Below, one piece after another: positions 1 to 64,000 of a stretch of 64,000 bases of DNA. Made by a program: the position numbers and the translations under genes. How positions within the stretch are numbered: the stretch's first letter is position 1; every line of letters starts with the position of its first letter. Under the pieces are notes generated by a model. The model searched no databases and was not told the DNA's origin. It was given only the letters and a program-made list of their open reading frames with translations. The DNA is taken from NCBI GenBank assembly GCA_028715175.1, contig JAQUSJ010000001.1:276550-340549 (forward strand). Reading direction: 5' to 3'. The stretch comes from Candidatus Daviesbacteria bacterium. GTDB taxonomy: Bacteria > Patescibacteriota > Microgenomatia > Daviesbacterales > UBA10151.

Positions 1-1623
1 ATTTCTTTTCAAAACTATTTCAGGATGTATGAGAAACTAGCCGGTATGACAGGTACTGCGGCGACCGAGGCAGAGGAATTTAATAAAATTTATAAACTTG
101 AGGTTGTGGTAATACCCACAAATAATCCAATGATCAGGATTGACCATCCGGATACAATTTATAAGACTCAAAGTGCGAAATATACTGCTGTTGCCGGTTT
201 AGTTGAGGAATTATACAAAAAAGGCCAGCCTGTTTTAGTTGGAACTACCGCCATTGATAGAAACGAATTCCTTTCCGATCTTCTAAAAAGAAAAGGTATA
301 TCGCATGCTCTTTTGAATGCCAAGAATCATGAGAAAGAAGCGGAAATTATTGCTAAAGCGGGAGAGAAGGGTGCGGTGACTGTTGCCACCAATATGGCAG
401 GCAGGGGGGTAGATATCATTTTAGGCAAAGGTGCTGCTGATCTGGGTGGGCTTTATGTGATTGGGACTGAAAGACATGAATCAAGAAGAATTGATAATCA
501 ATTGCGGGGGAGGTCAGGCCGTCAGGGAGACTTGGGTGAGACCAGGTTTTTTGTATCCCTGGAAGATGATTTGATGAGGATTTTTGGCGGAGAGCAAGTT
601 TCCAAGGTGATGAATTTCTTGAAGATGCCGGAAGATGTGCCTGTGGAACACGGATTAATCTCCAAAGCTATAGAGGGAGCTCAAAAAAAGGTGGAAGGTC
701 ACAATTTTGATATCAGAAAACACACTGTTGAATACGATGATGTGATGAATCAACAGCGAAAAATTATTTATGAGATAAGAAAAAAAGTTTTGGAAACAGC
801 TGAAAAAGTACAAAGCTCTTCTGCTTCGCAGAAAAAAGATTCTTCTTTGAAAGAAGAGGTGCTGGAAAAGATAGCGAGAGAAATCGGGAATATCGTAACT
901 ATCAATTGCGAAGAGGGAGTAAAACCTCAAAAAATCGTGGAAGAGTTTGCAACTATTGTACCGGTAGACGAAAACAGTCAAAGGGAAATTGAAAAAAATA
1001 TTGCTGCGTTTTCCAGAACTGAAGAAATTACAAATTTTCTAACGCAATTATCTAGGAATTTTTACGATCAGAGGGAAAAACAGGTTGGAGAAGATTTAGC
1101 CAGACAAATGGAGGTTTTTGTTTATCTAAATACCATAGATATTTTATGGATTGAGCACTTAGATACGATGGATGATTTGCGTTCCGGAATAGGACTTCGG
1201 GGATATGCTCAAAGAGACCCATTGATTGAATACAAAAGAGAAGGTTTTGATTTGTTTGAGAAATTGATGGTGGAAATAGATTACGAAATTGTTCACAGAA
1301 TCTATAAAGTGGCGGTGCAGGGTCAAACTCCGGTGGTTGAACAAAGACCGGTAGTGGTTGAGGAAAGACATCCGGAAATTGAAACAGGGGTTAAAATTGA
1401 AGCTTTGGAAGAAAAAGAACTGGCAGAAAGTAAACCACTGGATGAAATATTGGAGAAAGAAGGGGGAGTTACCAAGGTTACAATTGAAAGGGACGGGGTT
1501 GTATCCGAACAAGTTTATGGGGGTCAAGGGCAATTAACAAAACCTCATGGTAAGCTAGGTAGAAATGATCCATGCTGGTGTGGTTCCGGAAAAAAGTATA
1601 AACGCTGCCATTACCCGAATTAA
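1..1623 (+). CDS. secA: Preprotein translocase SecA, 3' portion (gene starts upstream of window)
   Basis: Frame is open from nt 1 (..YFRMYEKLAGMTGTAATEAEEFNKIY.., SecA motor domain signature). C-terminal Zn-binding tail CWCGSGKKYKRCH just before the stop. Confidence 0.9.
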   Translation: MSFQNYFRMYEKLAGMTGTAATEAEEFNKIYKLEVVVIPTNNPMIRIDHPDTIYKTQSAKYTAVAGLVEELYKKGQPVLVGTTAIDRNEFLSDLLKRKGISHALLNAKNHEKEAEIIAKAGEKGAVTVATNMAGRGVDIILGKGAADLGGLYVIGTERHESRRIDNQLRGRSGRQGDLGETRFFVSLEDDLMRIFGGEQVSKVMNFLKMPEDVPVEHGLISKAIEGAQKKVEGHNFDIRKHTVEYDDVMNQQRKIIYEIRKKVLETAEKVQSSSASQKKDSSLKEEVLEKIAREIGNIVTINCEEGVKPQKIVEEFATIVPVDENSQREIEKNIAAFSRTEEITNFLTQLSRNFYDQREKQVGEDLARQMEVFVYLNTIDILWIEHLDTMDDLRSGIGLRGYAQRDPLIEYKREGFDLFEKLMVEIDYEIVHRIYKVAVQGQTPVVEQRPVVVEERHPEIETGVKIEALEEKELAESKPLDEILEKEGGVTKVTIERDGVVSEQVYGGQGQLTKPHGKLGRNDPCWCGSGKKYKRCHYPN

Positions 1624-1663
1624 AAATTCGGAGTATCGCTTGCGAGATAGTCGCTCTTAAAAA

Positions 1664-3214
1664 ATGTCACTTAAGAATTGGATAAATTCAAATGGTGTAG
1701 TTTTAATTATTATTCTTATCTACTTTTTAATTTCCATAATAAAAATTGAACACCCGGGGGTTAATAATGACCAATTGATGTTTGTAAATACTGCAACTTT
1801 GCATCCTGACAATCAATTTTTATGGAAAAGCTGGCATGGGATACCGACGATGATCTTTCCTTATATTGGGGCTTTGAAGTCCTATTTTTACATGCCGATT
1901 TTTTATGTTTTTGGTGTGAATATCTGGTCTATCAGATTACCGCAAATTATCCTGATTTCCATTACCTGGATAATTCTTTACAAAGCATTGACGCTGGCTT
2001 TTAATAAGAAGTTAGCACTATTGACAATTTTACTTCTTAGTTTGGATCCCAGTATTATTATTTATTCAAAAACTGACCAGGGCCCGACTGTTTTAGAATT
2101 TTTCTTAAAAGTTTTGGCTGTTTATTTGTTATATCTTTTTATATCTACTAAAAAAAGTATTTATTATTTTAGCATCTACCTTATTTTGGCATTAGGAATT
2201 TTTAATAAATTAAATTTCATCTGGTTTGTGAATGCTTTCATGATTAGTTTCATAATTTTTTATTGGCGAATTTTTTATAACGATTTTAAAAAAGTGGATA
2301 AATTATTCCCATTTTTAATTTTCTGTATACCATATTTTTTCCTGATCAAAATATTTACTAAAATTTCCAGGGAAGTAGTATTAAGCTATAAGGATTTTAC
2401 CGATCCGGTTGCTTTATCCAATGTCTTTAATAATCTGTTAATTTTTTATAATAATTTAATAAACATTATCAATGGAAATATCTTTTATAATATAATCTAC
2501 GGGTACAGTCCAACACCTTTAGGCATTTATTTTAGCGGTTTAATTTTACTAATTTTGTTTATTGGCATCTATTATTTAATCGCTAAACATAAAGAACCTT
2601 TGAGACCATTCTATTTCTTTTCATCCCTTGTGTTATTAACTATCCTGCAACTTCTTTTGACAAAAAAGGCTATCTCTGTCTGGCACGCTTTATCTATTTA
2701 TCCTTTCTTTGTCGTAATTTTGGCTTTGGCAATCTTACAATTTAAAAAGAATATTTTTTTGGCTTTGGTTGGAATAATAATTTCTTATCAAATCATCGTG
2801 AATCTAATATATTTTGATACTTATTCCAAACCCACAAAATTAGTGGCTTATACATCAGCAATTTACGATTTGATTGATTTTGCCAAAGTTACAAAAGCAA
2901 ACTTTGTTTGTTTGGATGTTGATATTTGTAATCAACTATTAAGTTTTAATCAGGAAGTGAAAAAATACCAAGAGCCTTTCTTTTTCCTGGATCCGCCCAC
3001 ATACACCTATTCATTTATAAAATTAGCCGGAAATTTTAGCAGACCTGAAGAATTTTTATATGTAGCCCATGGAGATTCAAACTCGCATTTTCCAAATTTG
3101 AAAAAGGAATTCTTTAAATATCTGGATGATAATAAGATAAATTATAAAAAAGTTAAGGAGTTTAAAGATGGTGATATTAATATAGCCTTTGAAATTTACG
3201 AGGTTGGCAAATGA
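1664..3214 (+). CDS. Polytopic membrane protein, probable GT-C fold glycosyltransferase (ArnT/PMT_2-like)
   Basis: 516 aa, >10 hydrophobic helices. 'IRLPQIILISITWIILY' followed by 'LLSLDPSIIIYSKTDQGP' resembles the ArnT RLP / YSR loop arrangement. Stop overlaps the next start (ATGA). Confidence 0.45.
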   Translation: MSLKNWINSNGVVLIIILIYFLISIIKIEHPGVNNDQLMFVNTATLHPDNQFLWKSWHGIPTMIFPYIGALKSYFYMPIFYVFGVNIWSIRLPQIILISITWIILYKALTLAFNKKLALLTILLLSLDPSIIIYSKTDQGPTVLEFFLKVLAVYLLYLFISTKKSIYYFSIYLILALGIFNKLNFIWFVNAFMISFIIFYWRIFYNDFKKVDKLFPFLIFCIPYFFLIKIFTKISREVVLSYKDFTDPVALSNVFNNLLIFYNNLINIINGNIFYNIIYGYSPTPLGIYFSGLILLILFIGIYYLIAKHKEPLRPFYFFSSLVLLTILQLLLTKKAISVWHALSIYPFFVVILALAILQFKKNIFLALVGIIISYQIIVNLIYFDTYSKPTKLVAYTSAIYDLIDFAKVTKANFVCLDVDICNQLLSFNQEVKKYQEPFFFLDPPTYTYSFIKLAGNFSRPEEFLYVAHGDSNSHFPNLKKEFFKYLDDNKINYKKVKEFKDGDINIAFEIYEVGK

Positions 3215-4053
3215 ATCAGGGAATTACCGAATTAACTAAAGAATGGGTGGCTAAAAGATTACCCAAAAGGTCTAAGGATGCCAATAAGGGGACATTTGGC
3301 AAAATTTTAGTTGTTGCTGGATCAGAGAGATACCCTGGAGCAGCGTATCTTTCTTGCGCTGCAGCTTACAGAGTAGGAGCAGGTTTGGTAACTTTAGCAA
3401 CAGAGGAAGAAACGAAGATTATAATCTCCAGGAAATTATCTGAAGTGACTTTTTTATCACGGGATGAAGTGCTCAAAAAAATAGATGAGTATGATGTTTT
3501 GCTGATTGGTCCGGGTTTGGGGCAAAGCGATCAAATAGTAAAACTGGTGGAGCAAATTTTAAGCCGTAACTTGTCGCCGACAGTCGTTGACGGTGACGGG
3601 TTAAATATCCTGTTTAAAATGGAGAAATGGTGGGAAAGGATAGACGGAGCAGTCGTATTGACACCTCATCCTGGCGAGATGTCCAGGTTGACAGGTTTAT
3701 CTATAGAAGAAATTCAAAAAAATAGATTAAATACCGCTCAAAGTTTTGCCAAAAAATGGAATCAAGTGGTAGTTTTGAAAGGAGCAAATACTGTGATTGC
3801 CCCGTCACAAGGCGGGGTTGTGGTTAGTCCGTTTGCAAATCCGGCATTAGCTACTGCCGGAACCGGAGATGTACTCGCAGGAGCGATAGCCGGTTTATTG
3901 GCTCAAAGTTTAAAGCCATTTGATGCCGCTGGTGTCGGGGTGTATGTTCATGGGATGGCGGGGGATAAACTCAGAGAAAAAATAGGTAATACGGGTGCTT
4001 TGGCTAGTGATCTTTTATCACTTTTACCTCAAATTATTAAGGATTTAAGATAA
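3211..4053 (+). CDS. nnrD: ADP-dependent NAD(P)H-hydrate dehydratase (YjeF C-terminal carbohydrate-kinase-like domain only)
   Basis: Motifs VVAGSERYPGAAYLS, LLIGPGLG, VLTPHPGEMSRL, ATAGTGDVLAG typical of YjeF_C/Nnr dehydratase. No N-terminal epimerase domain. Confidence 0.75.
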   Translation: MNQGITELTKEWVAKRLPKRSKDANKGTFGKILVVAGSERYPGAAYLSCAAAYRVGAGLVTLATEEETKIIISRKLSEVTFLSRDEVLKKIDEYDVLLIGPGLGQSDQIVKLVEQILSRNLSPTVVDGDGLNILFKMEKWWERIDGAVVLTPHPGEMSRLTGLSIEEIQKNRLNTAQSFAKKWNQVVVLKGANTVIAPSQGGVVVSPFANPALATAGTGDVLAGAIAGLLAQSLKPFDAAGVGVYVHGMAGDKLREKIGNTGALASDLLSLLPQIIKDLR

Positions 4054-4079
4054 ATAGTTAAATATTTATTATTAACCTA

Positions 4080-4108
4080 TTGACAATTATATTAACCAGT
4101 GATAATTA
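4080..4108 (+). promoter_or_regulatory. Sigma70-like promoter candidate for the GS-family gene
   Basis: TTGACA (4080-4085), 17-nt spacer, GATAAT (4103-4108), 9 nt upstream of the ATG at 4118, in a 64-nt AT-rich intergenic region. Confidence 0.4.
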
Positions 4109-4117
4109 TGTTCCATA

Positions 4118-5557
4118 ATGCAAGATGATAATACCCAATTAAAAAACTTCCTGGAAATTCCTTATGAAGAGCTTGAAGAGATGAATCTTAAGGCTAAGGA
4201 AAAACAACAAGTTGCGGATCCGCAACTGCTGGAGAAAGAATATCGCCTTTATTTACAGAAAGAAAAACGGATTAAAGCAATCACTTTATGTTTCACAGAC
4301 ATTGAAGGCAGATTTCATATGCTGGATTATGATAAAAAATATCTACTGGAATCTGCTTCAAATTTAACTTTTGACGGTTCTTCGATAAGAGGTTTTACTG
4401 CCCAGCGCGAATCAGACTTAAGACTTCGGGTTGACTGGCCAAGTTTAATCTGGCTTCCTTCTGATGTCTTTGGCTGTGGCAAGATCGTGATGTTTGCGGA
4501 TGTATTGGGAAGGGACGGGACTTCTTACATCTCGGATTTCAGGGGTCAATTAAAATTATATACTCAAGAACTGAAGAAAAAAGAGGGTATTAATGCATAT
4601 ACCGCAACGGAAACCGAAGGATTTTTGGTAGAAGGAGTAGGCGCAGAACAAAGTTTTGATGAAGATATCGGCTTTAAATTAATTTCAACAGGCGGTTATT
4701 ATCACTCTCTGCCGCTGGATAAATTGCGAAGATTTATAGATGCATCGGCAGAGGCGCAAAGGGCAATGGGTTTTAAAAATGAGAAAGATCACCCGGAAGT
4801 AGCCCCTTCGCAATTCGAATTGAATTTTGGTTATACCGAGGTTGTTCGAGCCTGTGATCAAATTCAGCTTTATAAATTAGTATGCAGGCAAGTTGCCAAT
4901 AATATGGGGTTAACAGCCACTTTTTTACCAAAACCAATCACTAACATAAATGGTTCCGGTATGCACACTAATTTTTCTCTAGCTAAGAATGGTAAAAATA
5001 TCTTTTATCAAAAAGACGGACAAGACGGATTATCGGAGCTTGCCTGGGATTTTATCTTAAAGATTTTAAACCATGCTCCTGAAATTTCCTTAGTGTTTGG
5101 TTCGTCAGTTAATGCATACAGAAGATTAGACCCGCACTTTGAAGCTCCAAACCAAATTAAAGTTTCACCAATTGATAGAGGGGCGATGATCAGGATCCCG
5201 GCCGGTAATGAAAAAACAGCCAGGATTGAAATTAGGGCTGTGGCGCCGGATGCAAACCCTTACCTTGTTCTTTATACGATTTTAAAAACGGGATTGGAAG
5301 GTAAAAAACTTGCTCAACCAAAACGGAGAAGAAATAGGTTAAGATTCTTGCCTGGAACAATTAATGACGCGATCAGGCTTTTTAGGACAAGTAATTTTAT
5401 AGGGAAAATTTTAGGTGAGGAAAATAAACAAAAATATTTGTTTTTTAAAGATGTAGTGGCAGATAGAAGTCCTAAAGAACTTGGGAAAAAAGTTAAAACA
5501 TCGGAAATTATTTACCACCATGAAGTAACCAATCAGGTATTGTGGAATAATTTTTGA
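4118..5557 (+). CDS. glnA: Glutamine synthetase family protein (type I-like, 479 aa)
   Basis: N-terminal beta-grasp region (ITLCFTDIEGRFHMLDY..FDGSSIRGF). Catalytic-domain motifs NGSGMHTNFSL and MIRIPAGNEKTARIEIRAVAPDANPYL. Confidence 0.65.
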   Translation: MQDDNTQLKNFLEIPYEELEEMNLKAKEKQQVADPQLLEKEYRLYLQKEKRIKAITLCFTDIEGRFHMLDYDKKYLLESASNLTFDGSSIRGFTAQRESDLRLRVDWPSLIWLPSDVFGCGKIVMFADVLGRDGTSYISDFRGQLKLYTQELKKKEGINAYTATETEGFLVEGVGAEQSFDEDIGFKLISTGGYYHSLPLDKLRRFIDASAEAQRAMGFKNEKDHPEVAPSQFELNFGYTEVVRACDQIQLYKLVCRQVANNMGLTATFLPKPITNINGSGMHTNFSLAKNGKNIFYQKDGQDGLSELAWDFILKILNHAPEISLVFGSSVNAYRRLDPHFEAPNQIKVSPIDRGAMIRIPAGNEKTARIEIRAVAPDANPYLVLYTILKTGLEGKKLAQPKRRRNRLRFLPGTINDAIRLFRTSNFIGKILGEENKQKYLFFKDVVADRSPKELGKKVKTSEIIYHHEVTNQVLWNNF

Positions 5558-5589
5558 GTGTAACGAAAAAATAGTCCTACGGTTTATTT

Positions 5590-7227
5590 TTAATCTACAT
5601 ACCCCCACATTGGATCGGTCAAATTAGTATTTGGTGTTTGGCAACTTTTTTGGATAGTTTCTTTTGGTGGAATTTTAGTTGGAGGAATTATTCCAATATG
5701 TCCAAATTTATATTTTACTTCTTTAGATAATTCTTCCGGGATGACAATGTTGTAAACAGGGACATCTATTGAAGGGTGCACAAGATGCAATTTATTTAAA
5801 TAGAAGAAGTACCGGAATCCGACGTTCTCTCCGGGCCTTGTTATATAGGTAATTCCGATACAAGGATAACCTTGGATTTTAACATCCTGCTCTATAAAAT
5901 TTGTTACTGCTTTGCGGTCTAAATACCCTATTTGATAAGGGTTTGAATTTACAAAAAATAAAATATTTTTAACTAAAATAAGTCCAAAAATAAAAACGGT
6001 TAAGCCTAGTCCCGGTTTTCCAGATTTTATTAAAAGAGCAAAAATCAAACTAACGATAGTTAATAATATAACTTCAAGATTTGCGAAATAATATTCAGAA
6101 ATTTGGGTACGGGAAAAAGAAAAGAATAATATAATACTTGCTAACCATATGAAAATTATTAAAACCTCCCTGATTTTTATTTGGCGATATTTAATAAGCA
6201 AAAAAACTGAAGAGAGTATTATAAATAAAAATGGCAGTCTTAAAGTTGAAGGTATCGATTGAGGAGATAAAAACAGGTTCTCGGTATTTTTAGAAATCAT
6301 TTCCAAAACTAACATTAATTTGCGCAAGCCAATTTCCCCTTCTTTTGTAGAGGATAAATTTATGAATAAACCCTGAGTTTGTATGAAGCGGTGTTTTACT
6401 TCAAATAATATAAGCGGTGAGGAGGTGATTAAGAGGGTTGTAAAAAATAGTATTGTTTGTTTTAAATTAGGTAGTTTACGGGCAAAAAATAAGGCAGCAG
6501 GAATTGCTAAAAGTGCAGGAAGCAGAGCTATGTGTATATGCCAAATTAATCCGATTAAAATTCCCAAAATAGGTAAAAGTGAAAAGTTCCCCCGGCTTAT
6601 CATTATTAGCGTATAGAAATACCAGATAGCCCAAAGTTTGGTTGGAAGTGTGGGAACTATCCATCGATCAAACCCTACGGTTGAAAGAAGTACTGCATGT
6701 AAAAAAGCTGCCAATATCCCGACTGTTTTATTAAATAATTTGGTTAAGATAAAATAATAACTTAGTATTGTTAAGACTCCTATTAAAACCCCAAGTCCAA
6801 AAACCCCAATAGGATCCATTTTTGATACTAAGAAAAAGGGGATCAATAAGTAATAAAACAAGCCTCCAATAAAGATACCGGGAACAGAAGTAAGCTGGCC
6901 AATCAAACGAAAATGGTGATTTACTACAATATCTTTAACAATCCAGGAATAAAGATCGCCGTCGTGAGCAAATTCAAACCGTTCGACTATTTTATAAGTT
7001 CTAAAAAATAATCCAATGATCAGGATAAAAATTAAGACGAGCAAGTACGGTTTTTTCTTAAAATATGAAATTACAGAGGACATACTTAATGATAGTAGCA
7101 GTTGCGATTTGAATGTGCAATTGACGCTTTGCGTCATCTCGCTCTTGTATCGGGATCCAAAAAAAATTATTATATGGGTCCCTGCTTTCGTAGGAATGAC
7201 AAAGGAGTAATATGTTAGTAAAAGCAA
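5590..7227 (-). CDS. GT-C glycosyltransferase, ArnT-like subfamily A paralog (true start probably at the Met near 7083)
   Basis: HDGDLYSWIVKDIVVNHHFRLIGQLTSVPGIFIGGLFYY.. and FDRWIVPTLPTKLWAIWYFY are collinear with 9039-10562 and the C-terminal half of 26812-28983. Polytopic membrane protein. Confidence 0.65.
   Translation of the reverse strand: MLLLTYYSFVIPTKAGTHIIIFFGSRYKSEMTQSVNCTFKSQLLLSLSMSSVISYFKKKPYLLVLIFILIIGLFFRTYKIVERFEFAHDGDLYSWIVKDIVVNHHFRLIGQLTSVPGIFIGGLFYYLLIPFFLVSKMDPIGVFGLGVLIGVLTILSYYFILTKLFNKTVGILAAFLHAVLLSTVGFDRWIVPTLPTKLWAIWYFYTLIMISRGNFSLLPILGILIGLIWHIHIALLPALLAIPAALFFARKLPNLKQTILFFTTLLITSSPLILFEVKHRFIQTQGLFINLSSTKEGEIGLRKLMLVLEMISKNTENLFLSPQSIPSTLRLPFLFIILSSVFLLIKYRQIKIREVLIIFIWLASIILFFSFSRTQISEYYFANLEVILLTIVSLIFALLIKSGKPGLGLTVFIFGLILVKNILFFVNSNPYQIGYLDRKAVTNFIEQDVKIQGYPCIGITYITRPGENVGFRYFFYLNKLHLVHPSIDVPVYNIVIPEELSKEVKYKFGHIGIIPPTKIPPKETIQKSCQTPNTNLTDPMWGYVD
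7175..7205 (+). promoter_or_regulatory. Conserved leader hairpin motif, copy 1: stem TCCCTGC / GTAGGAA, loop TTTC, followed by TGACAA and SD AGGAG
   Basis: Near-identical element at 18668-18698 (23/31 identities) with one compensatory C-G to U-A stem pair. Lies 7 nt upstream of the 7212 start. Confidence 0.4.
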
Positions 7228-7964
7228 TTAAAACCCGTAAATTTCTGCCGCCAAAAGACGATTTATGGGAACTGCTTTCAGAAATAAAGTCTTTAAAAGA
7301 AAACTGCGTTGTAGCAGTGACGTCTAAAGTAGTGGCAGTCGGCGAAGGTAGGTGTATTCCATTAAATAAGATAACTAAGGATGAGCTAGCAATACAAGAA
7401 TCCGATAAATATATCCCCAGAGAATTATCTCCCGGAGGACACATCTTACATACAATTAAAGATAATATGCTGATAGCGTCTGCAGGTATAGATGAAAGTA
7501 ATGGTGCCGGTTTCTATATCCTCTGGCCAAAAAATCCAAAACTTTCTGCAAGAAAAATTTGGAATTTTCTAAAAAAGAAATTTAAAGTAAAAAACCTTGG
7601 AGTGATTATAACCGATTCAAGGTTAGTGCCGCTCCGGCGGGGGGTTGTTGGAATAGCTATCGGGTATTTCGGTTTTAAACCTCTAAAAGATTACCGTAAA
7701 ACCAAAGATATTTTCGGAAGAGAATTCGAAATGGAAACCTCAAACCTTCCTGATAGTTTAGCAACTGCGGCGGTACTGGTAATGGGAGAAGGATCTGAAA
7801 TGCAACCGATTGCAATCCTGGAAGACATCCCCGGCTTAAAATTTTTACAAAAAGAATTTAAACCAAAGACTGAATATGATGATTTTGAAATTCCCGAAAA
7901 AGAAGATATGTTTTATCCATTTTTATCTTCAGTTAAATGGCAAAAAGGCGGAGGCGGAAAATAA
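7212..7964 (+). CDS. CofE-like F420-0:gamma-glutamyl ligase family protein
   Basis: 250 aa with ASAGIDESNGAGFYILWP (CofE 'GIDxSN' signature) and glycine-rich VGIAIGYFGF segment. SD AGGAG upstream. Confidence 0.55.
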   Translation: MLVKAIKTRKFLPPKDDLWELLSEIKSLKENCVVAVTSKVVAVGEGRCIPLNKITKDELAIQESDKYIPRELSPGGHILHTIKDNMLIASAGIDESNGAGFYILWPKNPKLSARKIWNFLKKKFKVKNLGVIITDSRLVPLRRGVVGIAIGYFGFKPLKDYRKTKDIFGREFEMETSNLPDSLATAAVLVMGEGSEMQPIAILEDIPGLKFLQKEFKPKTEYDDFEIPEKEDMFYPFLSSVKWQKGGGGK

Positions 7965-8071
7965 ATTTTAGGATACTCTGTTCACATTAAACCCTTCGGC
8001 ATTGCTCAGGGTTATAACATACGGTTGTAGCATTAATGTCAAGTTGTATTACGAGAAACCGTGAGGATATA

Positions 8072-9001
8072 TTACCTGGAGGGTGTAAAGCTGGATTGGA
8101 AGAAGGCGATCGTTTTTTTGAGGCCTTCATCCAAGCCTACTTTTGCACTCCAGCCCAGTTCTTTTTTAATCTTTTCAGATGATGCAACCAGTGAAGGTAC
8201 GTCACCTTTTCTTTTCCCCTTATCATCAATCGGAATTTCGTATCCAACCAGTTCGAAAATTTTCTTGACCACATCAGCGACTTTTACTCCCGTTTCCGTT
8301 CCTACATTATAAATATGTAAGCCCTGTAAAGGCAGGGCAAGGATATGAGCTGCTGCTAAATCATCAATATAAATGAAATCCCTTACTTGTTCTCCTTTCC
8401 AAAAAAGAGGAACAGGTTGTTTCGATAAAATTGCTTTGACAAAATTTGGTATGGCATGGGTTTCCGGCTCATGCAGCTCTCCCGGGCCATAAGGATTAAA
8501 ATAACGCAAAATTGTGACATCAAAATTAAACAAATTATGGTAAAGTTTACAGAAAGCCTCCATGGTTATTTTGGTTATCCCGTAGGGATTTTCCTGTTCT
8601 CCTAATGGGTCATCTTCCGTGATGGGTAACTTTTTCGGAACACCATACACACAAGCGCTTGAAGAAAAAACAATCTTTTTAACACCTGCATTTTTCATAG
8701 CCTCCAATAATTTGATTGTTCCGACGATATTGTTTTGGGCAAATTCTACAGGTTTTTTAACAGATTCACCTACTTCAATGAAAGAGGCCATATGAATGAC
8801 CGCATCATGTCCGGCCAAAATTTCTTCCAGTTGTTTTTGATCTTCTAAACTGACTTGGTGGAAACTTGCTCTTTGATCCAAAGAGTCTTTGTGCCCTTTT
8901 GATAAATTATCGACCACGATTACTTTATGCCCTTGATTGAGTAACAATTCATTGACATGAGATCCGATAAAACCGGCTCCACCTGTAACAACAATTTTCA
9001 T
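8072..9001 (-). CDS. galE: UDP-glucose 4-epimerase / NAD-dependent sugar epimerase
   Basis: MKIVVTGGAGFIGSH Rossmann start, SSSACVYG and YxxxK (YGITKITMEAF) of the SDR epimerase family. 309 aa. Confidence 0.8.
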   Translation of the reverse strand: MKIVVTGGAGFIGSHVNELLLNQGHKVIVVDNLSKGHKDSLDQRASFHQVSLEDQKQLEEILAGHDAVIHMASFIEVGESVKKPVEFAQNNIVGTIKLLEAMKNAGVKKIVFSSSACVYGVPKKLPITEDDPLGEQENPYGITKITMEAFCKLYHNLFNFDVTILRYFNPYGPGELHEPETHAIPNFVKAILSKQPVPLFWKGEQVRDFIYIDDLAAAHILALPLQGLHIYNVGTETGVKVADVVKKIFELVGYEIPIDDKGKRKGDVPSLVASSEKIKKELGWSAKVGLDEGLKKTIAFFQSSFTPSR

Positions 9002-9038
9002 GTAAATATTTTAATATAACTAGTCTTGTTTATCTACT

Positions 9039-10562
9039 GTGGTTTTTGTACAATTTTTCAATCACCAGATGCCAAAAATACCAAAACCCTTTATTTTATT
9101 TCTAATTATTGTCTTGTGTATTTTCATGCGCACATGGAGGTGTGAAGATTTCTACGGATTTGGACATGATCAGGATTTGTTTGCCTGGATAGCTAAAGAT
9201 ATTGTTATAGATAAACATATAAGACTGATTGGTCAGGAAACAAGTATAAGCGGTTTATTCATCGGTCCTATATTTTACTACTTAATTTCGCTGCCGCTTT
9301 TATTTTTTAATATGGACCCCCGGGTTGCTAATGTGGTTACGGTTGCAGTGAGTTTATTTACCGCACTAAGTTTCTATTTTGTGATATCAAAATTTTTTGG
9401 CAAGACAGCGGGTTTTATAACTTCATTTCTATATTCAGTTTCTTTAGGGATGGCTTTATTCGATCGTTGGGTAGTCCCGACTCAACCGACTCTACTTTGG
9501 TCAATCTGGTACCTTTATGTTTTGTTGTCTTTTTTAAAGAACAATTTTAAGGTGCTTCCTGTTTTAGCAATCCTGGTTGGTTTTATTTGGCATATCCATA
9601 TTGCCTTTGCGCCTTTGCTCCTGCTTTTACCATTAACGATATTTTTAAAACGGAAAGCAATTAGAAAAAGTAATTTTCACTTACAGTTTAAGAATATATT
9701 GTTATCGTCAGTTATCTTTTTTCTATTAATATCGCCTTTTTTGGTTTTTGAAGTACGCCATAATTTTCAGCAAATAAGAACTCTAACTCGCGTTGCATCT
9801 GAAGAAAGAGGAGATGTAAAAGGGGCAGCAAGGGTATTAAAAATAGCAAAATCTGCCGCTGTAATTTTTACCGGCGCTTTCTGGTATGACGAGAAACAGC
9901 AAAATTTACCACAAGAGATTTTTGTTATACCCTTGTTAGCTCTGTTTTTCTTTATATTTTTAGCCAGAAAAAAAGTATTTGATAAAGAGCAAGTATCAAT
10001 AATGACAGCATGGATGGGGATTGGATTAATAGGGCAATTTATTTCCAAAAGGCAAATCAGCGAATATTATCTGATTAACTTATTGGTAACTGTCTATCTT
10101 GCTTTTGCTCTTTTTATTGCGTATCTTTATAGTTTTAAAAAATTGCGGTTGCCGATAATTTTGCTTTTACTCTTCTATGCTTCTTTTAATATATTTTCTT
10201 TATTGAAACTACCCAAATTATATGATAATTACGGTGACCGCAAGAAGCTGATTGAATATATTAAAAAGGATGTACTTGCTCATAATTATCCTTGTATTGG
10301 CGTAAATTTTATTGCTGACCCCGGAGCGGGAGTGGGCTTTAGATACCTTTTTTGGCTAAATAAAATTCCTATTATTAAACCGGTTGCCGGTATTCCAGTA
10401 TACAATATCGCTATACCCTGGATTTATGCTTCGCCAAAAGAGCTAAGTTTTAAGCAAGGATATTTTGGAGTAATTATCCCTAAACCAATTGAAGTAAAAA
10501 ATCCAGGTTTATGTAATGACGTAAAAAACCAGTTTTTGCCTTTATCCGGATTTGTAAACTAA
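9039..10562 (+). CDS. GT-C glycosyltransferase, ArnT-like subfamily A paralog
   Basis: GHDQDLFAWIAKDIVIDKHIRLIGQETSISGLFIGPIFYY.. and FDRWVVPTQPTLLWSIWYLY, paralogous to 5590-7227. ~12 TM helices. Confidence 0.65.
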   Translation: MVFVQFFNHQMPKIPKPFILFLIIVLCIFMRTWRCEDFYGFGHDQDLFAWIAKDIVIDKHIRLIGQETSISGLFIGPIFYYLISLPLLFFNMDPRVANVVTVAVSLFTALSFYFVISKFFGKTAGFITSFLYSVSLGMALFDRWVVPTQPTLLWSIWYLYVLLSFLKNNFKVLPVLAILVGFIWHIHIAFAPLLLLLPLTIFLKRKAIRKSNFHLQFKNILLSSVIFFLLISPFLVFEVRHNFQQIRTLTRVASEERGDVKGAARVLKIAKSAAVIFTGAFWYDEKQQNLPQEIFVIPLLALFFFIFLARKKVFDKEQVSIMTAWMGIGLIGQFISKRQISEYYLINLLVTVYLAFALFIAYLYSFKKLRLPIILLLLFYASFNIFSLLKLPKLYDNYGDRKKLIEYIKKDVLAHNYPCIGVNFIADPGAGVGFRYLFWLNKIPIIKPVAGIPVYNIAIPWIYASPKELSFKQGYFGVIIPKPIEVKNPGLCNDVKNQFLPLSGFVN

Positions 10563-10563
10563 T

Positions 10564-12087
10564 ATGAAAAAAATAAAACCTCTCTGTTTGGTAATTACTT
10601 TACTGCTTATTTCCGGTGTCCTATACAGATTAACTTTGACCTATGGCGGGAATTTTCTTTTTAATATGGATAATGCCCGTGATATGGTTGATCTCCGGGA
10701 AATGATGGTTTTAGGTAAACTAAGACTGACAGGGCCCACTTCGGCAATTGAAGGGTTTTTTAATGGGCCTTTCTGGTATTATCTTTTGGCAATCCCTTTT
10801 AGTCTATCCGGCGGCGATCCGTATGCATCAATTCTGATGGAAATTGTCCTTTGGACAATAGGAGGATTTTTCCTTCTAAGGTTGATAAGCAGGTGGGGAA
10901 ATTGGTTAGTTTGGCCGATAGGCGCTTTGTGGATTGCCTCGGATTACATAGTACTCACTAATCTTTATGCATTTAATCCGAATCCGGTAGCATTGCTTGC
11001 TCCTTTATTTATTTATTTACTGGTTGAGTATTTGGATAAGAAAAAGACAATTTATGGAATTTACGTATGGATTCTAGCCGGGTTATTTTTTAATTTTGAG
11101 ATGAATTTTGGGATTTTTATACCGCCTATAATTTTGGCAAGCACAGTATTTACAGGTAATGCAAACTTGCTAAAACAAAAATGGTTTTGGGTAGGAGTTG
11201 CCGTGTTTGTCGCAACCTTACTACCGCAGGTAATTTTCGATTTGAAACATCAATTTATAATGAGTAAAGCACTGCTCCGGCATCTTTCGGAAAACAGTGA
11301 TATCGGTTTTAATATTGTAAAACGTCTTCAGATTATTTCAGAAAGTTTTTACAACACATTCCAGGCAACTCTCATGAATCACCAATTATTCACACGACTT
11401 ATCCTCGTATTTTTTATTCCGGTAATTTACTGGTTTCTAAAAGTAAAAAAGAAAGAAACGGTTGTTTGCGTAAGCTTTCTATTAATTTTTATTCCGTTTT
11501 TAGGTTACTTAATTTTGCCCGTTACAGTTAATCCCTGGCATCTTGGCGGGGAAATGACTGCGGCATTAATACTGGTAGGCTATTTACTAAAAAAACTTCT
11601 TATGGAAAAAAGTTTTGTAAGTAAAATCATTTCTGCTGCCCTTTTAGTTTCAATTATTTGGTTTGCGTTATTGAATATCGTTAGTTTTAACGGCTGGAGA
11701 GGGTCTAATTTTGACCCCTCGTTATATAAAAATGAAATTGCTGTTATAGATTATGTGTACAAAATAGCCAATGGAGTGAATTTTAAAGTTTACACATATC
11801 TTCCTTCAGTTTATGATTATCCGTATCAATATCTCTTTTGGTGGTATGGTCAAAAAAAATACGGATACATTCCCGGAGAATATGTTTATTCTCCCGATAA
11901 ACCGGTTTACATCCCCAGTCAGGAGAAGTTTCAGGGCTCAAAGAAAAATTTTTCCGGACTGGTATTTTTGATCAAAGAACCGGACAGGATTAAAATGAGA
12001 CAGGCTTGGGAAGGAGATTTTAAAGATATGGAATTTGTTTCAAAAGAGATGTTAGGATCAATAGAGATAGAGATTAGAAAAGAGTAG
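10564..12087 (+). CDS. GT-C glycosyltransferase, divergent ArnT-like subfamily A paralog
   Basis: NMDNARDMVDLREMMVLGKLRLTGPTSAIEGFFNGPFWYY collinear with the subfamily A loop. Polytopic. Start is 1 nt after the previous stop. Confidence 0.55.
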   Translation: MKKIKPLCLVITLLLISGVLYRLTLTYGGNFLFNMDNARDMVDLREMMVLGKLRLTGPTSAIEGFFNGPFWYYLLAIPFSLSGGDPYASILMEIVLWTIGGFFLLRLISRWGNWLVWPIGALWIASDYIVLTNLYAFNPNPVALLAPLFIYLLVEYLDKKKTIYGIYVWILAGLFFNFEMNFGIFIPPIILASTVFTGNANLLKQKWFWVGVAVFVATLLPQVIFDLKHQFIMSKALLRHLSENSDIGFNIVKRLQIISESFYNTFQATLMNHQLFTRLILVFFIPVIYWFLKVKKKETVVCVSFLLIFIPFLGYLILPVTVNPWHLGGEMTAALILVGYLLKKLLMEKSFVSKIISAALLVSIIWFALLNIVSFNGWRGSNFDPSLYKNEIAVIDYVYKIANGVNFKVYTYLPSVYDYPYQYLFWWYGQKKYGYIPGEYVYSPDKPVYIPSQEKFQGSKKNFSGLVFLIKEPDRIKMRQAWEGDFKDMEFVSKEMLGSIEIEIRKE

Positions 12088-12097
12088 ATTCAAAATG

Positions 12098-12111
12098 TTC
12101 ACGATCGTGAA
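12098..12111. other. Perfect 14-nt palindrome TTCACGATCGTGAA between convergent genes (possible short bidirectional terminator hairpin or protein-binding site)
   Basis: Seen directly in the sequence; 5-bp stem with a 4-nt loop is possible. No flanking T-tract. Confidence 0.25.
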
Positions 12112-12132
12112 TGAAATGATAACAGGGTTTAG

Positions 12133-12552
12133 TTATTTGATTAATATTCTTCGTTGATCGGCGTTGATGGTTTCAAAATAAATCCAGACAGTATTTTTTG
12201 GTAAAAAACTTTTAGCTTTTTCTGCCCATTCAATTAAGATGATACTGCTGGGGTCTGTTAAAATTTCATCCAGTCCCAATTGTTGTAAGTCTTCGATATT
12301 TTCTAAACGGTATAAATCAATATGGTAGAGAACTTTTGTAGTAGCCGGAATTTTGTGTTGTCGAATTAATACAAAAGTTGGGGAGATGATTTTTTCCGTA
12401 ATCCTAAGTCCTTTTGCAAAACCTTGGACGAAAATTGTTTTACCTGCTCCGAGTTCTCCTATTAAGGTAAAGATATGATTTTTGGTAGTTTTAGCAAATT
12501 TCTCTGCGATCTTTTTAGTTTCATCTTCGCCATGGGATATGTATTTTTGCAT
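12133..12552 (-). CDS. tsaE: tRNA t6A37 threonylcarbamoyladenosine biosynthesis ATPase TsaE (YjeE)
   Basis: 139 aa; Walker A GELGAGKT; SPTFVLI..YHIDLYRL region typical of TsaE. Confidence 0.8.
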   Translation of the reverse strand: MQKYISHGEDETKKIAEKFAKTTKNHIFTLIGELGAGKTIFVQGFAKGLRITEKIISPTFVLIRQHKIPATTKVLYHIDLYRLENIEDLQQLGLDEILTDPSSIILIEWAEKAKSFLPKNTVWIYFETINADQRRILIK

Positions 12553-13780
12553 TTTTCTTAAAGTAAATATAACCTATTGATCCGCATCCGGCAAATATCA
12601 AAGCCAATCCCAGCCAAACAATTGGGTTTATTTGTTTTTGATTTTTGACATTAACCGCTCCTTCCTCTGTGGCAGATTTTGCAGAGATAGTAGCCCCGGC
12701 AACTGATGCAATCTGATAAATTAGTTTATCAGAACTTCTTACCTGGCTTGAGGTAGTTGTTGTAGCTTTAACAGATGGCGTGGGTGAATTCGTTGTTGAG
12801 GGGAGACTATTTGATGTTGAGGTTGACGTGCTATCTTGATCACCATTTTCTGTAGAGGTAATTGTGATAGTTGATTCATTACTCCAAGTAGGGCTAGAGC
12901 CGGAAGATGTGTATCTTCCCACCTTAAAGATATAATCTCCGCTTCCTTTATAGTCAGTGTCTGAAGCATCAGGTTCGACTTCTAAAGTACCTGTCCAATT
13001 GCCGCTATCGTCAGTAGTAATCTTATATTGATTTAAATAATTAGAACTTTCATATTTAATCCAGCTGGAACCGATTTTTGTTAAACCAAAATATCTGGTG
13101 CCATCCACCCTCTTAAAAGCACCAGTCAAATAATAATCAGCATTTTTATTATTAGGTAAAGTTAGATTAACTGAAACATTAAAAGATTGGTCAGAATTTA
13201 TTTGGGAGGGGATATTGGAAATGGTGAATGAGGAAGTGGCTTGGGGAGTGGAGGAAGGTATAGGTGTTGGAGTTGGAGATGGAGTAGAGCTGGAAGTAGA
13301 TGACGGGGAAGAAGAAGGTTGCGCGATCGCTGTGATAGTTATTCCTGATGACGATTGAAAGCTAGTTCCACTTCCACATATTCCATCAGGTTTTTTTAAA
13401 CAGGCTCTTGCATAAATTATTTTTTGTCCCTCAGTAGCGTTACTTTTTATTTTACATTGGATAGAAAAACTAATAGTTGAATCGATTGCCGTAATGGTGG
13501 GCATGTCTGTCCAAGAATCTGTGTCATATAACCAGCTAGTAGTTAGTGGGTTATATGTTTGTCCTTCAAGTAGACTGGAAGATGATGCGCCTATTCTACA
13601 TTTAACAAAATATATCTCTCCTGTTTGTACGTTATTTAAGTTACTATTAGCTGAAAAAGATTGATTAATTGGAATCTCTGATTGATTAATCGTAGGAGCA
13701 TCTATACTTACGGCAGCAAAAACAGGTTTAACTCCAAAAAAGAGGAAAAGAAAAGTAAGAACTAGCGGTTTATTTCTCAC
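12521..13780 (-). CDS. Secreted Ser/Thr/Pro-rich cell-surface protein with C-terminal membrane anchor
   Basis: Signal peptide MRNKPLVLTFLFLFFGVKPVFAA. Linkers PSSSPSSTSSSTPSPTPTPIPSSTPQATSS and TSTSTSNSLPSTTNSPTPS. C-terminal hydrophobic helix plus basic tail (..LGLALIFAGCGSIGYIYFKKNAKIHIPWRR). Confidence 0.5.
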   Translation of the reverse strand: MRNKPLVLTFLFLFFGVKPVFAAVSIDAPTINQSEIPINQSFSANSNLNNVQTGEIYFVKCRIGASSSSLLEGQTYNPLTTSWLYDTDSWTDMPTITAIDSTISFSIQCKIKSNATEGQKIIYARACLKKPDGICGSGTSFQSSSGITITAIAQPSSSPSSTSSSTPSPTPTPIPSSTPQATSSFTISNIPSQINSDQSFNVSVNLTLPNNKNADYYLTGAFKRVDGTRYFGLTKIGSSWIKYESSNYLNQYKITTDDSGNWTGTLEVEPDASDTDYKGSGDYIFKVGRYTSSGSSPTWSNESTITITSTENGDQDSTSTSTSNSLPSTTNSPTPSVKATTTTSSQVRSSDKLIYQIASVAGATISAKSATEEGAVNVKNQKQINPIVWLGLALIFAGCGSIGYIYFKKNAKIHIPWRR

Positions 13781-13804
13781 TATCTAAATACTAATTCTAA
13801 ATTA

Positions 13805-13850
13805 ACAATAAAACAAATAATAAAACATAATAAAACAAAAAATAAAACGA
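13805..13850. repeat. Four phased copies of (A)ATAAAAC at ~10-12 nt spacing upstream of the S/T-rich protein gene (A-tract curvature / UP-element-like)
   Basis: Copies at 13807-13814, 13819-13826, 13829-13836 and 13841-13848, in a 160-nt AT-rich intergenic region. Confidence 0.4.
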
Positions 13851-13941
13851 ATATTCCATAATTTCACCTAATTATCCATTTCTTAGCCATTGCCAAATTT
13901 TGGATAAAGATAGATTTAACGTTCTGCTTATTACTACTGAT

Positions 13942-15135
13942 TTAAGGGATATGCCAGTACAAAGTAACTATATCACTGTTATCATGGTCTAAAACAATGC
14001 CTTTTCCAATTGTTCCTGTTAAATAACAAGCACTGGAATCCGAGAATTCATAAGCCACTCCATCCGCAGCCGCCCTGATTGGGGTACCGGCATATTCAGC
14101 CATATCTAAACCTTTATGCTCTCCCAGGAAATATATCTCTCCAAACTTGGTGCTAATTTGTCCTGCTTGACAAGACGAACCGCATTCGCTGCCATTGTAG
14201 CTGGCTAAAGGTTTCTCGAATTGTCCGGAATCAAGATATGGTTTAGGATCAACTTTATTTTCTTTGCCGATGACGGTTTTATTTTCCACTTTTGCATTGG
14301 TCATTACTTCAAAATGCAAATGAGGCCCGGTTGAACATCCTGTGTTGCCGACATAGGCGATAACTTCGCCCTTTTTTCTGGGCCCTAAAAAGACACCTGT
14401 TCCACCTAAAGCTCGTCTGATTGATTCGGTATCTGCTTTAAGTTGAGCAATTAAAGCTTGGTATCTTACTTCGTCATTTTTTGTAACCTTAAGCAGTTCA
14501 TCCTTGTCTTTTTTTTGCTTTGCTAATTGGACTTTGTAATTTTCCAAATCCTTGTTTAACTTTTCGGCCTCGGCTTGTCTTGTTTGCTTATCTTGTTTTT
14601 GGTCGTTGTAAGCAAGTTTAGTAGCTTGCAACTCATATAATTTTTGTTTGTCATAGGCTTGTGCAGTTTGGATGTATTTTAATCTTTCAATAAGATCTGC
14701 AAACCCATGGGATGAAAAAAGAAGGTCTATTGTAGATATGGTGTTGCTGTATTTATATGTTTGGATAATACGCCGGAGCAAAACTTCCGATAATGTATCC
14801 AGTGTGATGCCAATTCTTTCGATTCTTGTTGAAAGGTCTGTAATTTCCCGCTTTAATTTTTCGATTTTAAGATTAGTTTCTTCGATCTTTAGTTCTGTAA
14901 CTTTGGTTTGGCCGTCAATAAGGGCAAGCTGAGATTTTAAAGTTTTTTCTTTAGTTCTGGTATCGGCAAGTTGAGCTTCTAATTTGGCTATTTCTGCTTG
15001 TTTGTCTTGAAGTTGCTGTGTCAGTTCATTCGAAGATTGGGCATGGATAGGGGTTAGGGTATAGGGGTTAGGGTATAGAAAAAGAAAGGCTAGGAAACTA
15101 AATGCTAAAAAAGATAGTAGTAGCTTTTTCATCAA
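13942..15135 (-). CDS. M23 family metallopeptidase with N-terminal coiled coil (EnvC-like murein hydrolase activator)
   Basis: Signal/TM peptide; long heptad-rich region (LTQQLQDKQAEIAKLEAQLADTRTKEK..); C-terminal LytM/M23 motifs GPHLHFEV and HxH-type HKGLDMAE. Confidence 0.8.
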   Translation of the reverse strand: MMKKLLLSFLAFSFLAFLFLYPNPYTLTPIHAQSSNELTQQLQDKQAEIAKLEAQLADTRTKEKTLKSQLALIDGQTKVTELKIEETNLKIEKLKREITDLSTRIERIGITLDTLSEVLLRRIIQTYKYSNTISTIDLLFSSHGFADLIERLKYIQTAQAYDKQKLYELQATKLAYNDQKQDKQTRQAEAEKLNKDLENYKVQLAKQKKDKDELLKVTKNDEVRYQALIAQLKADTESIRRALGGTGVFLGPRKKGEVIAYVGNTGCSTGPHLHFEVMTNAKVENKTVIGKENKVDPKPYLDSGQFEKPLASYNGSECGSSCQAGQISTKFGEIYFLGEHKGLDMAEYAGTPIRAAADGVAYEFSDSSACYLTGTIGKGIVLDHDNSDIVTLYWHIP

Positions 15136-15141
15136 GGCTCA

Positions 15142-16014
15142 TTAGATTTTTAAGTATCGTCTGACAGCTGCAAATGATCCGATTGCTCCCACAACGCATG
15201 CTGCTATCAAACTTCCTCCGAGTAATGCCAACATAAATAATGGGTTAACAGGTAAAAGCTTAACTTCTCCCAGATATCCTTGCAAGAAAGGCGTAAAATA
15301 CCAAAGAAGAGTGTAACTTATAATCCAAGCTAAAATTGTTCCGGTGACGCCATAAAGCATCCCTTCAAAAATAAATGGTGTTCTAATGAAACCCGGAGAC
15401 GCTCCCACAAGACGCATAATCTCTATCTCTGTTCTTTTAATTCTTATCTTAAAACCAATAATCATAACAATAACCAAAGTTGCAAAAATCATCAAAAATC
15501 CAACAGTTGCCCCTCCGACATATCTAATGATTCGAGTAATTGAAGTTAAGGTTGCTACAACATCTTCCGGCACTATTACCTCGGATACAACAGGTTCCCT
15601 TTTTAAAATATCAGCAATTGGAGCTAGATCCTCAGGATCTTTTGTAGAAATCTCTAAACTGGCAGGTAAGATATTGGCAGTCACTAGTTCCAGGAGAGTC
15701 GGATCATTTTTATTTTTCTCGCGATAAATTTGCAAGGCCATATCTTTGGAAACAAATTTTGTATTTGTGACACGGGTTTCTTGTTTGAGGGCACTTTCTA
15801 TTGCCGTCACATCTTGATCGGTTGTTCCCTCTTTGAAGAAAGCGATTACTTGAGGTTTGCTTTCGAAATAACGCAGGGCAGCTTGTGAACCTGCTGCCAA
15901 AATTATAAATGTTTGAAGCGCCAGAAACGTTAAAAGCATCACCATAGATGCGGCAATGGCCTGAAACGGTGTACGTCTTATATTCCTTTTTGTAAATTCA
16001 ATTGCTTTGCTCAT
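15142..16014 (-). CDS. ftsX: Cell division permease FtsX
   Basis: 290 aa with the classic FtsX topology: TM helix, periplasmic domain, then three C-terminal TM helices. Translationally coupled to ftsE by a 4-nt overlap. Confidence 0.8.
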   Translation of the reverse strand: MSKAIEFTKRNIRRTPFQAIAASMVMLLTFLALQTFIILAAGSQAALRYFESKPQVIAFFKEGTTDQDVTAIESALKQETRVTNTKFVSKDMALQIYREKNKNDPTLLELVTANILPASLEISTKDPEDLAPIADILKREPVVSEVIVPEDVVATLTSITRIIRYVGGATVGFLMIFATLVIVMIIGFKIRIKRTEIEIMRLVGASPGFIRTPFIFEGMLYGVTGTILAWIISYTLLWYFTPFLQGYLGEVKLLPVNPLFMLALLGGSLIAACVVGAIGSFAAVRRYLKI

Positions 16015-16685
16015 TCGTATCTTCCTTCCTTGCTATCTTTAACGATCTTGCCCTGTTTGATGACAACGACCCTTCTTTTTAAGGTGTTAACAATTTCCTG
16101 GTTATGGGTGGCCATCAAAATTGTGGTACCCCAGGAATTTATCTCATTTAAAAGTTGAATTACCCCCCATGCGGTTTTGTGGTCTAAATCTCCGGTTGGT
16201 TCATCTGCCAAGACTATGTCCGGTTTTCCGACTATGGCTCGTGCAATAGCAGTTCTTTGCGCCTCACCGCCTGAAAGTTGTTTGGGGAAAAGATTTCTTT
16301 TATCCCAGATCTCGACTAATTTTAATGTATGTTCTACTGCTTTCTGTATTTCTTCATCAGATTTGCCCTGTACTTCCAAAGTCAAAGCTACCTGTTCGAA
16401 AACAGTCCTATCGTCTAGTAATTTGAAATCCTGGAAAACTACTCCGACTTTTCTTCTAAATTGCGGGACATTGCTATCTTTAATTTTAGCAATATCAATG
16501 TTTCCCACCATTATTTTGCCACTTGTGGGTAAAATCTCCCGTGTGAGAATTTTTAGTAATGTAGATTTGCCGGCACCTGAGGGCCCTACTATAAATACAA
16601 ACTCACCTTGTTTGATGTCTAAAGAGACATTATCTAAGGCAAGAGCGGGACCAAATTTCTTTGAAACATTTTCGAATAAGATCAT
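16011..16685 (-). CDS. ftsE: Cell division ABC ATPase FtsE
   Basis: Walker A GPSGAGKST, ABC signature LSGGEAQR, Walker B ILLADEPTG, H-loop MATHN. Confidence 0.9.
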   Translation of the reverse strand: MILFENVSKKFGPALALDNVSLDIKQGEFVFIVGPSGAGKSTLLKILTREILPTSGKIMVGNIDIAKIKDSNVPQFRRKVGVVFQDFKLLDDRTVFEQVALTLEVQGKSDEEIQKAVEHTLKLVEIWDKRNLFPKQLSGGEAQRTAIARAIVGKPDIVLADEPTGDLDHKTAWGVIQLLNEINSWGTTILMATHNQEIVNTLKRRVVVIKQGKIVKDSKEGRYE

Positions 16686-16762
16686 AGCTATCAGTAGTCA
16701 GACGTCAGTCGTCAGACAATTGCAATTTAAGTCTGAAAGCTGAAAGCTTAAGGCTGTGACGA

Positions 16763-17206
16763 CTACTTTATTTCTTCAACCTTACCGACATCCATTAACC
16801 AGCCTTCTTTAAGAGCCTTTTGGGTTTCACCGAAGACTTTCACTTTTTTGCCTTCATATTGGGAAAGATCAACAACAGATGAGGTAAGAGCTACAGGGAC
16901 CGCACTTTCTCTTATGAGCATGTGCGTTCCTTCTGTATATTCTCCTTTTGTGGGGAGAGGTTTGACTTTAATTATTCCTTCGGCGAAATCTTTAAAAGTT
17001 CTCGTATCTTGTTGGGCAGATTTTGGAGTTCCTACCGAAAGAGCAGATGGTTTTAAACTGCCGCCGCTTTTAGTTGACATAATATAACCGGTGAGAGTGC
17101 CAAGTATTAGTGCGGTGATAACTACACCTAAGATAAGACGGGTGGGATTTTCTGTGTCGGAGATTGGTTTGGCGATATGTTCTTGAAATTTTGTTTTAAG
17201 ATCCAT
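16763..17206 (-). CDS. Small membrane-anchored hypothetical protein (N-terminal TM, extracytoplasmic C-domain)
   Basis: 147 aa with a single hydrophobic helix RLILGVVITALILGTLTGYIM and no recognisable motifs. Sits upstream of ftsE in the same orientation. Confidence 0.4.
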   Translation of the reverse strand: MDLKTKFQEHIAKPISDTENPTRLILGVVITALILGTLTGYIMSTKSGGSLKPSALSVGTPKSAQQDTRTFKDFAEGIIKVKPLPTKGEYTEGTHMLIRESAVPVALTSSVVDLSQYEGKKVKVFGETQKALKEGWLMDVGKVEEIK

Positions 17207-17254
17207 ATAGTCTATCTTAACTATAAATTGACTATTTGTCTACCCCGAATTTAT

Positions 17255-18328
17255 TTACAATGGAAGCATTTTTAATTCAGCTTCTATAAACTCCCCCAGA
17301 TCGCCATTTAAAACAGCGTCTGTATTAGAGGTTTCAACATTTGTTCTTAAGTCTTTAACCATATGGTAAGGGTGCAGGACATAAGAGCGGATTTGGGTTC
17401 CCCAGGAGCCTTGGGTTTTGTCTCCCTTAAGCTCCTGTTGTTGTTCCTTACCCTCAGCTTCCTGCTCTGCCCACAATTTTGCCATCAGGAGTTTCATAGC
17501 ATTTTCACGGTTTTGCAGTTGGGAACGTTCTGTCTGGGCGGTGACTGTAATGCCTGTCGGGATATGTTTTACCCTGACAGCGGTTGAGACTTTATTGACA
17601 TTTTGTCCGCCTGCACCGCCACTGCGGAAGGCTTCAAATTCGATATCAGAGTCATTAATTTCAACTTCTTCCGGTTTAATTACCGGCAATACTTCTACCA
17701 GAGCAAAAGAAGTCTGACGCAACTTATCTGCATTAAAAGGGGATTGTCTGACTAACCTATGCGTTCCAGCCTCTCCTTTTAAATAACCAAAAGAGTATGA
17801 TTCGTGGATAATCATGGAAACAGTTTTGATACCTGCTTCCTCACCTGGATTTTCATCCGTCACTTCATATTTCCAGCTCATTCTGTCAAAATAGCGCTGA
17901 TACATTCGGGCCAGCATAGAAGCCCAATCCATTGCTTCAACCCCGCCGGCACCGGAGTGAACAGACAAAATTGCTTCTGATTCATCATGCGGGCCTGATA
18001 AAAACAATTCCAGCTCAAGCTTGTCCAGTTCATCTGTAATTTCTTTGATTTCTTTTATTAAATCTTCCTGCATGGAAGGCTCTTCGGATATTTCCAAAGC
18101 ATTGTCGATTCTGGATTCAAGGTCTTCTAGCGTAGCAAGTGTTTTCTGTTTGTCTGACAGCTGACGACTGATAGCTGAAGACTGTTGCGGATTATTCCAG
18201 AATCCCTCTTTTATGGTTTGGGCTTCCAGTTCCCGAATTTCCACGCTCAATTTATCCCGGTCAATAGATCGGGAAACTTTCTCAAATCTGCTTTTGAGTT
18301 CTTCCAACCTAGTTTTAATTTCATCCAT
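17255..18328 (-). CDS. prfB: Peptide chain release factor 2, contiguous ORF with no programmed +1 frameshift
   Basis: GGQ motif [12 protein letters not shown]; SPF tripeptide (RQSPFNA), which is RF2-specific. 357 aa uninterrupted from the Met. Confidence 0.85.
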
Positions 18329-18358
18329 GGGGAAATTATAGCAGTTTCATGCTAGAAT

Positions 18359-18667
18359 TTGTTTATGACTCTTCACATTGATACCAAAGACCAAAAGAAA
18401 ATTAGGGTTTCGTTGAAAAAAGAGGGGAAAGTTATCAAGAGTTTGAGTGAGAAAAATGAATACGGTTCCCAAGTTCTTTTGCCCCTTATTATTAAATTAC
18501 TACGAGCTACAAACTACGAACTAAAAACTCTTCAAGGAATTGAGGTGGAAACTGGGCCAGGGTCTTTTACAGGATTGCGGGTAGGAGTTTCTGTGGCTAA
18601 TGCCCTAGGTTTTGCTTTAGGGATTCCTGTTAATGGAAAGAGGTTAGAAACAGAGTTAGTTTATTGA
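18359..18667 (+). CDS. tsaB: Truncated TsaB (YeaZ)-like t6A biosynthesis protein, N-terminal domain only (102 aa)
   Basis: ETGPGSFTGLRVGVSVANALGFALGIPV matches the TsaB/Kae1 family 'GPGSFTGLRIG' motif. Ends at TGA 18665-18667, far short of a ~230-aa TsaB. Confidence 0.6.
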   Translation: MFMTLHIDTKDQKKIRVSLKKEGKVIKSLSEKNEYGSQVLLPLIIKLLRATNYELKTLQGIEVETGPGSFTGLRVGVSVANALGFALGIPVNGKRLETELVY

Positions 18668-18698
18668 TTGGATTCCCGCTTTCGCGGGAATGACAATC
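18668..18698 (+). promoter_or_regulatory. Conserved leader hairpin motif, copy 2: stem TTCCCGC / GCGGGAA (7 bp, 5 GC pairs), loop TTTC, followed by TGACAA
   Basis: Paralogous to 7175-7205. Lies directly after the tsaB stop and upstream of the likely true start (ATG 18717) of the CAP-domain gene. Confidence 0.4.
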
Positions 18699-19589
18699 CC
18701 GTGCTATACTTTTAATATGGCTTGGCAAAATTGGTTCATTCCTCACAAAGACACTCACAAAAAAGCTCATCTTCTAAGTTGGGAAGGTTTAAGTATATAC
18801 ATACTGTTTTTTATTCTTTTACAGGTAGGTTTTTCAATTATAAATTACACAAAACCGGGAATTTTGGGGATTACTTCAGGTGTTGACCAGAAAAAACTTA
18901 TTGAATTGACTAATGTTGAAAGGCAAAAAGCAGGATTTTCGCCGGTTTTAGAAAATGATGCGCTTAATAAGGCAGCAGCACTTAAGGCCCAAAATATGTT
19001 TCAGGAAAATTATTGGGCTCATTTTTCCCCTTCAGGAAAAACTCCCTGGGATTTTATGTTGGGAACCGGATATAAATTCACTTTTGCCGGAGAAAATTTG
19101 GCGAAAAATTTTTATCAATCTGATGATGTAGTGAAAGCCTGGATGGCTTCACCAACACATAGAGATAATCTATTGAATCCGAAATATAAAGATATTGGTA
19201 TTGCTGTTGTAGACGGAGTACTTAATGGGCAAAAAACTACATTAGTAGTTCAAGAGTTTGGTACCACCCAAGACTTGGTGACAAATCCTTCGGTTTCCGT
19301 CCAAGGTAAACAATTTGCCGTATCTAAACAGGATTTTAATAAACCGCAGCTTCTAGTTTCTATTCCTGAGACTAAACAGAACATCAAAGTATTGGTAGAT
19401 CCTTATTCGGTATCCAGAGTGGCAGGCTTCACAATGGTAATTTCGATCTCGATACTATTAATGCTTGATGTTTGGATTCTTAAGAAAAGAGGAGTTTTCA
19501 GGGTTTCTTCTCATCACATTGCCCACATGGCGCTACTTTCTTTGGCAGCCGGTAGTTTGATTATGACAAGTCCAGGAGCCGTCTTATGA
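18690..19589 (+). CDS. CAP/SCP/PR-1 domain protein flanked by N- and C-terminal TM helices (more likely start 18717, MAWQNW)
   Basis: CAP motifs YWAHFSPSGKTPWDFM, GENLAKNF, AWMASPTHRDNLLNPKYKDIGIAVV. The ORF-track start at 18690 lies inside the leader hairpin. Confidence 0.7.
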   Translation: MTIPCYTFNMAWQNWFIPHKDTHKKAHLLSWEGLSIYILFFILLQVGFSIINYTKPGILGITSGVDQKKLIELTNVERQKAGFSPVLENDALNKAAALKAQNMFQENYWAHFSPSGKTPWDFMLGTGYKFTFAGENLAKNFYQSDDVVKAWMASPTHRDNLLNPKYKDIGIAVVDGVLNGQKTTLVVQEFGTTQDLVTNPSVSVQGKQFAVSKQDFNKPQLLVSIPETKQNIKVLVDPYSVSRVAGFTMVISISILLMLDVWILKKRGVFRVSSHHIAHMALLSLAAGSLIMTSPGAVL

Positions 19590-19737
19590 TACTAAAAATT
19601 TTGGGGATAGGCATACTAATATACCTTATCTGGGCAATATTACACCATAAGCGTGACAAGAGTTTGACTTTGCCCATTTTCTTAGAGTATCTTTTAACTG
19701 CGATCTTGAGTTTGATATTATTTGCAGGAGTGACTTA

Positions 19738-20823
19738 TTGATGAAAGCAATTATACCAACAGGTGGCCGTGGTACCAGAATGCGGCCATTAACTTTTTCT
19801 ACTAATAAGCATTTTATTCCGATTGCAAACAAACCGTTAATTTTTTACCCGATAGAAAAAATTGCAGATACAGGTATTAAAGACATTGCGATTACTTATA
19901 ATTTGGGCGGGTTAGATGAAGTGCAGACGATATTGGGAGATGGCAGCAAATGGGGTTTAAAATTCACATATATTTTGCAGGAGAAACCTTTAGGCCTTGC
20001 CAATATCGTAGAAGTTTGTGAGGATTTTCTTGCAGGCAGTCCTTTTTTATTTCATCTGGGAGACAATATTTTTGTAGACGGTATAAGACAAGCATTTGAT
20101 TATTTTGTAAAGAAAAAACCCAATGGGCTTGTTACGATGCTCCACCATCCTGAAAACAGAAGGATGGGAGTGCCTTTCTTTGATAAACAAAATAAATTAT
20201 TAAAATATGTAGAAAAGCCGGAAAATCCTCCACACGATTTCGCAATTCCTGGTTTGTATTTTGCAGATTCAAATTTCTTTAAATGTTTCAAGGGGCAAGA
20301 CAGGATTAAACCATCAGCTAGAGGGGAATTTGAAATTCCGTCTGCATTTCAATGGATGATTGATCATGGGTTTAATGTGGAGGTTATTGAATACAGCGGC
20401 AAATGGTTGGATCCTGGTAAATTTGATGATTGGCTGGATGCAAATGAATATCTTCTGAATCGCGATCTACAGGTAAACACAGAAAGTAAGATTGATCCGA
20501 CTTCCAGAATCGAAGGAAAGGTTTCAATAGGCGAGCATGCCGAGATACGAAGGTCTAAACTTAACGGTCCTGTCATAATAGGAGATAATGTTATAATAGA
20601 AAACTCGGAAATTGGCCCCTTTGCCTCGATAGGAAACGATTGCGAAATTTTAAATAGCAAAATAAAAAGGAGTGTTTTGATGGATGGAGTGAGAGTGAGC
20701 GGAGTCGCAAATCACCCGATTGAAGATAGTTTAATAGGGACAGATAGCGAAATTGCCGGAGCAGATGGTAGAAGTGCAAAAACCAGCCTTTTTGTTGGGG
20801 AAAAGTGTAAAATACAAATATGA
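19738..20823 (+). CDS. rfbA: Glucose-1-phosphate thymidylyltransferase-like sugar nucleotidyltransferase with C-terminal left-handed beta-helix extension
   Basis: N-terminal MKAIIPTGGRGTRMRPLT (RmlA G-x-G-T-R). C-terminal ~100 aa of hexapeptide repeats (IGEHAEI, IGDNVII, IGPFASIG, IGTDSEIAG). Stop overlaps the rfbB start. Confidence 0.8.
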   Translation: MMKAIIPTGGRGTRMRPLTFSTNKHFIPIANKPLIFYPIEKIADTGIKDIAITYNLGGLDEVQTILGDGSKWGLKFTYILQEKPLGLANIVEVCEDFLAGSPFLFHLGDNIFVDGIRQAFDYFVKKKPNGLVTMLHHPENRRMGVPFFDKQNKLLKYVEKPENPPHDFAIPGLYFADSNFFKCFKGQDRIKPSARGEFEIPSAFQWMIDHGFNVEVIEYSGKWLDPGKFDDWLDANEYLLNRDLQVNTESKIDPTSRIEGKVSIGEHAEIRRSKLNGPVIIGDNVIIENSEIGPFASIGNDCEILNSKIKRSVLMDGVRVSGVANHPIEDSLIGTDSEIAGADGRSAKTSLFVGEKCKIQI

Positions 20824-21830
20824 TTCTTCTGGTTACTGGAGGAGCCGGTTTTATCGGTTCAAACTTCATTCATTATTGGTTAAAGAATCATGCAGATGAT
20901 CGGATTGTTAATCTGGATACTTTAACTTATGCAGGCCATTTAGAAAGCCTCAAAGATATATCAGATAATCCTAATTATCAATTTATAAAAGGAGATATTA
21001 CAAACCCCGAAGATGTAAAAAGGGCAATGGATGGAGTGGATATTATTGTTCACTTTGCCGCGGAATCTCATGTTGATAGATCCATAGTTGATCCGCTTAC
21101 TTTTGTTCGAACTAATGTATTGGGAACAGCGCTGCTTTTAAATACGGCATTAGATTTGGGAGTTAAAAGATTTCATCATGTCTCAACAGATGAGGTTTAT
21201 GGAGAGCTTGGACCAGATGACCCTCCTTTTACAGAAGAGACCCTTTATGCTCCGCGTACCCCTTATGCTGCATCAAAAGCAGGTTCTGATCATTTGGTCA
21301 GAGCTTATTTTGAAACCTATGGTTTGCCTATTACAATTTCAAATTGTGCAAATAACTACGGCTTCTTTCATGATCCGGAAAAGTTAATTCCCAGATTTAT
21401 AACTAATTTACTAGAAGGAAAAAAGGTGCCTTTGATGGGAAAAGGGGAAAATATCAGGGAATGGCTGCATGTAGAGGATCATGCTTCGGCAATAGATTTT
21501 GTTTTACAAAAAGGAGAAATTGGGGAAACATATTTAATTGAAGGTGAGGAAAAAACTAATATGGAAATAACAAAAATGCTGCTTGAGATTTTAGGTTTGG
21601 ATGAATCAATGATTGAATTTGTGGGTCATCGGTTAGGACATGATTTCCGTTACGCTATAAATGGTGAAAAACTCCGGAGCTTAGGCTGGGAAAGAAAGCA
21701 TTCTCTTGCAGAAGATCTGTCTAAAGTAGTCTTATGGTATAAGACTAATGAATGGTGGTGGAAACCTCTAAAAGAGGGGAGGCCAAACATTGATCGCAAT
21801 GCACAAAAATCTTATAAGCAAAGCTTGTAA
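20820..21830 (+). CDS. rfbB: dTDP-glucose 4,6-dehydratase
   Basis: MILLVTGGAGFIGSNF, HFAAESHVDRS and YAASKAGSDHLV (YxxxK), as in RmlB. 336 aa. Confidence 0.9.
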   Translation: MILLVTGGAGFIGSNFIHYWLKNHADDRIVNLDTLTYAGHLESLKDISDNPNYQFIKGDITNPEDVKRAMDGVDIIVHFAAESHVDRSIVDPLTFVRTNVLGTALLLNTALDLGVKRFHHVSTDEVYGELGPDDPPFTEETLYAPRTPYAASKAGSDHLVRAYFETYGLPITISNCANNYGFFHDPEKLIPRFITNLLEGKKVPLMGKGENIREWLHVEDHASAIDFVLQKGEIGETYLIEGEEKTNMEITKMLLEILGLDESMIEFVGHRLGHDFRYAINGEKLRSLGWERKHSLAEDLSKVVLWYKTNEWWWKPLKEGRPNIDRNAQKSYKQSL

Positions 21831-21864
21831 ATTTTGTTTGCAAGCTGCGCTTACAAACTTGTTT

Positions 21865-22416
21865 ATGGACCATAAACTTATTAAAGCAACATCAATCCCA
21901 GGACTGTTAGTATTGGAAAGACCAATACTTACGGACGAACGGGGATTTTTTAGAGAAATTTTCCATATTGATGAAATAGAAGAAACTTTGAATATTGAGT
22001 TTAAAGGCTTACAAATGAATCATGCTCATTCTAAACCTTCGGTAATGCGGGGAATTCATGCAGAAAATTGGAATAAGATAATTTATCCGGTTAATGGACA
22101 AGTTTTCGTGGCGATTGTTGATATTAGAGCAGATTCCTCAACTTTTGGTAAGATGGAAACATTTACAATCAACGATCAAAACAGGATTGCCTTATTTGTT
22201 TCCAAAGGTTTGGCTAATTCTTATTGTATTACCGGCAGTACACCAGTGGACTACATCTACCTAGTTGATGCTTATTACGATGGTTCAGATACCAGGGCAA
22301 TTGCCTGGGATGATCCTGATTTAAATATAAATTGGCCGATTAAAAATCCTATTATCTCCGAGAGGGATAAAAATAATCCGACACTGCGGGATCTATTTCC
22401 CGAAAAATTCAAATGA
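21865..22416 (+). CDS. rfbC: dTDP-4-dehydrorhamnose 3,5-epimerase (start chosen at MDHKLIKATS; the ORF track extends to 21790)
   Basis: IPGLLVLERPILTDERGFFREIF and RGIHAENWNKIIYPVNG, as in the RmlC cupin. 183 aa from this start. Confidence 0.8.
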   Translation: MDHKLIKATSIPGLLVLERPILTDERGFFREIFHIDEIEETLNIEFKGLQMNHAHSKPSVMRGIHAENWNKIIYPVNGQVFVAIVDIRADSSTFGKMETFTINDQNRIALFVSKGLANSYCITGSTPVDYIYLVDAYYDGSDTRAIAWDDPDLNINWPIKNPIISERDKNNPTLRDLFPEKFK

Positions 22417-23321
22417 TGAATTCAAAAGTATTAATCTTTGGGGGAAACGGTTTGGTAGGATCAAAATTTATCCAGATACATTCTCGGGCTTTTGAAATAA
22501 AAGCCCCTCTTGTTTCAGAGATAGATATATTAAATAAAGATCAACTTTTAAAATTTGCTCAAGATTTTGCGCCGGATACAATCATTAATTTTGCAGCATA
22601 TACTCAAGTTGAAAGCGCCGAAGCCCAAAAAGGAGATAAAGGCGGAATTTGTTATCAAATAAATGCGGTCGGAGCAAAAAATGTGGCGGATGTATGCAAG
22701 GAAATGGGAAAGAAATTGATACATATTTCAACGGAATATGTATTTGACGGAACAAAAGCGGAGAGTCCTTATACAGAAGAAGATAAGCCAAATCCAATCA
22801 ATTGGTATGGGCAGACCAAGTATGCAGGGGAGCAATTTGTTTTCGAAAGCGGTTGCGCTGCAACCATAGCTAGAATTTGTATGCCGTTTAGTCCTTTTTA
22901 TGAACTCAAAACAGATGTTGCCAGATTTTTCCTCAAGGAGTTGCAGAATGGCAGGAGAGTAAAAGCGATTGAAAATCAGCGAGTCACGCCGACTTATGTG
23001 AACTATATTGTTAATGCTTTGAAGGTGTTAGTTGAATCGCAGACAGAAGGACTTTATCATATTAGTAGTACGGATAGTGTAACTCCACAAGAGTTTGCCA
23101 AAACCATTGCCGAAATTTTTCAATTAAACTATTTTCTGATTTCTCCGATCAGTCTTGATGAATATAACAAAAGTAAGACTGTTAAACTCCTGCAGTATTC
23201 CTGGTTAAATCCCGCAAAATTCGAGGAGCAGTTCGGAGAAGGAGTGTTGCATACTGTTGAAGAAGGATTAACGCTTTTCAAAAAAGAGATTGACGAGAAA
23301 GGGGAAAATCGGCTATATTAA
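22413..23321 (+). CDS. rfbD: dTDP-4-dehydrorhamnose reductase
   Basis: VLIFGGNGLVGSKF Rossmann start; YGQTKYAGEQ (YxxxK); ~300 aa, typical of RmlD. Start overlaps the rfbC stop (ATGA). Confidence 0.8.
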   Translation: MMNSKVLIFGGNGLVGSKFIQIHSRAFEIKAPLVSEIDILNKDQLLKFAQDFAPDTIINFAAYTQVESAEAQKGDKGGICYQINAVGAKNVADVCKEMGKKLIHISTEYVFDGTKAESPYTEEDKPNPINWYGQTKYAGEQFVFESGCAATIARICMPFSPFYELKTDVARFFLKELQNGRRVKAIENQRVTPTYVNYIVNALKVLVESQTEGLYHISSTDSVTPQEFAKTIAEIFQLNYFLISPISLDEYNKSKTVKLLQYSWLNPAKFEEQFGEGVLHTVEEGLTLFKKEIDEKGENRLY

Positions 23322-23370
23322 GCATAGTTAATATTTGGTTAATATTTCTAAATAAGACAGAAACAAAAAT

Positions 23371-24387
23371 ATGGCAGATAAAAAAAGAGCTTTTATAACA
23401 GGAATTTCGGGACAAGACGGTTCATACTTAAGCGAGTTCTTATTAGATAAGGGTTATGAGGTAGCAGGTTTAGTCCGCAGGAATGCGGTTTTGGACTTGG
23501 GTAATATTAATGAATTAAAAGATGAAGTAAAAATCTATTATGGAGATTTGCATTCACCCGAATCTATTGCGCTAGCTCTGTATGATTTTAAACCAAATGA
23601 AATATATAATTTGGCTTCTCTTTCTTCTCCGCTTGGATCATTTAGCGATAAACTGGGAGCGATTATGGTTACAGGAGTAGGTGCTCTTAATGTTTTTGAA
23701 AGAGCTAAACAGGTTGTTCCTGATGCTAAAATTTATCAAGCATCAACGTCTGAGATGTTTGGTGCACCAAAGCAGGTTCCTCAGGATGAAAATACCCCTT
23801 TTAATCCTGCTAATCCCTATGCAGCAGCCAAAGAATTTGCACATAGGATGGCTGTGATTGCAAGGAATGATAAAAAAGAACCCCAATTTATTTCCTGCGG
23901 AATCCTTTTCAATCATGAAAGCCCCAGACGCGGTTTAAACTTTGTGACAAGAAAAATCACTGTTGCCGTAGCCTGTATCAAGAACGGCAAGAGGGAAGGA
24001 ATACCTTTAAATGAGATAGGCGAACCGATTATAAAAAATGGAAAAGTAAAATTGGGAGATTTGGATGCCAAGAGAGATTGGGGTTATGCTCCTGATTATG
24101 TGGAGTTAATGTGGATGATGTTGCAACAAGATCAGGCAGATGACTTTGTAGCTGCAACAGGAGAAACGCATACGGTTGGAGAGTTTGCCGAAGAAGCTTT
24201 TGCCGTTGTCGGTTTAAATTGGAAAGACTATGTTGAAATTGATCCGCATTTTATACCTCCGCTGCAAACCGGGCCGTTGTGCGGGAATGCTGCAAAAGCC
24301 AAAGAAGTTTTAGGGTGGGAACCAAAGACAAAATTTAAGGATCTGGTCAAAATTATGGTTCATGCAGACCTTGCTAAATTCTCCTAG
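23371..24387 (+). CDS. gmd: GDP-mannose 4,6-dehydratase
   Basis: AFITGISGQDGSYLSEFLLDKGYEVAGLVRR, ASTSEMFG and YAAAKEFAH, as in Gmd. 338 aa. Confidence 0.85.
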   Translation: MADKKRAFITGISGQDGSYLSEFLLDKGYEVAGLVRRNAVLDLGNINELKDEVKIYYGDLHSPESIALALYDFKPNEIYNLASLSSPLGSFSDKLGAIMVTGVGALNVFERAKQVVPDAKIYQASTSEMFGAPKQVPQDENTPFNPANPYAAAKEFAHRMAVIARNDKKEPQFISCGILFNHESPRRGLNFVTRKITVAVACIKNGKREGIPLNEIGEPIIKNGKVKLGDLDAKRDWGYAPDYVELMWMMLQQDQADDFVAATGETHTVGEFAEEAFAVVGLNWKDYVEIDPHFIPPLQTGPLCGNAAKAKEVLGWEPKTKFKDLVKIMVHADLAKFS

Positions 24388-25594
24388 TTTCCGCTACAAT
24401 CGATCCATGTTAAAAATAGTTTCCGTTGTTCTCCCTACTTATAACGAAAAAGCAAATATCGAAAAAACGGTTGAGAAGGTTTTTGAACAAGAAAAAAATC
24501 TTCCTGGCTTTGAGATAAATGTTGTAATTGCAGACGATATCAGGTCTTCTGATGGAACAGAACAGATTGCAAAAGAATTAACGAAGAAGAACAAAAGAGT
24601 GCATTTTATAAAGGTAGAACCGGGTTTGGGTGTCGGATTAATAAAAGGTCATCAATATGCTTTGGATAATTTGCACCCCAGTATTCTGGCTCAACTTGAT
24701 GCAGACGGACAGGTTGAACCTGACGTACTGGTAAGGCTTGTCGGTGCGATAGAAGATGGTTATTCGCTGGCAATCGGCTCCAGATTTGTCAGCGGAGGGA
24801 AAAATAAGCTCTCTTTCATAAGAAGACTTTTTACTTATGGGGCATCAGCCTTTTTCCGAATAATGGTAGGCCCATGTGATATTAAAGAAGTTACGAATTC
24901 TGCAAGAGCATTGACCCCTGCTTTGTTTAAGAAGATTAATTTAGAAAAATTGCCATGGAGAGAGCAAACCTTTATTGTTCAACCGGCTTTCTTGCATGAG
25001 GCAATTTTGGCTGGCGCCACATATAAAGAAGTACCCTTAGTTTTTAAAAATCGTTTGGAAGGATATTCTAAGAATAAAGTTTTTAACTATACATATGATG
25101 TTATTACTTATTGTATTGATGCAAGTTTAAATAAGCTGGGAATTCATGTTAGATTTTTCTATATAACTCGCCGGATCAAGACACTGGTAAAGTTTAGTTT
25201 AGTCGGGTTTGTCGGAACAATGGTAGATTTCTTATTCTATAAAATATTTATTAATTTTTTCTTATTAACCCCGGCAATGTCTAAAGGTTTTTCTGCCGAA
25301 ATTGCTATTGTGAATAATTTTATACTTAATAATTATTGGACATTCCGCTATCGGAAAACAAAAACAAACATTTGGCAAAAATTTGGTATTTTTAACTTGG
25401 TGAGTTTTGGTGGACTCTTGATTGGAGTGTTGATTGTTAAATTTTTACATATGACTTATGGTGACGGATTTGTTTATCCTTTCGGTCGTCACGTTGCTTA
25501 CAATAATTTTTATTTTTTTGCTACCATTCCACCAGTCATGCTTTGGAATTTTTTAATTAACCATCTCGTGACTTGGCGTAACCAGGAGGACTAG
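24362..25594 (+). CDS. GT2 polyprenyl-phosphate sugar synthase (Dpm1/GtrB-like) with C-terminal GtrA-like 4-TM membrane domain
   Basis: VVLPTYNEKANIEKTV..VVIADD...D-x-D (GT2 DxD). C-terminal FSLVGFVGTMVDFLFYKIF...NNFILNNYWTFR matches the GtrA family. Confidence 0.75.
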   Translation: MQTLLNSPSFRYNRSMLKIVSVVLPTYNEKANIEKTVEKVFEQEKNLPGFEINVVIADDIRSSDGTEQIAKELTKKNKRVHFIKVEPGLGVGLIKGHQYALDNLHPSILAQLDADGQVEPDVLVRLVGAIEDGYSLAIGSRFVSGGKNKLSFIRRLFTYGASAFFRIMVGPCDIKEVTNSARALTPALFKKINLEKLPWREQTFIVQPAFLHEAILAGATYKEVPLVFKNRLEGYSKNKVFNYTYDVITYCIDASLNKLGIHVRFFYITRRIKTLVKFSLVGFVGTMVDFLFYKIFINFFLLTPAMSKGFSAEIAIVNNFILNNYWTFRYRKTKTNIWQKFGIFNLVSFGGLLIGVLIVKFLHMTYGDGFVYPFGRHVAYNNFYFFATIPPVMLWNFLINHLVTWRNQED

Positions 25595-26760
25595 TTAAAC
25601 AATTCTAGGTTGGGGATGGGAGCGGTGTTTTGAAGTATAAAATTTTGGGCATAGAGATAAATTGCTAGTAGTATTATAGGTAGGATTATTTTAAACTCAC
25701 GGCTTGTTAAAATTTTTTCAAATGCAATTAACACAAACGGCACAATAGGCAGCAAGTATCTGCTGATATCCCTGTGGGATACAAAGGTACTGGCCGTAAG
25801 ATAAGTTAAAACAAAAAAAGCTAAAGGATAAAGTTTTTGTTTTAATAACATTAGCCCTCCTAAAAATCCTAATGTAAATATATAGACAATGTCTTCTAAC
25901 CACATACTTCCTACCCAAAACTCATTTTTATTAAAAACTTTGAAAGGAGGAAAGCTAAGGTGAATATTATCTCCGCTGTGAAAGTAAGCAAAAAAATCAT
26001 GGTAGGCAGTGGAGTATAAATAGAAAACACCAAGAAGCGTTAGCGGGATGAGGAGCAGAGGAGAGTAGGAGATGATGCTGGAGATTGTGCGACGAAGGAG
26101 ATTGCTCCCTTTTTGGGTAATAATTTTCCAGGTAAGATAAAAAATTAAAGCTAAAAACAGCAATATCCCGGGCGGTCTGGTTAATTGCGCCAACATCCCA
26201 AAAATTCCTGCTGATAAAATAAATAGAGGGCGCGGAGACAGCTCAAACCGTAGAAAAAAATAAAGTGCAGTAGTGACAAAGAAAATAAAAACCGGTTCTG
26301 CCGACCCGACGCTATGAACAATTAACCACCGGGCGGGCAAAATCAAAAAAATAAAAGATAAAAAAAGCGGATGATCGGTTAATTTAAAATCATTTACTAA
26401 TAAGTAAAAAATTATCACAGAAAAACAAGTAAAAATTAGGGAAACAAAAATCATTGATTTTAAAAAGCCTAATAGTGGTGAAAATAATAAAATAAGTAAA
26501 GCATAGCCGGGGAAATGGGCAGCGTAATAGTTGGCGGAAAGCGTTTGGGGCAAGTTTGCGATAATTGTGGGGTTGTAAAACGATTTAGCGATAATTACGT
26601 ACTCTAAACCGTCGAAGTTTCGGTAAATAGTAGAAAATCCTTCTTTAAAGCTTAGTCCCCAAAAGTTTGGCAGTGCTAAAATGTGAGGCAACCAAACAAA
26701 TATGGTAACGATAATTGTAAGGAACGTGAGGATAATGCAATCTTTGACGGATTTTGACAT
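25591..26760 (-). CDS. Polytopic integral membrane protein, possible GT-C-like transferase (DUF2029/PIG-V-like topology)
   Basis: 389 aa, ~11 TM helices. YYAAHFPGYALLILLF loop resembles PIG-V/DUF2029-type mannosyltransferases. Stop overlaps the preceding + strand gene end. Confidence 0.4.
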   Translation of the reverse strand: MSKSVKDCIILTFLTIIVTIFVWLPHILALPNFWGLSFKEGFSTIYRNFDGLEYVIIAKSFYNPTIIANLPQTLSANYYAAHFPGYALLILLFSPLLGFLKSMIFVSLIFTCFSVIIFYLLVNDFKLTDHPLFLSFIFLILPARWLIVHSVGSAEPVFIFFVTTALYFFLRFELSPRPLFILSAGIFGMLAQLTRPPGILLFLALIFYLTWKIITQKGSNLLRRTISSIISYSPLLLIPLTLLGVFYLYSTAYHDFFAYFHSGDNIHLSFPPFKVFNKNEFWVGSMWLEDIVYIFTLGFLGGLMLLKQKLYPLAFFVLTYLTASTFVSHRDISRYLLPIVPFVLIAFEKILTSREFKIILPIILLAIYLYAQNFILQNTAPIPNLELFN

Positions 26761-26811
26761 ACTTACTTAAATCATAGCAGAAGTTTAAGAGATTATGCTA
26801 CACTTTAATTC

Positions 26812-28983
26812 ATGAATATAGCCGGACTATCAGTCTTTTTTCCTTGCATTAACGAAGAAGGAAGTATTGAACATATTGTGCGTAAAGCAGAACAGGTCCT
26901 GAAAAAATTAAACCTCAAACACGAAATTATTGTTGTTGACGATGGTTCAACCGACCGGACCGGCCAAATTGCAGATAAAATGGCCCGGGAAAATTCTAAT
27001 ATAAGGGTTATCCATCATCTTAAAAATTTAGGTTATGGAGAAGCCTTAAAATCCGGTTTCTACAGCGCAAAATATGACATTATTGTTTATACCGACGGAG
27101 ACGGTCAGTTTGATTTTTCGGAAGTGGAAAAGTTTTTGGAAAAAATCCGGTACAATGACGCGATTTTCGGGTATAGAATAAAGCGGAAAGACCCGTTTTT
27201 TAGAATACTTTTTAAAAAAGGTTGGAAGCTGTCGCTTTTAACTTTCTTTGGTTTGACTCTAAAAGACGTGGACTGCGGTTTTAAAATGGTTCGAAAAGAA
27301 GTTTTAGAAAAAATACCTCATTTACAATCTTCAAGAGGGGCGATGATAAATGCGGAGCTTGCCATTTTGGTTCAAAAATACGGTTTCAGAATTGCGGAGG
27401 TTGGGGTAAACCATTATCCCAGAATTTCAGGTAAGCCTACAGGAGCAAATTTGAATGTAATTTTCAAGTCCTATATTGATTTATTGCAACTTTGGTGGAA
27501 GTTTAAAGACGCTAAAAGCTTGTTTTTGCTGTTCATCGGGATTTTGATACTTGCGTCTTTTCTGCGTTTTTACAAGCTCGGAGAATATATGACTTTTTTA
27601 GGAGACGAGGGCAGGGATGCCATAGTTATTAAAAATATGCTTATTAATCATCACTTTCCATTGATTGGTCCGCCTACCTCCGTGGGTAATATTTATTTAG
27701 GTCCGCTTTATTATTATATGATGGCTCTCCCTATGCTGATTTTTTCTCTTAGTCCGGTGTCAGCTGCCGGAATGAATGCTTTTTTTGGTGTAATGAGTGT
27801 AATCTTTATTTATTATCTTGGTAAAAGCTGGTTTAACCGGCAGGCGGCTCTCCTGGCAGCCTATTTATATGCCATTTCTCCCGTAACAATTATCTACTCC
27901 AGGTCTTCATGGAACCCTAATCCGGCCCCGTTTTTTGCCCTAAGTTCAATATTTAGTTTGTATAAGCTATTTAAGACAGGTAACTTTTTGTGGCTTATTT
28001 TAACCGGTCTCTCGGTTGGAGCGGCTTTGCAGATGCATTATCTTGCTGTGATTTTAATACCTGTTGTGGTCGTCCTCTGGTTTTATGAAATTTTCAGAAG
28101 GCGTTACAAAAAGTTAAAAATCGAAAAATTGTTTGGTGGAAGTTTATTAGGGATAGCTTCGTTTTTATTTATCATGTCACCCCTTGTTTGGTTCGATCTC
28201 CGGCATAATTTTTTAAACTATAGAGCTATAACAGAACTTTTTAGTTCCGGCAATGCAATTAAGGCCGATCTTGTTGCAAATATTTTAAAGATACCCTCTC
28301 TTTATTCGTACAATTTAATTGGAAGATATATCGGAGGAGAGAATTCTTATCTAACGGTAATTGTATCTTTATTGGTTATTGTCGCACTGGTATATAGATT
28401 TTCGTACTGGCCTAAACTTGCTTTAGCCGTATGGTTGATAGTGGGTCTTCTCGGGCTTACCTTTTATCAACAGAGTATTTATGATCATTATTTGGGGTTT
28501 TTAAATCCTGTTCCGTTTTTGCTTTTAGGGTCCCTAGCTTCAATCCGTATTCCTAAACGGAAGGTGGTAAGATGGTTTATGGTTTCTGTCCTGGTGGTGT
28601 TGACGGTATTTCTAACAATAGTCAACTTTCAAAAAAATCCTCTGCGCAATCCGCCAAATAATCAACTGAAAAGAACTCAAGAAATAGCAAAGTTTATTAT
28701 CAGTCAGGCAAATGGTAAAGATTTTAATTTTGCCTTAATTGCTGAAAGAAATTATGATTCGGCATACCAATTTTATCTTGATATATATGGTCATAAGCCA
28801 AAACAAGTGCCTTTTGATATAACAGAAGAACTATTTGTTGTCTGCGAAGATTCTACATGTGACCCAACTCACAGTGCAAAGTATGAAATTGCCGCCTTTG
28901 GCTGGTCAAAAATTGAATGGATGCAAAATCTTTACGGGGTAAAGATATATAAATTAGTACACAACCCGTCAGGGAAACCATGA
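26812..28983 (+). CDS. Fusion protein: N-terminal GT2 Dpm1-like polyprenyl-phosphate glycosyltransferase + C-terminal ArnT-like GT-C (subfamily A) membrane transferase
   Basis: aa 1-230: LSVFFPCINEEGSIEHIV..VVDDGSTDRT..YTDGDGQFD (GT2). aa ~240-723: LGDEGRDAIVIKNMLINHHFPLIGPPTSVGNIYLGPLYYY.. collinear with 5590-7227 and 9039-10562. 723 aa. Confidence 0.7.
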   Translation: MNIAGLSVFFPCINEEGSIEHIVRKAEQVLKKLNLKHEIIVVDDGSTDRTGQIADKMARENSNIRVIHHLKNLGYGEALKSGFYSAKYDIIVYTDGDGQFDFSEVEKFLEKIRYNDAIFGYRIKRKDPFFRILFKKGWKLSLLTFFGLTLKDVDCGFKMVRKEVLEKIPHLQSSRGAMINAELAILVQKYGFRIAEVGVNHYPRISGKPTGANLNVIFKSYIDLLQLWWKFKDAKSLFLLFIGILILASFLRFYKLGEYMTFLGDEGRDAIVIKNMLINHHFPLIGPPTSVGNIYLGPLYYYMMALPMLIFSLSPVSAAGMNAFFGVMSVIFIYYLGKSWFNRQAALLAAYLYAISPVTIIYSRSSWNPNPAPFFALSSIFSLYKLFKTGNFLWLILTGLSVGAALQMHYLAVILIPVVVVLWFYEIFRRRYKKLKIEKLFGGSLLGIASFLFIMSPLVWFDLRHNFLNYRAITELFSSGNAIKADLVANILKIPSLYSYNLIGRYIGGENSYLTVIVSLLVIVALVYRFSYWPKLALAVWLIVGLLGLTFYQQSIYDHYLGFLNPVPFLLLGSLASIRIPKRKVVRWFMVSVLVVLTVFLTIVNFQKNPLRNPPNNQLKRTQEIAKFIISQANGKDFNFALIAERNYDSAYQFYLDIYGHKPKQVPFDITEELFVVCEDSTCDPTHSAKYEIAAFGWSKIEWMQNLYGVKIYKLVHNPSGKP

Positions 28984-29720
28984 AAAAACTATCAGTTGTT
29001 ATCCCTTCCTATAATGAAGCAGTTAATTTAAAAAAAGGAGTCTTGAGTGATGTAGAAAGTTCTCTACAAGAGTTAAAAGTTGATTATGAGGTGATTATAG
29101 TAGATGACGGTTCCTCGGACGATTCGGTAGATCTGATTAAAAAATATATTTCTCAAAATGAAGATTTTAAGCTGATTCAAAACCCTCATGGAGGAAAAGC
29201 AAATGCTGTGATGACAGGGATGCTGGAAGCTAAAAGTGAAATAGTGCTTTTTACGGATATGGATCAGGCGACTCCCATCAGTCAAGTTGAAAAATTTCTC
29301 CCTAAATTTGAGAGAGGTTTTGATATTGTGATTGGATCCCGTCGCGGAAGAAAGGGAGCGCCTTTAATCCGAAAATTATCGGCATGGGGATTTTCCGTAC
29401 TACGCGGAATAATCTTGGGTCTGCCTTTTAAAGATACGCAGTGCGGTTTTAAGGCTTTTAATAAAGGGTCGGTTTTAAAAATTATTCCCAAAATTAAAAA
29501 CGAATGGGGAGTGGTGCATTTTAAAGGCGGAGCAGTAAATGCGGGATTTGATGTTGAGGTTTTGTATTTGGCCAAAAAATACGGATTTAAGATAGCGGAA
29601 GTTGAGGTGGAATGGAAATATGTAGATACAGAAAGGGTACAGATTATAAAAGATGCTATGGCAGCCGTATATGATATGTTTCGAATCAGATGGAATGATT
29701 TAGCAGGGAAGTACCAGTAG
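28980..29720 (+). CDS. GT2 Dpm1-like glycosyltransferase (soluble, 246 aa)
   Basis: LSVVIPSYNEAVNL..IIVDDGSSDDS..FTDMDQATP and QCGFKAF (GT2_DPM-like motifs). Confidence 0.75.
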   Translation: MKKLSVVIPSYNEAVNLKKGVLSDVESSLQELKVDYEVIIVDDGSSDDSVDLIKKYISQNEDFKLIQNPHGGKANAVMTGMLEAKSEIVLFTDMDQATPISQVEKFLPKFERGFDIVIGSRRGRKGAPLIRKLSAWGFSVLRGIILGLPFKDTQCGFKAFNKGSVLKIIPKIKNEWGVVHFKGGAVNAGFDVEVLYLAKKYGFKIAEVEVEWKYVDTERVQIIKDAMAAVYDMFRIRWNDLAGKYQ

Positions 29721-29748
29721 ACAATTTAAACGGGTAAGTTGGTATAAT
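29718..29748 (+). promoter_or_regulatory. Promoter candidate with extended -10 (TGgTATAAT) immediately upstream of the ArnT-like gene
   Basis: TAGACA 29718-29723, 19-nt spacer, TG 29740-29741, TATAAT 29743-29748. The GTG start at 29755 is only 7 nt downstream (possible leaderless or very short leader). Confidence 0.35.
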
Positions 29749-29754
29749 GTTAAG

Positions 29755-31278
29755 GTGGATTTTTTAGTTAAACGTCGCAGAGGAATTTTAATCCTCATTG
29801 CCTTAATTGCTGTGTATTTTATTCTTAGACTGCCGAATTTGACTTTGCAGCCTATCTTTGCAGATGAGGCGATTTATATCAGATGGGCGCAAGTGATGAG
29901 AGCTGAATCAACCCTGCGTTTTCTGCCTTTATCCGATGGGAAAACCCCGCTTTTTATGTGGGCTATGATTCCTCTTTTCAAATTTATCCACGATCCGCTT
30001 CTGGCAGGAAGAGTTCTTTCTGTGATCTCCGGTTTTTTTACTTTGCTTGGGGTATTTTTCCTATCCAGGAAAATCTATAATACACGGACCGCATTTTGGG
30101 CAAGTTTATTGTATGTGATTACTCCTTATACTGTATTTTTTGACCGGATGGCTCTGGTTGATTCAATGCTGGCTGCTTTTACTGTCTGGTCGGTTTATTT
30201 TGCCGTCTGGCTGGTAAGTAGTTTGAGATTAGATATTGCCATGATCTTAGGTTATTTGTTGGGAGGTGGTATCTTAACAAAAACACCGGGTATGTTTAAT
30301 CTGCTTGTATTGCCTATAACAATAATAGGATTTATTAGAAGAAAGGGAGGAAAAAATGCGCTGATTAAGTTAATAGCCTTATGGGGTGTTGCGATCGGAA
30401 TTGCGCTGGCTATGTATAACATGTTGCGACTCGGGCCAAATTTTCAAATGTTATCTTCAAGGAATATGGATTATATTTTTTCTCCAATGGAGTTAATCGG
30501 CAGACCCTTGGACCCGTTCATCCCCCATTTCAATGATATCGCCGATTGGTTCCCCAAACTTCTAACCTGGCCAATTTTATTTTGTGTTGTGATGGGAATG
30601 ATTTACATAATATACATGATATGGCAACAAATGTTCCGCGGGCCGTCTTTGTTGGGAGGGATAATTTTGCTTTGGGCGCTCATTCCGTTGCTTTTGAATA
30701 TGGCATTTTTGCGAACTTTTACTGCCCGTTATCTTTTTCCTTCGATTCCATTATTTTTGGTGATAGCCGGATTTGGAGCAACAAAAATACTACCGAGGCT
30801 TGCATATATAAGACGCTTCCCTATTCTTCTGATGTTGATAGTTCTTTTGCCTCTTCCATTATATTTTGATTTTTTCTTATTAACTTCGCCCGGGAAGGTG
30901 CCGCTTCCCAAGGAGGAGAGAAAGGGGTATTTTGAAGATTGGACTTCCGGGTATGGATTTTCCGATATCGCAAAGTTTCTTTTGGAGAAAAGTAGAGATA
31001 AAAAGGTTGTTCTTGGAACAGCCGGTTCTTTCGGAACATTGCCTGACGGGATTCAAATTTATCTTGATAAATCAAAAATATCAATAGTAACCAGCAGCGC
31101 TACTATTTCGGCGCAGGTCAGAAATGCCGCAAAAGATAACCTTACCTACTTTATTGGAAACAAACGGGATTTGGAAGGCAGCGCCAGCGATATTGTGCTG
31201 ATAAAAGAATACCCAAAATTGAAGCCATTAGATAATTCCTTGCAAGATGCTACAGTTTTATATCAAGTGCTGCCTTAA
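29755..31278 (+). CDS. ArnT-like GT-C glycosyltransferase (GT83-type motif)
   Basis: First extracytoplasmic loop PIFADEAIYIRWAQVMRAE matches the ArnT 'DExRYxExxxxM' motif. RVLSVISGFFTLLGVFFL and ITPYTVFFDRM follow the second ArnT motif. 507 aa, polytopic. Confidence 0.7.
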   Translation: MDFLVKRRRGILILIALIAVYFILRLPNLTLQPIFADEAIYIRWAQVMRAESTLRFLPLSDGKTPLFMWAMIPLFKFIHDPLLAGRVLSVISGFFTLLGVFFLSRKIYNTRTAFWASLLYVITPYTVFFDRMALVDSMLAAFTVWSVYFAVWLVSSLRLDIAMILGYLLGGGILTKTPGMFNLLVLPITIIGFIRRKGGKNALIKLIALWGVAIGIALAMYNMLRLGPNFQMLSSRNMDYIFSPMELIGRPLDPFIPHFNDIADWFPKLLTWPILFCVVMGMIYIIYMIWQQMFRGPSLLGGIILLWALIPLLLNMAFLRTFTARYLFPSIPLFLVIAGFGATKILPRLAYIRRFPILLMLIVLLPLPLYFDFFLLTSPGKVPLPKEERKGYFEDWTSGYGFSDIAKFLLEKSRDKKVVLGTAGSFGTLPDGIQIYLDKSKISIVTSSATISAQVRNAAKDNLTYFIGNKRDLEGSASDIVLIKEYPKLKPLDNSLQDATVLYQVLP

Positions 31279-31290
31279 TCTTTAAAATTT

Positions 31291-32952
31291 ATGAAAAAAG
31301 CCTTAGTGATTTTTTTCTTTTTAAGTTTTATAACCCTTCCGACTATTTTGCCCTTTTTGTCACTCAAATTTTTTTATACCCAGGATTATATTTTTATAGC
31401 CAGACTGCAACAGATGAGTTCAGCGCTATTTTCCGGCCAATTTCCTGTCAGATGGGTGCCGGATTTAAGATACGGCGAACCTCTTTTTAATTTTTATGCG
31501 CCCCTGCCCTATTACTTGGGGGCAATAATTAAACTGACAGGATTAAATTTTATCTGGGTTGCAAAAATATTATTTATATCCAGCAGTATTTTATCGGCTG
31601 TGACAATGTATATCTTATGTCGCAAACTCTTTAATCGCAAAGCTGCAATCTTAGCGGTTTTTCTTTATACTTATGCTCCTTACAGGGCAGTTGATATTTA
31701 TGTCCGGGGAGCATTATCAGAAGCTTGGGCTTTTGTATTTTTCCCGCTGATTTTTTATGCCTCTCTGCTTTTATCTGAAAAATCGAGCATAAAGAGGATT
31801 TTACTTCTTGTTTTTTCTTTAGCAGGATTATTTTTAACTCATAATGTTGCAACTTTAATGTTTTTACCGTCCCTTTTTTTGTGGTGGATATATCTTGTAT
31901 TAACAAAAAGAAACTGGAAATTAATTTTCCCTAATTTAACCGCTTTAGGTTTAAGTTTAGGCTTAGCCGCATTTTTCCTGCTTCCGGCTTTATTAGAACG
32001 GCAATTTATTCAAACAAAATATTTGATAGTCGGTTATTTTGATTTTCGTGCTCATTTTGTGGCTTTCTCTCAATTTTTTTCAACATTTTGGGGATACGGA
32101 TCCTCGCTTTGGGGACGAGATGATGGTTTATCATTCCAGATAGGACTTATTCACTGGGCCGTTCTTGCATTGGCTTTATTTTTAGGACTCTTCCTTATAA
32201 GGAATAAGCACAATTTCGTTGCCAATAAAAAGTTTTTAATATTTTTGTTATTTCTGGGAGTTAATTTTTTACTCTCTTTATTTTTGCAACATAACAAATC
32301 TGCATTCATCTGGGAAGCAATTCCTGCTATGGCTTTTATTCAATTCCCCTGGAGATTTTTAGCAATCTCAATTTTCTTCGTTGCAATAATTGGCGCAGCA
32401 TTAACAAGTTATTTTCAGGATAAGTTTAAACTGGTATATTTTATTTTGATCATTGCCGTAGTTGTTGCAAACTTTGGATATTTTAGGCCTAAGGAATATG
32501 TTGATGATAGTTTCTTTGATAAATTTTTAAATATAGAGACTATGCGGAAAGGGGTAGATTTGACAAAGGACTATCTACCGATTTGGGTTGCTACTACTGA
32601 TGGTGAAAGGTTCAATACTCCACAAGCAGAAAAGGGTGAAATTACAGTTTCTTCCTTTAAACAAAGTTCAATAAGATTTAATTTTGATGCTAAAGTTTCC
32701 TCAAACGCTTTGATTGACATACCTATTACATATTTCCCCGGTTGGCAAGTTCAAGCAAATAACCAGTTAATCTCTCAAAGCTCTCCTTCGAAAATGGGGC
32801 TTATCAGGTTCGAACTTCCAAAAGGGAGCTATGCAATTAATATTGAGTTCAAAGATACTCCCATAAGAACTATAGGAAATATTATTTCATTTGTTTCGGC
32901 AGTAGCGATTTCGATGTTGTTTCTTTTTAGAAAGAAATATTTAAATGTATAA
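31291..32952 (+). CDS. YfhO-like GT-C family membrane glycosyltransferase
   Basis: FPVRWVPDLRYGEPLFNFYAPLPYY loop; ~13 TM helices; C-terminal extracytoplasmic domain (PITYFPGWQVQANNQ). Paralog of 32945-34654 and 55325-57007. Confidence 0.55.
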   Translation: MKKALVIFFFLSFITLPTILPFLSLKFFYTQDYIFIARLQQMSSALFSGQFPVRWVPDLRYGEPLFNFYAPLPYYLGAIIKLTGLNFIWVAKILFISSSILSAVTMYILCRKLFNRKAAILAVFLYTYAPYRAVDIYVRGALSEAWAFVFFPLIFYASLLLSEKSSIKRILLLVFSLAGLFLTHNVATLMFLPSLFLWWIYLVLTKRNWKLIFPNLTALGLSLGLAAFFLLPALLERQFIQTKYLIVGYFDFRAHFVAFSQFFSTFWGYGSSLWGRDDGLSFQIGLIHWAVLALALFLGLFLIRNKHNFVANKKFLIFLLFLGVNFLLSLFLQHNKSAFIWEAIPAMAFIQFPWRFLAISIFFVAIIGAALTSYFQDKFKLVYFILIIAVVVANFGYFRPKEYVDDSFFDKFLNIETMRKGVDLTKDYLPIWVATTDGERFNTPQAEKGEITVSSFKQSSIRFNFDAKVSSNALIDIPITYFPGWQVQANNQLISQSSPSKMGLIRFELPKGSYAINIEFKDTPIRTIGNIISFVSAVAISMLFLFRKKYLNV

Positions 32953-34654
32953 AATTATTGGTTCACATAAAGAATTTATCATTGGATTGCTGCTGACTTT
33001 GTCTTTGCTCTGGCCGCTTTTCACGGCTCCTTACTTTACCCATCATGATGACGTACAAGTGATTAGAATTTATGAGATGGATAAATGCATTAAAGATCAT
33101 CAAATACCATGCCGGTGGGTGCCGGATTTGGGCGGTTTATACGGCTATCCGATTTTTAACTATTATGCACCCCTGCCTTATTACTTTGGTGAATTGGTTT
33201 ATTTGTTCACTAACAATCTGTTAATTTCGGCAAAGGCAATGTTTATTATCAGTTTTCTGGGATCTTATGTTTTTATGTATCTTTTAGCATCAAAGCTGTG
33301 GGGTAAAAAAGGAGGTTCTCTAGCTGCTGTTTTTTTTGAGTTTGCACCTTACCATGCGCTTGATTTTTACGTCAGGGGAGCGATGGGTGAGTTATGGGGA
33401 TTAATGCTTTTTCCTGCTATCTTTTGGGCTTTGATAAGATTGGAAGAGAAAATAAATATTCTCCGTCTTTTACTGTTGGCAATATCCATTGCTGCGCTCG
33501 TAGTCTCACACAATCTTTCAGCCTTAATCTTTTTGCCACTGGTCTTAATTTGGGCGGCTATAATATTTTTTAGAAGAAAAAATGCCAAATTTTTATGGTT
33601 CTCCTTAGGAGGAATAATTCTTGCTGTGGCTTTATCTTCATTTTATTTATTTCCGGCCTTGTTTGAAAAGAATTTTGTTCATCTTGGAACTACAATTGGA
33701 GGATATTTTTCATATACGGAACATTTTAAGGGATTTAGAAAATTATTCTTGGATAGGTCTTGGGGGTATGATTCATCAATCAGGGAAGTTCCGGGAGGAG
33801 AGAAAGATGGACTTTCTTATCAGATAGGATGGGTACATCTTGCGGGATGGATTTTATCATTGGTTGCGGCAAAGATATTATGGAAAAAGAATAAAAATTT
33901 GAGCATTATAATCGGATTTTCTTCATTTGTGATTTTACTTTCAATTTTTATGATCAATCCAAGATCGGAATTTGTCTGGAAGCTGATTGATCCGTTAAAA
34001 TACCTGCAATTTCCCTGGCGATTTTTGCTGCTTGTGGTATTTTTTATATCATTTGTTTCAGGTAGTATTTTCCTGGCTGATTTCAAGCGCAAAAATGTTT
34101 TGTGGGCATTTTTAATTATTGCGGTTGTTGTTTTTAATTTTTCCTATTTTAGGCCGGCAAAATTTATTAAAACAAATGACGAAAAACGCTTAAGCGGTAA
34201 AGATTGGGATACACAGATAAAGCGTTCAATTTTTGATTATTTGCCTATTTATGCAAAAGAACCGCCGGCAGAACTTGCTACTTCAAGGTACCAAATTTTA
34301 ACGGGCGACAGTCGGATTTTTGATTTTCAAGAGGGGACAAATTGGATTACTTTTAAAACGCAAACGCAGACACACACAATTATCCGCTTATCGCAGTATT
34401 ATTTTCCCGATTGGAAGGTATTTGTAGATCAAAAAGAAGTAAAAGTTGAATATAAAAACAACAGTTTAGGTTTAATGACTATTATCTTGGGTAAAGGCTC
34501 TCATGAAATTACAGCAAGGCTTTATGACACTCAGATTAGATGTCTTTCAAATTTTATCACTTTAATAGGGTTTGCAGTTAGTGCAATATTATTCTTAATT
34601 TCTTTCCAAAGAGTCCGTCGATGGATGTCATATTACAGGAAAAGAATGAATTAA
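32945..34654 (+). CDS. YfhO-like GT-C family membrane glycosyltransferase (paralog)
   Basis: IPCRWVPDLGGLYGYPIFNYYAPLPYYFGE and C-terminal YYFPDWKVFVDQKEV, collinear with 31291-32952. 8-nt start/stop overlap. Confidence 0.55.
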   Translation: MYKIIGSHKEFIIGLLLTLSLLWPLFTAPYFTHHDDVQVIRIYEMDKCIKDHQIPCRWVPDLGGLYGYPIFNYYAPLPYYFGELVYLFTNNLLISAKAMFIISFLGSYVFMYLLASKLWGKKGGSLAAVFFEFAPYHALDFYVRGAMGELWGLMLFPAIFWALIRLEEKINILRLLLLAISIAALVVSHNLSALIFLPLVLIWAAIIFFRRKNAKFLWFSLGGIILAVALSSFYLFPALFEKNFVHLGTTIGGYFSYTEHFKGFRKLFLDRSWGYDSSIREVPGGEKDGLSYQIGWVHLAGWILSLVAAKILWKKNKNLSIIIGFSSFVILLSIFMINPRSEFVWKLIDPLKYLQFPWRFLLLVVFFISFVSGSIFLADFKRKNVLWAFLIIAVVVFNFSYFRPAKFIKTNDEKRLSGKDWDTQIKRSIFDYLPIYAKEPPAELATSRYQILTGDSRIFDFQEGTNWITFKTQTQTHTIIRLSQYYFPDWKVFVDQKEVKVEYKNNSLGLMTIILGKGSHEITARLYDTQIRCLSNFITLIGFAVSAILFLISFQRVRRWMSYYRKRMN

Positions 34655-36135
34655 AGACTATGGATGAAAGCGTTGAACAGATTGATCCGACTAAAGAGCT
34701 GACTACGGAAATTATTAAAACGCGAGCTGTTAAAGGCGCCGCAATTTTGACTGGAAGAATGGTTCTAATGCAGGGAATATCCTTTTTTTCAATGGCTCTT
34801 TTGACAGCCTTTCTTTCCCCGGCAGAATTCGGGGTTTATTTTGTCGTGTCGGCAGTTAAGAATTTCCTGGCTTATTTTGGCGATATTGGTTTTGCTCCGG
34901 CTTTAATCCAGAAACAAGAGAAGCCAACCGATCTTGAATTAAAAACTATATTTACTGCCCAACAGCTGCTTATTTTAATATTATTGGGAATAGGTTTTCT
35001 GCTTACTTTTTTAATACAAAATATTTATAATTTAAATCAGGCAGCAATTTATTTATTTTGGGCACTTCTTTTTTCTTTGTTTTTTTCATCGTTAAAAACG
35101 ATTCCTACTGTTTTACTGGAGAGAAAGTTAGAATTTAATAAATGGGTAATTCCGCAAATCATTGAAAATATAATTTTTAATTTAACAGCCGTAACTTTGG
35201 CCTGGAAAGGATTCGGAGTCACAAGCTATACTGTTGCCGTACTTTTATCCGGTTTCATAGGTCTTTTCGTTACATATATAGTTCAGCCCTGGCTTCCCGG
35301 AATTGCATTTTCGGTTAAATCTTTTAAGTCAATATTAAAGTTTGGCATCCCCTATCAAGCAAATACACTTCTTGCGATGGTGAAAGATGACGGTATGACG
35401 CTTTTTTTAGGAGGGGTATTAGGTCCTTCCGGTGTCGGATTTTTGGGGTGGGCTCAGAAATGGGCTTATGCGCCACTCCGGTTTTTTATGGATCAGGTAA
35501 TCAAGGTGACTTTTCCGGCTTTTTCAAGATTGCAGGATAACAGAAAAGACTTGTCAGACTTAGTTTCGAAGTCTATTTTTTTCATCTGTATTTTGGTTTT
35601 TCCATCTCTCGTGATGCTGGTTCTGGTGACACCCAGTTTAGTGCAGGTAATACCAAAGTATATTAAATGGAGTCCTGCCGTTTTTGCGCTTTCGGTTTTA
35701 ACAATAAATTCCGGTTTGGCAGCAATAACCACTCCATTGACGAATACTCTGAATGCTATCGGCAAAATAACTCTGACTTTTAAGTTGATGATTATGTGGA
35801 CTATATTAACTTGGATTTTTGTTCCAGCGCTTGCTGTGCTTTATGGGGTTAATGGCGCAGCCGTAGGGTTTGCTATTGTCGGATTAAGCTCTGTTATAGC
35901 TTTATATCTGGTTTCAAAACATGTTGATATAAACTATTTGCAAAGTGTTGGAAAACCGGTTCTCGCGTCAATTTTCATGGGAATTTGCGTATTTATTATC
36001 AGTAGTCTTTTTTCCGTGTCTTGGCAGCAGATAATAGGTATGGTTGTTGCAGGTTTGATTTCCTATTCTTTGACTATTTTTATGCTTGAACCAAAGCTGC
36101 CGCTTTTAATTAAAAATCAATTCAGAAGAAAATAA
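34621..36135 (+). CDS. Wzx-like oligosaccharide flippase (MOP/polysaccharide biosynthesis protein family)
   Basis: 504 aa, ~14 TM helices. N-terminal KGAAILTGRMVLMQGISFFSMALLTAFLSPAEFGVYFVV pattern of Wzx/PST flippases. Confidence 0.65.
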   Translation: MDVILQEKNELKTMDESVEQIDPTKELTTEIIKTRAVKGAAILTGRMVLMQGISFFSMALLTAFLSPAEFGVYFVVSAVKNFLAYFGDIGFAPALIQKQEKPTDLELKTIFTAQQLLILILLGIGFLLTFLIQNIYNLNQAAIYLFWALLFSLFFSSLKTIPTVLLERKLEFNKWVIPQIIENIIFNLTAVTLAWKGFGVTSYTVAVLLSGFIGLFVTYIVQPWLPGIAFSVKSFKSILKFGIPYQANTLLAMVKDDGMTLFLGGVLGPSGVGFLGWAQKWAYAPLRFFMDQVIKVTFPAFSRLQDNRKDLSDLVSKSIFFICILVFPSLVMLVLVTPSLVQVIPKYIKWSPAVFALSVLTINSGLAAITTPLTNTLNAIGKITLTFKLMIMWTILTWIFVPALAVLYGVNGAAVGFAIVGLSSVIALYLVSKHVDINYLQSVGKPVLASIFMGICVFIISSLFSVSWQQIIGMVVAGLISYSLTIFMLEPKLPLLIKNQFRRK

Positions 36136-39100
36136 TGAAAAAAATTATTTTTTTATTGCTATCTTTTTTTTCCATAATTTTTTCCGCACAAACTGTTGCA
36201 GCAAGTAATTCATTCATTTCAATCGTAAATCCTGTTAGAGGAAACGACTTTTGGGATTTAAAGGATCAAAGCGTAGAAACCGCAGTTTTGGGTCAAATTG
36301 AGATATTAAACAAATCTAATTTACCAGCGACCTGGCTGCTGCGATTTGATGTGCTTAATAATGAAAATATTATTAATCAGTTAAAAGATAGGACGCTTGA
36401 TGAAAAAGGATTATTCCTGGAAGTGACTCAAGCCTGGACAGCTCAAGCAAAGATTCAATATCGTAAGTTAGATATTTGGCATGCAGCCGGCAGCGCTTTT
36501 TTGACCGGTTACGAAAGGGAACAAAGAGGAAAACTGATCGATGTTGCTTTTGAAAAATTTAAAAATATCTTTGGTCAATATCCTGTCTCAGTTGGCGCAT
36601 GGTGGATTGATGCTTATTCGCTGGATTATATGCAAAAAAAATACGACATCACCTCAGCGTTAATTGTGGCCGATCAATACTCAACAGATAATTATCAAAT
36701 TTGGGGTCAATATTTTGGGACTCCTTATTATCCAGGCAAGAATAACGCGCTTCATCCTGCCGGTAACTTAGAAAACAAACTTGATGTTGTAATGATGCAG
36801 TGGGCCACAAGAGATCCGGTGAATGGTTATGGAAACGGGGTAACGGAAAGTACTTTTTCCGTACAGGCCAATGATTATATTGATTATCACGATTTAGACA
36901 CGAAGTATTTTTCTTCCTTAATTGACATATACACAAAACAAAAATTTAACCAGTTTGCTCACATGGTAGTTGGTTTAGAAAATTCTTATTCCTGGAGAAA
37001 ATATGCAGATGAATATAAAAAACAAATTGAAGTATTGATTGAAAAAAGAGATTCCAATCAGCTTTCGGTTATCACGATGAAAGATTTTGCCGGTTGGTAT
37101 AAAAAAACTTTCCCAAAACTTTCTCCTGAACAATTAATTGTTGCAGATGACCCGCTGGGGAGTTTTAGAAAAGCTGTTTGGTTTATGAACCCGTATTACA
37201 GAGCGGGATGGTTTTTAAATTCTGATGGAAGCGTTTTTAGAGAGATTAGACAATATGTTGATGGAGAAGAGGAATTATGCTTTAGGACTAGATGTGACAA
37301 TGTTAACTTTGCAACTTCTGCTACCAGAGTTTTGGACGACGTCAGCTTTAGCAGCAAATGGGTGATAGATGAAGGGAAAATTAGTAATTCTAAAGTAGAA
37401 AGAAAAGGGGATGATTTTTTAATCAGTTATAAAAATGAAGCGGGAAATGTAAGACATATAGAATTTTTGCCCCGTGATATAAGTTTAGACGGAAATATTT
37501 TTTCTATTGATGCGGCCATATTAAATGCAATCAAAACAGGGAGTACAGTAACTAAGAATGCCGCAGCGGGGGGACAAACGCTTGATTGGTCCCTTTTTTC
37601 CGTCATATTAAAGCTTGCGGAATTTTTACTATTTTTATTGCTTGTCACTTTTATTCCGGGATTTGTTTTAAGTCGTAACTTTTTGAAAAAGGATTCCCTT
37701 TTTCTGCGGTTATTTATATCCGGATCAGTCGGGTTTGTCGTGCTTACTTTGCTTTTCTATATAACTAGTTTGTTGAAAATTAGGCCATTGGTTTTTGCTT
37801 ATATTTTAATAAGCCTGATTTTGTATGTCCGCTTTAAACCTCCTTTTGTCATCCTGAGAGAAACGAAGGATCTAATCATTAGATTTTTCCCCAGTCAAAG
37901 GCGGCCTCAGAATGACAGGGTTGGGTGGTTTAATTTAATATTGATTGCAATTATTTTGGCCGGAACCATATTCCAAGCAATGCCTACTTTTAAAAGCGGT
38001 TTAAATTTTTCCTATGGTATCGGACTTTGGGGACCTAATACTCATGATGGTGTTTGGCATATAGCTTTAATAAATCAGTTGGTAAAGTCTGTTCCGCCTG
38101 AAAACCCTGTCTATTCCGGTGTTACCTTAAAGAATTATCACTTCTTTTATGATCTTTTAGTGGCTGTTACAAATTACTTATCCGGACTACCTGTTTCCGA
38201 TTTAGTCTTTAGATTTTATCCGGTAATTTTCTCTTTGATGTTGGGATTGGGTTCTTATTATCTTATCATGAAACTTTTTAAAAATAGAATGGAGGAGATG
38301 CAGGTAAAAGTTGCCGCAGTATTCAGCTTATATTTTATTTATTTTGCCGGCAGTTTTGGATGGATTGTGGAATTTTTGCGGGAGGGTCACTTTGGTGGGG
38401 AATCGGCTTTTTGGGCCAATCAGGCAGTTTCTTTTAATTTGAATCCGCCGTTTGCGGTTTCTTTGGTTATTCTTATTTCCCTGTTTCATATCTTGTTTTC
38501 AAATACCAAAGGAATAGTGCCGAATGCCGTTGCGATCATTATGGTTGGTACTCTTGCCAGTTTTAAATCATACACCGGAATTTTAGTATTAGGAGCTTTG
38601 TGTTTTGTAGCAGCGGTAAGGATTTTAAGAAATAAAGATTTTACTTGTTTTTGGACTGTGCTTTTTTCCATTTTGGTCACTGCCTTATTATTTTTGTCTA
38701 ATTTTCAGGCGAGTTCCGCGCTGATTATTTTTGTGCCGTTTTGGTTTATTCATTCAATGGTTGATTCTCCGGATCGGGTTGGTTGGGTTAGGTTATCTTT
38801 AGCCAGGACAACCTCTCAAGCGCTGGAACAGTGGCCGAAATTTATTATAGCGGAAACATTAAGCCTCCTGCTTTTTATATTTGGGAATTTAGGATTGCGG
38901 TTTTTAAGTTTAGGGTATCTGCTGAAGATAAAAGAAATTTTTAAAAATGACACTTTACTATTTATTTCTACAACGGCAATTTTGTCAAGCGTAATACCCA
39001 TTCTTTTTATACAGTCAGGTAATCCTTGGAATACAATTCAATTTTTCTACCCCTTTTTGTATATCAGCGCGCTTTTTAGCGGACCGGTTATTGCTTTTTT

Positions 39101-39623
39101 GGTTTTTAGACTGAATAAAATACTGGTTTTTAGTTTTGTATGCCTGGTTCTTATTATTGCGCCGATTAACTCACTTGTTACAGCCGGCGGGTATTTGAGT
39201 AAAACACCACATGCTTTTATTTCTTCAAAAGAACTTGCGGGTTTGCAATTTTTAGCTAGTGAGCCTAAGGGAACAGTGTTAACTTATCCTTATGACGGGA
39301 AATTAAAAACTAAAGTTGCGGAACCTTGGCCGATCCTCGTTTATGATAGTACGGCTTATGTTTCAGCTTTTTCTAAAAAAGCGGGCTATTTGGAAGATGA
39401 ACCGCAGAATCAAATCTTGCTGACAGATTATAAAAAGAGACTGGTTGCTTCAAAGGATTTTTTCTTGAAACCTGTTTCCGAAGGATCAAAATTTCTGCGC
39501 GATAATAATATAAAATATATTTACATACCAAAAATATACGACATAAGACTTGATGAGGGCGCCCAAGAGGTAAAAAATATTTTCGAAAATGAAGAAATAA
39601 TTATTTATCAAGTAAATCAATGA
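36135..39623 (+). CDS. Giant bipartite protein: signal peptide + ~490-aa secreted domain of unknown function fused to a ~650-aa GT-C-like polytopic membrane domain with C-terminal extracytoplasmic domain
   Basis: MKKIIFLLLSFFSIIFSAQTVAA signal. No TM helix until ~aa 500, then >14 helices. Loop GLWGPNTHDGVWHIALINQL. Stop overlaps the next start (ATGA). Confidence 0.5.
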   Translation: MKKIIFLLLSFFSIIFSAQTVAASNSFISIVNPVRGNDFWDLKDQSVETAVLGQIEILNKSNLPATWLLRFDVLNNENIINQLKDRTLDEKGLFLEVTQAWTAQAKIQYRKLDIWHAAGSAFLTGYEREQRGKLIDVAFEKFKNIFGQYPVSVGAWWIDAYSLDYMQKKYDITSALIVADQYSTDNYQIWGQYFGTPYYPGKNNALHPAGNLENKLDVVMMQWATRDPVNGYGNGVTESTFSVQANDYIDYHDLDTKYFSSLIDIYTKQKFNQFAHMVVGLENSYSWRKYADEYKKQIEVLIEKRDSNQLSVITMKDFAGWYKKTFPKLSPEQLIVADDPLGSFRKAVWFMNPYYRAGWFLNSDGSVFREIRQYVDGEEELCFRTRCDNVNFATSATRVLDDVSFSSKWVIDEGKISNSKVERKGDDFLISYKNEAGNVRHIEFLPRDISLDGNIFSIDAAILNAIKTGSTVTKNAAAGGQTLDWSLFSVILKLAEFLLFLLLVTFIPGFVLSRNFLKKDSLFLRLFISGSVGFVVLTLLFYITSLLKIRPLVFAYILISLILYVRFKPPFVILRETKDLIIRFFPSQRRPQNDRVGWFNLILIAIILAGTIFQAMPTFKSGLNFSYGIGLWGPNTHDGVWHIALINQLVKSVPPENPVYSGVTLKNYHFFYDLLVAVTNYLSGLPVSDLVFRFYPVIFSLMLGLGSYYLIMKLFKNRMEEMQVKVAAVFSLYFIYFAGSFGWIVEFLREGHFGGESAFWANQAVSFNLNPPFAVSLVILISLFHILFSNTKGIVPNAVAIIMVGTLASFKSYTGILVLGALCFVAAVRILRNKDFTCFWTVLFSILVTALLFLSNFQASSALIIFVPFWFIHSMVDSPDRVGWVRLSLARTTSQALEQWPKFIIAETLSLLLFIFGNLGLRFLSLGYLLKIKEIFKNDTLLFISTTAILSSVIPILFIQSGNPWNTIQFFYPFLYISALFSGPVIAFLVFRLNKILVFSFVCLVLIIAPINSLVTAGGYLSKTPHAFISSKELAGLQFLASEPKGTVLTYPYDGKLKTKVAEPWPILVYDSTAYVSAFSKKAGYLEDEPQNQILLTDYKKRLVASKDFFLKPVSEGSKFLRDNNIKYIYIPKIYDIRLDEGAQEVKNIFENEEIIIYQVNQ

Positions 39624-41248
39624 AACCTAAATTAATATTGTTTTGTCTTGTAATAGTTGGATTACTCTTAAGAGTAATATTCATTAACAATAGCCCGCCC
39701 TCATTATATGGAGACGAGTTAACCATAACTCTGGATGCTTATTCCTTATTAAAAACAGGTCAAGATCAGTTAGGAAACTTACTGCCGCTAACCTTTTCTA
39801 TGGGGGCCGGCCGGCCAGCCGGTTATGTGTATGGGTCAATACCGTTTGTGGCTATCTTTGGTTCGTCTGCGTTAGGTATAAGAGCTCTTTCGATTTTGTC
39901 AGGCATAGGGATAATTATTCTTTTATATTATATAGGTAGGAAACTATTTTCTGGGAAGGTTGGGATAGCAGCTGCTTTTATTGGATCTGTTTCTCCATGG
40001 GATATATCTTTAAGCAGAGGCGGTTTTGAGGCTCATTTTGCATTGTTTCTTGTACTACTGGGAACTTATCTTTTTATTCAAGCAAAGAATACACCCGTAT
40101 TTTATATAATTTCTGCATTGAGTTTTGGGTTAACACTGCATACTTATCCAACATATAAAGTAAGTCTACTGCTATTTTTACCATTACTTCTGTGGTATCA
40201 AGGTGACCTAAAAAGGGTTTTAAACAATTATAGAAAATATTTTTTAACTGGAGTTTGTATATTTATATTCTTCAGTGGTTTATCTTTAATCCAAACTTTT
40301 ACAGGAGGTTCGGAAGCAAGATTTTTAGGTATAAATATATTTGCACAGGATAAATTAAAAGATACAATCGTGCAAAAGATAAACTTCGAAAGACAAATAA
40401 CACAGTTACCTCAGTCTATCTCTAAATATTTTCATAACAAACCTATTGAGTATGCAAAAGTATTCAGTGAAAATTATCTGCAGAATTTTTCAATTGATTT
40501 TCTAATTCTACACGGTGATCGAAACCCAAGACACAATATGGCAACAATGGGGGAGATATATTTTATAGAATTAGTATTAATTTTTATTGGGTTTATTGCT
40601 TCCTGGTACAAAGAAAAAAGGACAAAAATATTTTTGTTTTCCTGGTTATTTCTAGCTCCGATTCCTGCAGCAATTATTGATACTCCGCATGCGCTAAGAA
40701 GTGCTTTTATGTTCCCTCCTCTTGTACTTTTTTCCGCGGTAGGGCTTATAACAGTTTTTAATCACAAAAATAAGTTATTTTCAGTTTTAATTCTAATGAT
40801 TTTTATTTTTCAATTCATATTCTTTGTCCAAAAACTATATTTCCTGGCTCCAAAAGAATACAGCAACTTTTGGTCATATTCTGCAAAACTTGCCTCACAA
40901 ATTGCTAAAAATAATAAAGACAAATTTACTTATGTGATTTTATCTGACAGGATCGATAATATAGAGTTTGCTTATCCGGTTTATGCAAAAATTGATCCCA
41001 ATATAATAATTTCTCAAAATCAAAATAAAACTTTACTCAATGGCAGCAAATTTAAAAAATTTGACAACATTTATATTGGATATATTCCTGAAAGCCGGGT
41101 AGAGAAATTTATTGATTCACTGGAGAGGTCTATGTTGTATATTAGTTCGGCAGGCGATAAGGAATTTCTTAGTAACCCGGAATTAATTGATGGCCTGGAC
41201 GGTCAGAAGGCGCTAGTTTTAGAAAAAAGAGCTTTAAGTAATGAATAA
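39620..41248 (+). CDS. GT-C glycosyltransferase, PMT/ArnT-like subfamily B paralog
   Basis: LYGDELTITLDAYSLLKTGQDQLGNLLPLTF loop after TM1; IRALSILSG..SPWDISLSRGGFEA; mid-protein FLILHGDRNPRHNMATMGEIYF motif. Confidence 0.65.
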   Translation: MKPKLILFCLVIVGLLLRVIFINNSPPSLYGDELTITLDAYSLLKTGQDQLGNLLPLTFSMGAGRPAGYVYGSIPFVAIFGSSALGIRALSILSGIGIIILLYYIGRKLFSGKVGIAAAFIGSVSPWDISLSRGGFEAHFALFLVLLGTYLFIQAKNTPVFYIISALSFGLTLHTYPTYKVSLLLFLPLLLWYQGDLKRVLNNYRKYFLTGVCIFIFFSGLSLIQTFTGGSEARFLGINIFAQDKLKDTIVQKINFERQITQLPQSISKYFHNKPIEYAKVFSENYLQNFSIDFLILHGDRNPRHNMATMGEIYFIELVLIFIGFIASWYKEKRTKIFLFSWLFLAPIPAAIIDTPHALRSAFMFPPLVLFSAVGLITVFNHKNKLFSVLILMIFIFQFIFFVQKLYFLAPKEYSNFWSYSAKLASQIAKNNKDKFTYVILSDRIDNIEFAYPVYAKIDPNIIISQNQNKTLLNGSKFKKFDNIYIGYIPESRVEKFIDSLERSMLYISSAGDKEFLSNPELIDGLDGQKALVLEKRALSNE

Positions 41249-42173
41249 AATAAAATATTTACTGCTTATTTTAATCTCAGTTACTGCTTTATCTTTTAGA
41301 TTTTATATTAATTATTTCATACCCGTCAACCAACAGATTAATTTATTATTTATACTTTTAGGTCTGTTTAATTTAATATTATTATTTTGTATAATTCAAA
41401 GGCTAGCCAATTATAAAATTGGGTTGTTGGCAGCTCTACTATACGCAATATCCCCTTGGACAGCATACCTTGAATTGGTATCCAGTCCATATATCTTTTT
41501 ACTTTCTTCTATATTATTTCTATATCTGGGAATTCAAATATTTAATGTCAGCAAAGGAATTTTCTTGCTATTGATCATTGCGATCGGAGGTTTTTTTCTA
41601 TACAGATATAATCAAATCACTGTTTTTTCCAATATAGGTTTAATCAATGATGTAAATAGTTTTAGAGGTGAAACGAATCAAACTTTTCTCTCTCCTTTAG
41701 GAAAGATTATCGAAAACCGTTATATATATTTAAGCGAGCATTTAACATCTAATATCCTTAAACAATTTACTCCGGCAACTTATTTTACAAATCAGGTTCG
41801 ATTACTGGGGTTTTCTAATTCTTCGCCAATATATTTAGGCTTTATAACTCCTTTCTTATTTGGTGTTTTGATATCGGTAAGATTAATACCAAGGAAGAGA
41901 ATTTCAGAAATAATAGCCGGAGCTTTATTTATATTGCCTTCAATACTATCTAAAGACTCGCCTGATTTATCCCGCTTAATCTTAATTTCTCCAATAATTT
42001 TTTTTGTAATAAGTATAGGTTTATATGAATTTATTCTAAATTACAGGAAAAAAGTATTCCTTTTTTTGCTGTTTCTTACGGTGTTTATGGTGGTATTGCA
42101 GTTTCTGATAACTATCTCCGATATAGCGGTTAGAGAACCTGTAAGATTACAGATGTTTTTGGATCAAAAATAA
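41241..42173 (+). CDS. N-terminally truncated GT-C-like membrane protein (lacks the DE catalytic loop)
   Basis: 310 aa. Goes from TM1 directly into LAALLYAISPWTAYLE (the second-motif region of subfamily B). ATYFTNQVRLLGFSNSSPIYLGFITPFLFG resembles the mid-protein module. Confidence 0.45.
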   Translation: MNKIKYLLLILISVTALSFRFYINYFIPVNQQINLLFILLGLFNLILLFCIIQRLANYKIGLLAALLYAISPWTAYLELVSSPYIFLLSSILFLYLGIQIFNVSKGIFLLLIIAIGGFFLYRYNQITVFSNIGLINDVNSFRGETNQTFLSPLGKIIENRYIYLSEHLTSNILKQFTPATYFTNQVRLLGFSNSSPIYLGFITPFLFGVLISVRLIPRKRISEIIAGALFILPSILSKDSPDLSRLILISPIIFFVISIGLYEFILNYRKKVFLFLLFLTVFMVVLQFLITISDIAVREPVRLQMFLDQK

Positions 42174-42174
42174 T

Positions 42175-43833
42175 ATGAAAAGATTTAATCAGAGAAGAGG
42201 TAAACATATTTTTGTTTTCCTGCTATCTCTTACAATAGTAGGAGGTTTTCTAAGGTTTTATCAGATTACTAAGAATCCAATCAGTCTTTCTATTGACGAA
42301 GTGGCATTCGCGTATAATGCTTTTTCTATTTTGAAAACTGGCCGCGATGAATATGGTAAATTTCTTCCTTTATCTTTTAAATCAACCGGAGATTATAAGA
42401 ATCCGGTTCCTATATACACGATGGTTCCGTCAATTGCCATATTTGGGCTAAACGAATTTAGTATTAGGCTGCCTACAGCGCTGATTGCTACTTTAAGCAT
42501 CCCTGTTTTTTTTCTTTTATTTCTGGAGATTACAGGATCTCAAGTAATATCACTTTCCGCTGTCTTGCTTTTGACAATTTCCCCCTGGCATATTTATTAT
42601 TCACGGTATGTTTCTGATCATTTAATAGCGGCAACACTAGTGGTTTTGGGGGTATTATCTTTTTTAAGAATGCTAAAAACAGGCAGATGGTTTTGGAGTA
42701 TCGGTTCTGCGATTTTCCTTATTTTATCAATGTATACTTATTATGCCGAACGGTTATTTATTCCTCTTTTTTTCTTAGCGCTATTTATACTAAAAAAACG
42801 GGATTTAGTTGAAAGATTAAAACAAGTAAAATTATTTATAGCAGTTTGCGCAGTTTTGCTCTTTCCGCTTATTTTTTCCACTTTTTTTGGACCTGATAGG
42901 ATAAGAGCGCAAATGACATGGATTGGTAATGATGTTGAGTTTGTAAGGAATGTAGCAGTAAAACCTTTGAAAAATATCCCTTTTTTGACTTCAGATAATT
43001 TATTACTTGTTTTTTTTGGAGCGAGAAAATATTTGAATTATTTTGATCCTGGATTCCTTTTCTATAGCGGTTTAAATATGACTAAAAGCGGTAGCTACGG
43101 ACTAGGCGTTTTGTATTTATTTGAAACCCCCTTTTTTATTTTAGGAATTATTACATTGATCAGGAAAAAGATAAAAAACAAAGGCTTAATTATTGCATGG
43201 ATTTTGGTAGGTTTGATACCTGCGTCATTGACAAATAACGAACAGCATCCCGGACGCACCTTTATTATTCTTCCTATGATCATACTGATTTCTGCAATAG
43301 GAGTAGTTGAGCTTTTCAGGTTAATAAGAACTTATTTAAATCAGTATTTAAGGAATATAATTTTTGTAGCTTTTTCAATCATTATTATATGGAATTTAAT
43401 CCAAGCATTTTTAATCTATAGCGTGCATTTCCCCCGTCAAAAAGGAGAAAATTTTATGGAAGGCACTAAGGAAACGGTCGAATTTGCGCTGGTAAATAAG
43501 AATAAGTACAAAGAGATAGTTTTTGATCCGTACAGGGGGATAGAGGCTCCGTACATAGTTAGCATCCCGCATATGTATATTCTATTTTACTCGCAATATA
43601 ACCCCGCAATTTATCAGCAGGAAGAAAAAATACGGCCGGACGGATCATACGGATTTGATAAGTTCACCATCAGGAGAATTGACTGGAGGACAGATAGGTT
43701 AAAAACAGATACTTTATTTATTGGTAGTCCTTGGAGTTTGCCTGAAAAAGATATTAAAAACCAGGAAATTTTAAAGAGGGTCTATCTTTCCGGCGGACAA
43801 TTAGCTTTTTTGATTGTTTCTCCAGTGCAGTAA
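42175..43833 (+). CDS. GT-C glycosyltransferase, PMT/ArnT-like subfamily B paralog
   Basis: SIDEVAFAYNAFSILKTGRDEYGKFLPLSFKSTGDYKNPVPIY; IRLPTALIATL; TISPWHIYYSRYVSDH. 552 aa. Confidence 0.7.
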   Translation: MKRFNQRRGKHIFVFLLSLTIVGGFLRFYQITKNPISLSIDEVAFAYNAFSILKTGRDEYGKFLPLSFKSTGDYKNPVPIYTMVPSIAIFGLNEFSIRLPTALIATLSIPVFFLLFLEITGSQVISLSAVLLLTISPWHIYYSRYVSDHLIAATLVVLGVLSFLRMLKTGRWFWSIGSAIFLILSMYTYYAERLFIPLFFLALFILKKRDLVERLKQVKLFIAVCAVLLFPLIFSTFFGPDRIRAQMTWIGNDVEFVRNVAVKPLKNIPFLTSDNLLLVFFGARKYLNYFDPGFLFYSGLNMTKSGSYGLGVLYLFETPFFILGIITLIRKKIKNKGLIIAWILVGLIPASLTNNEQHPGRTFIILPMIILISAIGVVELFRLIRTYLNQYLRNIIFVAFSIIIIWNLIQAFLIYSVHFPRQKGENFMEGTKETVEFALVNKNKYKEIVFDPYRGIEAPYIVSIPHMYILFYSQYNPAIYQQEEKIRPDGSYGFDKFTIRRIDWRTDRLKTDTLFIGSPWSLPEKDIKNQEILKRVYLSGGQLAFLIVSPVQ

Positions 43834-43874
43834 ACTAATTTTACTTAAACCCGGTAAGCTGGTAAGATTTAAAT

Positions 43875-44783
43875 ATGAAACAGAAGATTTCAGTAATCAT
43901 TAATATTCTAAACGAAGAAAAAAATATCGGGAAAGTGATGAATTCTTTGGATTGGGCAGATGAAATAGTTATTGTAGACGATGGATCACAAGATAAGACA
44001 TATAAAATTCTGACTCGGTTAAAGATTGAAAACACAAAACTGAAGCTCTTTAAACATAAAAGTGTCGGATTTGTAGAACCAGCTAGGAATTTTGCAATAT
44101 CTAAGGCTACAAATGAATGGATATTAATTTTAGATGCAGATGAGCGGATCCCTCAGAGTTTAGCAGAAAAATTAGAAAAAATTGCTTCTAAAATGGAGCA
44201 AATAGATTATGTAAGGTTACCCAGAAAGAATATCATTTTTGGTCACGCTATGCGTCAGTCTCAGTGGTGGCCGGATTATAATATAAGATTTTTCAAAAAA
44301 GGAAAAGTTGAATGGGGTAATAGAATTCATAGACCTCCTCAGGCTCTTGGGCAAGGTTTAGATCTTCCGGCAGACGAGAAATATGCTATTGTTCATCACA
44401 ACTACGAAACTATCGCACAATTTTTACAAAGGATGAACAGATATACGGACATACAGGCAGAAGAATTAAAAAAAGAAGGATATAAATTTGACTGGAAAGA
44501 TCTTTTCGAAAAACCTCTCAACGAATTCTTATCAAGATTTTTTGCAAGAGAGGGTTACAAAGACGGCTTACATGGTTTAGCATTGAGCTTGCTACAAGCC
44601 TTCTCTTTTGTAGTTATGTATCTGAAATTATGGGAAATGGATAAGTTTAGAGAGCAAGATATCAACCTATCGGAGTTAAATAGTCTAAAAAATCAATCAG
44701 CAGAGGCTTTTAATTATTGGATTAACAGATCAAAGTATCCGGGTAATTTCTTTGAACGAGTATTCAAAAAGATTAAGAGTTAA
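43875..44783 (+). CDS. GT2 glycosyltransferase (WaaE/KdtX-like)
   Basis: ISVIINILNEEKNIGKVMNSLDWADEIVIVDDGSQDKT..LILDADE; C-terminal QFLQRMNRYTDIQAEE typical of this GT2 subgroup. Confidence 0.75.
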   Translation: MKQKISVIINILNEEKNIGKVMNSLDWADEIVIVDDGSQDKTYKILTRLKIENTKLKLFKHKSVGFVEPARNFAISKATNEWILILDADERIPQSLAEKLEKIASKMEQIDYVRLPRKNIIFGHAMRQSQWWPDYNIRFFKKGKVEWGNRIHRPPQALGQGLDLPADEKYAIVHHNYETIAQFLQRMNRYTDIQAEELKKEGYKFDWKDLFEKPLNEFLSRFFAREGYKDGLHGLALSLLQAFSFVVMYLKLWEMDKFREQDINLSELNSLKNQSAEAFNYWINRSKYPGNFFERVFKKIKS

Positions 44784-44785
44784 GT

Positions 44786-45589
44786 ATGTTAAGTGTAGCT
44801 ATAATTACAAAAAATGAAGAAAGCAGAATTAAAGCCTGTTTGGAATCTGTCAAATGGGCTGATGAGATTGTTGTTGTGGATAGCGGATCGAAGGACAATA
44901 CCTTAAAGATAGCAAGGGAATACACAGAAAAAATTTTCGAAGTGAATTTGCAAGATTTTTCTTCTCTTCGTAATCTAGCAACAGAAAAAGCTTCAGGGAA
45001 TTGGGTACTCTTTGTAGACTCAGACGAGCGGGTGCTTGAACCTTTGAAAAAAGAAATTGAGACTGTGATAGCTCTCTCGGATTATTCCGCCTATGCGATA
45101 TCCCGTAAAAACATCATTTTTGGCCAAGAGGTTAAGTATGGTCCTTTTTGGCCCGATTGGGTAATAAGGCTTTTTAAAAAGGATAGTTTTGAAGGGTGGA
45201 TTGGTCAAGTTCACGAAACGCTTAAGTTTAAAGGCGATTTAGGTTACAGTAAAAATTCGCTTTTGCATTTAACACATCGCAATACCGATCAAATTATTTT
45301 GAAAAGTTTGGAATGGTCAAAAATTGATGCCAAATTAAGATTTGCTTCGAAACATCCAAAGATGTCCGGGTGGAGATTTTTAAGAATCTTTGTTGCTGAA
45401 ATTTTTAACCAGGGAATTTTGCGAAAAGGTTTTTTCAACGGAACAATAGGAGTAATGGATTCCATCCTACAAGTTTTTAGTTTGTATATCACTTATGTTA
45501 GGTTATGGCAATTGCAGCAACCGGAAGATTTAAATAAAGTTTATGACAATTTAGACAAAAAGTTGATAGAAAATCAATTTCGTTATTGA
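44786..45589 (+). CDS. GT2 glycosyltransferase (WaaE/KdtX-like), tandem paralog
   Basis: LSVAIITKNEESRIKACLESVKWADEIVVVDSGSKDNT..LFVDSDE. Confidence 0.75.
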   Translation: MLSVAIITKNEESRIKACLESVKWADEIVVVDSGSKDNTLKIAREYTEKIFEVNLQDFSSLRNLATEKASGNWVLFVDSDERVLEPLKKEIETVIALSDYSAYAISRKNIIFGQEVKYGPFWPDWVIRLFKKDSFEGWIGQVHETLKFKGDLGYSKNSLLHLTHRNTDQIILKSLEWSKIDAKLRFASKHPKMSGWRFLRIFVAEIFNQGILRKGFFNGTIGVMDSILQVFSLYITYVRLWQLQQPEDLNKVYDNLDKKLIENQFRY

Positions 45590-46663
45590 ATGAAAATTGC
45601 GATTTATTCTCCATATTTAAATACTTTTGGCGGGGGAGAGAAATACATGATGACTATTGCGGAAATCTTCTCTTCCGAAAATACTGTGGATGTGCTTTTG
45701 GATCGCCATCTGGCGGATTCGGGAGGAGATTATTTAAAGAACGAATTGTCAAGAAGATTTAATCTTAATTTAAAATTTACAAATTTTATTTTTGCTCCTG
45801 TTGGTAAAAATTCTTCTTTTGCATACAGAATCTTTTTTTTAAAAAATTATGATGTGCTTTTCTATTTAACCGATGGAAGTATTTTTTTTCCAACCGCTAA
45901 GAAAAACATTTTACATATTCAGTCTCCTCTTATTGGGCAACCTGCAAAAAGCGTTTGGGGTAAGTTGAAGCTTAAGGGTTGGGATTTGATTATATATAAT
46001 TCAAAATTTACGGAAGAACATTCAGAGAAAAATTGGCCGTTAATCTCTCAAGTCATCTATCCGCCGGTTGATGTTGAGAAGATAAAACCTCTTAAAAAGA
46101 GAAAATACATATTGTCAGTCGGTCGCTTTTTTGGATATCTAAAAGATAAAAAACACGAGATTTTGATCAAAACTTTTAGAGAGCTTTTTGAAACCGGAAA
46201 GATTAATGGGTGGAGTTTGCAGTTGGTCGGATCGGCCGGAGAAGGAGATATGGATTATTTGGAGCAGTTGCAAATCTTGGCAGATGGATTACCTGTAAAA
46301 TTTTATCCAAATCTGGATTACGATAAATTAATCAAGCTTTACGGACAGTCAAGTATTTATTGGCATGCAGCCGGATTTGGGGAAACTGATCCTGCGAAAA
46401 TGGAGCATTTCGGAATTTCTGCAGTTGAGGCAATGGCAGCTGGATGTGTACCTGTGGTAATAAATAAAGGCGGATTAAAAGAGACAGTGGCTTATGGCAA
46501 AGACGGATTTCTGTGGGATGATTTAATGCAGCTTAAAGAATTAACAATAAATTTAGTAAACGATGCTCATTTAATACAAAAAATGTCAGAGCAAGCTATA
46601 AAATCGGCCAAAGGATTCGATAAGAATAACTTTGTGCAAAAGATACTTCGATTAACTGCTTAA
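45590..46663 (+). CDS. GT4 (glycosyl transferase group 1) retaining glycosyltransferase
   Basis: C-terminal EHFGISAVEAMAAGCVPVVINKGGLKETV (E-x7-E motif). 357 aa. Start is 1 nt after the previous stop. Confidence 0.75.
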   Translation: MKIAIYSPYLNTFGGGEKYMMTIAEIFSSENTVDVLLDRHLADSGGDYLKNELSRRFNLNLKFTNFIFAPVGKNSSFAYRIFFLKNYDVLFYLTDGSIFFPTAKKNILHIQSPLIGQPAKSVWGKLKLKGWDLIIYNSKFTEEHSEKNWPLISQVIYPPVDVEKIKPLKKRKYILSVGRFFGYLKDKKHEILIKTFRELFETGKINGWSLQLVGSAGEGDMDYLEQLQILADGLPVKFYPNLDYDKLIKLYGQSSIYWHAAGFGETDPAKMEHFGISAVEAMAAGCVPVVINKGGLKETVAYGKDGFLWDDLMQLKELTINLVNDAHLIQKMSEQAIKSAKGFDKNNFVQKILRLTA

Positions 46664-46667
46664 GCCT

Positions 46668-47384
46668 ATGGGAAAACTCAATATACGAAGTATTCTTGCT
46701 CAAAATAAAGCTTTATTAGTTGTTATACTGATAGTCTTCACAACTCCCTGGACCTGGAAAATTTTAAATGACAATCTTCTCTTGTGTTTATCACTAATCA
46801 TAATTACTGTTATTTTTGTTAAACTATTGTTGAATAATAAGCGGAATACCAGATTAATCTTATTGTTTTGTTCTATCTTTGTGGTAGTTTCTGCAGTGAA
46901 TGTGCAACTGGGTTTCGATCGGAATCTCCGTAAACTTAATGTTAATGAAGAGGTCCAGTTGAACGAGAGGCACAATTATTTCGCCAAAGAATTAAGAGAA
47001 TTCTTTTTGAATAAGTACTCATTAAATTATTATAAAAATTACAATCTTTCTTTCTATAAATTTCAACGGAATTTTTTTTCTGCGTTAGATCCTAATTTAT
47101 ATTTTTTTGCCGGCCATCCAAGAGAAAGAGCCGGAATAAATGAATTTGAAAAATTTCAATCATTGTATCTGATATTCTTTATTATTGGTATAGTCTATAG
47201 TTTGCAACTGCAATCATTACTGGCGATCGCGTATTTACTGGTTGCTGCTTTGATTAATGGATTCATCGCGCCAACATATCGACTTGGACCGATTTTGTTT
47301 TTCCCTTTTGTAACTGCACTAACAGCACTAGGTATCATGTATTCTGTAGCTCTTTTGAAGTCTTTGATTAGGAAAATACACTAA
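46668..47384 (+). CDS. Mini membrane protein homologous to the internal 'NPR-loop + TM' module of the subfamily B GT-C enzymes
   Basis: 238 aa: N-terminal 2 TM, then LDPNLYFFAGHPRERAGINEF (compare large-protein FLFISGDQNPRNSVKTQGEFY), then 3 TM. Paralog at 49019/49112-49690. Confidence 0.5.
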   Translation: MGKLNIRSILAQNKALLVVILIVFTTPWTWKILNDNLLLCLSLIIITVIFVKLLLNNKRNTRLILLFCSIFVVVSAVNVQLGFDRNLRKLNVNEEVQLNERHNYFAKELREFFLNKYSLNYYKNYNLSFYKFQRNFFSALDPNLYFFAGHPRERAGINEFEKFQSLYLIFFIIGIVYSLQLQSLLAIAYLLVAALINGFIAPTYRLGPILFFPFVTALTALGIMYSVALLKSLIRKIH

Positions 47385-47385
47385 A

Positions 47386-49020
47386 ATGAGAACGATAAAA
47401 ATAATACTCTTTTTTTCGGTTTTGGCGATTAGTATATTTTTACGTTTTTATCATTTAGATCAATTACCTCCAGGATTAAATGCTGACGAAGCCTCATTAG
47501 GCTATGATGCTTATTCGCTGCTTTTAACCGGTAAAGATCAATACGGAAAAGCTTTTCCGATATTCCTTCGTTCTTTTGGAGCATATCAGTCGCCGCTGTA
47601 TGCATATTTGACTACTGCCCCCATTTTTCTATTTGGCTTATCTATTTTTGCGGTTCGTTTGCTTTCCGCGCTAGCAGGAATTTTAACCGTGTTGATGACA
47701 TTTATAATTATCTATAACAGTAAAGAAAACAATAAATTTTGGCAGGCGCTACTTGCAAGTTTTATAGTTTCTTTTATGCCATGGTCAATCTTTTTTAGCA
47801 GAACAGCGGTTGAGGCGAATTTGGCCCTTTTTTTGGTGGCGGGCGCTGCATATTTTCTGATTAGATCTTTGCGACAACCGGTTTTTTTTATTTACGCCAG
47901 CATTCTTTTGGCGGTTTCAACATATGCTTATCAAGCGCAAAGACTTAGTTCCATTTTATTTCTTTTGGGTTTTACAATAGTTTTCGCAAAGCAATTTCTA
48001 AGCAGGAAGAAAATAGTACTCGTGGGATTAGCTCTAATGTTTATTATTCAAATTCCCCAACTAACTTTGATAAATTCTCAAGCCGGTACCAGAAGATTAG
48101 ATCAGGTTAATTATTTTAGCAAAAATTATTTTGATCAAAATGGAGGAAACTTAAAATCTGTTCTTTTTGGTCAGCAAATCTATATTTTCAATCAATTCTC
48201 AAGCCATTATCTTGCATACTTTTCTCCAAAGAATCTATTTTTTGATCCTGATCCTCAAGAGGGAAGATCTATCCCTGATTTATCTGTCTTTTATGGCTGG
48301 ATGTTTATACCACTGTTATTTGGTTTTAAAGTATTTTGGGAAAAACGTAAAGATCCTACAATTAAAATTTTGCTGCTGTTTATAGCTGTAAGTGTAATTC
48401 CAGCTGCTTTAACAAGGGAACCATTTTATACTTTAAGAGTTTTGCCTTTATTTTGGGTACTATCCATTATTATTTCTTTTGGAGGATTTGAAATTTTATG
48501 CAATCTCCGGTTTAATATTCTTAAAGTTATTTTATTGTTTATTATTTCAACTTTCACTTTTGTAACTCTTTATAACAATTATTTCATATTATTAAAATAT
48601 GAAAGAAGTTCTGAATACGGGTTTCCATATATTGAACTTGCCAAAAAAACCGAAGAGTTAAGTTCTAAAAAATTTGTTGTTGACTTAGAAAGACAGAGCC
48701 AATCTTATATTTGGTTTGCTTTCTTTAAAAAATATGATCCGTATAAATTACAAGATCAGGGAAAAGATGTTTTAAAAAATTATTATAATGCTGCAGACTT
48801 TAATGGTAACAAAGTTATTGGTAATGTGGAAATAAAAGATGATATTTGGAAACAGGAAGAAAATTCTTGCATAAGTGATATTATAGTAGGAGATCTTTTA
48901 GCTGTTTCAGAAGCCGATATTAAAGAGCATGAGTTGCACCGGGAATTTGAGATTCCGGATTTGTCTGGTAAGGTTAAGTTAAAAGCTTATTCAACAAGGG
49001 CGAAAGGAAAATGTTATTAA
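47386..49020 (+). CDS. GT-C glycosyltransferase, PMT/ArnT-like subfamily B paralog
   Basis: LNADEASLGYDAYSLLLTGKDQYGKAFPIFLRSFGAYQSPLYAY; VRLLSALAGIL; YFSPKNLFFDPDPQEGRSIPDLSVFYGW. 544 aa. Confidence 0.7.
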   Translation: MRTIKIILFFSVLAISIFLRFYHLDQLPPGLNADEASLGYDAYSLLLTGKDQYGKAFPIFLRSFGAYQSPLYAYLTTAPIFLFGLSIFAVRLLSALAGILTVLMTFIIIYNSKENNKFWQALLASFIVSFMPWSIFFSRTAVEANLALFLVAGAAYFLIRSLRQPVFFIYASILLAVSTYAYQAQRLSSILFLLGFTIVFAKQFLSRKKIVLVGLALMFIIQIPQLTLINSQAGTRRLDQVNYFSKNYFDQNGGNLKSVLFGQQIYIFNQFSSHYLAYFSPKNLFFDPDPQEGRSIPDLSVFYGWMFIPLLFGFKVFWEKRKDPTIKILLLFIAVSVIPAALTREPFYTLRVLPLFWVLSIIISFGGFEILCNLRFNILKVILLFIISTFTFVTLYNNYFILLKYERSSEYGFPYIELAKKTEELSSKKFVVDLERQSQSYIWFAFFKKYDPYKLQDQGKDVLKNYYNAADFNGNKVIGNVEIKDDIWKQEENSCISDIIVGDLLAVSEADIKEHELHREFEIPDLSGKVKLKAYSTRAKGKCY

Positions 49021-49111
49021 TATAAATAGATTCATACTTATCCATATTTTAGTAATATTATTTAATCCCTGGTGGTGGATAATTATTCAGAAAAATCTTT
49101 GGATTGGTTTA

Positions 49112-49690
49112 TTGGTTTTTGTTCTAAGTCTTGTAGTATTTATATATTTTTGGCAAATTAAATCCAGAAAACTATTGTTATCATTGCTGGTATTGACTGC
49201 GGTTTTATCTTTTATTGCTGTAAAGGGAGCCTTCGACGAAAATCTCTTTCGAAGCTCAGCTTTAGATATACAACAGTATAACAAAAGACATGAATTTTAT
49301 GCCAAGGATCTAGGTAAAATATACACAAATAAATTCTCTTTAACTTACTTTAAAGAATATAATTTTCCTCTTATAAAATTACAACGTAATCTTTTTGCCA
49401 ATTTAGATCCTAATCTATATTTTTTTGCCAGTCATCCGAGAGAGCGGGCGGGCGTTGAAGAGTTTAATAAATACTCACCAATCTTTTTACCATTTTTCTT
49501 AATTGGAGTCTTCTACTCTATATATATTTTATTGCCAAATTTTCTGATTTATGCAATATCTGTTTTGTTATTAAGTTCAATCATCTCTTCTAAATACAAC
49601 CTTGGACCTATACTATTTTTCCCGCTTATTAATTACTTAATTACAGTTGGACTTATTTTATCTTTTAAAAATATTAAGAAGATGATATGA
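49112..49690 (+). CDS. Second mini membrane protein (paralog of 46668-47384); called with a TTG start, but homology continues in frame upstream to 49019 with no canonical start codon
   Basis: LDPNLYFFASHPRERAGVEEF motif. Upstream in-frame translation ..ILVILFNPWWWIIIQKNL.. aligns with VVILIVFTTPWTWKILNDNL of the first copy, but no ATG/GTG/TTG lies between 49019 and 49112. Confidence 0.45.
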   Translation: MVFVLSLVVFIYFWQIKSRKLLLSLLVLTAVLSFIAVKGAFDENLFRSSALDIQQYNKRHEFYAKDLGKIYTNKFSLTYFKEYNFPLIKLQRNLFANLDPNLYFFASHPRERAGVEEFNKYSPIFLPFFLIGVFYSIYILLPNFLIYAISVLLLSSIISSKYNLGPILFFPLINYLITVGLILSFKNIKKMI

Positions 49691-51354
49691 AATATAATCT
49701 AAAGTTAATTGTGATTTTTATTGTAATCATTGTTTTTAGTGCAATTTTAAGATTTTACCAAATAGGTAGTATTCCTCCGGGTTTAACCATAGATGAATCT
49801 TCACAAGGGTATAATGCTTTCTCACTTCTTAATACCGGAAAAGATCGTTACGGTCAGCCTTTTCCTATACTTTTTCGTTTATTTGATTCAATCCAAGTAC
49901 CCTTATACACGTATTTAACCATCGCGCCTATCTACTTTTTCGGAAATTCTATATTTTCAATCCGTTTCATCTCTGCTTTGTCAGGAGTTATTTTAATAGG
50001 TATAACATTCTTGCTATTCATTAATTTTGAAAAGAATAGAAAAAATAATAGCCTAGCTATTATTTCAGCATTAATGGTTGCGATATCACCATGGGCAGTA
50101 TTTTATTCGAGGATTTGTACAGAGGCAAGCTTAGGGGTAACTCTATTTATCTTAAGTATAATGTTTTTTTATTTTTCTTTGAGGCATCGACGTTTATTTC
50201 CTATAGCAACATTTATCTTAGGTTTATCTACTCATGCTTATTACAGTGAGCGGATAATTAGTATTTTGTTCCTAATTGGTTTTATATGGTTGTTTAGAAA
50301 GACGATATTTTTGCAAAGGAGGATATTTATTTTAGGGATAGTTCTTTTTATAATTACTCAGATACCGCATCTTTGGGTTGCAAATTCCGGAGCATTTACT
50401 AGAAGAATTATTCAGGTAAATTACTTTAGTGAACAATTCTTCCAAGAAAACAGTGGCAATCTTCGCAATATACCTCTTGGCAGATTATTATTTATAGTTA
50501 GAGAATTTGTAAGTCAGTATTTGGCCTATTTTTCTCCAAAGAATTTATTTTTCGATCCTGATCCTCAACAAGGTGTACGCTCAATGCCAGATCTTTCTGT
50601 ATTTTACAGTTGGGTGATTATCCCATTTCTCTTTGGATTACGATCATTGATTCTAAATAGATCACTGTCTTTTGTTAAGATATTGATTTTATTGCTTGTG
50701 ATAGGGCCTTTCGCAGCTAGTTTAACCAGAGACCCATTTGCTACTATTCGCGTGCTTGGTTTTCTTTGGGGTATTACTATAACTATTGCTTTTGGTCTGA
50801 ATTATTTATTGGGTATATTTTCTTCTTTTAAGCTTAAACTTTTAACTTTTACTGTAGTTGTTTTATTGTCGTTAATTCAGTTATACCTTGCTTACTTTGT
50901 TCTTCTAAAGTATGAGCGTTCTCATAATTATGGCTATTCATATGTAGAATTACTAAAACAAATTGAACTTATGAGAGATAAACACTTTGTCGTTGATTCT
51001 TCCAGGGAACCAGCAGCAGGAATTATGTTTGCCTTTTTCAAAAAATATGATCCTAATAAATTACAGAAGGATTTAGGACCACTAGTGGTTGGTAGGTATT
51101 ACAGTAGCTTTGATCCTAATGAAATATACATTGTTGATAATATTGAAGCAAGGCCAATTTTCTGGAAAGAAGATGCTTGCAAAAAACAGATTTTAGTAGG
51201 GGATCTATTGGCAATCTCTGATAATCAAGTCAAAGAACATAAGTTAAGTTTTCTTTTTGATATTAAAGATACAGCAGGTGATGTAGTTTTGAAAGCTTAT
51301 GAAACAGATCCTGATATAAAATGTAATTTAAATACAAAAATACTTGTTGAATGA
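49687..51354 (+). CDS. GT-C glycosyltransferase, PMT/ArnT-like subfamily B paralog (closest to 47386-49020)
   Basis: LTIDESSQGYNAFSLLNTGKDRYGQPFPILF; YFSPKNLFFDPDPQQGVRSMPDLSVFYSW; C-terminal domain collinear with 47386-49020. Confidence 0.7.
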   Translation: MKYNLKLIVIFIVIIVFSAILRFYQIGSIPPGLTIDESSQGYNAFSLLNTGKDRYGQPFPILFRLFDSIQVPLYTYLTIAPIYFFGNSIFSIRFISALSGVILIGITFLLFINFEKNRKNNSLAIISALMVAISPWAVFYSRICTEASLGVTLFILSIMFFYFSLRHRRLFPIATFILGLSTHAYYSERIISILFLIGFIWLFRKTIFLQRRIFILGIVLFIITQIPHLWVANSGAFTRRIIQVNYFSEQFFQENSGNLRNIPLGRLLFIVREFVSQYLAYFSPKNLFFDPDPQQGVRSMPDLSVFYSWVIIPFLFGLRSLILNRSLSFVKILILLLVIGPFAASLTRDPFATIRVLGFLWGITITIAFGLNYLLGIFSSFKLKLLTFTVVVLLSLIQLYLAYFVLLKYERSHNYGYSYVELLKQIELMRDKHFVVDSSREPAAGIMFAFFKKYDPNKLQKDLGPLVVGRYYSSFDPNEIYIVDNIEARPIFWKEDACKKQILVGDLLAISDNQVKEHKLSFLFDIKDTAGDVVLKAYETDPDIKCNLNTKILVE

Positions 51355-52964
51355 ATAAAAATCATTTTATACTTTTGTTATTAATTATCTTTGCCGCATT
51401 TTTTATAAGAGTTACCAACTTAACTTTTCCTGCTTTTACTTCAGATGAAGCGAGAGTAGCATTCAGAGGATATACTCTTGCAACGACAGCCAAGGACGAG
51501 CTCGGTAGGGTTATGCCGATACTTTTCAACTCCTCAGGAGATTATCAGCTTCCAGCTGTTTCATATATTACAGCTTTGGGAACGCTGGTGTTTGGCAAAA
51601 CAGATTTAGGAGCAAGAATGCCGTTTATATTAATATCAATTCTGATTGTGGTATTAATCTATAAGATTTCCGATATTTTTTTCTTGAAAAAAGAATTCCG
51701 ACTGCTAGCAGCGTTAGTTGCTGCTTTTACACCTTCCTTAATTTTCTTTTCTAAGATTCCAAACGAAACAATAGTGTTCACTTTTAGTTTAATTCTGCTT
51801 TTTTATTTGTTGACTAAAGAAAAGATAAATTTTTTAAGCGTGGTTTTTACAGTAATATTTTCTATCGCTGTTTCAAAAATTGCCTGGTGGATACTCATTC
51901 CCTTTACTGTGCTTACTTTGACATTTTTTCAGCCAAATTTGCGAAAGAGGACAAAAATAAGCGTTATTCTTATTGTTTTGTTTCTAACAACAGTAGCTGT
52001 AGTTTTGTTTTTACGTGTACCGCAAGCTACCAGGAGTTTTTTGGAGAATGATTTTTTGCTTCTTCAAGAGAATAGCATCACGGTTGCTATGAATAGATCC
52101 AGAGGACAAGGACTAGAGTCGCATTGGCCTAATTTTGTTGAAAAAATATTATTTAATAAATTACAGTTTATTGCCGTAGGGGTTTTGAATTGGCTATCCC
52201 ATTTAGATCTTGCTGTTTTTTTTGGTCAATTTGATGAAGAAGGGAAAATGGGTTTTAGTAGCATGGGAGCGTTCCCTAAAATTGCGATCTTTCCTTTTAT
52301 TGTCGGGATTATTGCCTTAATACGAAAAAGTGATGTAAAGTTAAGAGCGTTACTTTTTTATCCTTTAGTCTTGACCTTCCCTCTTGTTTTTGTATATCCC
52401 CGTAACCGCCAGGATATTGCTGTTATTGTTCTCCCTTTTTTGATTTTTATCATAGCTTTGGGGTTAATAAAATTAAACCGTTTACTTAAAATTGCCGTTC
52501 TCTCGTTAATGATCTTTGAAGTTATTATTAATATGTTTTTTGTTTCTCCTCAAATAAAGCAGACTAATTATTCCCGTCCGGCTTGGGTGAAGCAAATAGT
52601 AGAGGATGGTTATAATCTTTCGGTAAATAGTAAAGTTGCTTTATCTGACGATTTTACTTCTGATATAGCTCCGTTTTTGGAATGGTACACACCGCTTGTC
52701 GCTAAAGATGATTTTAAAAACATCCAATTTCCCTACAAATTTCATCAAAGTCAGGTATCTGGTATTAAAATCATTGGGAACGATGATACCTTTTATTTTT
52801 GCGGTTTGGATAAATCAACTCATATTTTTGCAAGCAAGAGGGATCTTGAAGAGATACAAAAATGGTTAAATGTTACTGCTGAAAAGACAGTTGTAAAAAC
52901 ATACAAAGATGATTTGGGTAATAATATAGTTTATCTTCTTCGATCAACCATATGCGTAAAATAA
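51351..52964 (+). CDS. GT-C glycosyltransferase, divergent subfamily B paralog
   Basis: FTSDEARVAFRGYTLATTAKDELGRVMPILFNSSGDYQLPAVSY; polytopic. 4-nt start/stop overlaps on both sides. Confidence 0.6.
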   Translation: MNKNHFILLLLIIFAAFFIRVTNLTFPAFTSDEARVAFRGYTLATTAKDELGRVMPILFNSSGDYQLPAVSYITALGTLVFGKTDLGARMPFILISILIVVLIYKISDIFFLKKEFRLLAALVAAFTPSLIFFSKIPNETIVFTFSLILLFYLLTKEKINFLSVVFTVIFSIAVSKIAWWILIPFTVLTLTFFQPNLRKRTKISVILIVLFLTTVAVVLFLRVPQATRSFLENDFLLLQENSITVAMNRSRGQGLESHWPNFVEKILFNKLQFIAVGVLNWLSHLDLAVFFGQFDEEGKMGFSSMGAFPKIAIFPFIVGIIALIRKSDVKLRALLFYPLVLTFPLVFVYPRNRQDIAVIVLPFLIFIIALGLIKLNRLLKIAVLSLMIFEVIINMFFVSPQIKQTNYSRPAWVKQIVEDGYNLSVNSKVALSDDFTSDIAPFLEWYTPLVAKDDFKNIQFPYKFHQSQVSGIKIIGNDDTFYFCGLDKSTHIFASKRDLEEIQKWLNVTAEKTVVKTYKDDLGNNIVYLLRSTICVK

Positions 52965-54607
52965 TCTCAAAACAATCTTTATTACTACTCTCCATAATTC
53001 TGATTGGAGGCGTGTTTAGATTTTATAGACTGACAGATTTTCCGGTGCAGCTAAACCACGACGAGATTAGTCAATTGTATGATGCTATCTCTATAGCAGA
53101 AACAGGTAAAGATGTATATGGCAATTTTATGCCGACTATATTCCCTTCGGTAAATGATTTTAAGTCGCCGTTTTACACATATATAACAAGTCTTTTTTAT
53201 TTGTTTTTAGGGAATAAGGAAGTGATTATCAAATTACCGGGTGTAATTTTCGGATGGTTGACTATAATAGCTGTTTATTTTTTTGTCTTGAAGTTATTTA
53301 AAAATTGGAGGATTGCCATATGCGCATCGTTTTTTACTGCTATTTCTCCTTTTGAAATATTTTTTTCTCGAAAAAGCTTTGAAAATGTTGCCGGGATCTT
53401 TTTTATGCTTTTTGGTTTTGCAAGTTTATTAGCTTATATCGATAAGAAATCTAATACCAGGATGCTTTACATAGGGTTTTTGTTTCTGGCAATTGCAACT
53501 TATACTTATTTTTCTCATGCAATTTTAATACCGTTTCTCCTTTTTTCCTTCGTACTGATATACAGAGAACATTTTTTAAATAATGTCAAACGAGTATTGT
53601 TACCTGTACTGGTATTGGGGGTTTTGCTAGTTCCCTTGGTGTTGATAATTATTACTAATCCGGGTGCCCGGTATAGGTCTAAAACTGTTTTTATAACCCA
53701 GGATGTTAATTTGGAGAGAAATATAGAGTATTCAAAGTCGGAAAATTATTTAACTTCATTTCTACTAAAGAATAAAGCGATATTAGACTTTAGTTTTAAC
53801 AGGTATTTGGAGCAATTTAATGTAGATTTTATTTTTGCAAATGGTTTAGATTTTACTGGCGAGAGATTATTAAACCAAGGACTATTATTACTAATTCAAT
53901 TACCTCTCTTCGTTTTAGGGCTAATTTATTTAATCAGGCTGAATGGTTTTAAACAGGCTAAAATGTTTATTTTAGCCTGGATTTTATTAGGGATGCTACC
54001 AAGCGGTTTGACTTTTGAATCGCATAGTCCGCATAGAAGTATTATGGTTTTTACAATGTTGAATATTATTTGCGCGGTAGGATTTTATTGGTTTATTCAA
54101 ATAACTAAGAAATCCAAACGGTTTTTTTATCCCCTGATTTGTTTATTTGCATTAGCTTTAATTTTTAATTTTATGTATTTTATACATATGTATTTTGTTA
54201 ATTTTCCTTTTGAAAGATCCCAGCATATACAATATCCTTTTAAACAGGTTGCCTTGTATGCCTGGAGTCAGTATCAAAATTTTGACAGCATTATTTTTGA
54301 TCCGCAGTTTGGCGATTTTGAGCCGAAAATAGGAGCAGGAGCGTATTACTATTTTGCCTACTATGGCCAGATGCCGCCTGATAAATTTCAGAAAGAATAC
54401 CGGTTAGGGGATAAGCCAAGAGAGGTGCTCTTTGATAAGTTTTCCATAAGAGAAGTTTATTGGCTGACTGATAAGGATTTAAAAAATACATTAGTTATTG
54501 CAAGTCCTTGGAGTGTTCGCGAAAAAGACATAGAAGATAAAAATAAGATAATAAAAAGATTCTTTTTTTATAATGGCAAGCTAGCTTTCTATGCAATAAA
54601 ATTATAA
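52952..54607 (+). CDS. GT-C glycosyltransferase, PMT/ArnT-like subfamily B paralog
   Basis: LNHDEISQLYDAISIAETGKDVYGNFMPTIF; IKLPGVIFGWL; ISPFEIFFSRKSFEN; FIFANGLDFTGERLLNQG. Confidence 0.7.
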   Translation: MRKIISKQSLLLLSIILIGGVFRFYRLTDFPVQLNHDEISQLYDAISIAETGKDVYGNFMPTIFPSVNDFKSPFYTYITSLFYLFLGNKEVIIKLPGVIFGWLTIIAVYFFVLKLFKNWRIAICASFFTAISPFEIFFSRKSFENVAGIFFMLFGFASLLAYIDKKSNTRMLYIGFLFLAIATYTYFSHAILIPFLLFSFVLIYREHFLNNVKRVLLPVLVLGVLLVPLVLIIITNPGARYRSKTVFITQDVNLERNIEYSKSENYLTSFLLKNKAILDFSFNRYLEQFNVDFIFANGLDFTGERLLNQGLLLLIQLPLFVLGLIYLIRLNGFKQAKMFILAWILLGMLPSGLTFESHSPHRSIMVFTMLNIICAVGFYWFIQITKKSKRFFYPLICLFALALIFNFMYFIHMYFVNFPFERSQHIQYPFKQVALYAWSQYQNFDSIIFDPQFGDFEPKIGAGAYYYFAYYGQMPPDKFQKEYRLGDKPREVLFDKFSIREVYWLTDKDLKNTLVIASPWSVREKDIEDKNKIIKRFFFYNGKLAFYAIKL

Positions 54608-54617
54608 ACTGTGAAAT

Positions 54618-55388
54618 ATGGGAACAGGTAAAGTTGCAAAGGTTGTAATAGTAATGCCTGCATATAATGCGGCAAAGACAATTAAGAGTACTTATGAAGA
54701 GATCCCTCAAGAATTCAGGAAGAATATTATCCTGGTGGACGATAGAAGCCATGATAACACTGTTGAAATTGCGCGAAATCTAGGCATTAGGGTGTTTTCC
54801 CATACACATAATTTAGGATACGGAGGCAATCAAAAAACTTGTTATTATGAGGCTTTAAAAGATGATCCAAGCGTTGTTGTGATGCTGCATCCTGATTATC
54901 AGTATGATGCTAAATTAATTGGAGAATTAATTAGGCCGATTCAAGATGGCCGTTATGATTTTATGTTTGGTTCAAGGATTCAGAGCCGGCAATCGGCTCT
55001 GTCAGGAGGTATGCCTAAAATCAAATATTCTATAAACAGAATAGTTTGCATCTTGGAAAATATTTTACTTGATGTTAATTTTACCGAGCATTTTTCCGGT
55101 TTTCGGGCATATTCTGTTAAACTTCTTAAAACAGTTCCTTTTCAAAAATTTTCTAATGATTTTGTTTTCGATCAACAGATGACAATTTCAGCTTTAAGCT
55201 ACGGGTTTAAGATCGGAGAGATACCTATCCCTACAAGATATCACGAAAAGGCTTCCTCCATACAATTTCTTAAAGGCGCTAAGTTTATTTTGGATACATT
55301 TTGGTGGATAATGATTTATAGGTTTCACAAATTAGGTTTAATAAAAAGTGCAATTGTTAATATAAAACCGACTATAGATAAAAGCTGA
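54618..55388 (+). CDS. GT2 glycosyltransferase (Dpm1/GtrB-like)
   Basis: VVIVMPAYNAAKTIKSTYEEIPQEF..ILVDDRSHDNT..HPDYQYD. 3' end overlaps the convergent gene by 64 nt. Confidence 0.7.
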   Translation: MGTGKVAKVVIVMPAYNAAKTIKSTYEEIPQEFRKNIILVDDRSHDNTVEIARNLGIRVFSHTHNLGYGGNQKTCYYEALKDDPSVVVMLHPDYQYDAKLIGELIRPIQDGRYDFMFGSRIQSRQSALSGGMPKIKYSINRIVCILENILLDVNFTEHFSGFRAYSVKLLKTVPFQKFSNDFVFDQQMTISALSYGFKIGEIPIPTRYHEKASSIQFLKGAKFILDTFWWIMIYRFHKLGLIKSAIVNIKPTIDKS

Positions 55389-57007
55389 GAGACTTTTATT
55401 AATTGAGTTTCTTGGTATCTTACTGCTACAGTATGGTTTCCTTGAGGCGCTATAAAACTAATCCTTCCTTCTTTATCAGTGCTAAATTTTATTACTTTAT
55501 TATCTAAATAAAGAGTTTGACCAGGAAAGTAGAATTGACCGGTTGATGCGGTCCCTTCTTTAATAACATTGATGTTGAATAATAATTGATTGGTTGATTT
55601 CTTGACACCGGAAGCAGACAAATTTTCTCCGACTATTTCATTCCAGGGTTTATTTAATAATTTGGCTTCAGCCTGTATTGGTAAGTACTCATTAAAAGCA
55701 TTGGTTGTTGCCTCGGTTTCTATATTCAGGTAGCTAGAAATGGGAAAATTAGTGTACTGATTGACGTTCAGATGATTTCTATTAGTATATATTGCTATGA
55801 AGATAAAAGCGAAGAAAACAAGATTTCTCCACCGTTTTCCAATATTTTGTAAAACAATTCCCGTACTAATGGATGCAATAAATGTTGCTGGAAGGAGTAA
55901 CCTAAACGGAAAATCTACAATTACAAATTTAGTTATTATGCTCCAAATAGATTTTGACCAGTCCAGCATTAAAAAGATGCTGATGGTAAAAGCAATAACT
56001 AAACTTGTACTTAAACTTTGGTAGTTTTTAGAGATTTTTTTGAAGAAAATCAATAAAACTAGAAAAATCATAGAAATCCATTGGGCTAATCCCAGCTGGA
56101 AAGAATTCTCTCCATTTTTGGCATTATTTACTATCGGGCCATAACCCCATTTTGAATAGATCAACTGATTAAAATTAATGAAGTTCCTTTTGTAGAGTTC
56201 GGAAAAACCGGTTTCTTGGTGTACTTTGGTGAATTGGTTATAGTAAAGGGCCGGTATCAAATAAAAAGAAGAGACTAAAATTCCAAGCACTAAACCAAGA
56301 CTTATATTTTTCAAGAAATTAATCCTTCTTTGGACATTGGTAAGTTCCCACAAAAGAAAAATTAGAATGAGGGGAGACAAAAATATAAGATGCATTATAT
56401 GTGAAAGAATTATCCCTGAAAGGCCAATGGCTAATATAGGTATACCGAATTTTGATTCCTCTTTTATCAAATGTATGCCCAAAAACGAAAGAGGTAGAAA
56501 AGCAAAGACAAAAGCAATCCCCATCGATCCGCCAACAAATATAATAAAAAAATGATAAGGTAACCACAGATATAGTATTCCCGAAATAAGCCCTGAGAAC
56601 CTGTTCCTTAGTAGATTTTTTACAAAGAAATACATTGTGATACCGGAAGCTATGTAAGATAAAAAGAATAAAATTTTTATTGTGTTGGGGATATCAAATC
56701 CTAACTTGAGTAATAAAACACCAATAATCCAAGGAAGATGGTAGGAAAAGAAAAACAACGGATATCCAAAATTATTTGCAAGCTGTGAAATCCAATAAGG
56801 GGGGAATTGCCCGTCATTTACTCCTTGGGAATAGTAGTACAGTCTGACTACTTGATGCCAAATATCATGGGCTGTAAAAAGACCGGGATGAATAAGGGCT
56901 TTAGCGCCTAAAATGGCAAGTATTATTAGGAGGATTAAATATAGCCAATGTTCTGACAGCAGTTTTCTCATTTGTGACTTACATATGATAATAGCTTTTA
57001 TGGGCAT
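55325..57007 (-). CDS. YfhO-like GT-C family membrane glycosyltransferase (only minus-strand gene in the 26.8-64 kb block)
   Basis: HPGLFTAHDIWHQVVRLYYYSQGVNDGQFPPYWISQLANNFGYPLFFF; C-terminal FYFPGQTLYLDNKVIKF collinear with 31291-32952 and 32945-34654. Confidence 0.55.
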   Translation of the reverse strand: MPIKAIIICKSQMRKLLSEHWLYLILLIILAILGAKALIHPGLFTAHDIWHQVVRLYYYSQGVNDGQFPPYWISQLANNFGYPLFFFSYHLPWIIGVLLLKLGFDIPNTIKILFFLSYIASGITMYFFVKNLLRNRFSGLISGILYLWLPYHFFIIFVGGSMGIAFVFAFLPLSFLGIHLIKEESKFGIPILAIGLSGIILSHIMHLIFLSPLILIFLLWELTNVQRRINFLKNISLGLVLGILVSSFYLIPALYYNQFTKVHQETGFSELYKRNFINFNQLIYSKWGYGPIVNNAKNGENSFQLGLAQWISMIFLVLLIFFKKISKNYQSLSTSLVIAFTISIFLMLDWSKSIWSIITKFVIVDFPFRLLLPATFIASISTGIVLQNIGKRWRNLVFFAFIFIAIYTNRNHLNVNQYTNFPISSYLNIETEATTNAFNEYLPIQAEAKLLNKPWNEIVGENLSASGVKKSTNQLLFNINVIKEGTASTGQFYFPGQTLYLDNKVIKFSTDKEGRISFIAPQGNHTVAVRYQETQLIKVSQLLSIVGFILTIALFIKPNL

Positions 57008-57024
57008 AAATTGCTAACATTAAT

Positions 57025-58689
57025 TTGGTAGTATCAATGAGATATAAAATATATACAGCACTCTTTCTAATTGTAACTTTATCATTTTTTTTACGATTCT
57101 GTAAGGTTACGGAAGATCCTCCAGCTTTGAATTGGGATGAAGTTTCTATAGGATATAATGCTTATTCTATTTTGAAAACAGGAAAGGATGAGTGGAACCA
57201 GCCGTTCCCAATACATTTTAAAGCCTACGGTGAATATAAACTACCGGTACAAATTTATGCGAGTATCCCGGGAATATATATTTTTGGACTTAATGAGTTG
57301 GGAGTAAGGATTACCCCGGTAGTGTATGGGACGTTAACCGTATTGTGTATGTTTTTTTTAGGCAGAGTGCTTTTTGAAAACGAATTGGCTGGTTTAGCTT
57401 CGGCATTTTTACTTGGGATCTCTCCTTGGCATATTCATTTAACAAGAGCATCTTTTGAATCGTCGTTGGCGACATTTTTTGTCACTGCCGGAATTTGGTT
57501 TTTAGTGAAAGGATTTAAAGATCAGAAATGGTTTATCATTTCTGTGATACCATTTGCTTTGTCAGTCTTTACTTACAATTCCGCCAGAATTTTTACCCCA
57601 CTATTTTTAATTGCCATACTATTTCTCTATAGAAAAAGCTTAATTAAATTTAGAAAAGTAGCGATTATTTCTGTGGTATTTTTTACTATTCTTTTGTTGC
57701 CGCTTATTCCGTATTTATTTAGCGGTGAGCGGAGCGCCCGCTACAAGTTGGTTAGTATTACAGATGATCCGGGACTTATTCCGCGGATTAATGAAAATCG
57801 GGGCAATTCGAAATTACCCCAACCCTTGCCGAGATTTGTTCATAATAAAGTTACATATATTGCATTTTATTTCACCAGGAATTATCTTTCTCACTTCACT
57901 CCGCAATTCTTATTTATATCCGGCGCTCCCCATAAACAACACCATGTTCAGAATATGGGAGAACTTTACTATTTCCAAGCCCCGTTTCTCTTTTTGGGCC
58001 TTTATGCTCTTTTCCGTTTAAAAAATCCCTTTAAGGGATTTCTATTCGCTTGGATACTACTGGCATTTATTCCTGTGGCAACAACAGGAGATAGTATTCC
58101 GCATGCTTTGAGGACATTAATTGCAGCCCCTTTTTATCAGCTAGTTTCCGGGTTAGGTTTTGTTTTTAGTTTAAGATGGTTTAAAAAGTTTTCTAAAGTT
58201 TGGAAAATTATCTCCATTGCAGTATTCGTAACAGTAATAATAACTGGTTTGGGTTATTACCTGTATCAATATTACAAGGTTTATCCTGTTGCGTATTCCA
58301 GAGATTGGCAGTATGGATATGAACAGGTAGTAGATTATATTGGCAAGCATAAGGATGAATACGATGAAATTATTTTTACCAGGCATTATGGGGAACCGCA
58401 TATGTTTACCCTGTTTTATCTTAAGTTTGATCCGGTAAAATACCAAAATGATCCAAATTTAGTTAGATTTGAAACATATGATTGGGTAAGGGTTTTAAAG
58501 TTTAGTAATTTTTACTTTCCGGATTTAGGAGATAAAGGGACGCAGTTTACAGATATCGTAAAAGCAAATCCCGGGAAGAAACTGTTATTTATTGGCAGGG
58601 GAGAAGATTTTCCTAAAGAAATTCCCAGGCTTTTATCTGTTAAATTCTTAAATGGTGAAAATGATTTTGATATTGTGGAAGTAAGATGA
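57025..58689 (+). CDS. GT-C glycosyltransferase, PMT/ArnT-like subfamily B paralog (start more likely at MRYKIY, 57037)
   Basis: LNWDEVSIGYNAYSILKTGKDEWNQPFPIHFKAYGEYKLPVQIY; VRITPVVYG; ISPWHIHLTRASFES; HFTPQFLFISGAPHKQHHVQNMGELYYF. Confidence 0.7.
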   Translation: MVVSMRYKIYTALFLIVTLSFFLRFCKVTEDPPALNWDEVSIGYNAYSILKTGKDEWNQPFPIHFKAYGEYKLPVQIYASIPGIYIFGLNELGVRITPVVYGTLTVLCMFFLGRVLFENELAGLASAFLLGISPWHIHLTRASFESSLATFFVTAGIWFLVKGFKDQKWFIISVIPFALSVFTYNSARIFTPLFLIAILFLYRKSLIKFRKVAIISVVFFTILLLPLIPYLFSGERSARYKLVSITDDPGLIPRINENRGNSKLPQPLPRFVHNKVTYIAFYFTRNYLSHFTPQFLFISGAPHKQHHVQNMGELYYFQAPFLFLGLYALFRLKNPFKGFLFAWILLAFIPVATTGDSIPHALRTLIAAPFYQLVSGLGFVFSLRWFKKFSKVWKIISIAVFVTVIITGLGYYLYQYYKVYPVAYSRDWQYGYEQVVDYIGKHKDEYDEIIFTRHYGEPHMFTLFYLKFDPVKYQNDPNLVRFETYDWVRVLKFSNFYFPDLGDKGTQFTDIVKANPGKKLLFIGRGEDFPKEIPRLLSVKFLNGENDFDIVEVR

Positions 58690-60212
58690 AATTTTCAAGC
58701 ATTAATTTATTCCTGGCTTTAATTGTGTTTCTCTTTCTATTTACCAGATTCTTTAAACTTTCTGAAATTCCTCCCTCTGTTTATTGGGATGAAGCTTCAA
58801 TTGGTTATAACGCTTATTCAATAGCCGAAACCGGTAAAGACGAATGGGGTGAATTTCTTCCCATTCATTTTAGAGCTTTTGGAGAATTTAAGTTACCTGT
58901 TTATATTTATGTTACCGCAGCAAGCGTTAAAGTTTTTGGATTAAATGAGTTTTCGGTAAGGTTGCCGGCAGTATTATTTTCTTTGGGGACAGTTTTTTTA
59001 ATCTTTTTTCTGGCAAGGAAATTGTCGGATAATGCAACAGTAGGTTTATTAAGTAGCTTTTTTATGACTGTTTCGCCCTGGTTTTTTATTTTCTCAAGAA
59101 CAGGCTATGAAGCGACGGCAGGGTTGATGTTTTATGTATTGGCAATATATTTATTTCTACAAAATAATAGAAACCTCTGGTACATCTTTTTTTCTATCTT
59201 GAGTTTTATCTTATGTGCGTATAGTTATAATAGTTTTAGGATAGTGGTTCCTCTTACAATTTTGATATTAGTTGCGCACAGTTTAAGGAACCCTATTGAT
59301 ACTTTTAAAAAAGGTATTTTACCCTTAGCGCTTTCCGTAATTTTCTTAGCTCTAAGCGCAGTCCCGATTTACAGATTGTATGTATATGATGCGGGTGTTT
59401 CCCGTCTTCAAGCAGTTAGCACAACAAGTTCAACTTTTATCCAAAATTATCTCTCACATTTTAATCCAAACTTTTTATTTTTGCGGGGAGATAAAAATTT
59501 AAGAAGTCAACAAACAGGTTTCGGGCAACTTTATTTTCCTGATTTGCTGCTTTTAACATTGGGAGTTTGGTATATAACTGTCAGTAAGTCAAAATACAAA
59601 ATTTTACTCTTTGCATTGTTGCTGTTAGGATTTATCCCGGCTGCCATTACAAAAGAGGCTCCGCACGCCTTGCGAACCATTTCTGTGGTTCCATTTCTTT
59701 CCATCATCTCTGCGCTTGGAGTAGTTCAATTTTGGCAATGGGTTAAAAATAGAAAACTTTTCAATTTGATAGTTGTAATAATTTTCCTTATCTTTTTTAG
59801 TAACTATTTCTTTAGTTTTTTAAATACCTATCCCGTGGAGTCGTCAAAAGACTGGCAATACGGTTATAAAAAGATATTTACAGATTATAAAAATAATTTT
59901 GATAAATATGATCAGGTGATAATTTCCGATGAATATGCTCAGCCGTATATTTTTGCTCTGTTTTATCTAAAAATTGATTCCAACAAATTTAGGCAGAGTG
60001 TAGTTAGAAATAACGTTGACCAATGGGGATTCTCTACTGTATCAAGTTTTGATAAATTTGAGTTTGGCAAGATAGATAAATTATTAAACAAAGACTCAAA
60101 AAATACTTTAATCTTTGCTTCCGCTAAAGAGCTGCTTCCTGATTTGAACCCCTCAGAGATTATTAATTTTCTGGATGGAGAAATTGCTTTCCGGATGTAT
60201 AAGTTAAAATAA
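58686..60212 (+). CDS. GT-C glycosyltransferase, PMT/ArnT-like subfamily B paralog
   Basis: VYWDEASIGYNAYSIAETGKDEWGEFLPIHFRAFGEFKLPVYIY; VRLPAVLFSLG; VSPWFFIFSRTGYEA; HFNPNFLFLRGDKNLRSQQTGFGQLYFP. Confidence 0.7.
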   Translation: MKFSSINLFLALIVFLFLFTRFFKLSEIPPSVYWDEASIGYNAYSIAETGKDEWGEFLPIHFRAFGEFKLPVYIYVTAASVKVFGLNEFSVRLPAVLFSLGTVFLIFFLARKLSDNATVGLLSSFFMTVSPWFFIFSRTGYEATAGLMFYVLAIYLFLQNNRNLWYIFFSILSFILCAYSYNSFRIVVPLTILILVAHSLRNPIDTFKKGILPLALSVIFLALSAVPIYRLYVYDAGVSRLQAVSTTSSTFIQNYLSHFNPNFLFLRGDKNLRSQQTGFGQLYFPDLLLLTLGVWYITVSKSKYKILLFALLLLGFIPAAITKEAPHALRTISVVPFLSIISALGVVQFWQWVKNRKLFNLIVVIIFLIFFSNYFFSFLNTYPVESSKDWQYGYKKIFTDYKNNFDKYDQVIISDEYAQPYIFALFYLKIDSNKFRQSVVRNNVDQWGFSTVSSFDKFEFGKIDKLLNKDSKNTLIFASAKELLPDLNPSEIINFLDGEIAFRMYKLK

Positions 60213-60215
60213 AAA

Positions 60216-61847
60216 ATGAAGAAAGAAATTAAGATATTATTGTTTTTAATTATTTTATTGGCCACTTTTTTGAGAGTTTATAGGCTGGATCAAGTTCCAC
60301 CATCTTTAAACTGGGATGAAGTAGATGCAGGTTATAATGCATACACTATCGCTAATTGGGGTAGGGATGAATGGGGAAAATTTCTCCCTTTGGTTTTTAC
60401 TTCATTTAGAGACGATAAGCGCCCTATTCATATTTATCTAACAGCACCGGTAGTTAAGTTATTCGGGTTATCTGATTTTACAACCAGACTGCCTGGAGCG
60501 ACCGTAGGCGTTTTAAGCGTAATAGTAATTTTTTACCTTGCGCTAATTTTATTTAAAAGTGATCTTATTGCTTTGCTATCAGCATTATTTTTGGCAATTT
60601 CCCCTTATCATTTACAATTTTCAAGAGGCTTATGGGAGATAAACTTTGCTCTTTTTTTCTTTATGCTGGGGTTGTTACTGTTTTATCTGGCGCTGCAAAA
60701 AAAAGGTTGGTTTATTAGTCTGTCATTTTTTAGTTTCGGATTAAGTATTTTATCTTATCATTCATCAATAATTGTTGTACCTCCCGTAGTTTTCGTGCTT
60801 GTAGTACTTTATATTAAAAAATTACTTAAACTCTCTTTTAATTTCTATTTGGGTTTAAGCTTAATGATTATTCTTGCAATTTTTATAATTTATGACCCAA
60901 GGATTTTGGGGATGGCACGTGTGCAACAAACCCAATTTGGCAAAGATATAATTGAGAAAACTCAGATTTTCCAAAGGACTAAAAATCATATGCTTGGTTT
61001 AGGAGAGATTACTCTTAATCAATATTTTTCGCATTTTACCCCCCAATATCTTTTTATCTCCGGTGATCAAAATCCAAGAAATTCTGTTAAAACACAAGGA
61101 GAATTTTATAAAATTGATGCATTATTTATTTTTGTAGGATTGGTTTGTTTATTATTATTAAGATCAAAAATTTCTGCGGTTGTATTTACATGGTTGTTGC
61201 TTTCTCCTATACCATCCAGTCTGGTTAGTCATGCTCCTAATGCAACCAGGGCGTTATTCATGATGGGCAGTTTAAATCTTATTGCGGCATTTGGTGCAGG
61301 GAATATAATCAACCGGTTTAAAGGTAGCTCTAAAGTTGCTATTTTAGTAGCAATATTAATTTTACTTGGTATTCAATTTTATTCTTATTCTGATTATTAT
61401 TATAATTCTTATCCAAAAAAAGATGCCATTGAATGGCAGTACGGCATGAAACAATCAGCAGAGTTTGTAAAATCTCATCCGGAATACACTCAGGTGTATG
61501 TTACAGACATCCGTTCACAACCGTATATATTTTATCTTTTTTACTTAAAAACTCCTTTACCTGAATATTTAAATGCCGTAGTCTATAATAGATTAGAAGA
61601 AAGTAAAAGTTATAATACAGTTTCGTATTTTGAGAACTTTTATCTTACAGAAGAAGGTCAACGAAAAAGGATTAATTTTTACTTTGGAGGATGGGACAGC
61701 GTGGAAAGCGTCCCGGATAGAAATGTGTTATATGTGCTGAGTCCCAGCCAATATGATGGATTAAGACGTCGTTCATCGTTTGATGTTAAGAAGATAATTT
61801 ACTATCCTGATGGAGGAGTCGCATTTTATCTGGTAAGTGGTATATGA
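60216..61847 (+). CDS. GT-C glycosyltransferase, PMT/ArnT-like subfamily B paralog
   Basis: LNWDEVDAGYNAYTIANWGRDEWGKFLPLVF; TRLPGATVGVL; ISPYHLQFSRGLWE; HFTPQYLFISGDQNPRNSVKTQGEFYKI. Confidence 0.7.
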   Translation: MKKEIKILLFLIILLATFLRVYRLDQVPPSLNWDEVDAGYNAYTIANWGRDEWGKFLPLVFTSFRDDKRPIHIYLTAPVVKLFGLSDFTTRLPGATVGVLSVIVIFYLALILFKSDLIALLSALFLAISPYHLQFSRGLWEINFALFFFMLGLLLFYLALQKKGWFISLSFFSFGLSILSYHSSIIVVPPVVFVLVVLYIKKLLKLSFNFYLGLSLMIILAIFIIYDPRILGMARVQQTQFGKDIIEKTQIFQRTKNHMLGLGEITLNQYFSHFTPQYLFISGDQNPRNSVKTQGEFYKIDALFIFVGLVCLLLLRSKISAVVFTWLLLSPIPSSLVSHAPNATRALFMMGSLNLIAAFGAGNIINRFKGSSKVAILVAILILLGIQFYSYSDYYYNSYPKKDAIEWQYGMKQSAEFVKSHPEYTQVYVTDIRSQPYIFYLFYLKTPLPEYLNAVVYNRLEESKSYNTVSYFENFYLTEEGQRKRINFYFGGWDSVESVPDRNVLYVLSPSQYDGLRRRSSFDVKKIIYYPDGGVAFYLVSGI

Positions 61848-62614
61848 CAAAAGTTTCAGTAGTCCTAGCTGTTTTTAACGAAGAAAGCAATTTGAAAACT
61901 TGCCTAAACTCTGTAAAGGATTTAGCTTGGGAGATAGTTGTTGTTGATGGTGGATCTAAAGATAAAACTTTAGATATTGCCAAAGAATTTGATGCAAAAA
62001 TTATTCGTACAAACAATCCCCCCATTTTTCACATAAATAAAAATAAAGCAATCGATGCATCTTCTGGAGACTGGATTTTACAGCTTGATGCTGATGAAAT
62101 AGTGACTAAAGGGCTGGTGGAAGAAATTATAAAAGTAACAGCCCTAAAATCCAACGTTAATGGATATTGGATTCCCAGAAAGAATTTTTTCTTGGGTAGA
62201 TTTTTAACCAAAGGAGGTCAGTATCCTGATTATACCTTGAGGCTTTACAGGCGGGGATTTGGCAGGCTTCCGGCAATCGATGTACACGAACAGGCGGTTG
62301 TGGAAGGTAAAGTAGGTTTTTTAAAAAACGACCTTTTACACCTAAGAGACAAAAGCTTTTCGATATATCTTGAGAGGTTTAACAGATATACGGATTTATT
62401 CTCATCTCAACTGAAAGAAGCCGGTATCAAAAAAGGCATTTTTACTTTTATAGATTTTCTGTTGTTTAAACCTTTATTTTGGTTTATTAAAACTTACTTT
62501 AGACATAGGGGTTATGTGGATGGTTTTCCCGGCTTTGTTTTTGCGTTATTTTCTTCGCTGCGGTTTCCTGTAGCTTTTTTAAAATTTTGGATTCACTATG
62601 AAAATCGCGATTAA
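61844..62614 (+). CDS. GT2 glycosyltransferase (WaaE/KdtX-like)
   Basis: VSVVLAVFNEESNLKTCLNSVKDLAWEIVVVDGGSKDKT..LQLDADE; ERFNRYTDLFSSQ, as in 43875-44783. Confidence 0.75.
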   Translation: MTKVSVVLAVFNEESNLKTCLNSVKDLAWEIVVVDGGSKDKTLDIAKEFDAKIIRTNNPPIFHINKNKAIDASSGDWILQLDADEIVTKGLVEEIIKVTALKSNVNGYWIPRKNFFLGRFLTKGGQYPDYTLRLYRRGFGRLPAIDVHEQAVVEGKVGFLKNDLLHLRDKSFSIYLERFNRYTDLFSSQLKEAGIKKGIFTFIDFLLFKPLFWFIKTYFRHRGYVDGFPGFVFALFSSLRFPVAFLKFWIHYENRD

Positions 62615-63674
62615 TTATTTACCGGTAAAAAATGCTCATAAAGTAAGAGGTATAGGATATTATACTAACCTTCTGCTTGAGTTTTTAAAACAAGACACTT
62701 CGATCCAGATCCAAGAATTTATTAACTTGTCAGAAGTTAAAGATGCGAATCTTGTCCATTATCCATGGTTTGATCTTTTTTTTCACACTCTGCCTATCAA
62801 AAGACGACTACCTACTGTTGTGACTATCCATGATGTGATGCCGCTTGTTTTTCCTGAACATTATCCGGTAGGCCTAAGAGGTAAAATTAATTTTATCCTG
62901 CAAGAGATAGCATTAAAAAGTTGCAACTATATTATTACGGATTCCAAGGTATCCAAAATAGATATTATGAAACATCTAAAGATTGAAGATGAAAAGATTA
63001 CAGTAATTCCTCTGGCCTCAGATCCGACATTTGAAATTTTAAGCAATGATACGAAACTACTGCATATAAAACGGCAATACCGCTTGCCTGATCAATTTTT
63101 ACTCTATGTGGGAGATGCCAACTGGGTTAAAAACTTACCCTTTTTGATAGAAGGCTTCCGGCAATTGATCAAATCCCCCGGTTTTAAAGACATCAAGTTA
63201 GTTTTGGTTGGTGGAGTATTCTTAAAAGATGTAGAAAATATTAATCATCCCGAACTTCAAAGTTTAAAATCCGTGAATCAATTAATCAAACAATATAAGC
63301 TTGAAGCAAATATCATTCGACCGGGACAACTTAAGGACGACGATTTGGTATCTTTCTACAATCTGGCAACGATGTATGTCCAGCCCTCTGTCTATGAAGG
63401 CTTCGGATTGCCTGTCTTGGAAGCTTTCGCTTGCGGCACTCCGGTTATTTCATCAAATAGAGGGAGTTTACCGGAGGTCGGCGGGCAAGCAGCAGTTTAT
63501 TTTGATCCTGACGATCTTAAACAATTTGTTTCTATCATGACGGAATTGCTAGAAAATAAATCTTTATTGGATAAGTTATCCAGGTTGGGATTGCAACAAG
63601 CTGCTAAATTTTCCTGGAAAAAAGTAGCAGAGCAAACAAAATCGGTTTATTTGAAAGCGCTGAAAAATGATTAA
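62598..63674 (+). CDS. GT4 (glycosyl transferase group 1) glycosyltransferase
   Basis: EGFGLPVLEAFACGTPVISSNRGSLPEVGG (E-x7-E). 358 aa. Confidence 0.75.
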   Translation: MKIAINYLPVKNAHKVRGIGYYTNLLLEFLKQDTSIQIQEFINLSEVKDANLVHYPWFDLFFHTLPIKRRLPTVVTIHDVMPLVFPEHYPVGLRGKINFILQEIALKSCNYIITDSKVSKIDIMKHLKIEDEKITVIPLASDPTFEILSNDTKLLHIKRQYRLPDQFLLYVGDANWVKNLPFLIEGFRQLIKSPGFKDIKLVLVGGVFLKDVENINHPELQSLKSVNQLIKQYKLEANIIRPGQLKDDDLVSFYNLATMYVQPSVYEGFGLPVLEAFACGTPVISSNRGSLPEVGGQAAVYFDPDDLKQFVSIMTELLENKSLLDKLSRLGLQQAAKFSWKKVAEQTKSVYLKALKND

Positions 63675-64000
63675 CCGATTAAACTTCAAATCATCAATTT
63701 TTAAGATTCTAATGTTGTTTTTAGCATGGCGATTTATTTTGGCGATTATTTCTTTTCTTGCTATAAATTTTCTCCCTTTGGGATATAAAGATCGTTTCCT
63801 TGGAGGCGGTCCTACAAATTATCAATTATCACCGGAATTTTTTTCCTGGGCAAATTTCGATGGCGAGCACTACCTGTCTATTGCTATATTTGGCTACAAG
63901 CATTTAGAACAGGCTTTTTTCCCAATTTATCCTTTTTTAATATCAATTTTCGCACGACCTGACCCCTACAATTTACTTGTATCTCTGATTAATTCCACGC
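63667..64000 (+). CDS. PIG-V/GT76-like (DUF2029-type) mannosyltransferase, 5' portion (runs off window end)
   Basis: ATG at 63667 overlapping the previous stop. WANFDGEHYLSIAIFGYKHLEQAFFPIYPF matches the 'WDxEhYlxIAxxGY' motif of PIG-V-like GT-C enzymes. Confidence 0.5.
   Translation, partial: MINRLNFKSSIFKILMLFLAWRFILAIISFLAINFLPLGYKDRFLGGGPTNYQLSPEFFSWANFDGEHYLSIAIFGYKHLEQAFFPIYPFLISIFARPDPYNLLVSLINST

Follow-up and report, generated by a model that had tools for sequence, protein, structure and literature searches.

Two hairpin units upstream of the CofE-like and CAP-domain genes

The window analysed here, a stretch of 64 kb from contig JAQUSJ010000001.1 of a Candidatus Daviesbacteria bacterium, carries a plus-strand F420_ligase/CofE-like gene with its ATG at 7212 and, further along, a tsaB-like gene followed by a plus-strand gene for a CAP-domain protein. 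A first-pass annotation had noticed an element occurring twice, upstream of the CofE-like gene (site 1) and of the CAP gene (site 2), and had read it as a conserved 5'-leader RNA hairpin with a compensatory base-pair change. A degenerate pattern allowing up to three mismatches, applied to both strands of the 64 kb, matched copy 1 (TGGGTCCCTGCTTTCGTAGGAATGACAA) and copy 2 (TGGATTCCCGCTTTCGCGGGAATGACAA) as its sole matches, and matched nothing in 100 dinucleotide-preserving shuffles (0 expected). In register the two copies are identical at 23/28 positions, or 23/31 when the next 3 nucleotides are counted, and both stand upstream of plus-strand genes, as had been described. The second starts at 18669 rather than 18668 (Table 1).

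Table 1. Features at the two sites, in coordinates of the 64-kb window.
Feature	Positions	Strand	Basis
TTGAAT, -35-like hexamer conserved with relatives	7109–7114	+	Inferred from the alignment of relatives
89-bp block with the repeat pair and AAGGAG (7202–7207)	7123–7211	.	Alignment with L121
Probable degenerate inverted partner of copy 1	7132–7159	+	Model R1, 10.8 bits, E ~1.2, weak alone
Copy 1, decayed unit, TCCTGC/GCAGGA subfamily	7175–7202	-	Covariance model, comparison with the L150-type unit
34-bp block TTGGATTCCCGCTTTCGCGGGAATGACAATCCCG, present in the window and missing in relatives	18668–18701	.	blastn and alignment with L121; comparison of this spacer in 35 relatives
Copy 2, intact CGTC-1 REP/NTS-like Ssn-related motif	18669–18696	-	Covariance model, NTS match, ssDNA fold
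TGC-TATACT-TTTAAT-ATG, extended -10-like box, 6 nt upstream of the CAP start	18702–18719	+	Promoter geometry, conserved in relatives

Read on the minus strand, copy 2 has the layout T-TGTC(18695–18692)-ATTCCCGC(18691–18684)-GAAA(18683–18680)-GCGGGAAT(18679–18672)-CCA(18671–18669)-A, in which ATTCCCGC and GCGGGAAT form a perfect stem of 8 bp; the loop reads TTTC on the plus strand. It scored 45.8 bits (E 2.7e-10) against the covariance model described below, of whose seed it is itself a member. Its predicted folding energy is -18 kcal/mol as RNA (z approximately -4.1 to -4.4 against shuffles, on either strand) and -12.3 kcal/mol as single-stranded DNA (z -5.0).

Copy 1 reads T-TGTC-ATTCCTAC-GAAA-GCAGGGAC-CCA on its minus strand, where the length of the stem and the loop are kept and the stem has two mismatches and one G.T pair. 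Seen from the plus strand, a C.A replaces T-A, and two G.T pairs replace A-T and G-C. It differs by 3 substitutions from TGTCATTCCTGCGAAAGCAGGAATCCA, a unit of the type found in a distant relative (L150), and scored 33 bits, again as a member of the seed. Its folding is no better than that of shuffled sequences, either as plus-strand RNA (z -0.78) or as minus-strand DNA (-0.2 kcal/mol, z +1.27), and copy 1 is a decayed member of its family. The change from C-G to T-A at stem position 5 is present and compensated as had been claimed, but three further changes in copy 1 are uncompensated and had been overlooked. Nor did the pair covary in place: the T-A pair simply assigns copy 1 to the TCCTGC/GCAGGA subfamily, one of two standard stems of which the other is TCCCGC/GCGGGA, and copy 1 has otherwise decayed. 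A dedicated leader RNA would draw some support from this one compensated pair, from the position of both copies on the sense strand just upstream of plus-strand genes, and from the imperfect pairs of copy 1, which are G.U on the plus strand and make a slightly better RNA than the minus strand does; against it, copy 1 has no significant fold and no Rfam family matches.

Scanning the whole window with Rfam 15 at gathering thresholds returned 0 matches, and at E values up to 10 only chance-level matches were seen around both sites. A tRNA scan of the window returned nothing, and a literature search with the peptide translations of the motif found no match. A terminator role was rejected because no T-run follows the main hairpin. 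The sole terminator-like prediction, at 18683–18703, is a weaker alternative pairing.

The units belong to the CGTC-1 REP/NTS family

CGTC-1 tagged REPs are the dRS3 elements of Neisseria and the RPE-6 elements of Rickettsia conorii, and TGTC is explicitly described as a variant of their tag (Di Nocera et al., 2013; PMC3733652). About half of the dRS3 copies have an extended, oriented form, the Neisseria Transformation Sequence or NTS (PMC11893778). The small GIY-YIG nuclease SsnA binds the NTS as single-stranded DNA only and in one orientation only, is reported not to bind RNA, and cuts just upstream of the NTS; binding depends most on the C that directly follows the palindrome, cleavage on the three bases that precede it, and the nuclease gene itself is found in the layout NTS-ssnA-NTS (Chenal et al., 2025; PMC11893778).

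On the minus strand, copy 2 (TGTCATTCCCGCGAAAGCGGGAATCCAA) agrees with the Neisseria NTS/dRS3 consensus (CGTCATTCCCGCGMAVGCGGGAATCYRG) at 26/28 positions, and copy 1 agrees with it at 21/28, counted by eye. Both copies keep the GTC that precedes the palindrome and the C that follows it. The 5' tag of both is TGTC, which together with CCTC is an accepted variant for CGTC-1; copy 2 has the CGTC-1 stem of 8 bp with A-T residues first and second and a 4-nt loop; and the CGTC-1 tail CCA ends copy 1, copy 2 and the putative partner of copy 1 described below. The published search string for Ssn-related motifs (SRM), HGTCWYN(0-2)YYVSBRHN(0-5)WNVSBRGN(0-2)RNCYNB, has no strict match anywhere in the window: only the last base excludes copy 2 (A where B is required), and copy 1 is missed as well. 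The string is narrow, since it also misses the clear unit of L150.

Other features bring the units close to the NTS/SRM group, including the palindrome ATTCCC...GGGAAT of copy 2 between its GTC and C, a GAAA loop within the allowed GMAV, the intergenic site, the frequent pairing of units, and the presence of the motif beside GIY-YIG genes in sampled contigs. The differences are a TGTC tag and CCAA tail where the NTS has CGTC and CYRG, a very low copy number in the sequence covered as against hundreds of copies in Neisseria or sphingomonads, and a CPR host, a group absent from the main text of PMC11893778. The likeness to CGTC-1 REPs extends from the TGTC variant, the 8-bp stem starting A-T, T-A, the 4-nt loop and the CCA tail to the location between co-directional genes near the upstream stop codon and the occurrence of inverted dimers. 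However, that family is known mainly from alpha- and beta-proteobacteria, in tens to hundreds of copies, whereas here a few copies were seen in a small CPR genome, and site 1 lies between divergent genes, a rarer class. GTAG-tagged REPs, REPINs and BIMEs with their RAYT (TnpA-REP) are likewise short tagged hairpins, arranged as inverted doublets, spread through intergenic regions and recognised in single-stranded hairpin form by a dedicated small enzyme; they differ in the tag (GTAG rather than CGTC/TGTC) and in the enzyme, a Y1 HUH transposase rather than a GIY-YIG nuclease.

Judged by their sequence, both hairpins belong to a palindromic DNA repeat known to be widely dispersed, CGTC-1 REP/NTS, and what had been taken for a leader RNA conserved between two genes is the reverse complement of that repeat (PMC3733652, PMC11893778). 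The further suggestion of a protein-binding hairpin came close to the published function of the family, in which SsnA recognises single-stranded DNA. This kind of repeat is already known and has recently been characterised. Our literature search found no paper tying CGTC-1/NTS repeats to CPR; what is new is the CPR host lineage and the clean comparison of filled and empty sites given below.

The hairpin is selected for pairing across the family

Viral contigs were scanned with GTCATTCCNGCNNNNGCNGGAATCC, giving 148 distinct instances among the matches listed. The free stem pair is complementary in 147 of these 148 (C-G 112, G-C 26, T-A 7, A-T 2). GTC is preceded by C in 78 and by T in 63; the loop has the form G-N-A-R and the tail is CCAG. 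Metagenome contigs were scanned with the GAAA-loop/TGTC subtype, and among the matches listed the free pair is complementary in 124 of 129 instances. The host contigs range from 32 to 72% GC for the viral-scan loci and from 30 to 70% for the metagenome loci, again among the matches listed.

With a covariance model trained on 70 units, 190 units were identified across 676 kb of sampled loci. In the resulting alignment, which is fitted to the model and consists of largely pattern-selected units, 98.9% of cells are paired and double-sided changes occur in 4/8 stem pairs; 0/500 shuffles reach the observed pairing percentage, number of double-sided-change cells or covariation score. The similarity of the copies is not due to chance, as the first-pass annotation had maintained, and the hairpin is selected for pairing at the level of the family; this selection probably acts on the hairpin as single-stranded DNA.

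Crude gene calls place 82 sampled units between co-directional genes; the NTS strand coincides with the coding strand in 48 of them and is antisense in the other 34. Since tag, loop and tail are asymmetric, this mixture of orientations speaks for recognition as DNA and against an RNA role tied to one strand. It also counts against a leader RNA that the same 28-mer is found, among the matches listed, in contigs of 30–72% GC, in all contexts and in both orientations. The window has a positive GC skew throughout, which would make the NTS strand the leading-strand template, an observation that at n=2 is too weak for an argument. Units often form inverted pairs; in the sample, 75 pairs have their tags outward, and the remaining arrangements account for 25 and 23 pairs.

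GIY-YIG genes (PF01541) adjoin the motif in four of the sampled loci (L003, L054, L117 and L161). In L161 the gene occupies 1072–1362 and has units on both sides, at 1042–1069, 1378–1405 and 1427–1454, a layout that reproduces the published NTS-ssnA-NTS arrangement.

Both units are missing from syntenic relatives

With the FtsX of the window, 39 loci were retrieved, nearly all of them from Candidatus Daviesbacteria (Microgenomates, CPR); the loci share a conserved gene order. One, L121 (JAQTPP010000001.1, isolate STB_119), aligns collinearly with the window at approximately 89–97% identity by segment and has neither copy in the orthologous spacers. Both copies are also missing from about 30 other syntenic Daviesbacteria. 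The sole relative with a unit in the tsaB-CAP spacer is the distant L150 (JAUSHL01), where the unit forms part of a dimer and the 4-nt-loop unit is oriented as in the window. Elsewhere, a dimer lies between ftsE and a 154-aa ORF in L133 (JACOXH01), while L154 has a long-loop variant unit and L132 a weak unit. In all there are two clear units and one weak unit in the 64-kb window and about seven in 670 kb of relatives.

The presence of the copies in the window and their lack in close as well as distant syntenic relatives mean lineage-specific insertion into two short spacers. Copy 2 is perfect in a genome that differs by approximately 3–11% from a relative lacking it, which suggests a recent gain; the unit was acquired after the split from the relative of approximately 89–97% identity. 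The same comparison largely refutes the leader hypothesis, since the orthologous leaders of about 30 relatives do without the element.

At site 2 the insert lies upstream of a conserved -10-like box

The 34-bp block at site 2 is bounded on one side by the stop codon of the tsaB-like gene (TGA, 18665–18667) and on the other by the CAP gene's extended -10-like box. L121 reads ...CTACTAG-TGA-TATACTTTCTTTAATG at this position and the window ...TTATTGA-TTGGATTCCCGCTTTCGCGGGAATGACAATCCCG-TGC-TATACTTTTAATATG, a gain of 34 bp. Copy 2 lies 1–5 nt past the stop codon, and the hairpin starts 5 nt past it. Alignment with relatives places the start of the CAP gene at 18717 and not at the ATG inside the element (18690). 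The box, in the form TGnTATACT-N6-ATG, is kept by nearly all relatives, frequently in overlap with the final codons of tsaB.

Transcription generally starts approximately 7 nt past a -10 hexamer, and by this geometry the CAP promoter appears to be of the leaderless type. Since the -10-like box lies downstream of copy 2, the repeat would be upstream of the CAP transcript and outside its leader, and copy 2 is thus probably not part of the transcript of the CAP gene. A leader RNA shared by the two genes is hard to reconcile with an element upstream of a conserved box that itself lies 6 nt before the ATG. No target-site duplication is evident at site 2. The tsaB-CAP spacer holds unrelated inserts in other relatives, so that its repeated use probably reflects tolerance and not targeting.

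At site 1 the insert separates the CofE-like gene from a conserved hexamer

In relatives the region upstream of the CofE-like gene has the form TTGAAT-17-TG.TA.ACT, followed after 7–10 nt by the ATG. The window keeps TTGAAT and the next 8 nt, and then has an 89-bp block that separates the hexamer from the gene and stands in place of 23 bp of L121 containing a TGATAGACT -10-like box with a short spacer between it and the ATG. The AAGGAG directly after copy 1 gives the CofE-like gene an SD-containing upstream region. In an alternative alignment the window sequence GGGATCCAAAAAAAATTA is matched with GAGATCCATGAAAATTA of L121, which would put the insertion slightly within the former start of the gene. 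We prefer the first alignment because the N-terminus MLVK encoded in the window fits the M-[IK]-[IV]-K of relatives; under either alignment L121 lacks the unit. A promoter scan at site 1 found no consensus sigma-70 site. A candidate promoter, TTGTAT-17-TATTAT (7145–7173), is below the threshold of the scan and is speculative.

The same block contains a second, weaker unit with the sequence CGTC-ATCTCGCT-CTTGT-ATCGGGAT-CCA. It is the top match to model R1 in the window besides the seed copies and the opposite-strand palindromic core of copy 2. Relative to copy 1 its tag points outward and the two tails face each other across a spacer of 15 nt, the same geometry as in the clear dimers of L150 and L133, where the spacers are 13–14 nt. 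This unit is probably a degenerate inverted partner of copy 1. It resembles the 5-nt-loop type (CGTC-2-like), hence the pair would be a heterodimer.

Search for a cognate nuclease gene

We searched the 64-kb window and 670 kb of Daviesbacteria sequence from the 39 loci, together less than one genome-equivalent, for an SsnA-like GIY-YIG gene and found none. The search used a regular expression, phmmer and a home-made HMM built from real matches. The best match in the window (38331–38498, E 0.05) was rejected as a GIY-YIG gene since it lies inside an ORF of 1162 aa. A profile search of a protein database with four real Ssn-like proteins gave at least 8000 matches, and the best-listed named matches were all sphingomonad or Planctomycetaceae proteins.

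Discussion

We consider it highly probable that both hairpins are CGTC-1 REP/NTS-family copies, oriented on the minus strand, whose spread is linked to single-stranded DNA and Ssn-type nucleases, and that at both sites they are passengers. Each unit has an unpaired YGTC tag, an 8-bp stem starting A-T, T-A, a G-N-A-R loop and a CCA tail. By analogy with the published NTS, the hairpin would come into play once the minus strand is single-stranded; there a small Ssn-family GIY-YIG nuclease (cd10448) would bind it and cleave a few nucleotides upstream of the tag. The putative nuclease gene would be placed elsewhere in the genome, and the pairing of repeat and nuclease, or a linked copying process based on single-stranded DNA, would spread and maintain the repeats. 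As passengers, the copies would have side effects at most; the block with copy 1 would have displaced the leaderless-type promoter of the CofE-like gene and given it an SD-containing leader.

The foremost competing explanation, which we regard as unlikely, is that the units are inert relics of past activity or recombination, with no function, in a genome that has lost, or never possessed, a cognate nuclease or mobilising enzyme. That units are few in the lineage, that copy 1 and its partner have decayed, and that the sequence examined (less than one genome-equivalent) has no GIY-YIG gene would all be expected of relics; a perfect consensus unit in a genome only approximately 3–11% from a relative lacking it, together with intact dimers in other Daviesbacteria, would not.

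It is less probable again that the units, although REP-family copies, owe their relevant activity here to RNA, as side effects or exapted functions. REPs near stop codons in E. coli reportedly stabilise the 3' end of the message or hinder termination, and copy 2, if it is co-transcribed with tsaB, could do the same. It lies within a few nucleotides of a stop codon and has a strong RNA fold on either strand, and many REPs are found just downstream of ORFs and are probably transcribed (Di Nocera et al.). At site 1 the corresponding effect would be the new SD-containing leader, with AAGGAG right after copy 1 as against the leaderless-type arrangement of relatives. Against this, close relatives with the same genes lack the elements, so that any RNA role would be recent and dispensable; copy 1 folds no better than shuffles; the sampled family has no orientation bias relative to transcription; and SsnA is reported not to bind RNA (PMC11893778). 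The reading with which the first-pass annotation began, a dedicated cis-regulatory hairpin common to the leaders of the CofE-like and CAP genes and serving as riboregulator, processing site or site for an RNA-binding protein, is very improbable in view of its lack in L121 and the other syntenic Daviesbacteria, the position of copy 2 upstream of the -10-like box of the CAP gene and the split of 48 to 34 in orientation.

Returning to the repeats as passengers linked to single-stranded DNA, the practical consequence is one of correction: an apparent shared regulatory leader is a dispersed repeat, and annotation as a riboregulator would be wrong. An NTS unit in Daviesbacteria that is almost identical to that of Neisseria also extends the documented range of Ssn-related motifs to CPR. 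CPR bacteria are thought to depend on the uptake of DNA. It is conceivable, as a long shot, that NTS-like repeats are active in CPR, as an Ssn-type system for single-stranded DNA restriction or for the control of recombination, and that their insertions, which in this lineage fall at or beside leaderless-type promoters, rewire expression; site 1 would then be a case in which the CofE-like gene switched from a leaderless to an SD-led transcript. In a weaker form of this idea, the repeats may spread in small CPR genomes that have no cognate Ssn gene. The window and L121 offer a clean before-and-after pair for two insertion sites, at which insertions have landed in very short promoter-bearing spacers of compact genomes.

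Insertions at site 1 and in the tsaB-CAP spacer

Among the relatives' loci retrieved with the window's FtsX (L121-L157), the spacer between the TsaB-like and CAP-domain genes (site 2) is a hot spot for insertions. Two loci, L134 and L153, carry a gene for a four-helix-bundle 23S_rRNA_IVP protein there (Pfam E 1e-11 and 1e-23, respectively), in opposite orientations. AT-rich tandem repeats occupy the spacer of L122 and L141, and a palindrome, GGTACC...GGTAC, that of L126 and L157. At site 1, the spacer before the CofE-like gene, L143 has a different tagged element, GACACTCT-AGCGAAAGT-AAGAGTGTC, followed by TGTCATCCTGAGGAGCCATGAAGGCGACGAAGGATC; this insert lies just after a -10-like box and ahead of that gene's ATG, and its tag is carried by the coding strand.

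The window's TsaB-like protein is only 102 aa long and aligns to positions 30-84 of the 264 of the TsaD profile. Since essentially all relatives share this length, the protein is a conserved short form rather than one truncated by the repeat.

Table. Coordinates of features in the window and in relatives' loci or contigs.
Feature	Sequence	Position	Strand	Remark
23S_rRNA_IVP gene, tsaB-CAP spacer	L134	7000-7362	-	Pfam
23S_rRNA_IVP gene, tsaB-CAP spacer	L153	4723-5109	+	Pfam
TsaB-like protein	window	18359-18667		
TGnTAnACT box, strict	window	18702-18719		before long ORF
TGnTAnACT box, strict	window	26796-26814		before long ORF
ORFs of 500-560 aa membrane proteins, and neighbouring ones	window	1664-3214, 5590-7083(-), 9039-12087, 29755-32952, 42175-43833, 49687-51354, 55325-57007(-), 60216-61847		
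Multi-pass membrane protein, 1162 aa	window	36135-39623		
Smaller conserved protein	window	12521-13780	-	
Smaller conserved protein	window	16763-17206	-	
Long-loop repeat variant	L154	4590-4642		
GIY-YIG gene with repeat units on either side	L161	1042-1454		
GIY-YIG stop-to-stop ORF and repeat unit	L054	922-1263		

Boxes upstream of start codons

In the window and its relatives, TGnTAnACT boxes precede start codons at 5-10 nt. The window has two strict cases, both ahead of long ORFs; the expectation for a box followed by an ORF of 80 aa or more was 0.0. In about 30 Daviesbacteria among L121-L157, the boxes in front of the CofE-like and CAP genes are kept. This spacing and conservation suggest that the genes concerned have leaderless or near-leaderless transcripts.

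Repeat units in contact with genes

The tail of a long-loop repeat variant in L154 (TGTCATCCCTGC...CGGGGATCCAGGAGG), CCAGGAGG, is also the Shine-Dalgarno sequence of the following gene, whose product starts MARITVEDCLKQVPNR and which we take to be putatively RpoZ-like. In the family-scan contigs, the GIY-YIG gene of L161 has repeat units on either side, and the GIY-YIG ORF of L054 passes through a unit, translated as SFPRRRESS.

Strand and gene content of the window

GC skew is positive in all 4-kb bins of the window (1-64000) and most genes lie on the + strand, which is therefore probably the leading strand. For both repeat units of the window, the NTS strand, on which a unit reads tag-stem-loop-stem-tail, is the minus strand.

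Paralogous membrane proteins of ~500-560 aa crowd the window; of about ten scanned, most matched PMT_2/PMT (GT39/GT83-like glycosyltransferases) or PTPS_related. Interspersed with them are genes for sugar-nucleotide epimerase/dehydratase, nucleotidyl-transferase and Polysacc_synt, and together these genes evidently make up a very large surface-glycosylation region. The Pfam scan gave no match for the 1162-aa multi-pass membrane protein or for two smaller conserved proteins.

Many GTDB records with FtsX 66-82% identical to the window's are headed 'uncultured Gammaproteobacteria bacterium', and one 'Deltaproteobacteria bacterium' (L124, L126, L127, L129, L131, L135-L139, L145, L147, L153 and L154). 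Most have the window's Daviesbacteria gene order, and these titles look like mislabels.

Follow-up and report, generated by a model that had tools for sequence, protein, structure and literature searches.

The window examined here, a 64-kb stretch of a 743,708-bp contig in a Candidatus Daviesbacteria (CPR/Patescibacteria) MAG, is occupied from position 19738 to its last nucleotide by a tightly packed run of glycosylation genes, which are named below by their first coordinate and lie on the plus strand unless marked (-). The span of 44,263 nt from 19738 to 64000 holds 34 open reading frames (ORFs), 33 of them complete and one represented by its 5' end, and the ORFs total 44,203 nt (overlaps counted twice). 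Thirty-two of the 34 lie on the plus strand, the widest intergenic gap is 91 nt, and at 13 of the 33 junctions the neighbouring ORFs overlap by 1-8 nt. The co-directional packing described in the first-pass annotation is borne out, as is the glycosylation super-locus itself, and each gene start that was quoted coincides with an ORF. Such packing is consistent with co-transcription, from which we infer operon structure. Although first described as ending at 64000, the locus runs on for at least 3.2 kb in the L013 sequence, where the gene at 63667 is followed by a second Wzx gene, a GT2 gene and the beginning of another gene of the 36135 type.

The first genes of the locus encode a long-form RmlA (glucose-1-phosphate thymidylyltransferase, 19738..20823; TIGR01208 336 bits, cut-off 320, with Pfam NTP_transferase and LbH matches), RmlB (dTDP-glucose 4,6-dehydratase, 20820..21830; TIGR01181 432 bits, cut-off 365), RmlC (dTDP-4-dehydrorhamnose 3,5-epimerase, 21790..22416; PF00908 146 bits, TIGR01221 127 bits against a cut-off of 156) and RmlD (dTDP-4-dehydrorhamnose reductase, 22413..23321; PF04321 201 bits, TIGR01214 205 bits against 224). 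A Gmd-like GDP-mannose 4,6-dehydratase follows (23371..24387; PF16363 326 bits, TIGR01472 317 bits over its full length against 415), and GalE, a UDP-glucose 4-epimerase, is encoded upstream at 8072..9001(-) (TIGR01179 275 bits, cut-off 262). RmlC, RmlD and Gmd fall just below the NCBIfam equivalog cut-offs while scoring strongly in Pfam, and in each case the assigned family is the best full-length one. By these scores the earlier identification of rfbABCD (rmlABCD), gmd and galE holds, and dTDP-rhamnose synthesis and a Gmd-like enzyme are shown, at the level of family assignment, to be encoded by the locus.

Seven GT2 and two GT4 enzymes are present in the window, as first counted. The protein from 24362..25594 is a GT2 (PF00535 84 bits) fused to a GtrA/DPMS-type 4-TM domain (PF04138, GtrA_DPMS_TM, 66 bits); in NCBIfam it comes nearest to PgfS, PglI, AglJ, Dol-P hexose transferase and PpgS without reaching the cut-off of any of them, and we regard it as a candidate polyprenyl-phosphate hexose synthase. 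Two soluble GT2 enzymes resemble, respectively, ArnC and PgfS (28980..29720; PF00535 99.5 bits, PgfS 76 bits, ArnC 71 bits, under the cut-offs) and PpgS, AglJ and Dol-P hexose transferase (54618..55388; PF00535 75.7 bits, AglJ 73 bits and PpgS 62 bits over full length, again under the cut-offs), and an ArnC-like GT2 forms the N-terminus of 26812. Sequence comparison shows polyprenyl-phosphate sugar synthases to be the closest relatives of all four, in keeping with the earlier proposal that these enzymes load sugars on polyprenyl phosphate; however, their scores to ArnC, PgfS, PpgS and AglJ lie far under the equivalog cut-offs, and for this reason some may be ordinary Leloir transferases. Beside these four stand five further enzymes whose family matches show them to be of Leloir type: a cytoplasmic GT2 with one C-terminal TM helix (43875..44783; PF00535 73.8 bits, orthologs 57-68% identical), two other GT2 enzymes (44786..45589, PF00535 64 bits, orthologs 67-72% identical; 61844..62614, PF00535 84 bits, orthologs 69-72% identical) and two of the GT4 family (45590..46663, PF00534 82 bits, orthologs 65-68% identical; 62598..63674, PF00534 105 bits, ortholog 72% identical). 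The label 'WaaE-like', initially given to some GT2 enzymes, found no specific match in its support. The Wzx-like flippase is identified as a MOP-type protein (34621..36135; PF13440 170 bits, NF007773 152 bits).

The 22 GT-C-type genes cover 55% of the window (35.5 kb), and their membrane proteins fall into at least five paralog groups. Sixteen score at or above the Pfam threshold of PMT_2 or PTPS_related (1664, 10564, the 26812 C-terminus, 29755, 31291, 32945, 39620, 41241, 42175, 47386, 49687, 51351, 52952, 57025, 58686 and 60216), and for six the assignment comes from paralogs, from comparison of profiles, from the annotation of orthologs or from a predicted fold (5590(-), 9039, 25591(-), 36135, 55325(-) and 63667), which together match the initial estimate of about 22. 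This count includes 41241, which lacks the catalytic loop, and leaves out 46668 and 49112.

All four GT-C genes claimed upstream of 19738 are placed in this superfamily: 1664..3214 (PMT_2; PF13231 50.3 bits) and three members of group C, namely 5590..7227(-), assigned by paralogy and profile comparison with no Pfam match (37% identical to 9039, 30% to the 26812 C-terminus), 9039..10562 (PF13231 21.1 bits, below cut-off, with a group C profile comparison) and 10564..12087 (PF13231 30.9 bits). Group A has nine members: 39620..41248 (PF13231 38.4 bits; invariant D32-E33), 42175..43833 (PF13231 41.5 bits, PF02366 27.6 bits), 47386..49020 (PF13231 26.8 bits; 46% identical to 49687), 49687..51354 (38.8 bits), 51351..52964 (28.1 bits; orthologs 41-44% identical), 52952..54607 (40.3 bits; 48-54%), 57025..58689 (38.7 bits, PF02366 32 bits), 58686..60212 (47.5 bits; 62-66%) and 60216..61847 (50 bits; 46-51%). 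The best conserved is 57025, with orthologs 73-83% identical and the NCBI name 'GT family 39'. Group B (PTPS_related) comprises 31291..32952 (PF10131 26.9 bits, reaching the cut-off), 32945..34654 (PF10131 40.2 bits; 35% identical to 31291) and, by paralogy, 55325..57007(-), whose PF10131 score of 22.7 bits is below cut-off and which is 28-29% identical to the other two over ~520 aa (E ~1e-48). Comparison with group A by hhalign gave 99.2% for group C and 94.5% for group B. The remaining enzymes include 29755..31278 (PF13231 42.6 bits, PF02366 37.9 bits; 'ADE' motif in loop 1), which like 31291 and 32945 had been called GT-C and reaches the Pfam cut-off; a short PMT_2-type protein of 389 aa and ~12 TM helices (25591..26760(-)), whose own Pfam match is weak (E 0.004) and whose orthologs (66-87% identical) carry precomputed PMT_2/PMT matches and are called 'glycosyltransferase family 39' by NCBI; and the N-terminus of a 387-aa PIG-V-like (Mannosyl_trans2) protein (63667..64000, running on), for which the full-length sequence was taken from L013. 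This last protein has no Pfam match of its own; orthologs 62-72% identical bear PF04188, in agreement with its original GT-C assignment.

Pfam, profile comparison, ortholog annotation and two structure predictions together place the polytopic proteins in GT-C families. An AlphaFold model of 57025 (pLDDT 85, pTM 0.85) was compared with the PDB by Foldseek, and its best 33 matches are all GT-C enzymes (ArnT TM-score 0.55). The loop-1 D-E pair is invariant across the nine group A paralogs and their orthologs, and an acidic motif in this first outer loop also occurs in groups B and C, 29755 and 26812. The possibility that the GT-C assignments are compositional artefacts is excluded because ten of these proteins, when reversed, gave no Pfam matches at E<=0.01.

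Four details of the locus are new. First, 26812..28983 encodes a fusion of a GT2 (PF00535 93 bits, residues 7-168) with a GT-C domain (PMT_2; PF13231 50 bits, residues 298-451) whose D264-E265 motif directly follows the first TM helix. This fusion is kept in L002, L004, L006 and L017, and its domain content supports a protein that would both make a donor and use it. Second, the 1162-aa protein from 36135..39623 has no Pfam match (some orthologs bear PF12979) and is predicted by AlphaFold and Foldseek to consist of a signal anchor, a hydrolase/deacetylase-like barrel (residues ~26-466), a GT-C-fold membrane domain and a C-terminal soluble domain. In this model, which is of moderate confidence only (pLDDT 76), the N-terminal domain matches 3lm3 (E 5e-10) and CE4/ArnD, and the C-terminal half matches STT3 (5e-7), PglB and AftA, in accord with the first-pass GT-C call. 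Wzx always precedes the 36135-type gene in the relatives compared. Third, the 310-aa protein from 41241..42173 (PF13231 27.7 bits) covers only positions 91-141 and 210-401 of the group A profile, is missing the DE loop and C-terminal domain, and is probably non-catalytic, judging from its sequence; it is kept in L001-L003, L006 and L009. Fourth, a family of ~220-aa 'half-GT-C' membrane proteins is represented by 46668..47384 (238 aa; no Pfam match, group A profile positions 183-378, E 1e-15), the partner of 47386, and by 49112..49690 (192 aa; 43% identical to 46668, positions 191-377, E 8e-8), the partner of 49687. At E<=1e-10 the 46668 family numbers 260 representative clusters, of which almost all are 200-260 aa long, and in one member a GT2 is fused to the half-GT-C part. 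Thus the array of GT-C enzymes first drawn from 39620 to 61847 stands for its group A and B members, whereas 41241 is loop-less and 46668 and 49112 are half-length and, on present evidence, not transferases; all three are probably non-catalytic partner subunits.

Taken together, nucleotide-sugar genes, synthase-like GT2 enzymes, a GtrA-type domain, Wzx and GT-C enzymes cover all the classes of component that make up known multi-component transmembrane glycosylation systems (PMC8035078; see also PMC11127046 and PMC5964476), and the pathway logic first proposed is borne out at the family level. We consider it reasonably probable that this is a core envelope-glycan locus of Candidatus Daviesbacteria, in which lipid donors loaded by GT2 enzymes are flipped and then used by many GT-C enzymes. 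Dpm1/ArnC-like GT2 enzymes at the cytoplasmic face would put single sugars on polyprenyl phosphate, GT2 and GT4 enzymes would build a lipid-linked oligosaccharide, and the GtrA-type domain and Wzx flippase(s) would carry the lipid-linked sugars to the outer face. There, ~19 catalytically competent, non-redundant GT-C enzymes would each add one defined sugar or linkage, building or branching a growing surface glycopolymer, or modifying surface proteins. The 36135 protein would probably take the flipped intermediate from Wzx, and processing of the glycan would fall to its outer hydrolase/deacetylase-like domain. The window yielded neither a phosphoglycosyl transferase for initiation nor a Wzy polymerase nor a Wzz/chain-length regulator.

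There are ~5 GT-C enzymes per donor synthase, which suggests that a few lipid-linked donors are common to many transferases. Mycobacterial lipomannan, lipoarabinomannan and arabinogalactan assembly follows a similar shared-donor logic, and the likeness is one of logic only because Emb/Aft family members and decaprenyl-phospho-arabinose genes are not present. Characterised Firmicutes, in contrast, have 1-3 GT-A/GT-C pairs (PMC8035078) that decorate polymers one-to-one. On the model of their GtrABC, CsbB-GtcA-YfhO and Csd pairs, the window might hold many independent systems, each GT-C or small set decorating a separate pre-made polymer (teichoic-acid-like, secondary cell-wall polysaccharide or peptidoglycan) with a side-chain sugar, and no single assembly line. 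Three adjacent GT2/GT-C pairings (26812 itself by fusion, 28980/29755 and 54618/55325) fit such an arrangement, and a Wzx-type flippase such as GacK can serve C55-P-sugar (PMC8035078). Nevertheless, four donor-synthase candidates for 22 GT-C enzymes are far from the 1:1 ratio of known systems, the nine group A paralogs stand in unbroken runs with no GT2 of their own, and genes for teichoic acid (TagB/F, LtaS) were not seen in the window, and so we judge this explanation unlikely, though deserving of serious attention.

Protein O-glycosylation, which we hold to be more doubtful still, would have PMT-like GT-C enzymes act on pilins, S-layer proteins or Ser/Thr-rich proteins of the surface; the paralogs would differ by protein target or extend O-glycans. 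PMT_2 and PMT are indeed the best Pfam families and GT39 the NCBI name, the structural matches of 57025 include Pmt4 and Pmt1-Pmt2, and both this protein and 36135 have OST-like fold matches. Furthermore, 12521-13780(-) encodes a secreted, membrane-anchored protein of 419 aa with long Ser/Thr/Pro-rich linkers that adjoins 9039 and 10564. However, PMT_2 serves as a catch-all for GT-C enzymes, and ArnT and enzymes that modify polysaccharides fall under it too (PMC8035078). The closest solved sequence relative is ArnT rather than PMT, MIR domains were not found, and a polysaccharide is indicated by the presence of rml, Wzx, GT2 and GT4 genes. To our knowledge, a single Pmt suffices in bacteria with Pmt-type O-mannosylation, which also counts against this explanation.

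Comparison of sequences indicates that locus position and gene order are conserved across the Daviesbacteria lineage. Synteny with the Daviesbacteria contig JACPDA010000004.1, whose locus has 19 GT-C-type genes, extends over at least 53 kb in the order prfB-CAP-rml-...-Wzx2, and gene order around 36135 is also kept in 10 further genomes. Paralogs within the genome are 22-46% identical, whereas 1:1 orthologs in other Daviesbacteria are 41-83% identical; we therefore reject recent amplification in favor of an old, non-redundant enzyme set. Some content is variable: the 54618 and 55325 pair is specific to the window, the 46668/47386 module is duplicated in it and placed elsewhere in L016, group B has 2-4 copies per genome, YfhO and PIG-M-like genes occur in other genomes, and an IS200-type transposase lies inside the locus of one relative. 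Because the array is partly variable, not every member would belong to a fixed pathway. This variation and the transposase could suit a contingency array in which diversifying selection (evasion of phages or hosts) acts on interchangeable paralogs and only a subset is used at once, but such an array is very improbable given the closer orthologs of most paralogs, the long-range gene order, and a search that found no homopolymer tracts, simple-sequence repeats, near-identical DNA repeats or inverted repeats of the invertible-promoter type.

Descriptions of the CPR group credit it with next to no glycan biosynthesis. CPR genomes contain 15 CAZy genes each on average, and the high density of transferases first noted holds against this mean as well as against the few pairs of Firmicutes. 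Under the core envelope-glycan reading that we favor, more than half of the 64-kb window would be given over to about 22 sugar-attaching membrane enzymes that act outside the cell, a surprising share for a CPR bacterium with an ultra-small genome.

A mechanical map of open reading frames (ORFs) recovered all of the gene starts given by the first-pass annotation, which had read positions 19738-64000 of the window as a locus for extracytoplasmic glycosylation. This interval holds 34 ORFs, 33 of them complete and one represented by its 5′ end where it leaves the window, and 32 of the 34 lie on the plus strand. Their lengths sum to 44,203 nt, with overlaps counted twice, against a span of 44,263 nt; overlaps of 1-8 nt occur at 13 of the 33 junctions, and the largest intergenic gap is 91 nt. 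Where ORFs seem to overlap by 13-41 nt, uncertainty over the start codon is the probable cause. Genes are named here by their start coordinate, with (-) marking the minus strand. The overlaps at the two convergent junctions, 4 nt between 24362 and 25591(-) and 64 nt (55325-55388) between the 3′ ends of 54618 and 55325(-), are real provided that both ORFs are genes, because stop codons are fixed. Scans for promoters and terminators were uninformative, since promoter-like sites were fewer than the shuffled expectation and the hairpins were weak and positioned within genes, and Rfam and tRNA scans returned no matches.

Together, 22 GT-C-type genes occupy 35.5 kb, or 55% of the window. The first-pass annotation had counted about 22 such genes and had set profile searches as their test, and the polytopic proteins do place in GT-C families, 16 directly and six through other evidence. 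Each of the 16 has a sequence that itself scores at or above the Pfam gathering threshold for PMT_2 or PTPS_related; the latter profile, PF10131, belongs to the GT-C clan. The remaining six are assigned by paralogy, hhalign comparison, Pfam matches of orthologs or predicted fold. Specifically, 5590(-) and 9039 belong to a paralog group (C) that hhalign relates to the profile of the largest group (A, nine paralogs) at 99.2%, and 55325(-) is paralogous over its full length to 31291 and 32945, the other members of group B, for which the corresponding hhalign value is 94.5%. The value for 25591(-) against group A is weak (11%), and this protein is placed by orthologs, 66-87% identical, that carry PMT_2/PMT matches and the NCBI name ‘glycosyltransferase family 39’; reading it as a Wzy polymerase or ligase is unsupported given this PMT_2/GT39 annotation of its orthologs. 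Protein 36135 is included because a GT-C fold is predicted for its C-terminal half. Finally, 63667 is the 5′ end of a 387-amino acid protein, complete in the record that extends the window (L013), which had no match in direct Pfam and NCBIfam searches and whose orthologs, 62-72% identical, match PF04188 (PIG-V-like).

In hydrophobic, low-GC sequence the cited motifs could in principle be artefacts of composition, as the first-pass annotation had cautioned, and this explanation fails on several grounds. Reversed sequences of 10 GT-C proteins gave no Pfam match at E≤0.01, and the reversed-sequence control agrees with what motifs, orthologs and predicted folds indicate. An acidic pair in the first outer loop, D32-E33, is invariant across the nine group-A paralogs and 16 orthologs, and the nine paralogs likewise share D49 and P56. 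The equivalent acidic residue is invariant in group B (D32) and in group C (D44), and the motif takes the form ADE in 29755 and D264-E265 in 26812. Among solved structures, the nearest sequence relative of group A is ArnT (5ezm, E 7e-7). GT-C domains typically have 8-13 transmembrane helices; hydropathy profiles show 7-15 transmembrane peaks per GT-C-type protein, and these profiles together with predicted models of two proteins (57025 and 36135) point to a GT-C fold with a polytopic domain. The AlphaFold model of 57025 (pLDDT 85, pTM 0.85) returns GT-C proteins for all 33 of its best PDB matches, including STT3, AglB, PglB, ArnT, Pmt4, ALG9/12, AftD and EmbB, with a TM-score of 0.55 for ArnT.

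Pfam and NCBIfam profile searches covered all 49 window ORFs of at least 150 amino acids and also define the supporting enzymes. All four enzymes of the dTDP-L-rhamnose pathway, RmlABCD, are present and adjacent. RmlA is the long form (336 bits against an NCBIfam cut-off of 320) and RmlB is equally clear (432 against 365), and for RmlC, RmlD and Gmd the expected full-length family ranks first, slightly under the NCBIfam equivalog cut-off and strong in Pfam. GalE (8072(-)) scores 275 bits against a cut-off of 262. A CofE-like F420-0:gamma-glutamyl ligase (7212-7964 (+); PF01996, 122 bits) is also encoded, and is unexpected in a reduced CPR genome.

The searches identify seven GT2 domains (24362, the N-terminus of 26812, 28980, 43875, 44786, 54618 and 61844) and two GT4 proteins (45590 and 62598), as the first-pass annotation had counted. 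The window contains one Wzx/MOP flippase (34621; PF13440, 170 bits), with a second immediately downstream of its end, and one GtrA/DPMS-type membrane domain, fused to GT2 in 24362 (PF04138, 66 bits). A flippase of GtrA or Wzx type, as used by multi-component glycosylation systems, is therefore available through both 24362 and 34621. Four of the GT2 proteins had been called Dpm1-like. Their nearest NCBIfam families are ArnC, PgfS, PpgS, AglJ and Dol-P hexose transferase, with scores far under the equivalog cut-offs, and so the evidence for a donor-synthase role is at the level of similarity. This candidate role gains support from two domain architectures, the GT2 plus GtrA_DPMS_TM arrangement of 24362 and the GT2–GT-C fusion of 26812.

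Several proteins have unusual architectures. In 26812, a cytoplasmic ArnC-like GT2 domain is followed by one transmembrane helix and then directly by a GT-C domain with the D-E loop, an arrangement that would constitute a natural link of donor synthesis with donor use. Protein 36135 (1162 amino acids; identical to NCBI PHE48_01770) matches nothing in Pfam or NCBIfam, either whole or as two halves. Its predicted model (pLDDT 76) comprises a signal anchor, an outer barrel domain, a GT-C membrane domain and a C-terminal soluble domain. By structure matching, the barrel resembles the putative glycoside hydrolase/deacetylase 3lm3 (E 5e-10) and CE4/ArnD enzymes, and the membrane domain resembles STT3, PglB and AftA. 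Residues E96, D180, D185, E238 and E282 of the N-terminal domain are invariant, and D638 is located in the GT-C loop. Kinship with YfhO was considered and ruled out, as BLAST found no similarity between 36135 and the YfhO genes that relatives carry. The 36135 gene always comes after Wzx. Furthermore, 3.2 kb past the window end (L013, 5319-5675), a second gene starts with a domain 36% identical to the N-terminus of 36135, and because it comes after the second Wzx and a GT2, the module of Wzx plus large fusion appears to be repeated. Stand-alone paralogs of the membrane half, 660 amino acids long, occur in relatives.

Three smaller proteins, in which the first outer loop and its acidic motif are absent, might be taken for remnants of pseudogenes. 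The 310-amino acid GT-C-like protein 41241 lacks the catalytic loop and the C-terminal domain, yet it is conserved and kept in five loci, which rules out this reading. Proteins 46668 and 49112 (238 and 192 amino acids, 43% identical to each other) match only positions 183-378 of the 539-position group-A profile and are homologous to the latter half of the GT-C membrane domain alone. Immediately 3′ of each is a GT-C gene, 47386 and 49687 respectively, and these two form the most similar GT-C pair (46% identical). An orthologous pair of the 46668/47386 type exists in a related genome (L016, small protein at 11656-12333). Moreover, the 46668 family comprises 260 clusters at E≤1e-10 among 1.84 billion representative proteins, nearly all of 200-260 and typically about 220 amino acids, which argues that these half-GT-C proteins are a genuine small-protein family rather than fragments and, with the orthologous pair, excludes decay. 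One family member (P0366) is fused to GT2. According to one idea (PMC8035078), soluble GT-A enzymes can have a distinct membrane protein as their partner, and this single fusion would fit it.

The arrangement of the locus is conserved. Reads of SRR22315506 contain the same genes, and 10 other Daviesbacteria-like Patescibacteria genomes share the gene order around 36135: a GT2–GT-C fusion, a GT2, a 29755-type GT-C, two to four group-B GT-C genes, Wzx, the 1162-amino acid protein, group-A GT-C genes and a GT2-GT2-GT4 series. In GCA_016184225.1, synteny extends over at least 53 kb. The syntenic stretch starts with prfB and a CAP-domain gene, continues with rml, gmd and GT2-GtrA, reaches as far as the second Wzx, and includes 19 GT-C-type genes. 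Five records with the Patescibacteria-type locus (L004, L005, L007, L010 and L011) are titled ‘uncultured Gammaproteobacteria bacterium’, a taxonomy that looks like a placeholder or an error.

Recent tandem amplification or gene conversion is ruled out by window paralogs that are at most 46% identical. Paralog identities of 22-46%, compared with 41-83% for one-to-one orthologs in other genomes, indicate instead that the duplications are old and that each copy is under purifying selection. The sole DNA repeat family is the segment coding for the catalytic loop (61-75%). The search for near-identical DNA repeats, homopolymer tracts and simple-sequence repeats found none, and the lack of the latter two speaks against phase variation. 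G+C content is 0.30-0.35 over the GT-C array (40000-62000) versus 0.36-0.41 upstream, which we attribute to the AT-rich codons of hydrophobic membrane proteins; lineage-wide synteny of the locus speaks against recent transfer as the cause.

A smaller part of the array differs between genomes. The 54618 and 55325(-) pair of GT2 and GT-C genes is absent from the same position in two relatives, which suggests that it is an inserted cassette, and the 46668 plus 47386 module is duplicated in the window and differently placed in L016. Two relatives carry genes with no window counterpart, namely a YfhO-family GT-C of about 790 amino acids (L014 1-1159 (-); L016 1-1340 (-)) and a PIG-M-like membrane protein of 368-385 amino acids (L014 4100-5257; L016 4143-5249). 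In JACPDA010000004.1, from a related Daviesbacteria genome, the GT2-GtrA gene is separated from the 25591 ortholog by a NUDIX gene and a Y1 transposase of IS200 type (L018 11250-12397); in this locus rmlD is absent at the usual place, and RmlA is short (240 amino acids).

Which known system does this locus resemble? Like Wzx/Wzy O-antigen and capsule loci, it has rmlABCD at its 5′ end, Wzx flippases and cytoplasmic GT2 and GT4 enzymes. In contrast to those loci, GT-C genes dominate, and no WecA/WbaP-type initiator, Wzy, Wzz or ligase is recognized in the window; the 49 ORFs gave no match to Bac_transf, Glycos_transf_4, Wzy_C, O-ag_pol_Wzy or Wzz. We therefore concluded that the locus is not a classical Wzx/Wzy system, with the note that an initiating transferase, Wzy and Wzz could be located outside the window.

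The Arn pathway (ArnC GT2, ArnD deformylase, ArnE/F flippase and the GT83 GT-C ArnT) offers further parallels. ArnT is both the nearest solved sequence relative of group A and one of the top structural matches, 28980 and the 26812 N-terminus have ArnC among their best NCBIfam matches, albeit far under the family cut-offs, and the N-terminal domain of 36135 has an ArnD-type fold in its predicted model (8t0j). However, the locus has no ArnA or ArnB genes, a monoderm-type CPR cell has no lipid A, and 36135 has its deacetylase-like domain fused to GT-C and, by prediction, outside the membrane.

Multi-component transmembrane systems, including GtrA/GtrB/GtrC of Shigella and Salmonella, CsbB-GtcA-YfhO, lactococcal CsdA-F and GacI-J-K-L (PMC8035078; PMC11127046), also share features with the locus. 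They too use a GT-A/GT2 enzyme to make a polyprenyl-phosphate sugar (a role for which our locus has candidates only), a GtrA- or Wzx-type flippase, and a polytopic GT-C that often belongs to PMT_2 and has an acidic outer-loop motif, and they too can be associated with rhamnose-polysaccharide genes. In Firmicutes, known systems number one to three GT-A/GT-C pairs per genome, matched 1:1 and adding side chains (PMC8035078). The single locus described here departs from that scheme, with about 22 GT-C genes for 4-5 candidate donor synthases and long GT-C runs that lack a GT2 of their own. Neither fusion to GT-C, be it of GT2 or of the hydrolase/deacetylase-like domain, nor a free half-GT-C occurs in the systems tabulated in that work (PMC8035078). 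We know of no characterized system with either fusion or with a free-standing half-GT-C.

Mycobacterial lipomannan (LM), lipoarabinomannan (LAM) and arabinogalactan are assembled by GT-C enzymes (PimE, MptA/B/C, EmbA/B/C and AftA-D) that use polyprenyl-phosphate mannose or arabinose (PMC5964476). The likeness is one of many non-redundant GT-C enzymes drawing on few lipid-linked monosaccharide donors to build a large branched polymer outside the membrane, an outcome that we propose here from the genes. It otherwise holds at fold level only, with AftA, AftD and EmbB among the structural matches, and window ORFs have no Arabinose_trans, AftA or GT87 Pfam match. DPA pathway genes and a Ppm1-type synthase are absent from the locus, and the phylum and envelope are unrelated. 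Mycobacterial GT-C genes are dispersed over a 4.4-Mb genome, whereas the Daviesbacteria set forms one locus covering at least 6% of a 0.74-Mb contig. With about five GT-C genes per candidate donor synthase and GT-C runs without their own GT2, the shared-donor logic of the mycobacterial polymers would, by analogy, fit better than the one-to-one decoration pairs of Firmicutes.

Under such a shared-donor scheme, Dpm1/ArnC-like GT2 enzymes would place sugars on polyprenyl phosphate, and other GT2 and GT4 enzymes would assemble a lipid-linked oligosaccharide. The GtrA-type domain and the Wzx flippases would then carry lipid-linked sugars across the membrane, where about 19 catalytic GT-C enzymes could lengthen and branch a surface glycan. 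A competing view, that the locus is machinery for protein O-glycosylation, stays alive because of a 419-amino acid predicted secreted protein (12521-13780 (-)) that has a signal peptide, a membrane anchor at its C-terminus and two long linkers rich in Ser, Thr and Pro. This protein matches no Pfam family, adjoins GT-C genes 9039 and 10564, and is a possible candidate acceptor.

We advance only tentatively, and consider rather doubtful as a whole, the proposal that Daviesbacteria possess a lineage-defining heteropolysaccharide or lipoglycan, a large surface polymer that about 20 specialized GT-C enzymes assemble almost wholly outside the membrane. Its assembly would rely on undescribed designs, comprising a hydrolase/deacetylase–GT-C fusion coupled to Wzx, a fusion of donor synthase and GT-C, and a widespread half-GT-C of about 220 amino acids that would complete a heteromeric GT-C or anchor soluble GT2 donor synthases. 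To our knowledge, about 20 GT-C enzymes would be the densest complement in any genome.

Individual genes of the locus are already in GenBank, annotated as ‘GT family 39’ or ‘hypothetical’. We found no account of the locus or of a GT-C expansion in CPR bacteria in the literature searched, whose incomplete coverage leaves such an absence unproven. The class of mechanism is known; what is new is the scale, the conservation across a lineage with reduced genomes, and the protein architectures. In Patescibacteria, glycan genes apart from those for peptidoglycan and LPS have been described as ‘almost missing’ (PMC7137472), and CPR genomes average about 15 CAZy genes (PMC9166423). In contrast to this picture of reduced glycan biosynthesis, a conserved extracytoplasmic glycosylation locus here covers at least 47 kb, at least 6% of a 744-kb contig. 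We suspect that divergent GT-C genes, which make up most of the locus, may be under-counted when genomes are surveyed with CAZy or KEGG in the standard way.

Three components of the locus provide GT-C enzymology with compact natural examples of functional coupling: the fusion of GT2 to GT-C, the hydrolase-like fusion next to Wzx, and the half-GT-C partners. For the organisms themselves, the gene content would imply a complex, as yet unseen surface glycan on ultra-small cells, a candidate for roles in host attachment, phage interaction or envelope integrity. If the proposal of a large extracytoplasmic polymer is true, that polymer would be a new component of the CPR envelope and a likely mediator of host attachment.

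Follow-up and report, generated by a model that had tools for sequence, protein, structure and literature searches.

A putative polyprenyl-phosphate-sugar synthase naturally fused to an ArnT-like GT-C transferase in Candidatus Daviesbacteria

A single gene of Candidatus Daviesbacteria, a lineage of the candidate phyla radiation, joins, in one uninterrupted polypeptide, a GT2 domain resembling polyprenyl-phosphate-sugar synthases and a polytopic membrane domain with the fold of the GT-C transferase ArnT. The gene lies in a 64-kb stretch of contig JAQUSJ010000001.1 (hereafter the window), where a 723-residue open reading frame runs from ATG to stop over exactly 26812..28983 of the plus strand and comprises, in order, a GT2 synthase, an amphipathic linker helix, a GT-C transferase and a C-terminal soluble domain. 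Three Pfam families match the product, all above their curated cutoffs and far from chance level: PF00535 (Glycos_transf_2; residues 7–168, E = 2.3e-26, 93 bits against a 23.3-bit cutoff), PF13231 (PMT_2; residues 298–451, E = 4.7e-13, 50 bits against 26.1) and PF02366 (PMT; E = 5e-11). An AF2 model of the whole protein has a pLDDT of 86.2 and a pTM of 0.79. We consider it likely that this is a bifunctional membrane glycosyltransferase, with a GT2 half that would load a polyprenyl phosphate with sugar inside the cell and a GT-C half that would use the product outside, the fusion serving to anchor and pair the two.

The GT-C half occupies residues ~235–610 (27514..28641, plus strand), as delimited by the PMT_2 and PMT matches, Foldseek, profile searches against the PDB and hydropathy. 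Its best global Foldseek match is ArnT (5f15; E = 9e-9, TMt 0.60 over 592 columns), followed by AglB (7e9s; 4e-9), STT3 (8pn9, 7oci) and Pmt4 (9i5k), which upholds at the level of fold the view of a preliminary description that the remainder of the protein is a full ArnT-like GT-C. Sequence comparison gives a different picture. A profile of the fused family found no match for this half in the PDB; a deeper profile including unfused relatives matched solely Pmt1, Pmt4 and Pmt2 (best Pmt1, 6p25, 4e-5 over ~140 residues). A 40-sequence profile matched none of the ArnT chains in the PDB, even at E values up to 10, and no ArnT model is among the NCBIfam matches of the fused protein. The likeness to ArnT thus lies in fold and not in sequence-level family membership, and neither the sugar (L-Ara4FN) nor the acceptor (lipid A) of ArnT can be assumed here. 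Directly after the first transmembrane helix (TM1), in the first extracytoplasmic loop, the acidic catalytic motif L263-G-D265-E266-G-R268-D269-A270 (27598..27621, plus strand) places D265-E266 ten residues past the helix; D265, G267, R268 and D269 are invariant both in the fused homologs and in 39 unfused GT-C relatives (as D33, G35, R36 and D37 of relative A2), and E266 is conserved in at least 90% of sequences. The ArnT/PMT/STT3-like group, reportedly GT-C subfamily A in the scheme of Alexander and Locher (2023), is defined by a polytopic fold and loop-1 acidic residues, both of which are present. The protein falls outside PMT (GT39) proper, having the DE motif in loop 1 but no Pfam match to a MIR domain. 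Following the membrane region is an alpha/beta soluble domain, residues 612–723 (28645..28980, plus strand), delimited from AF2 secondary structure and invariant columns that include C678 and C683; by analogy with the periplasmic domain of ArnT, it would be extracytoplasmic and face the acceptor.

What joins the halves is an amphipathic interface helix, residues 214–233 (NVIFKSYIDLLQLWWKFKDA; 27451..27510, plus strand), identified from the AF2 helix at 214–231, invariant residues and the alignment of the junction. W228 and W229 are invariant among homologs, and the AF2 model and hydropathy show the conserved helix leading without a break into TM1 of the GT-C; the GT2 and its helix end at about residues 231–233 and TM1 begins at about residue 235. 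The GT2 half has no C-terminal transmembrane helices of its own, the next hydrophobic segment being GT-C TM1, and in this it differs from GtrB and ArnC, which have two such helices, and from PfDPMS, which has four. This arrangement bears on the reading that the GT-C-like half is mainly a membrane anchor or activator of a TM-less synthase, in the manner of Ppm2/D1, DPM3 or GacJ/WpsB, with the lipid-linked sugar going to other GT-Cs of the island and the fused GT-C either inactive or served by another donor. Known TM-less polyprenyl-phosphate GT2s do need membrane partners that are not necessarily consumers of their product (PMC3485146, PMC10821137), and alternatives abound, the window holding ~17 GT-C-type genes alongside several lipid-sugar synthases. 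We nonetheless regard this reading as unlikely: fused and unfused proteins alike keep the loop motif D-E-G-R-D and many further residues of the GT-C without change, which would be unexpected for a mere anchor, and GT2 domains have been fused independently to several distinct GT-C families.

The genes around the fusion bear on how the lipid-linked sugar might cross the membrane. Upstream, 24362..25594 (plus strand) encodes a GT2 fused to a GtrA/DPMS-type domain with four transmembrane helices (PF00535 and PF04138), a candidate for a second lipid-sugar synthase; near the fused gene the GtrA_DPMS_TM domain occurs exclusively in this protein, and homologs of this ~400-residue, GT2-containing frame occur upstream in many related loci, fused and split. 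Downstream, a free, TM-less GT2 of 246 residues (28980..29720, plus strand; 36% identical to the fused N-terminal half) overlaps the stop codon of the fused gene, and a gene of its type follows the pair, whether fused or split, at nearly all loci. Next to it is a free GT-C of 507 residues (29755..31278, plus strand), assigned to PMT_2 by Pfam, with an ADE motif at residue ~37; these two genes are an unfused synthase/transferase pair. Recent tandem duplication and fusion of this free pair was considered as an origin for the fused gene and rejected, the free GT2 being only 36% identical to the fused N-terminal half and the free GT-C barely resembling the C-terminal half (26% over 68 residues). 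A Wzx-like flippase is encoded at 34621..36135. The rmlABCD and GDP-mannose-dehydratase-like genes that also lie nearby are suggestive as to the sugar, but nothing connects them with the fused GT2 and no sugar is assigned.

The preliminary description had proposed that the fusion channels its product directly across the membrane. In such a scheme the polypeptide would be self-sufficient: the lipid-linked sugar made at the cytoplasmic GT2 site would travel through, or along, the membrane domain of the protein itself and reach the outer GT-C site with no separate flippase involved. The direct connection of linker helix to TM1 is consistent with such a route, as is a weak match of the GT-C N-terminal region to TIGR03663 ('flippase activity-associated protein Agl23'), which at 36 bits stays below the 126-bit cutoff, and the addition of GtrA to the chain in other lineages speaks for selection to unite all steps. 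That same addition suggests, however, that flipping needs a dedicated module; Pfam searches found neither a GtrA nor any other flippase-type domain in the fused protein, the two active sites are placed on opposite sides of the membrane, and a GtrA-domain protein and the Wzx-like flippase are encoded close by. The channelling claim is therefore not upheld, and we judge direct passage to be quite improbable. The idea of a self-contained machine, in which the GT-C domain, or a groove between the GT2 interface helices and TM1, also translocates the polyprenyl-phosphate sugar so that synthesis, flipping and transfer are coupled without a GtrA-type flippase, we likewise hold to be a long shot.

The GT2 half is a GT-A-fold catalytic domain at residues ~4–212 (26821..27447, plus strand) that profile searches against the PDB, Foldseek and NCBIfam place with the polyprenyl-phosphate-sugar synthases. 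The family profile matched ArnC (9hwj, 3e-20), GtrB (5ekp, 2e-19) and DPMS (5mlz, 2e-18), whereas other GT2s in the same search scored 1e-10 or worse; Foldseek likewise returned ArnC (9asc; E = 2.4e-12, TMt 0.63–0.66). These matches, with the domain boundary at 231–233, confirm that the N-terminal ~230 residues form a complete GT2, as had been proposed. The metal- and diphosphate-binding DxDxQ motif is D95-G-D97-G-Q99 (27094..27108, plus strand), aligned with 89-DADLQ-93 of PfDPMS and DADLQ of ArnC, and D95, D97 and Q99 are invariant across 35 homologs. R122 and R131 (27175..27204, plus strand), also invariant, align as counterparts of R117 and R131 of PfDPMS. The acceptor-loop (A-loop) region, R204-ISGKPTG-211 (27421..27444, plus strand), corresponds in the alignment to the ERxFGxSK loop of ArnC; R204, G207, T210 and G211 are invariant, and R204 is probably the equivalent of PfDPMS R202. 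Two interface helices, 129–146 and 214–231, are predicted in the AF2 model. In PfDPMS, DxDxQ binds metal and diphosphate, R117 and R131 bind the Dol-P phosphate and S135 positions the acceptor phosphate (PMC5526996). The GT-A fold, DxDxQ, and the phosphate-binding and A-loop arginines of polyprenyl-phosphate GT2s are thus all present, and suggest that this half is a putative synthase of the ArnC/GtrB/DPMS type.

Bona fide DPMS enzymes are marked by the DAD form of DxD and by Ser135 (PMC5526996), in place of which the fused protein has DGD and, at position 135, Lys. The description 'Dpm1-like' therefore holds at the level of the superfamily and fails for Dpm1 proper, and the acceptor-phosphate chemistry may differ in detail from that of DPMS. 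Taken further, these departures might mean that the GT2 extends a lipid-linked or soluble glycan and makes no polyprenyl-monophosphate sugar, the GT-C acting in an unrelated step. The NCBIfam results would allow this, in that the best partial matches of the GT2 half (ArnC, AglJ, PgfS, Dol-P-hexose transferase and PpgS), like every NCBIfam match of the fused protein, are far under the equivalog cutoffs. We find it very improbable, as the best solved relatives, by 8–10 orders of magnitude in E value, are all polyprenyl-phosphate glycosyltransferases, the matches reach through the interface-helix and A-loop region (residues 3–218), and the phosphate-binding arginines are conserved.

The fusion itself is genuine. 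Over 2797 nt the sequence agrees base for base with a separate Logan assembly of run SRR22315506 (L081), which encodes the same 723-residue product; the junction region (27450–27590) contains no homopolymer of six or more bases, and stops are abundant there in both alternative frames. More than 120 protein clusters hold both domains, at 63–77% identity and with 100% of the length covered. That an artefact of assembly or sequencing joined two adjacent genes, which the splitting of about half of the orthologous loci at exactly this position might have suggested, is extremely improbable given the identical DNA from an independent assembler, the lack of a homopolymer at the junction and the conservation of the fused frame in these clusters and in a monophyletic clade, comprising ~28 species-level genomes obtained in different studies, with a conserved linker. 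The comparison of assemblies across the junction, one of the checks called for by the preliminary description, accordingly gave no sign of an artefact, and its claim of a single polypeptide fusing GT2 and GT-C is borne out by the 723-residue frame, both Pfam domains and the conserved fusion.

The same description had also proposed searching related genomes for the architecture, and had named homologs in which the halves are always separate as grounds against a fusion. The outcome was mixed, about half of the orthologous loci being fused and half split: 36 species-level genomes carry one uninterrupted fused frame, and 37 genomes carry split, adjacent genes. Fused and split loci share gene order, strand and break point, and some related loci are 60–72% identical to, and syntenic with, that of Daviesbacteria. 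Where the pair is split, the GT2 stop codon and GT-C start codon fall at the position of the linker, just before TM1, the separate GT2s (~235–250 residues) terminating at the same amphipathic helix. The split genes overlap by ATGA stop/start junctions or lie 1–40 nt apart, and are translationally coupled. Fused and split forms are intermixed on the tree, the fused forms scattered and with differing linkers, indicating that fusion or fission has recurred; the tree was built by neighbour-joining with no support values, and the number of such events is approximate. This alternation argues for a functional pair, and not against the fusion.

Fusions of GT2 and GT-C are found as well in Planctomycetota, Actinomycetota, WS2 and Chloroflexota, with GtrA forming a third component in some of them, and GT2s have been joined independently to PMT_2, YfhO, GT87-like and TMEM260-like GT-Cs, in some cases in the reverse order; together these point to recurrent selection for joining both functions. 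Proteins with the same order, GT2 then PMT_2 GT-C, include those of Novipirellula sp. SH528 (P0370), Paractinoplanes ferrugineus (P0379), candidate division WS2 (P0326) and Beckwithbacteria (PIS09412.1), although they are at most 30–40% identical, belong to other sub-families and range from 770 to 1030 residues. They are annotated just as 'glycosyltransferase', 'hypothetical protein' or 'putative CsbB', and we found no functional study of them. The suggestion that the architecture might be novel thus survives in part: it is already common in sequence databases, across several phyla, its parts are well known and it is no new enzyme class, but we found no description of a natural GT2–GT-C fusion in the open-access papers searched.

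Several known systems come close to this arrangement. In the three-component systems (GtrA/GtrB/GtrC of enterobacterial phages, CsbB/GtcA/YfhO, GacI/GacJ/GacK/GacL and ArnC/ArnE-F/ArnT), a GT2 makes the polyprenyl-phosphate sugar inside and a GT-C uses it outside, the genes lying side by side (PMC8035078, PMC5836110, PMC11127046). The window protein shares both predicted catalytic activities and folds, and the encoding of GT2 and GT-C together; it differs in being one polypeptide and in having no GtrA-type flippase part. ArnC (9asc, 9bhc, 9hwj) and ArnT (5f15, 5ezm) of Salmonella and Cupriavidus are the structures that match the two halves best, yet they are separate proteins, and at the sequence level no match between the window GT-C and ArnT was detected. 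Ppm1 of Mycobacterium tuberculosis (Rv2051c) is a D1–D2 fusion whose counterparts in M. smegmatis, Ppm2 and Ppm1, are separate, adjacent and interacting (PMC3485146), and so also pairs a TM-less polyprenyl-phosphate-sugar synthase with a polytopic membrane partner, as one gene or two depending on the species. There, however, the membrane domain comes first and is neither a GT-C nor the consumer of the product, whereas in the window protein the synthase comes first and the partner is the presumed consumer. No CN-hydrolase match of the Ppm1 (Lnt/CN-hydrolase) type was found by Pfam, the membrane half being a PMT_2 GT-C, and the mycobacterial arrangement is indeed of a different kind, as had been stated. 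WpsA and GacI, GT2s with C-terminal amphipathic helices and no transmembrane segments, depend on the membrane partners WpsB and GacJ, and in Geobacter, Desulfuromonas and others GacJ and GacI are naturally fused (PMC10821137). A TM-less GT2 with a membrane partner, and natural fusions of the two, are common to these pairs and the window protein, but WpsB and GacJ are small, non-catalytic partners with three transmembrane helices, and the order of fusion is partner then GT2.

For the bifunctional enzyme we propose the following course. At the cytoplasmic face the GT2 would move a sugar from a nucleotide sugar to polyprenyl phosphate, as do ArnC, GtrB and DPMS; having no transmembrane helices, it would be tethered at the membrane by the interface helix continuous with TM1 of the PMT/ArnT-like GT-C. 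The lipid-linked sugar would then be flipped, most likely by another component, or at least by a step that the sequence does not explain. At its exterior-facing site, which would include D265-E266, the GT-C would transfer the sugar from the polyprenyl-phosphate donor to an envelope acceptor, which could be protein or polysaccharide. The gene fusion, and the adjacency of the two genes elsewhere, suggest that the GT-C draws its donor from the GT2 of the same chain. The fusion probably arose when two translationally coupled genes lost the ATGA-type stop/start junction that separated them. Its benefit would be to fix a 1:1 ratio of synthase to GT-C and, where a genome has ~17 GT-C-type genes, to hold the synthase next to its cognate transferase; this benefit, like both activities and the use of the GT2's product by its GT-C, is predicted from sequence.

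Rosetta-stone fusions of genes count as strong genomic evidence of physical cooperation between the proteins concerned. The present fusion argues that a synthase and a particular GT-C form a cognate pair, probably a complex, a relationship usually only assumed for the three-component systems, and suggests how organisms with many GT-C paralogs match donor supply to the right transferase. Single-chain synthase–transferases and their three-part versions with GtrA would lend themselves to structural and biochemical studies of how the donor is handed over and flipped, and, were the self-contained machine to prove true, it would offer a handle on the long-standing question of how lipid-monophosphate sugars cross membranes. 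The fused enzyme may also help to identify the surface glycans of bacteria of the candidate phyla radiation (CPR).

The reading frame at 26812..28983 (+) runs from ATG to stop and encodes a 723-aa protein whose halves both exceed Pfam's curated cutoffs: Glycos_transf_2 at residues 7-168 (E 2.3e-26), then PMT_2 at residues 298-451 (E 4.7e-13) together with PMT (E 5e-11), bearing out the single polypeptide of the preliminary description. NCBI lists the identical protein, encoded on a MAG contig of 744 kb, under the name 'glycosyltransferase [Candidatus Daviesbacteria bacterium]', a lineage within the Microgenomates group of the Patescibacteria. An artefactual fusion is ruled out by an identical Logan assembly, a homopolymer-free junction, the number of fused clusters and a conserved linker. 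The Logan contig of run SRR22315506 (L081), from an independent assembler but not an independent sample (its reads may be those of the MAG), matches the window over 2797 identical nt and yields the same 723-aa product. Within this AT-rich window (30-41% GC), the junction region 27450-27590 holds no homopolymer of at least 6 bases, and the two other reading frames there are stop-rich. Over 120 clusters of proteins, formed at 90% identity (63-77% identical to the query; 707-740 aa), cover 100% of the query with both Pfam domains, and across 35 aligned homologs the junction residues W228 and W229 are invariant, with L224, L227, L231, K232, K235 and F238 conserved at 90% or more.

The GT2 half had been described as Dpm1-like, a label that holds for the type of synthase but not for Dpm1 proper. 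A family profile searched against the PDB retrieved ArnC 9hwj (3e-20), GtrB 5ekp (2e-19) and Pyrococcus DPMS 5mlz (2e-18) at the top, where only polyprenyl-phosphate glycosyltransferases appear, other GT2s scoring 1e-10 or worse; Foldseek with an AF2 model of the fused protein (mean pLDDT 86.2, pTM 0.79) likewise had ArnC, GtrB and DPMS as its leading matches (E ~1e-12 to 1e-10, target TM 0.56-0.66). With residue roles mapped by alignment from DPMS (PMC5526996), D95-G-D97-G-Q99 aligns with 89-DADLQ-93, and R122 and R131 align with DPMS R117 and R131, which bind the Dol-P phosphate (PMC5526996); R204 corresponds to the Arg in the A-loop of ArnC, and D95, D97, Q99, R122, R131 and R204 are all invariant among aligned homologs. 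Two DPMS signatures are absent, however, the motif reading DGD instead of DAD and a Lys occupying the Ser135 position, so that this half is best classed as an ArnC/GtrB/DPMS-type synthase rather than a bona fide Dpm1, and no particular sugar can be assigned to it. No transmembrane helix belongs to the GT2 domain itself: its A-loop is followed by an amphipathic helix (residues 214-231) that leads directly into TM1 of the GT-C half (residues ~235-253).

Ten residues past TM1, at the place where GT-C enzymes carry their catalytic acidic residues, lies L-G-D265-E266-G-R268-D269, a motif that varies little or not at all among fused homologs and 39 unfused GT-C relatives. The earlier designation of this half as ArnT-like stands at the level of fold, the best global Foldseek match being ArnT 5f15 (E 9e-9, target TM 0.60, 592 aligned columns), followed by AglB, STT3 and Pmt4, but not as sequence membership: profile matches to solved structures were confined to yeast Pmt1 (4e-5), Pmt4 and Pmt2 over ~140 residues, with no ArnT chain at E up to 10. 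Since Pfam also finds no MIR domain in the fused protein, we classify this half, on fold and profile matches, as an ArnT/PMT-like GT-C of the PMT_2 family that is an orthologue of neither. At its C-terminal end, ~110 residues make up an alpha/beta domain in which two cysteines are invariant; by analogy with ArnT, this domain is probably extracytoplasmic.

Related genomes carry both fused and split versions. Of 80 loci obtained by scanning a single genome from each GTDB species, 36 hold a single uninterrupted ORF spanning query residues ~1-723 and 37 hold two adjacent same-strand genes, the rest being cut by contig ends, with one possibly frameshifted. Split GT2s (~233-250 aa; 42-66% identical to residues 1-232) stop just past the amphipathic helix (...LWWK[I/L]R*), and split GT-Cs (~500-560 aa; 36-55% identical to residues ~235-720) start just ahead of TM1 (M..WIKKN...); the GT2 stop and the GT-C start either overlap in an ATGA or are separated by 1-40 nt, a hallmark of translationally coupled genes. 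Many loci of both kinds have the same neighbours, with a GT2-GtrA gene of ~400 aa on the upstream side and a free GT2 of ~250 aa on the downstream side. Representatives at the 50% identity level repeat this pattern, with several fused clusters (33-64% identical), many free GT-Cs (35-58%) and free GT2s (47-59%). Neighbour-joining of 74 versions, fused and split together, gave a tree in which the fused state is scattered: the window protein belongs to a clade of ~28 Daviesbacteria-like genomes that are all fused; another clade, distant from it (loci L036, L042, L053, L054, L057 of Amesbacteria, and L071), is also fused throughout and has a different linker, ~11 residues longer; and isolated fused versions (L027, L062, L023 with L034, and L024) lie among split ones. 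This interleaving and the differing linkers, in a tree without support values, indicate several fusion or fission events. Some locus titles are doubtful: those of many GTDB representative MAGs, reading 'uncultured Gammaproteobacteria/Pseudomonadales bacterium ... binchicken' (L002, L009, L010, L012, L014 and others), look like placeholder or wrong taxonomy, because the loci are 60-72% identical to and syntenic with Daviesbacteria, and 'Clostridia bacterium' (L037) and 'Alphaproteobacteria bacterium' (L049) are also suspect.

In database sequences, the joining of GT2 to GT-C reaches beyond this family and phylum. The order GT2 then PMT_2 occurs in Candidatus Beckwithbacteria, candidate division WS2, Novipirellula sp. 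SH528 (Planctomycetota), Paractinoplanes ferrugineus (Actinomycetota) and a Tara Oceans protein; a further GT2 plus GT-C family has long C-terminal extensions (~1020-1055 aa), the protein P0224 (673 aa) has the reverse order, and further proteins join GT2 to different families of GT-C type, namely YfhO (PF09586), PF09594 or TMEM260-like (PF11028) (P0295, P0309, P0310, P0302). Three-part polypeptides, each uniting the full set of components of a three-component glycosylation system in one chain and perhaps of greater note than the fusion of two parts, comprise the GT2-GtrA-GT-C family of P0239/P0278 (locus L082, 6001..8769; nine clusters, 47-85% identity, ~923 aa) and GtrA-GT2-GT-C-YkcB_C proteins (P0341, P0347; ~1015-1175 aa), one annotated Ktedonobacteraceae. 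Database names are generic ('glycosyltransferase', 'putative CsbB', 'family 39 protein'), and full-text searches of open-access papers found none describing a natural GT2-GT-C fusion. The suggestion of novelty is thus only partly sustained: the fusion has recurred in evolution, is already abundant in sequence databases and is, as far as we could find, uncharacterised in the literature.

Almost the whole 64-kb window is an envelope-glycosylation island (genes 1664..61847), extraordinarily dense in GT-C-type membrane glycosyltransferases. Seventeen ORFs match PMT_2 (PF13231), starting at 1664, 9039, 10564, 25591(-), 26812, 29755, 31291, 39620, 41241, 42175, 47386, 49687, 51351, 52952, 57025, 58686 and 60216, the matches at 9039 and 25591(-) being weak and under the Pfam cutoff; three match PTPS_related (PF10131), at 31291 (also a PMT_2 match), 32945 and 55325(-), and most ORFs of both families have a 'DE' motif near residue 35. 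The 310-aa PMT_2-type ORF at 41241..42173 (+), overlapping the end of the GT-C gene 39620..41248, may be a truncated or split paralog. Directly upstream of the fused gene lie sugar-nucleotide genes, rmlA-like (19738..20823), rmlB-like (20820..21830), rmlC (21790..22416), rmlD (22413..23321) and a GDP-mannose 4,6-dehydratase-family gene (23371..24387), which suggest rhamnose or 6-deoxyhexose glycans without tying them to the fused enzyme; just 5' of these sits a CAP (cysteine-rich secretory protein) domain gene (18690..19589, +; two predicted TM or signal segments). Adjoining the fused gene region, 24362..25594 (+) is a second fusion, built like Pyrococcus DPMS from a GT2 and a 4-TM domain of GtrA/DPMS type; as listed, its ATG makes a 26-nt overlap with the gene before it, so that translation may really begin at an internal Met (MLKIVSVV...). 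No Pfam family matches, at E<=0.001, the 1162-aa product of 36135..39623 (+), for which ~14 TM segments are predicted; its gene is flanked by a Wzx-like flippase (34621..36135) and further GT-Cs.

In three-component glycosylation, a GT2 makes a polyprenyl-phosphate sugar at the cytoplasmic face, and the lipid-linked sugar is flipped and passed by a GT-C to an acceptor outside (PMC8035078, PMC5836110, PMC11127046). Synthases lacking TM helices need a membrane partner, fused in some species (PMC3485146, PMC10821137): in M. tuberculosis, Ppm1 unites D1 and D2 in one chain, where M. smegmatis has interacting Ppm2 and Ppm1 (PMC3485146), an engineered fusion of the WpsA/WpsB synthase-partner pair, WpsB-WpsA, is active, and GacJ-GacI fusions occur naturally (PMC10821137). 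The window protein conforms to the same logic, except that its partner is the presumed consumer GT-C. Fusion would anchor and orient the TM-less synthase, set a 1:1 ratio that split versions would approximate by translational coupling, and hold donor production beside its cognate transferase, a point made relevant because the window alone has ~17 PMT_2-type GT-Cs, the three PTPS_related membrane proteins and several candidate synthases. The proposal of channelling directly across the bilayer finds nothing in the sequence to support it: the fused protein has no flippase module, all-steps fusions in other lineages carry a GtrA domain, and a GtrA-domain protein and the Wzx-like flippase are encoded nearby. 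Residues 240-430 match the 'flippase activity-associated protein Agl23' model at 36 bits, under its 126-bit cutoff, a sub-threshold match to be treated only as a lead. The structural part of the original interpretation stands, and its channelling and novelty parts hold only partly. The protein represents a well-known module of two enzymes in fused form; it provides genomic evidence that donor synthesis and use are physically coupled, and a convenient single-chain system in which to study that coupling.
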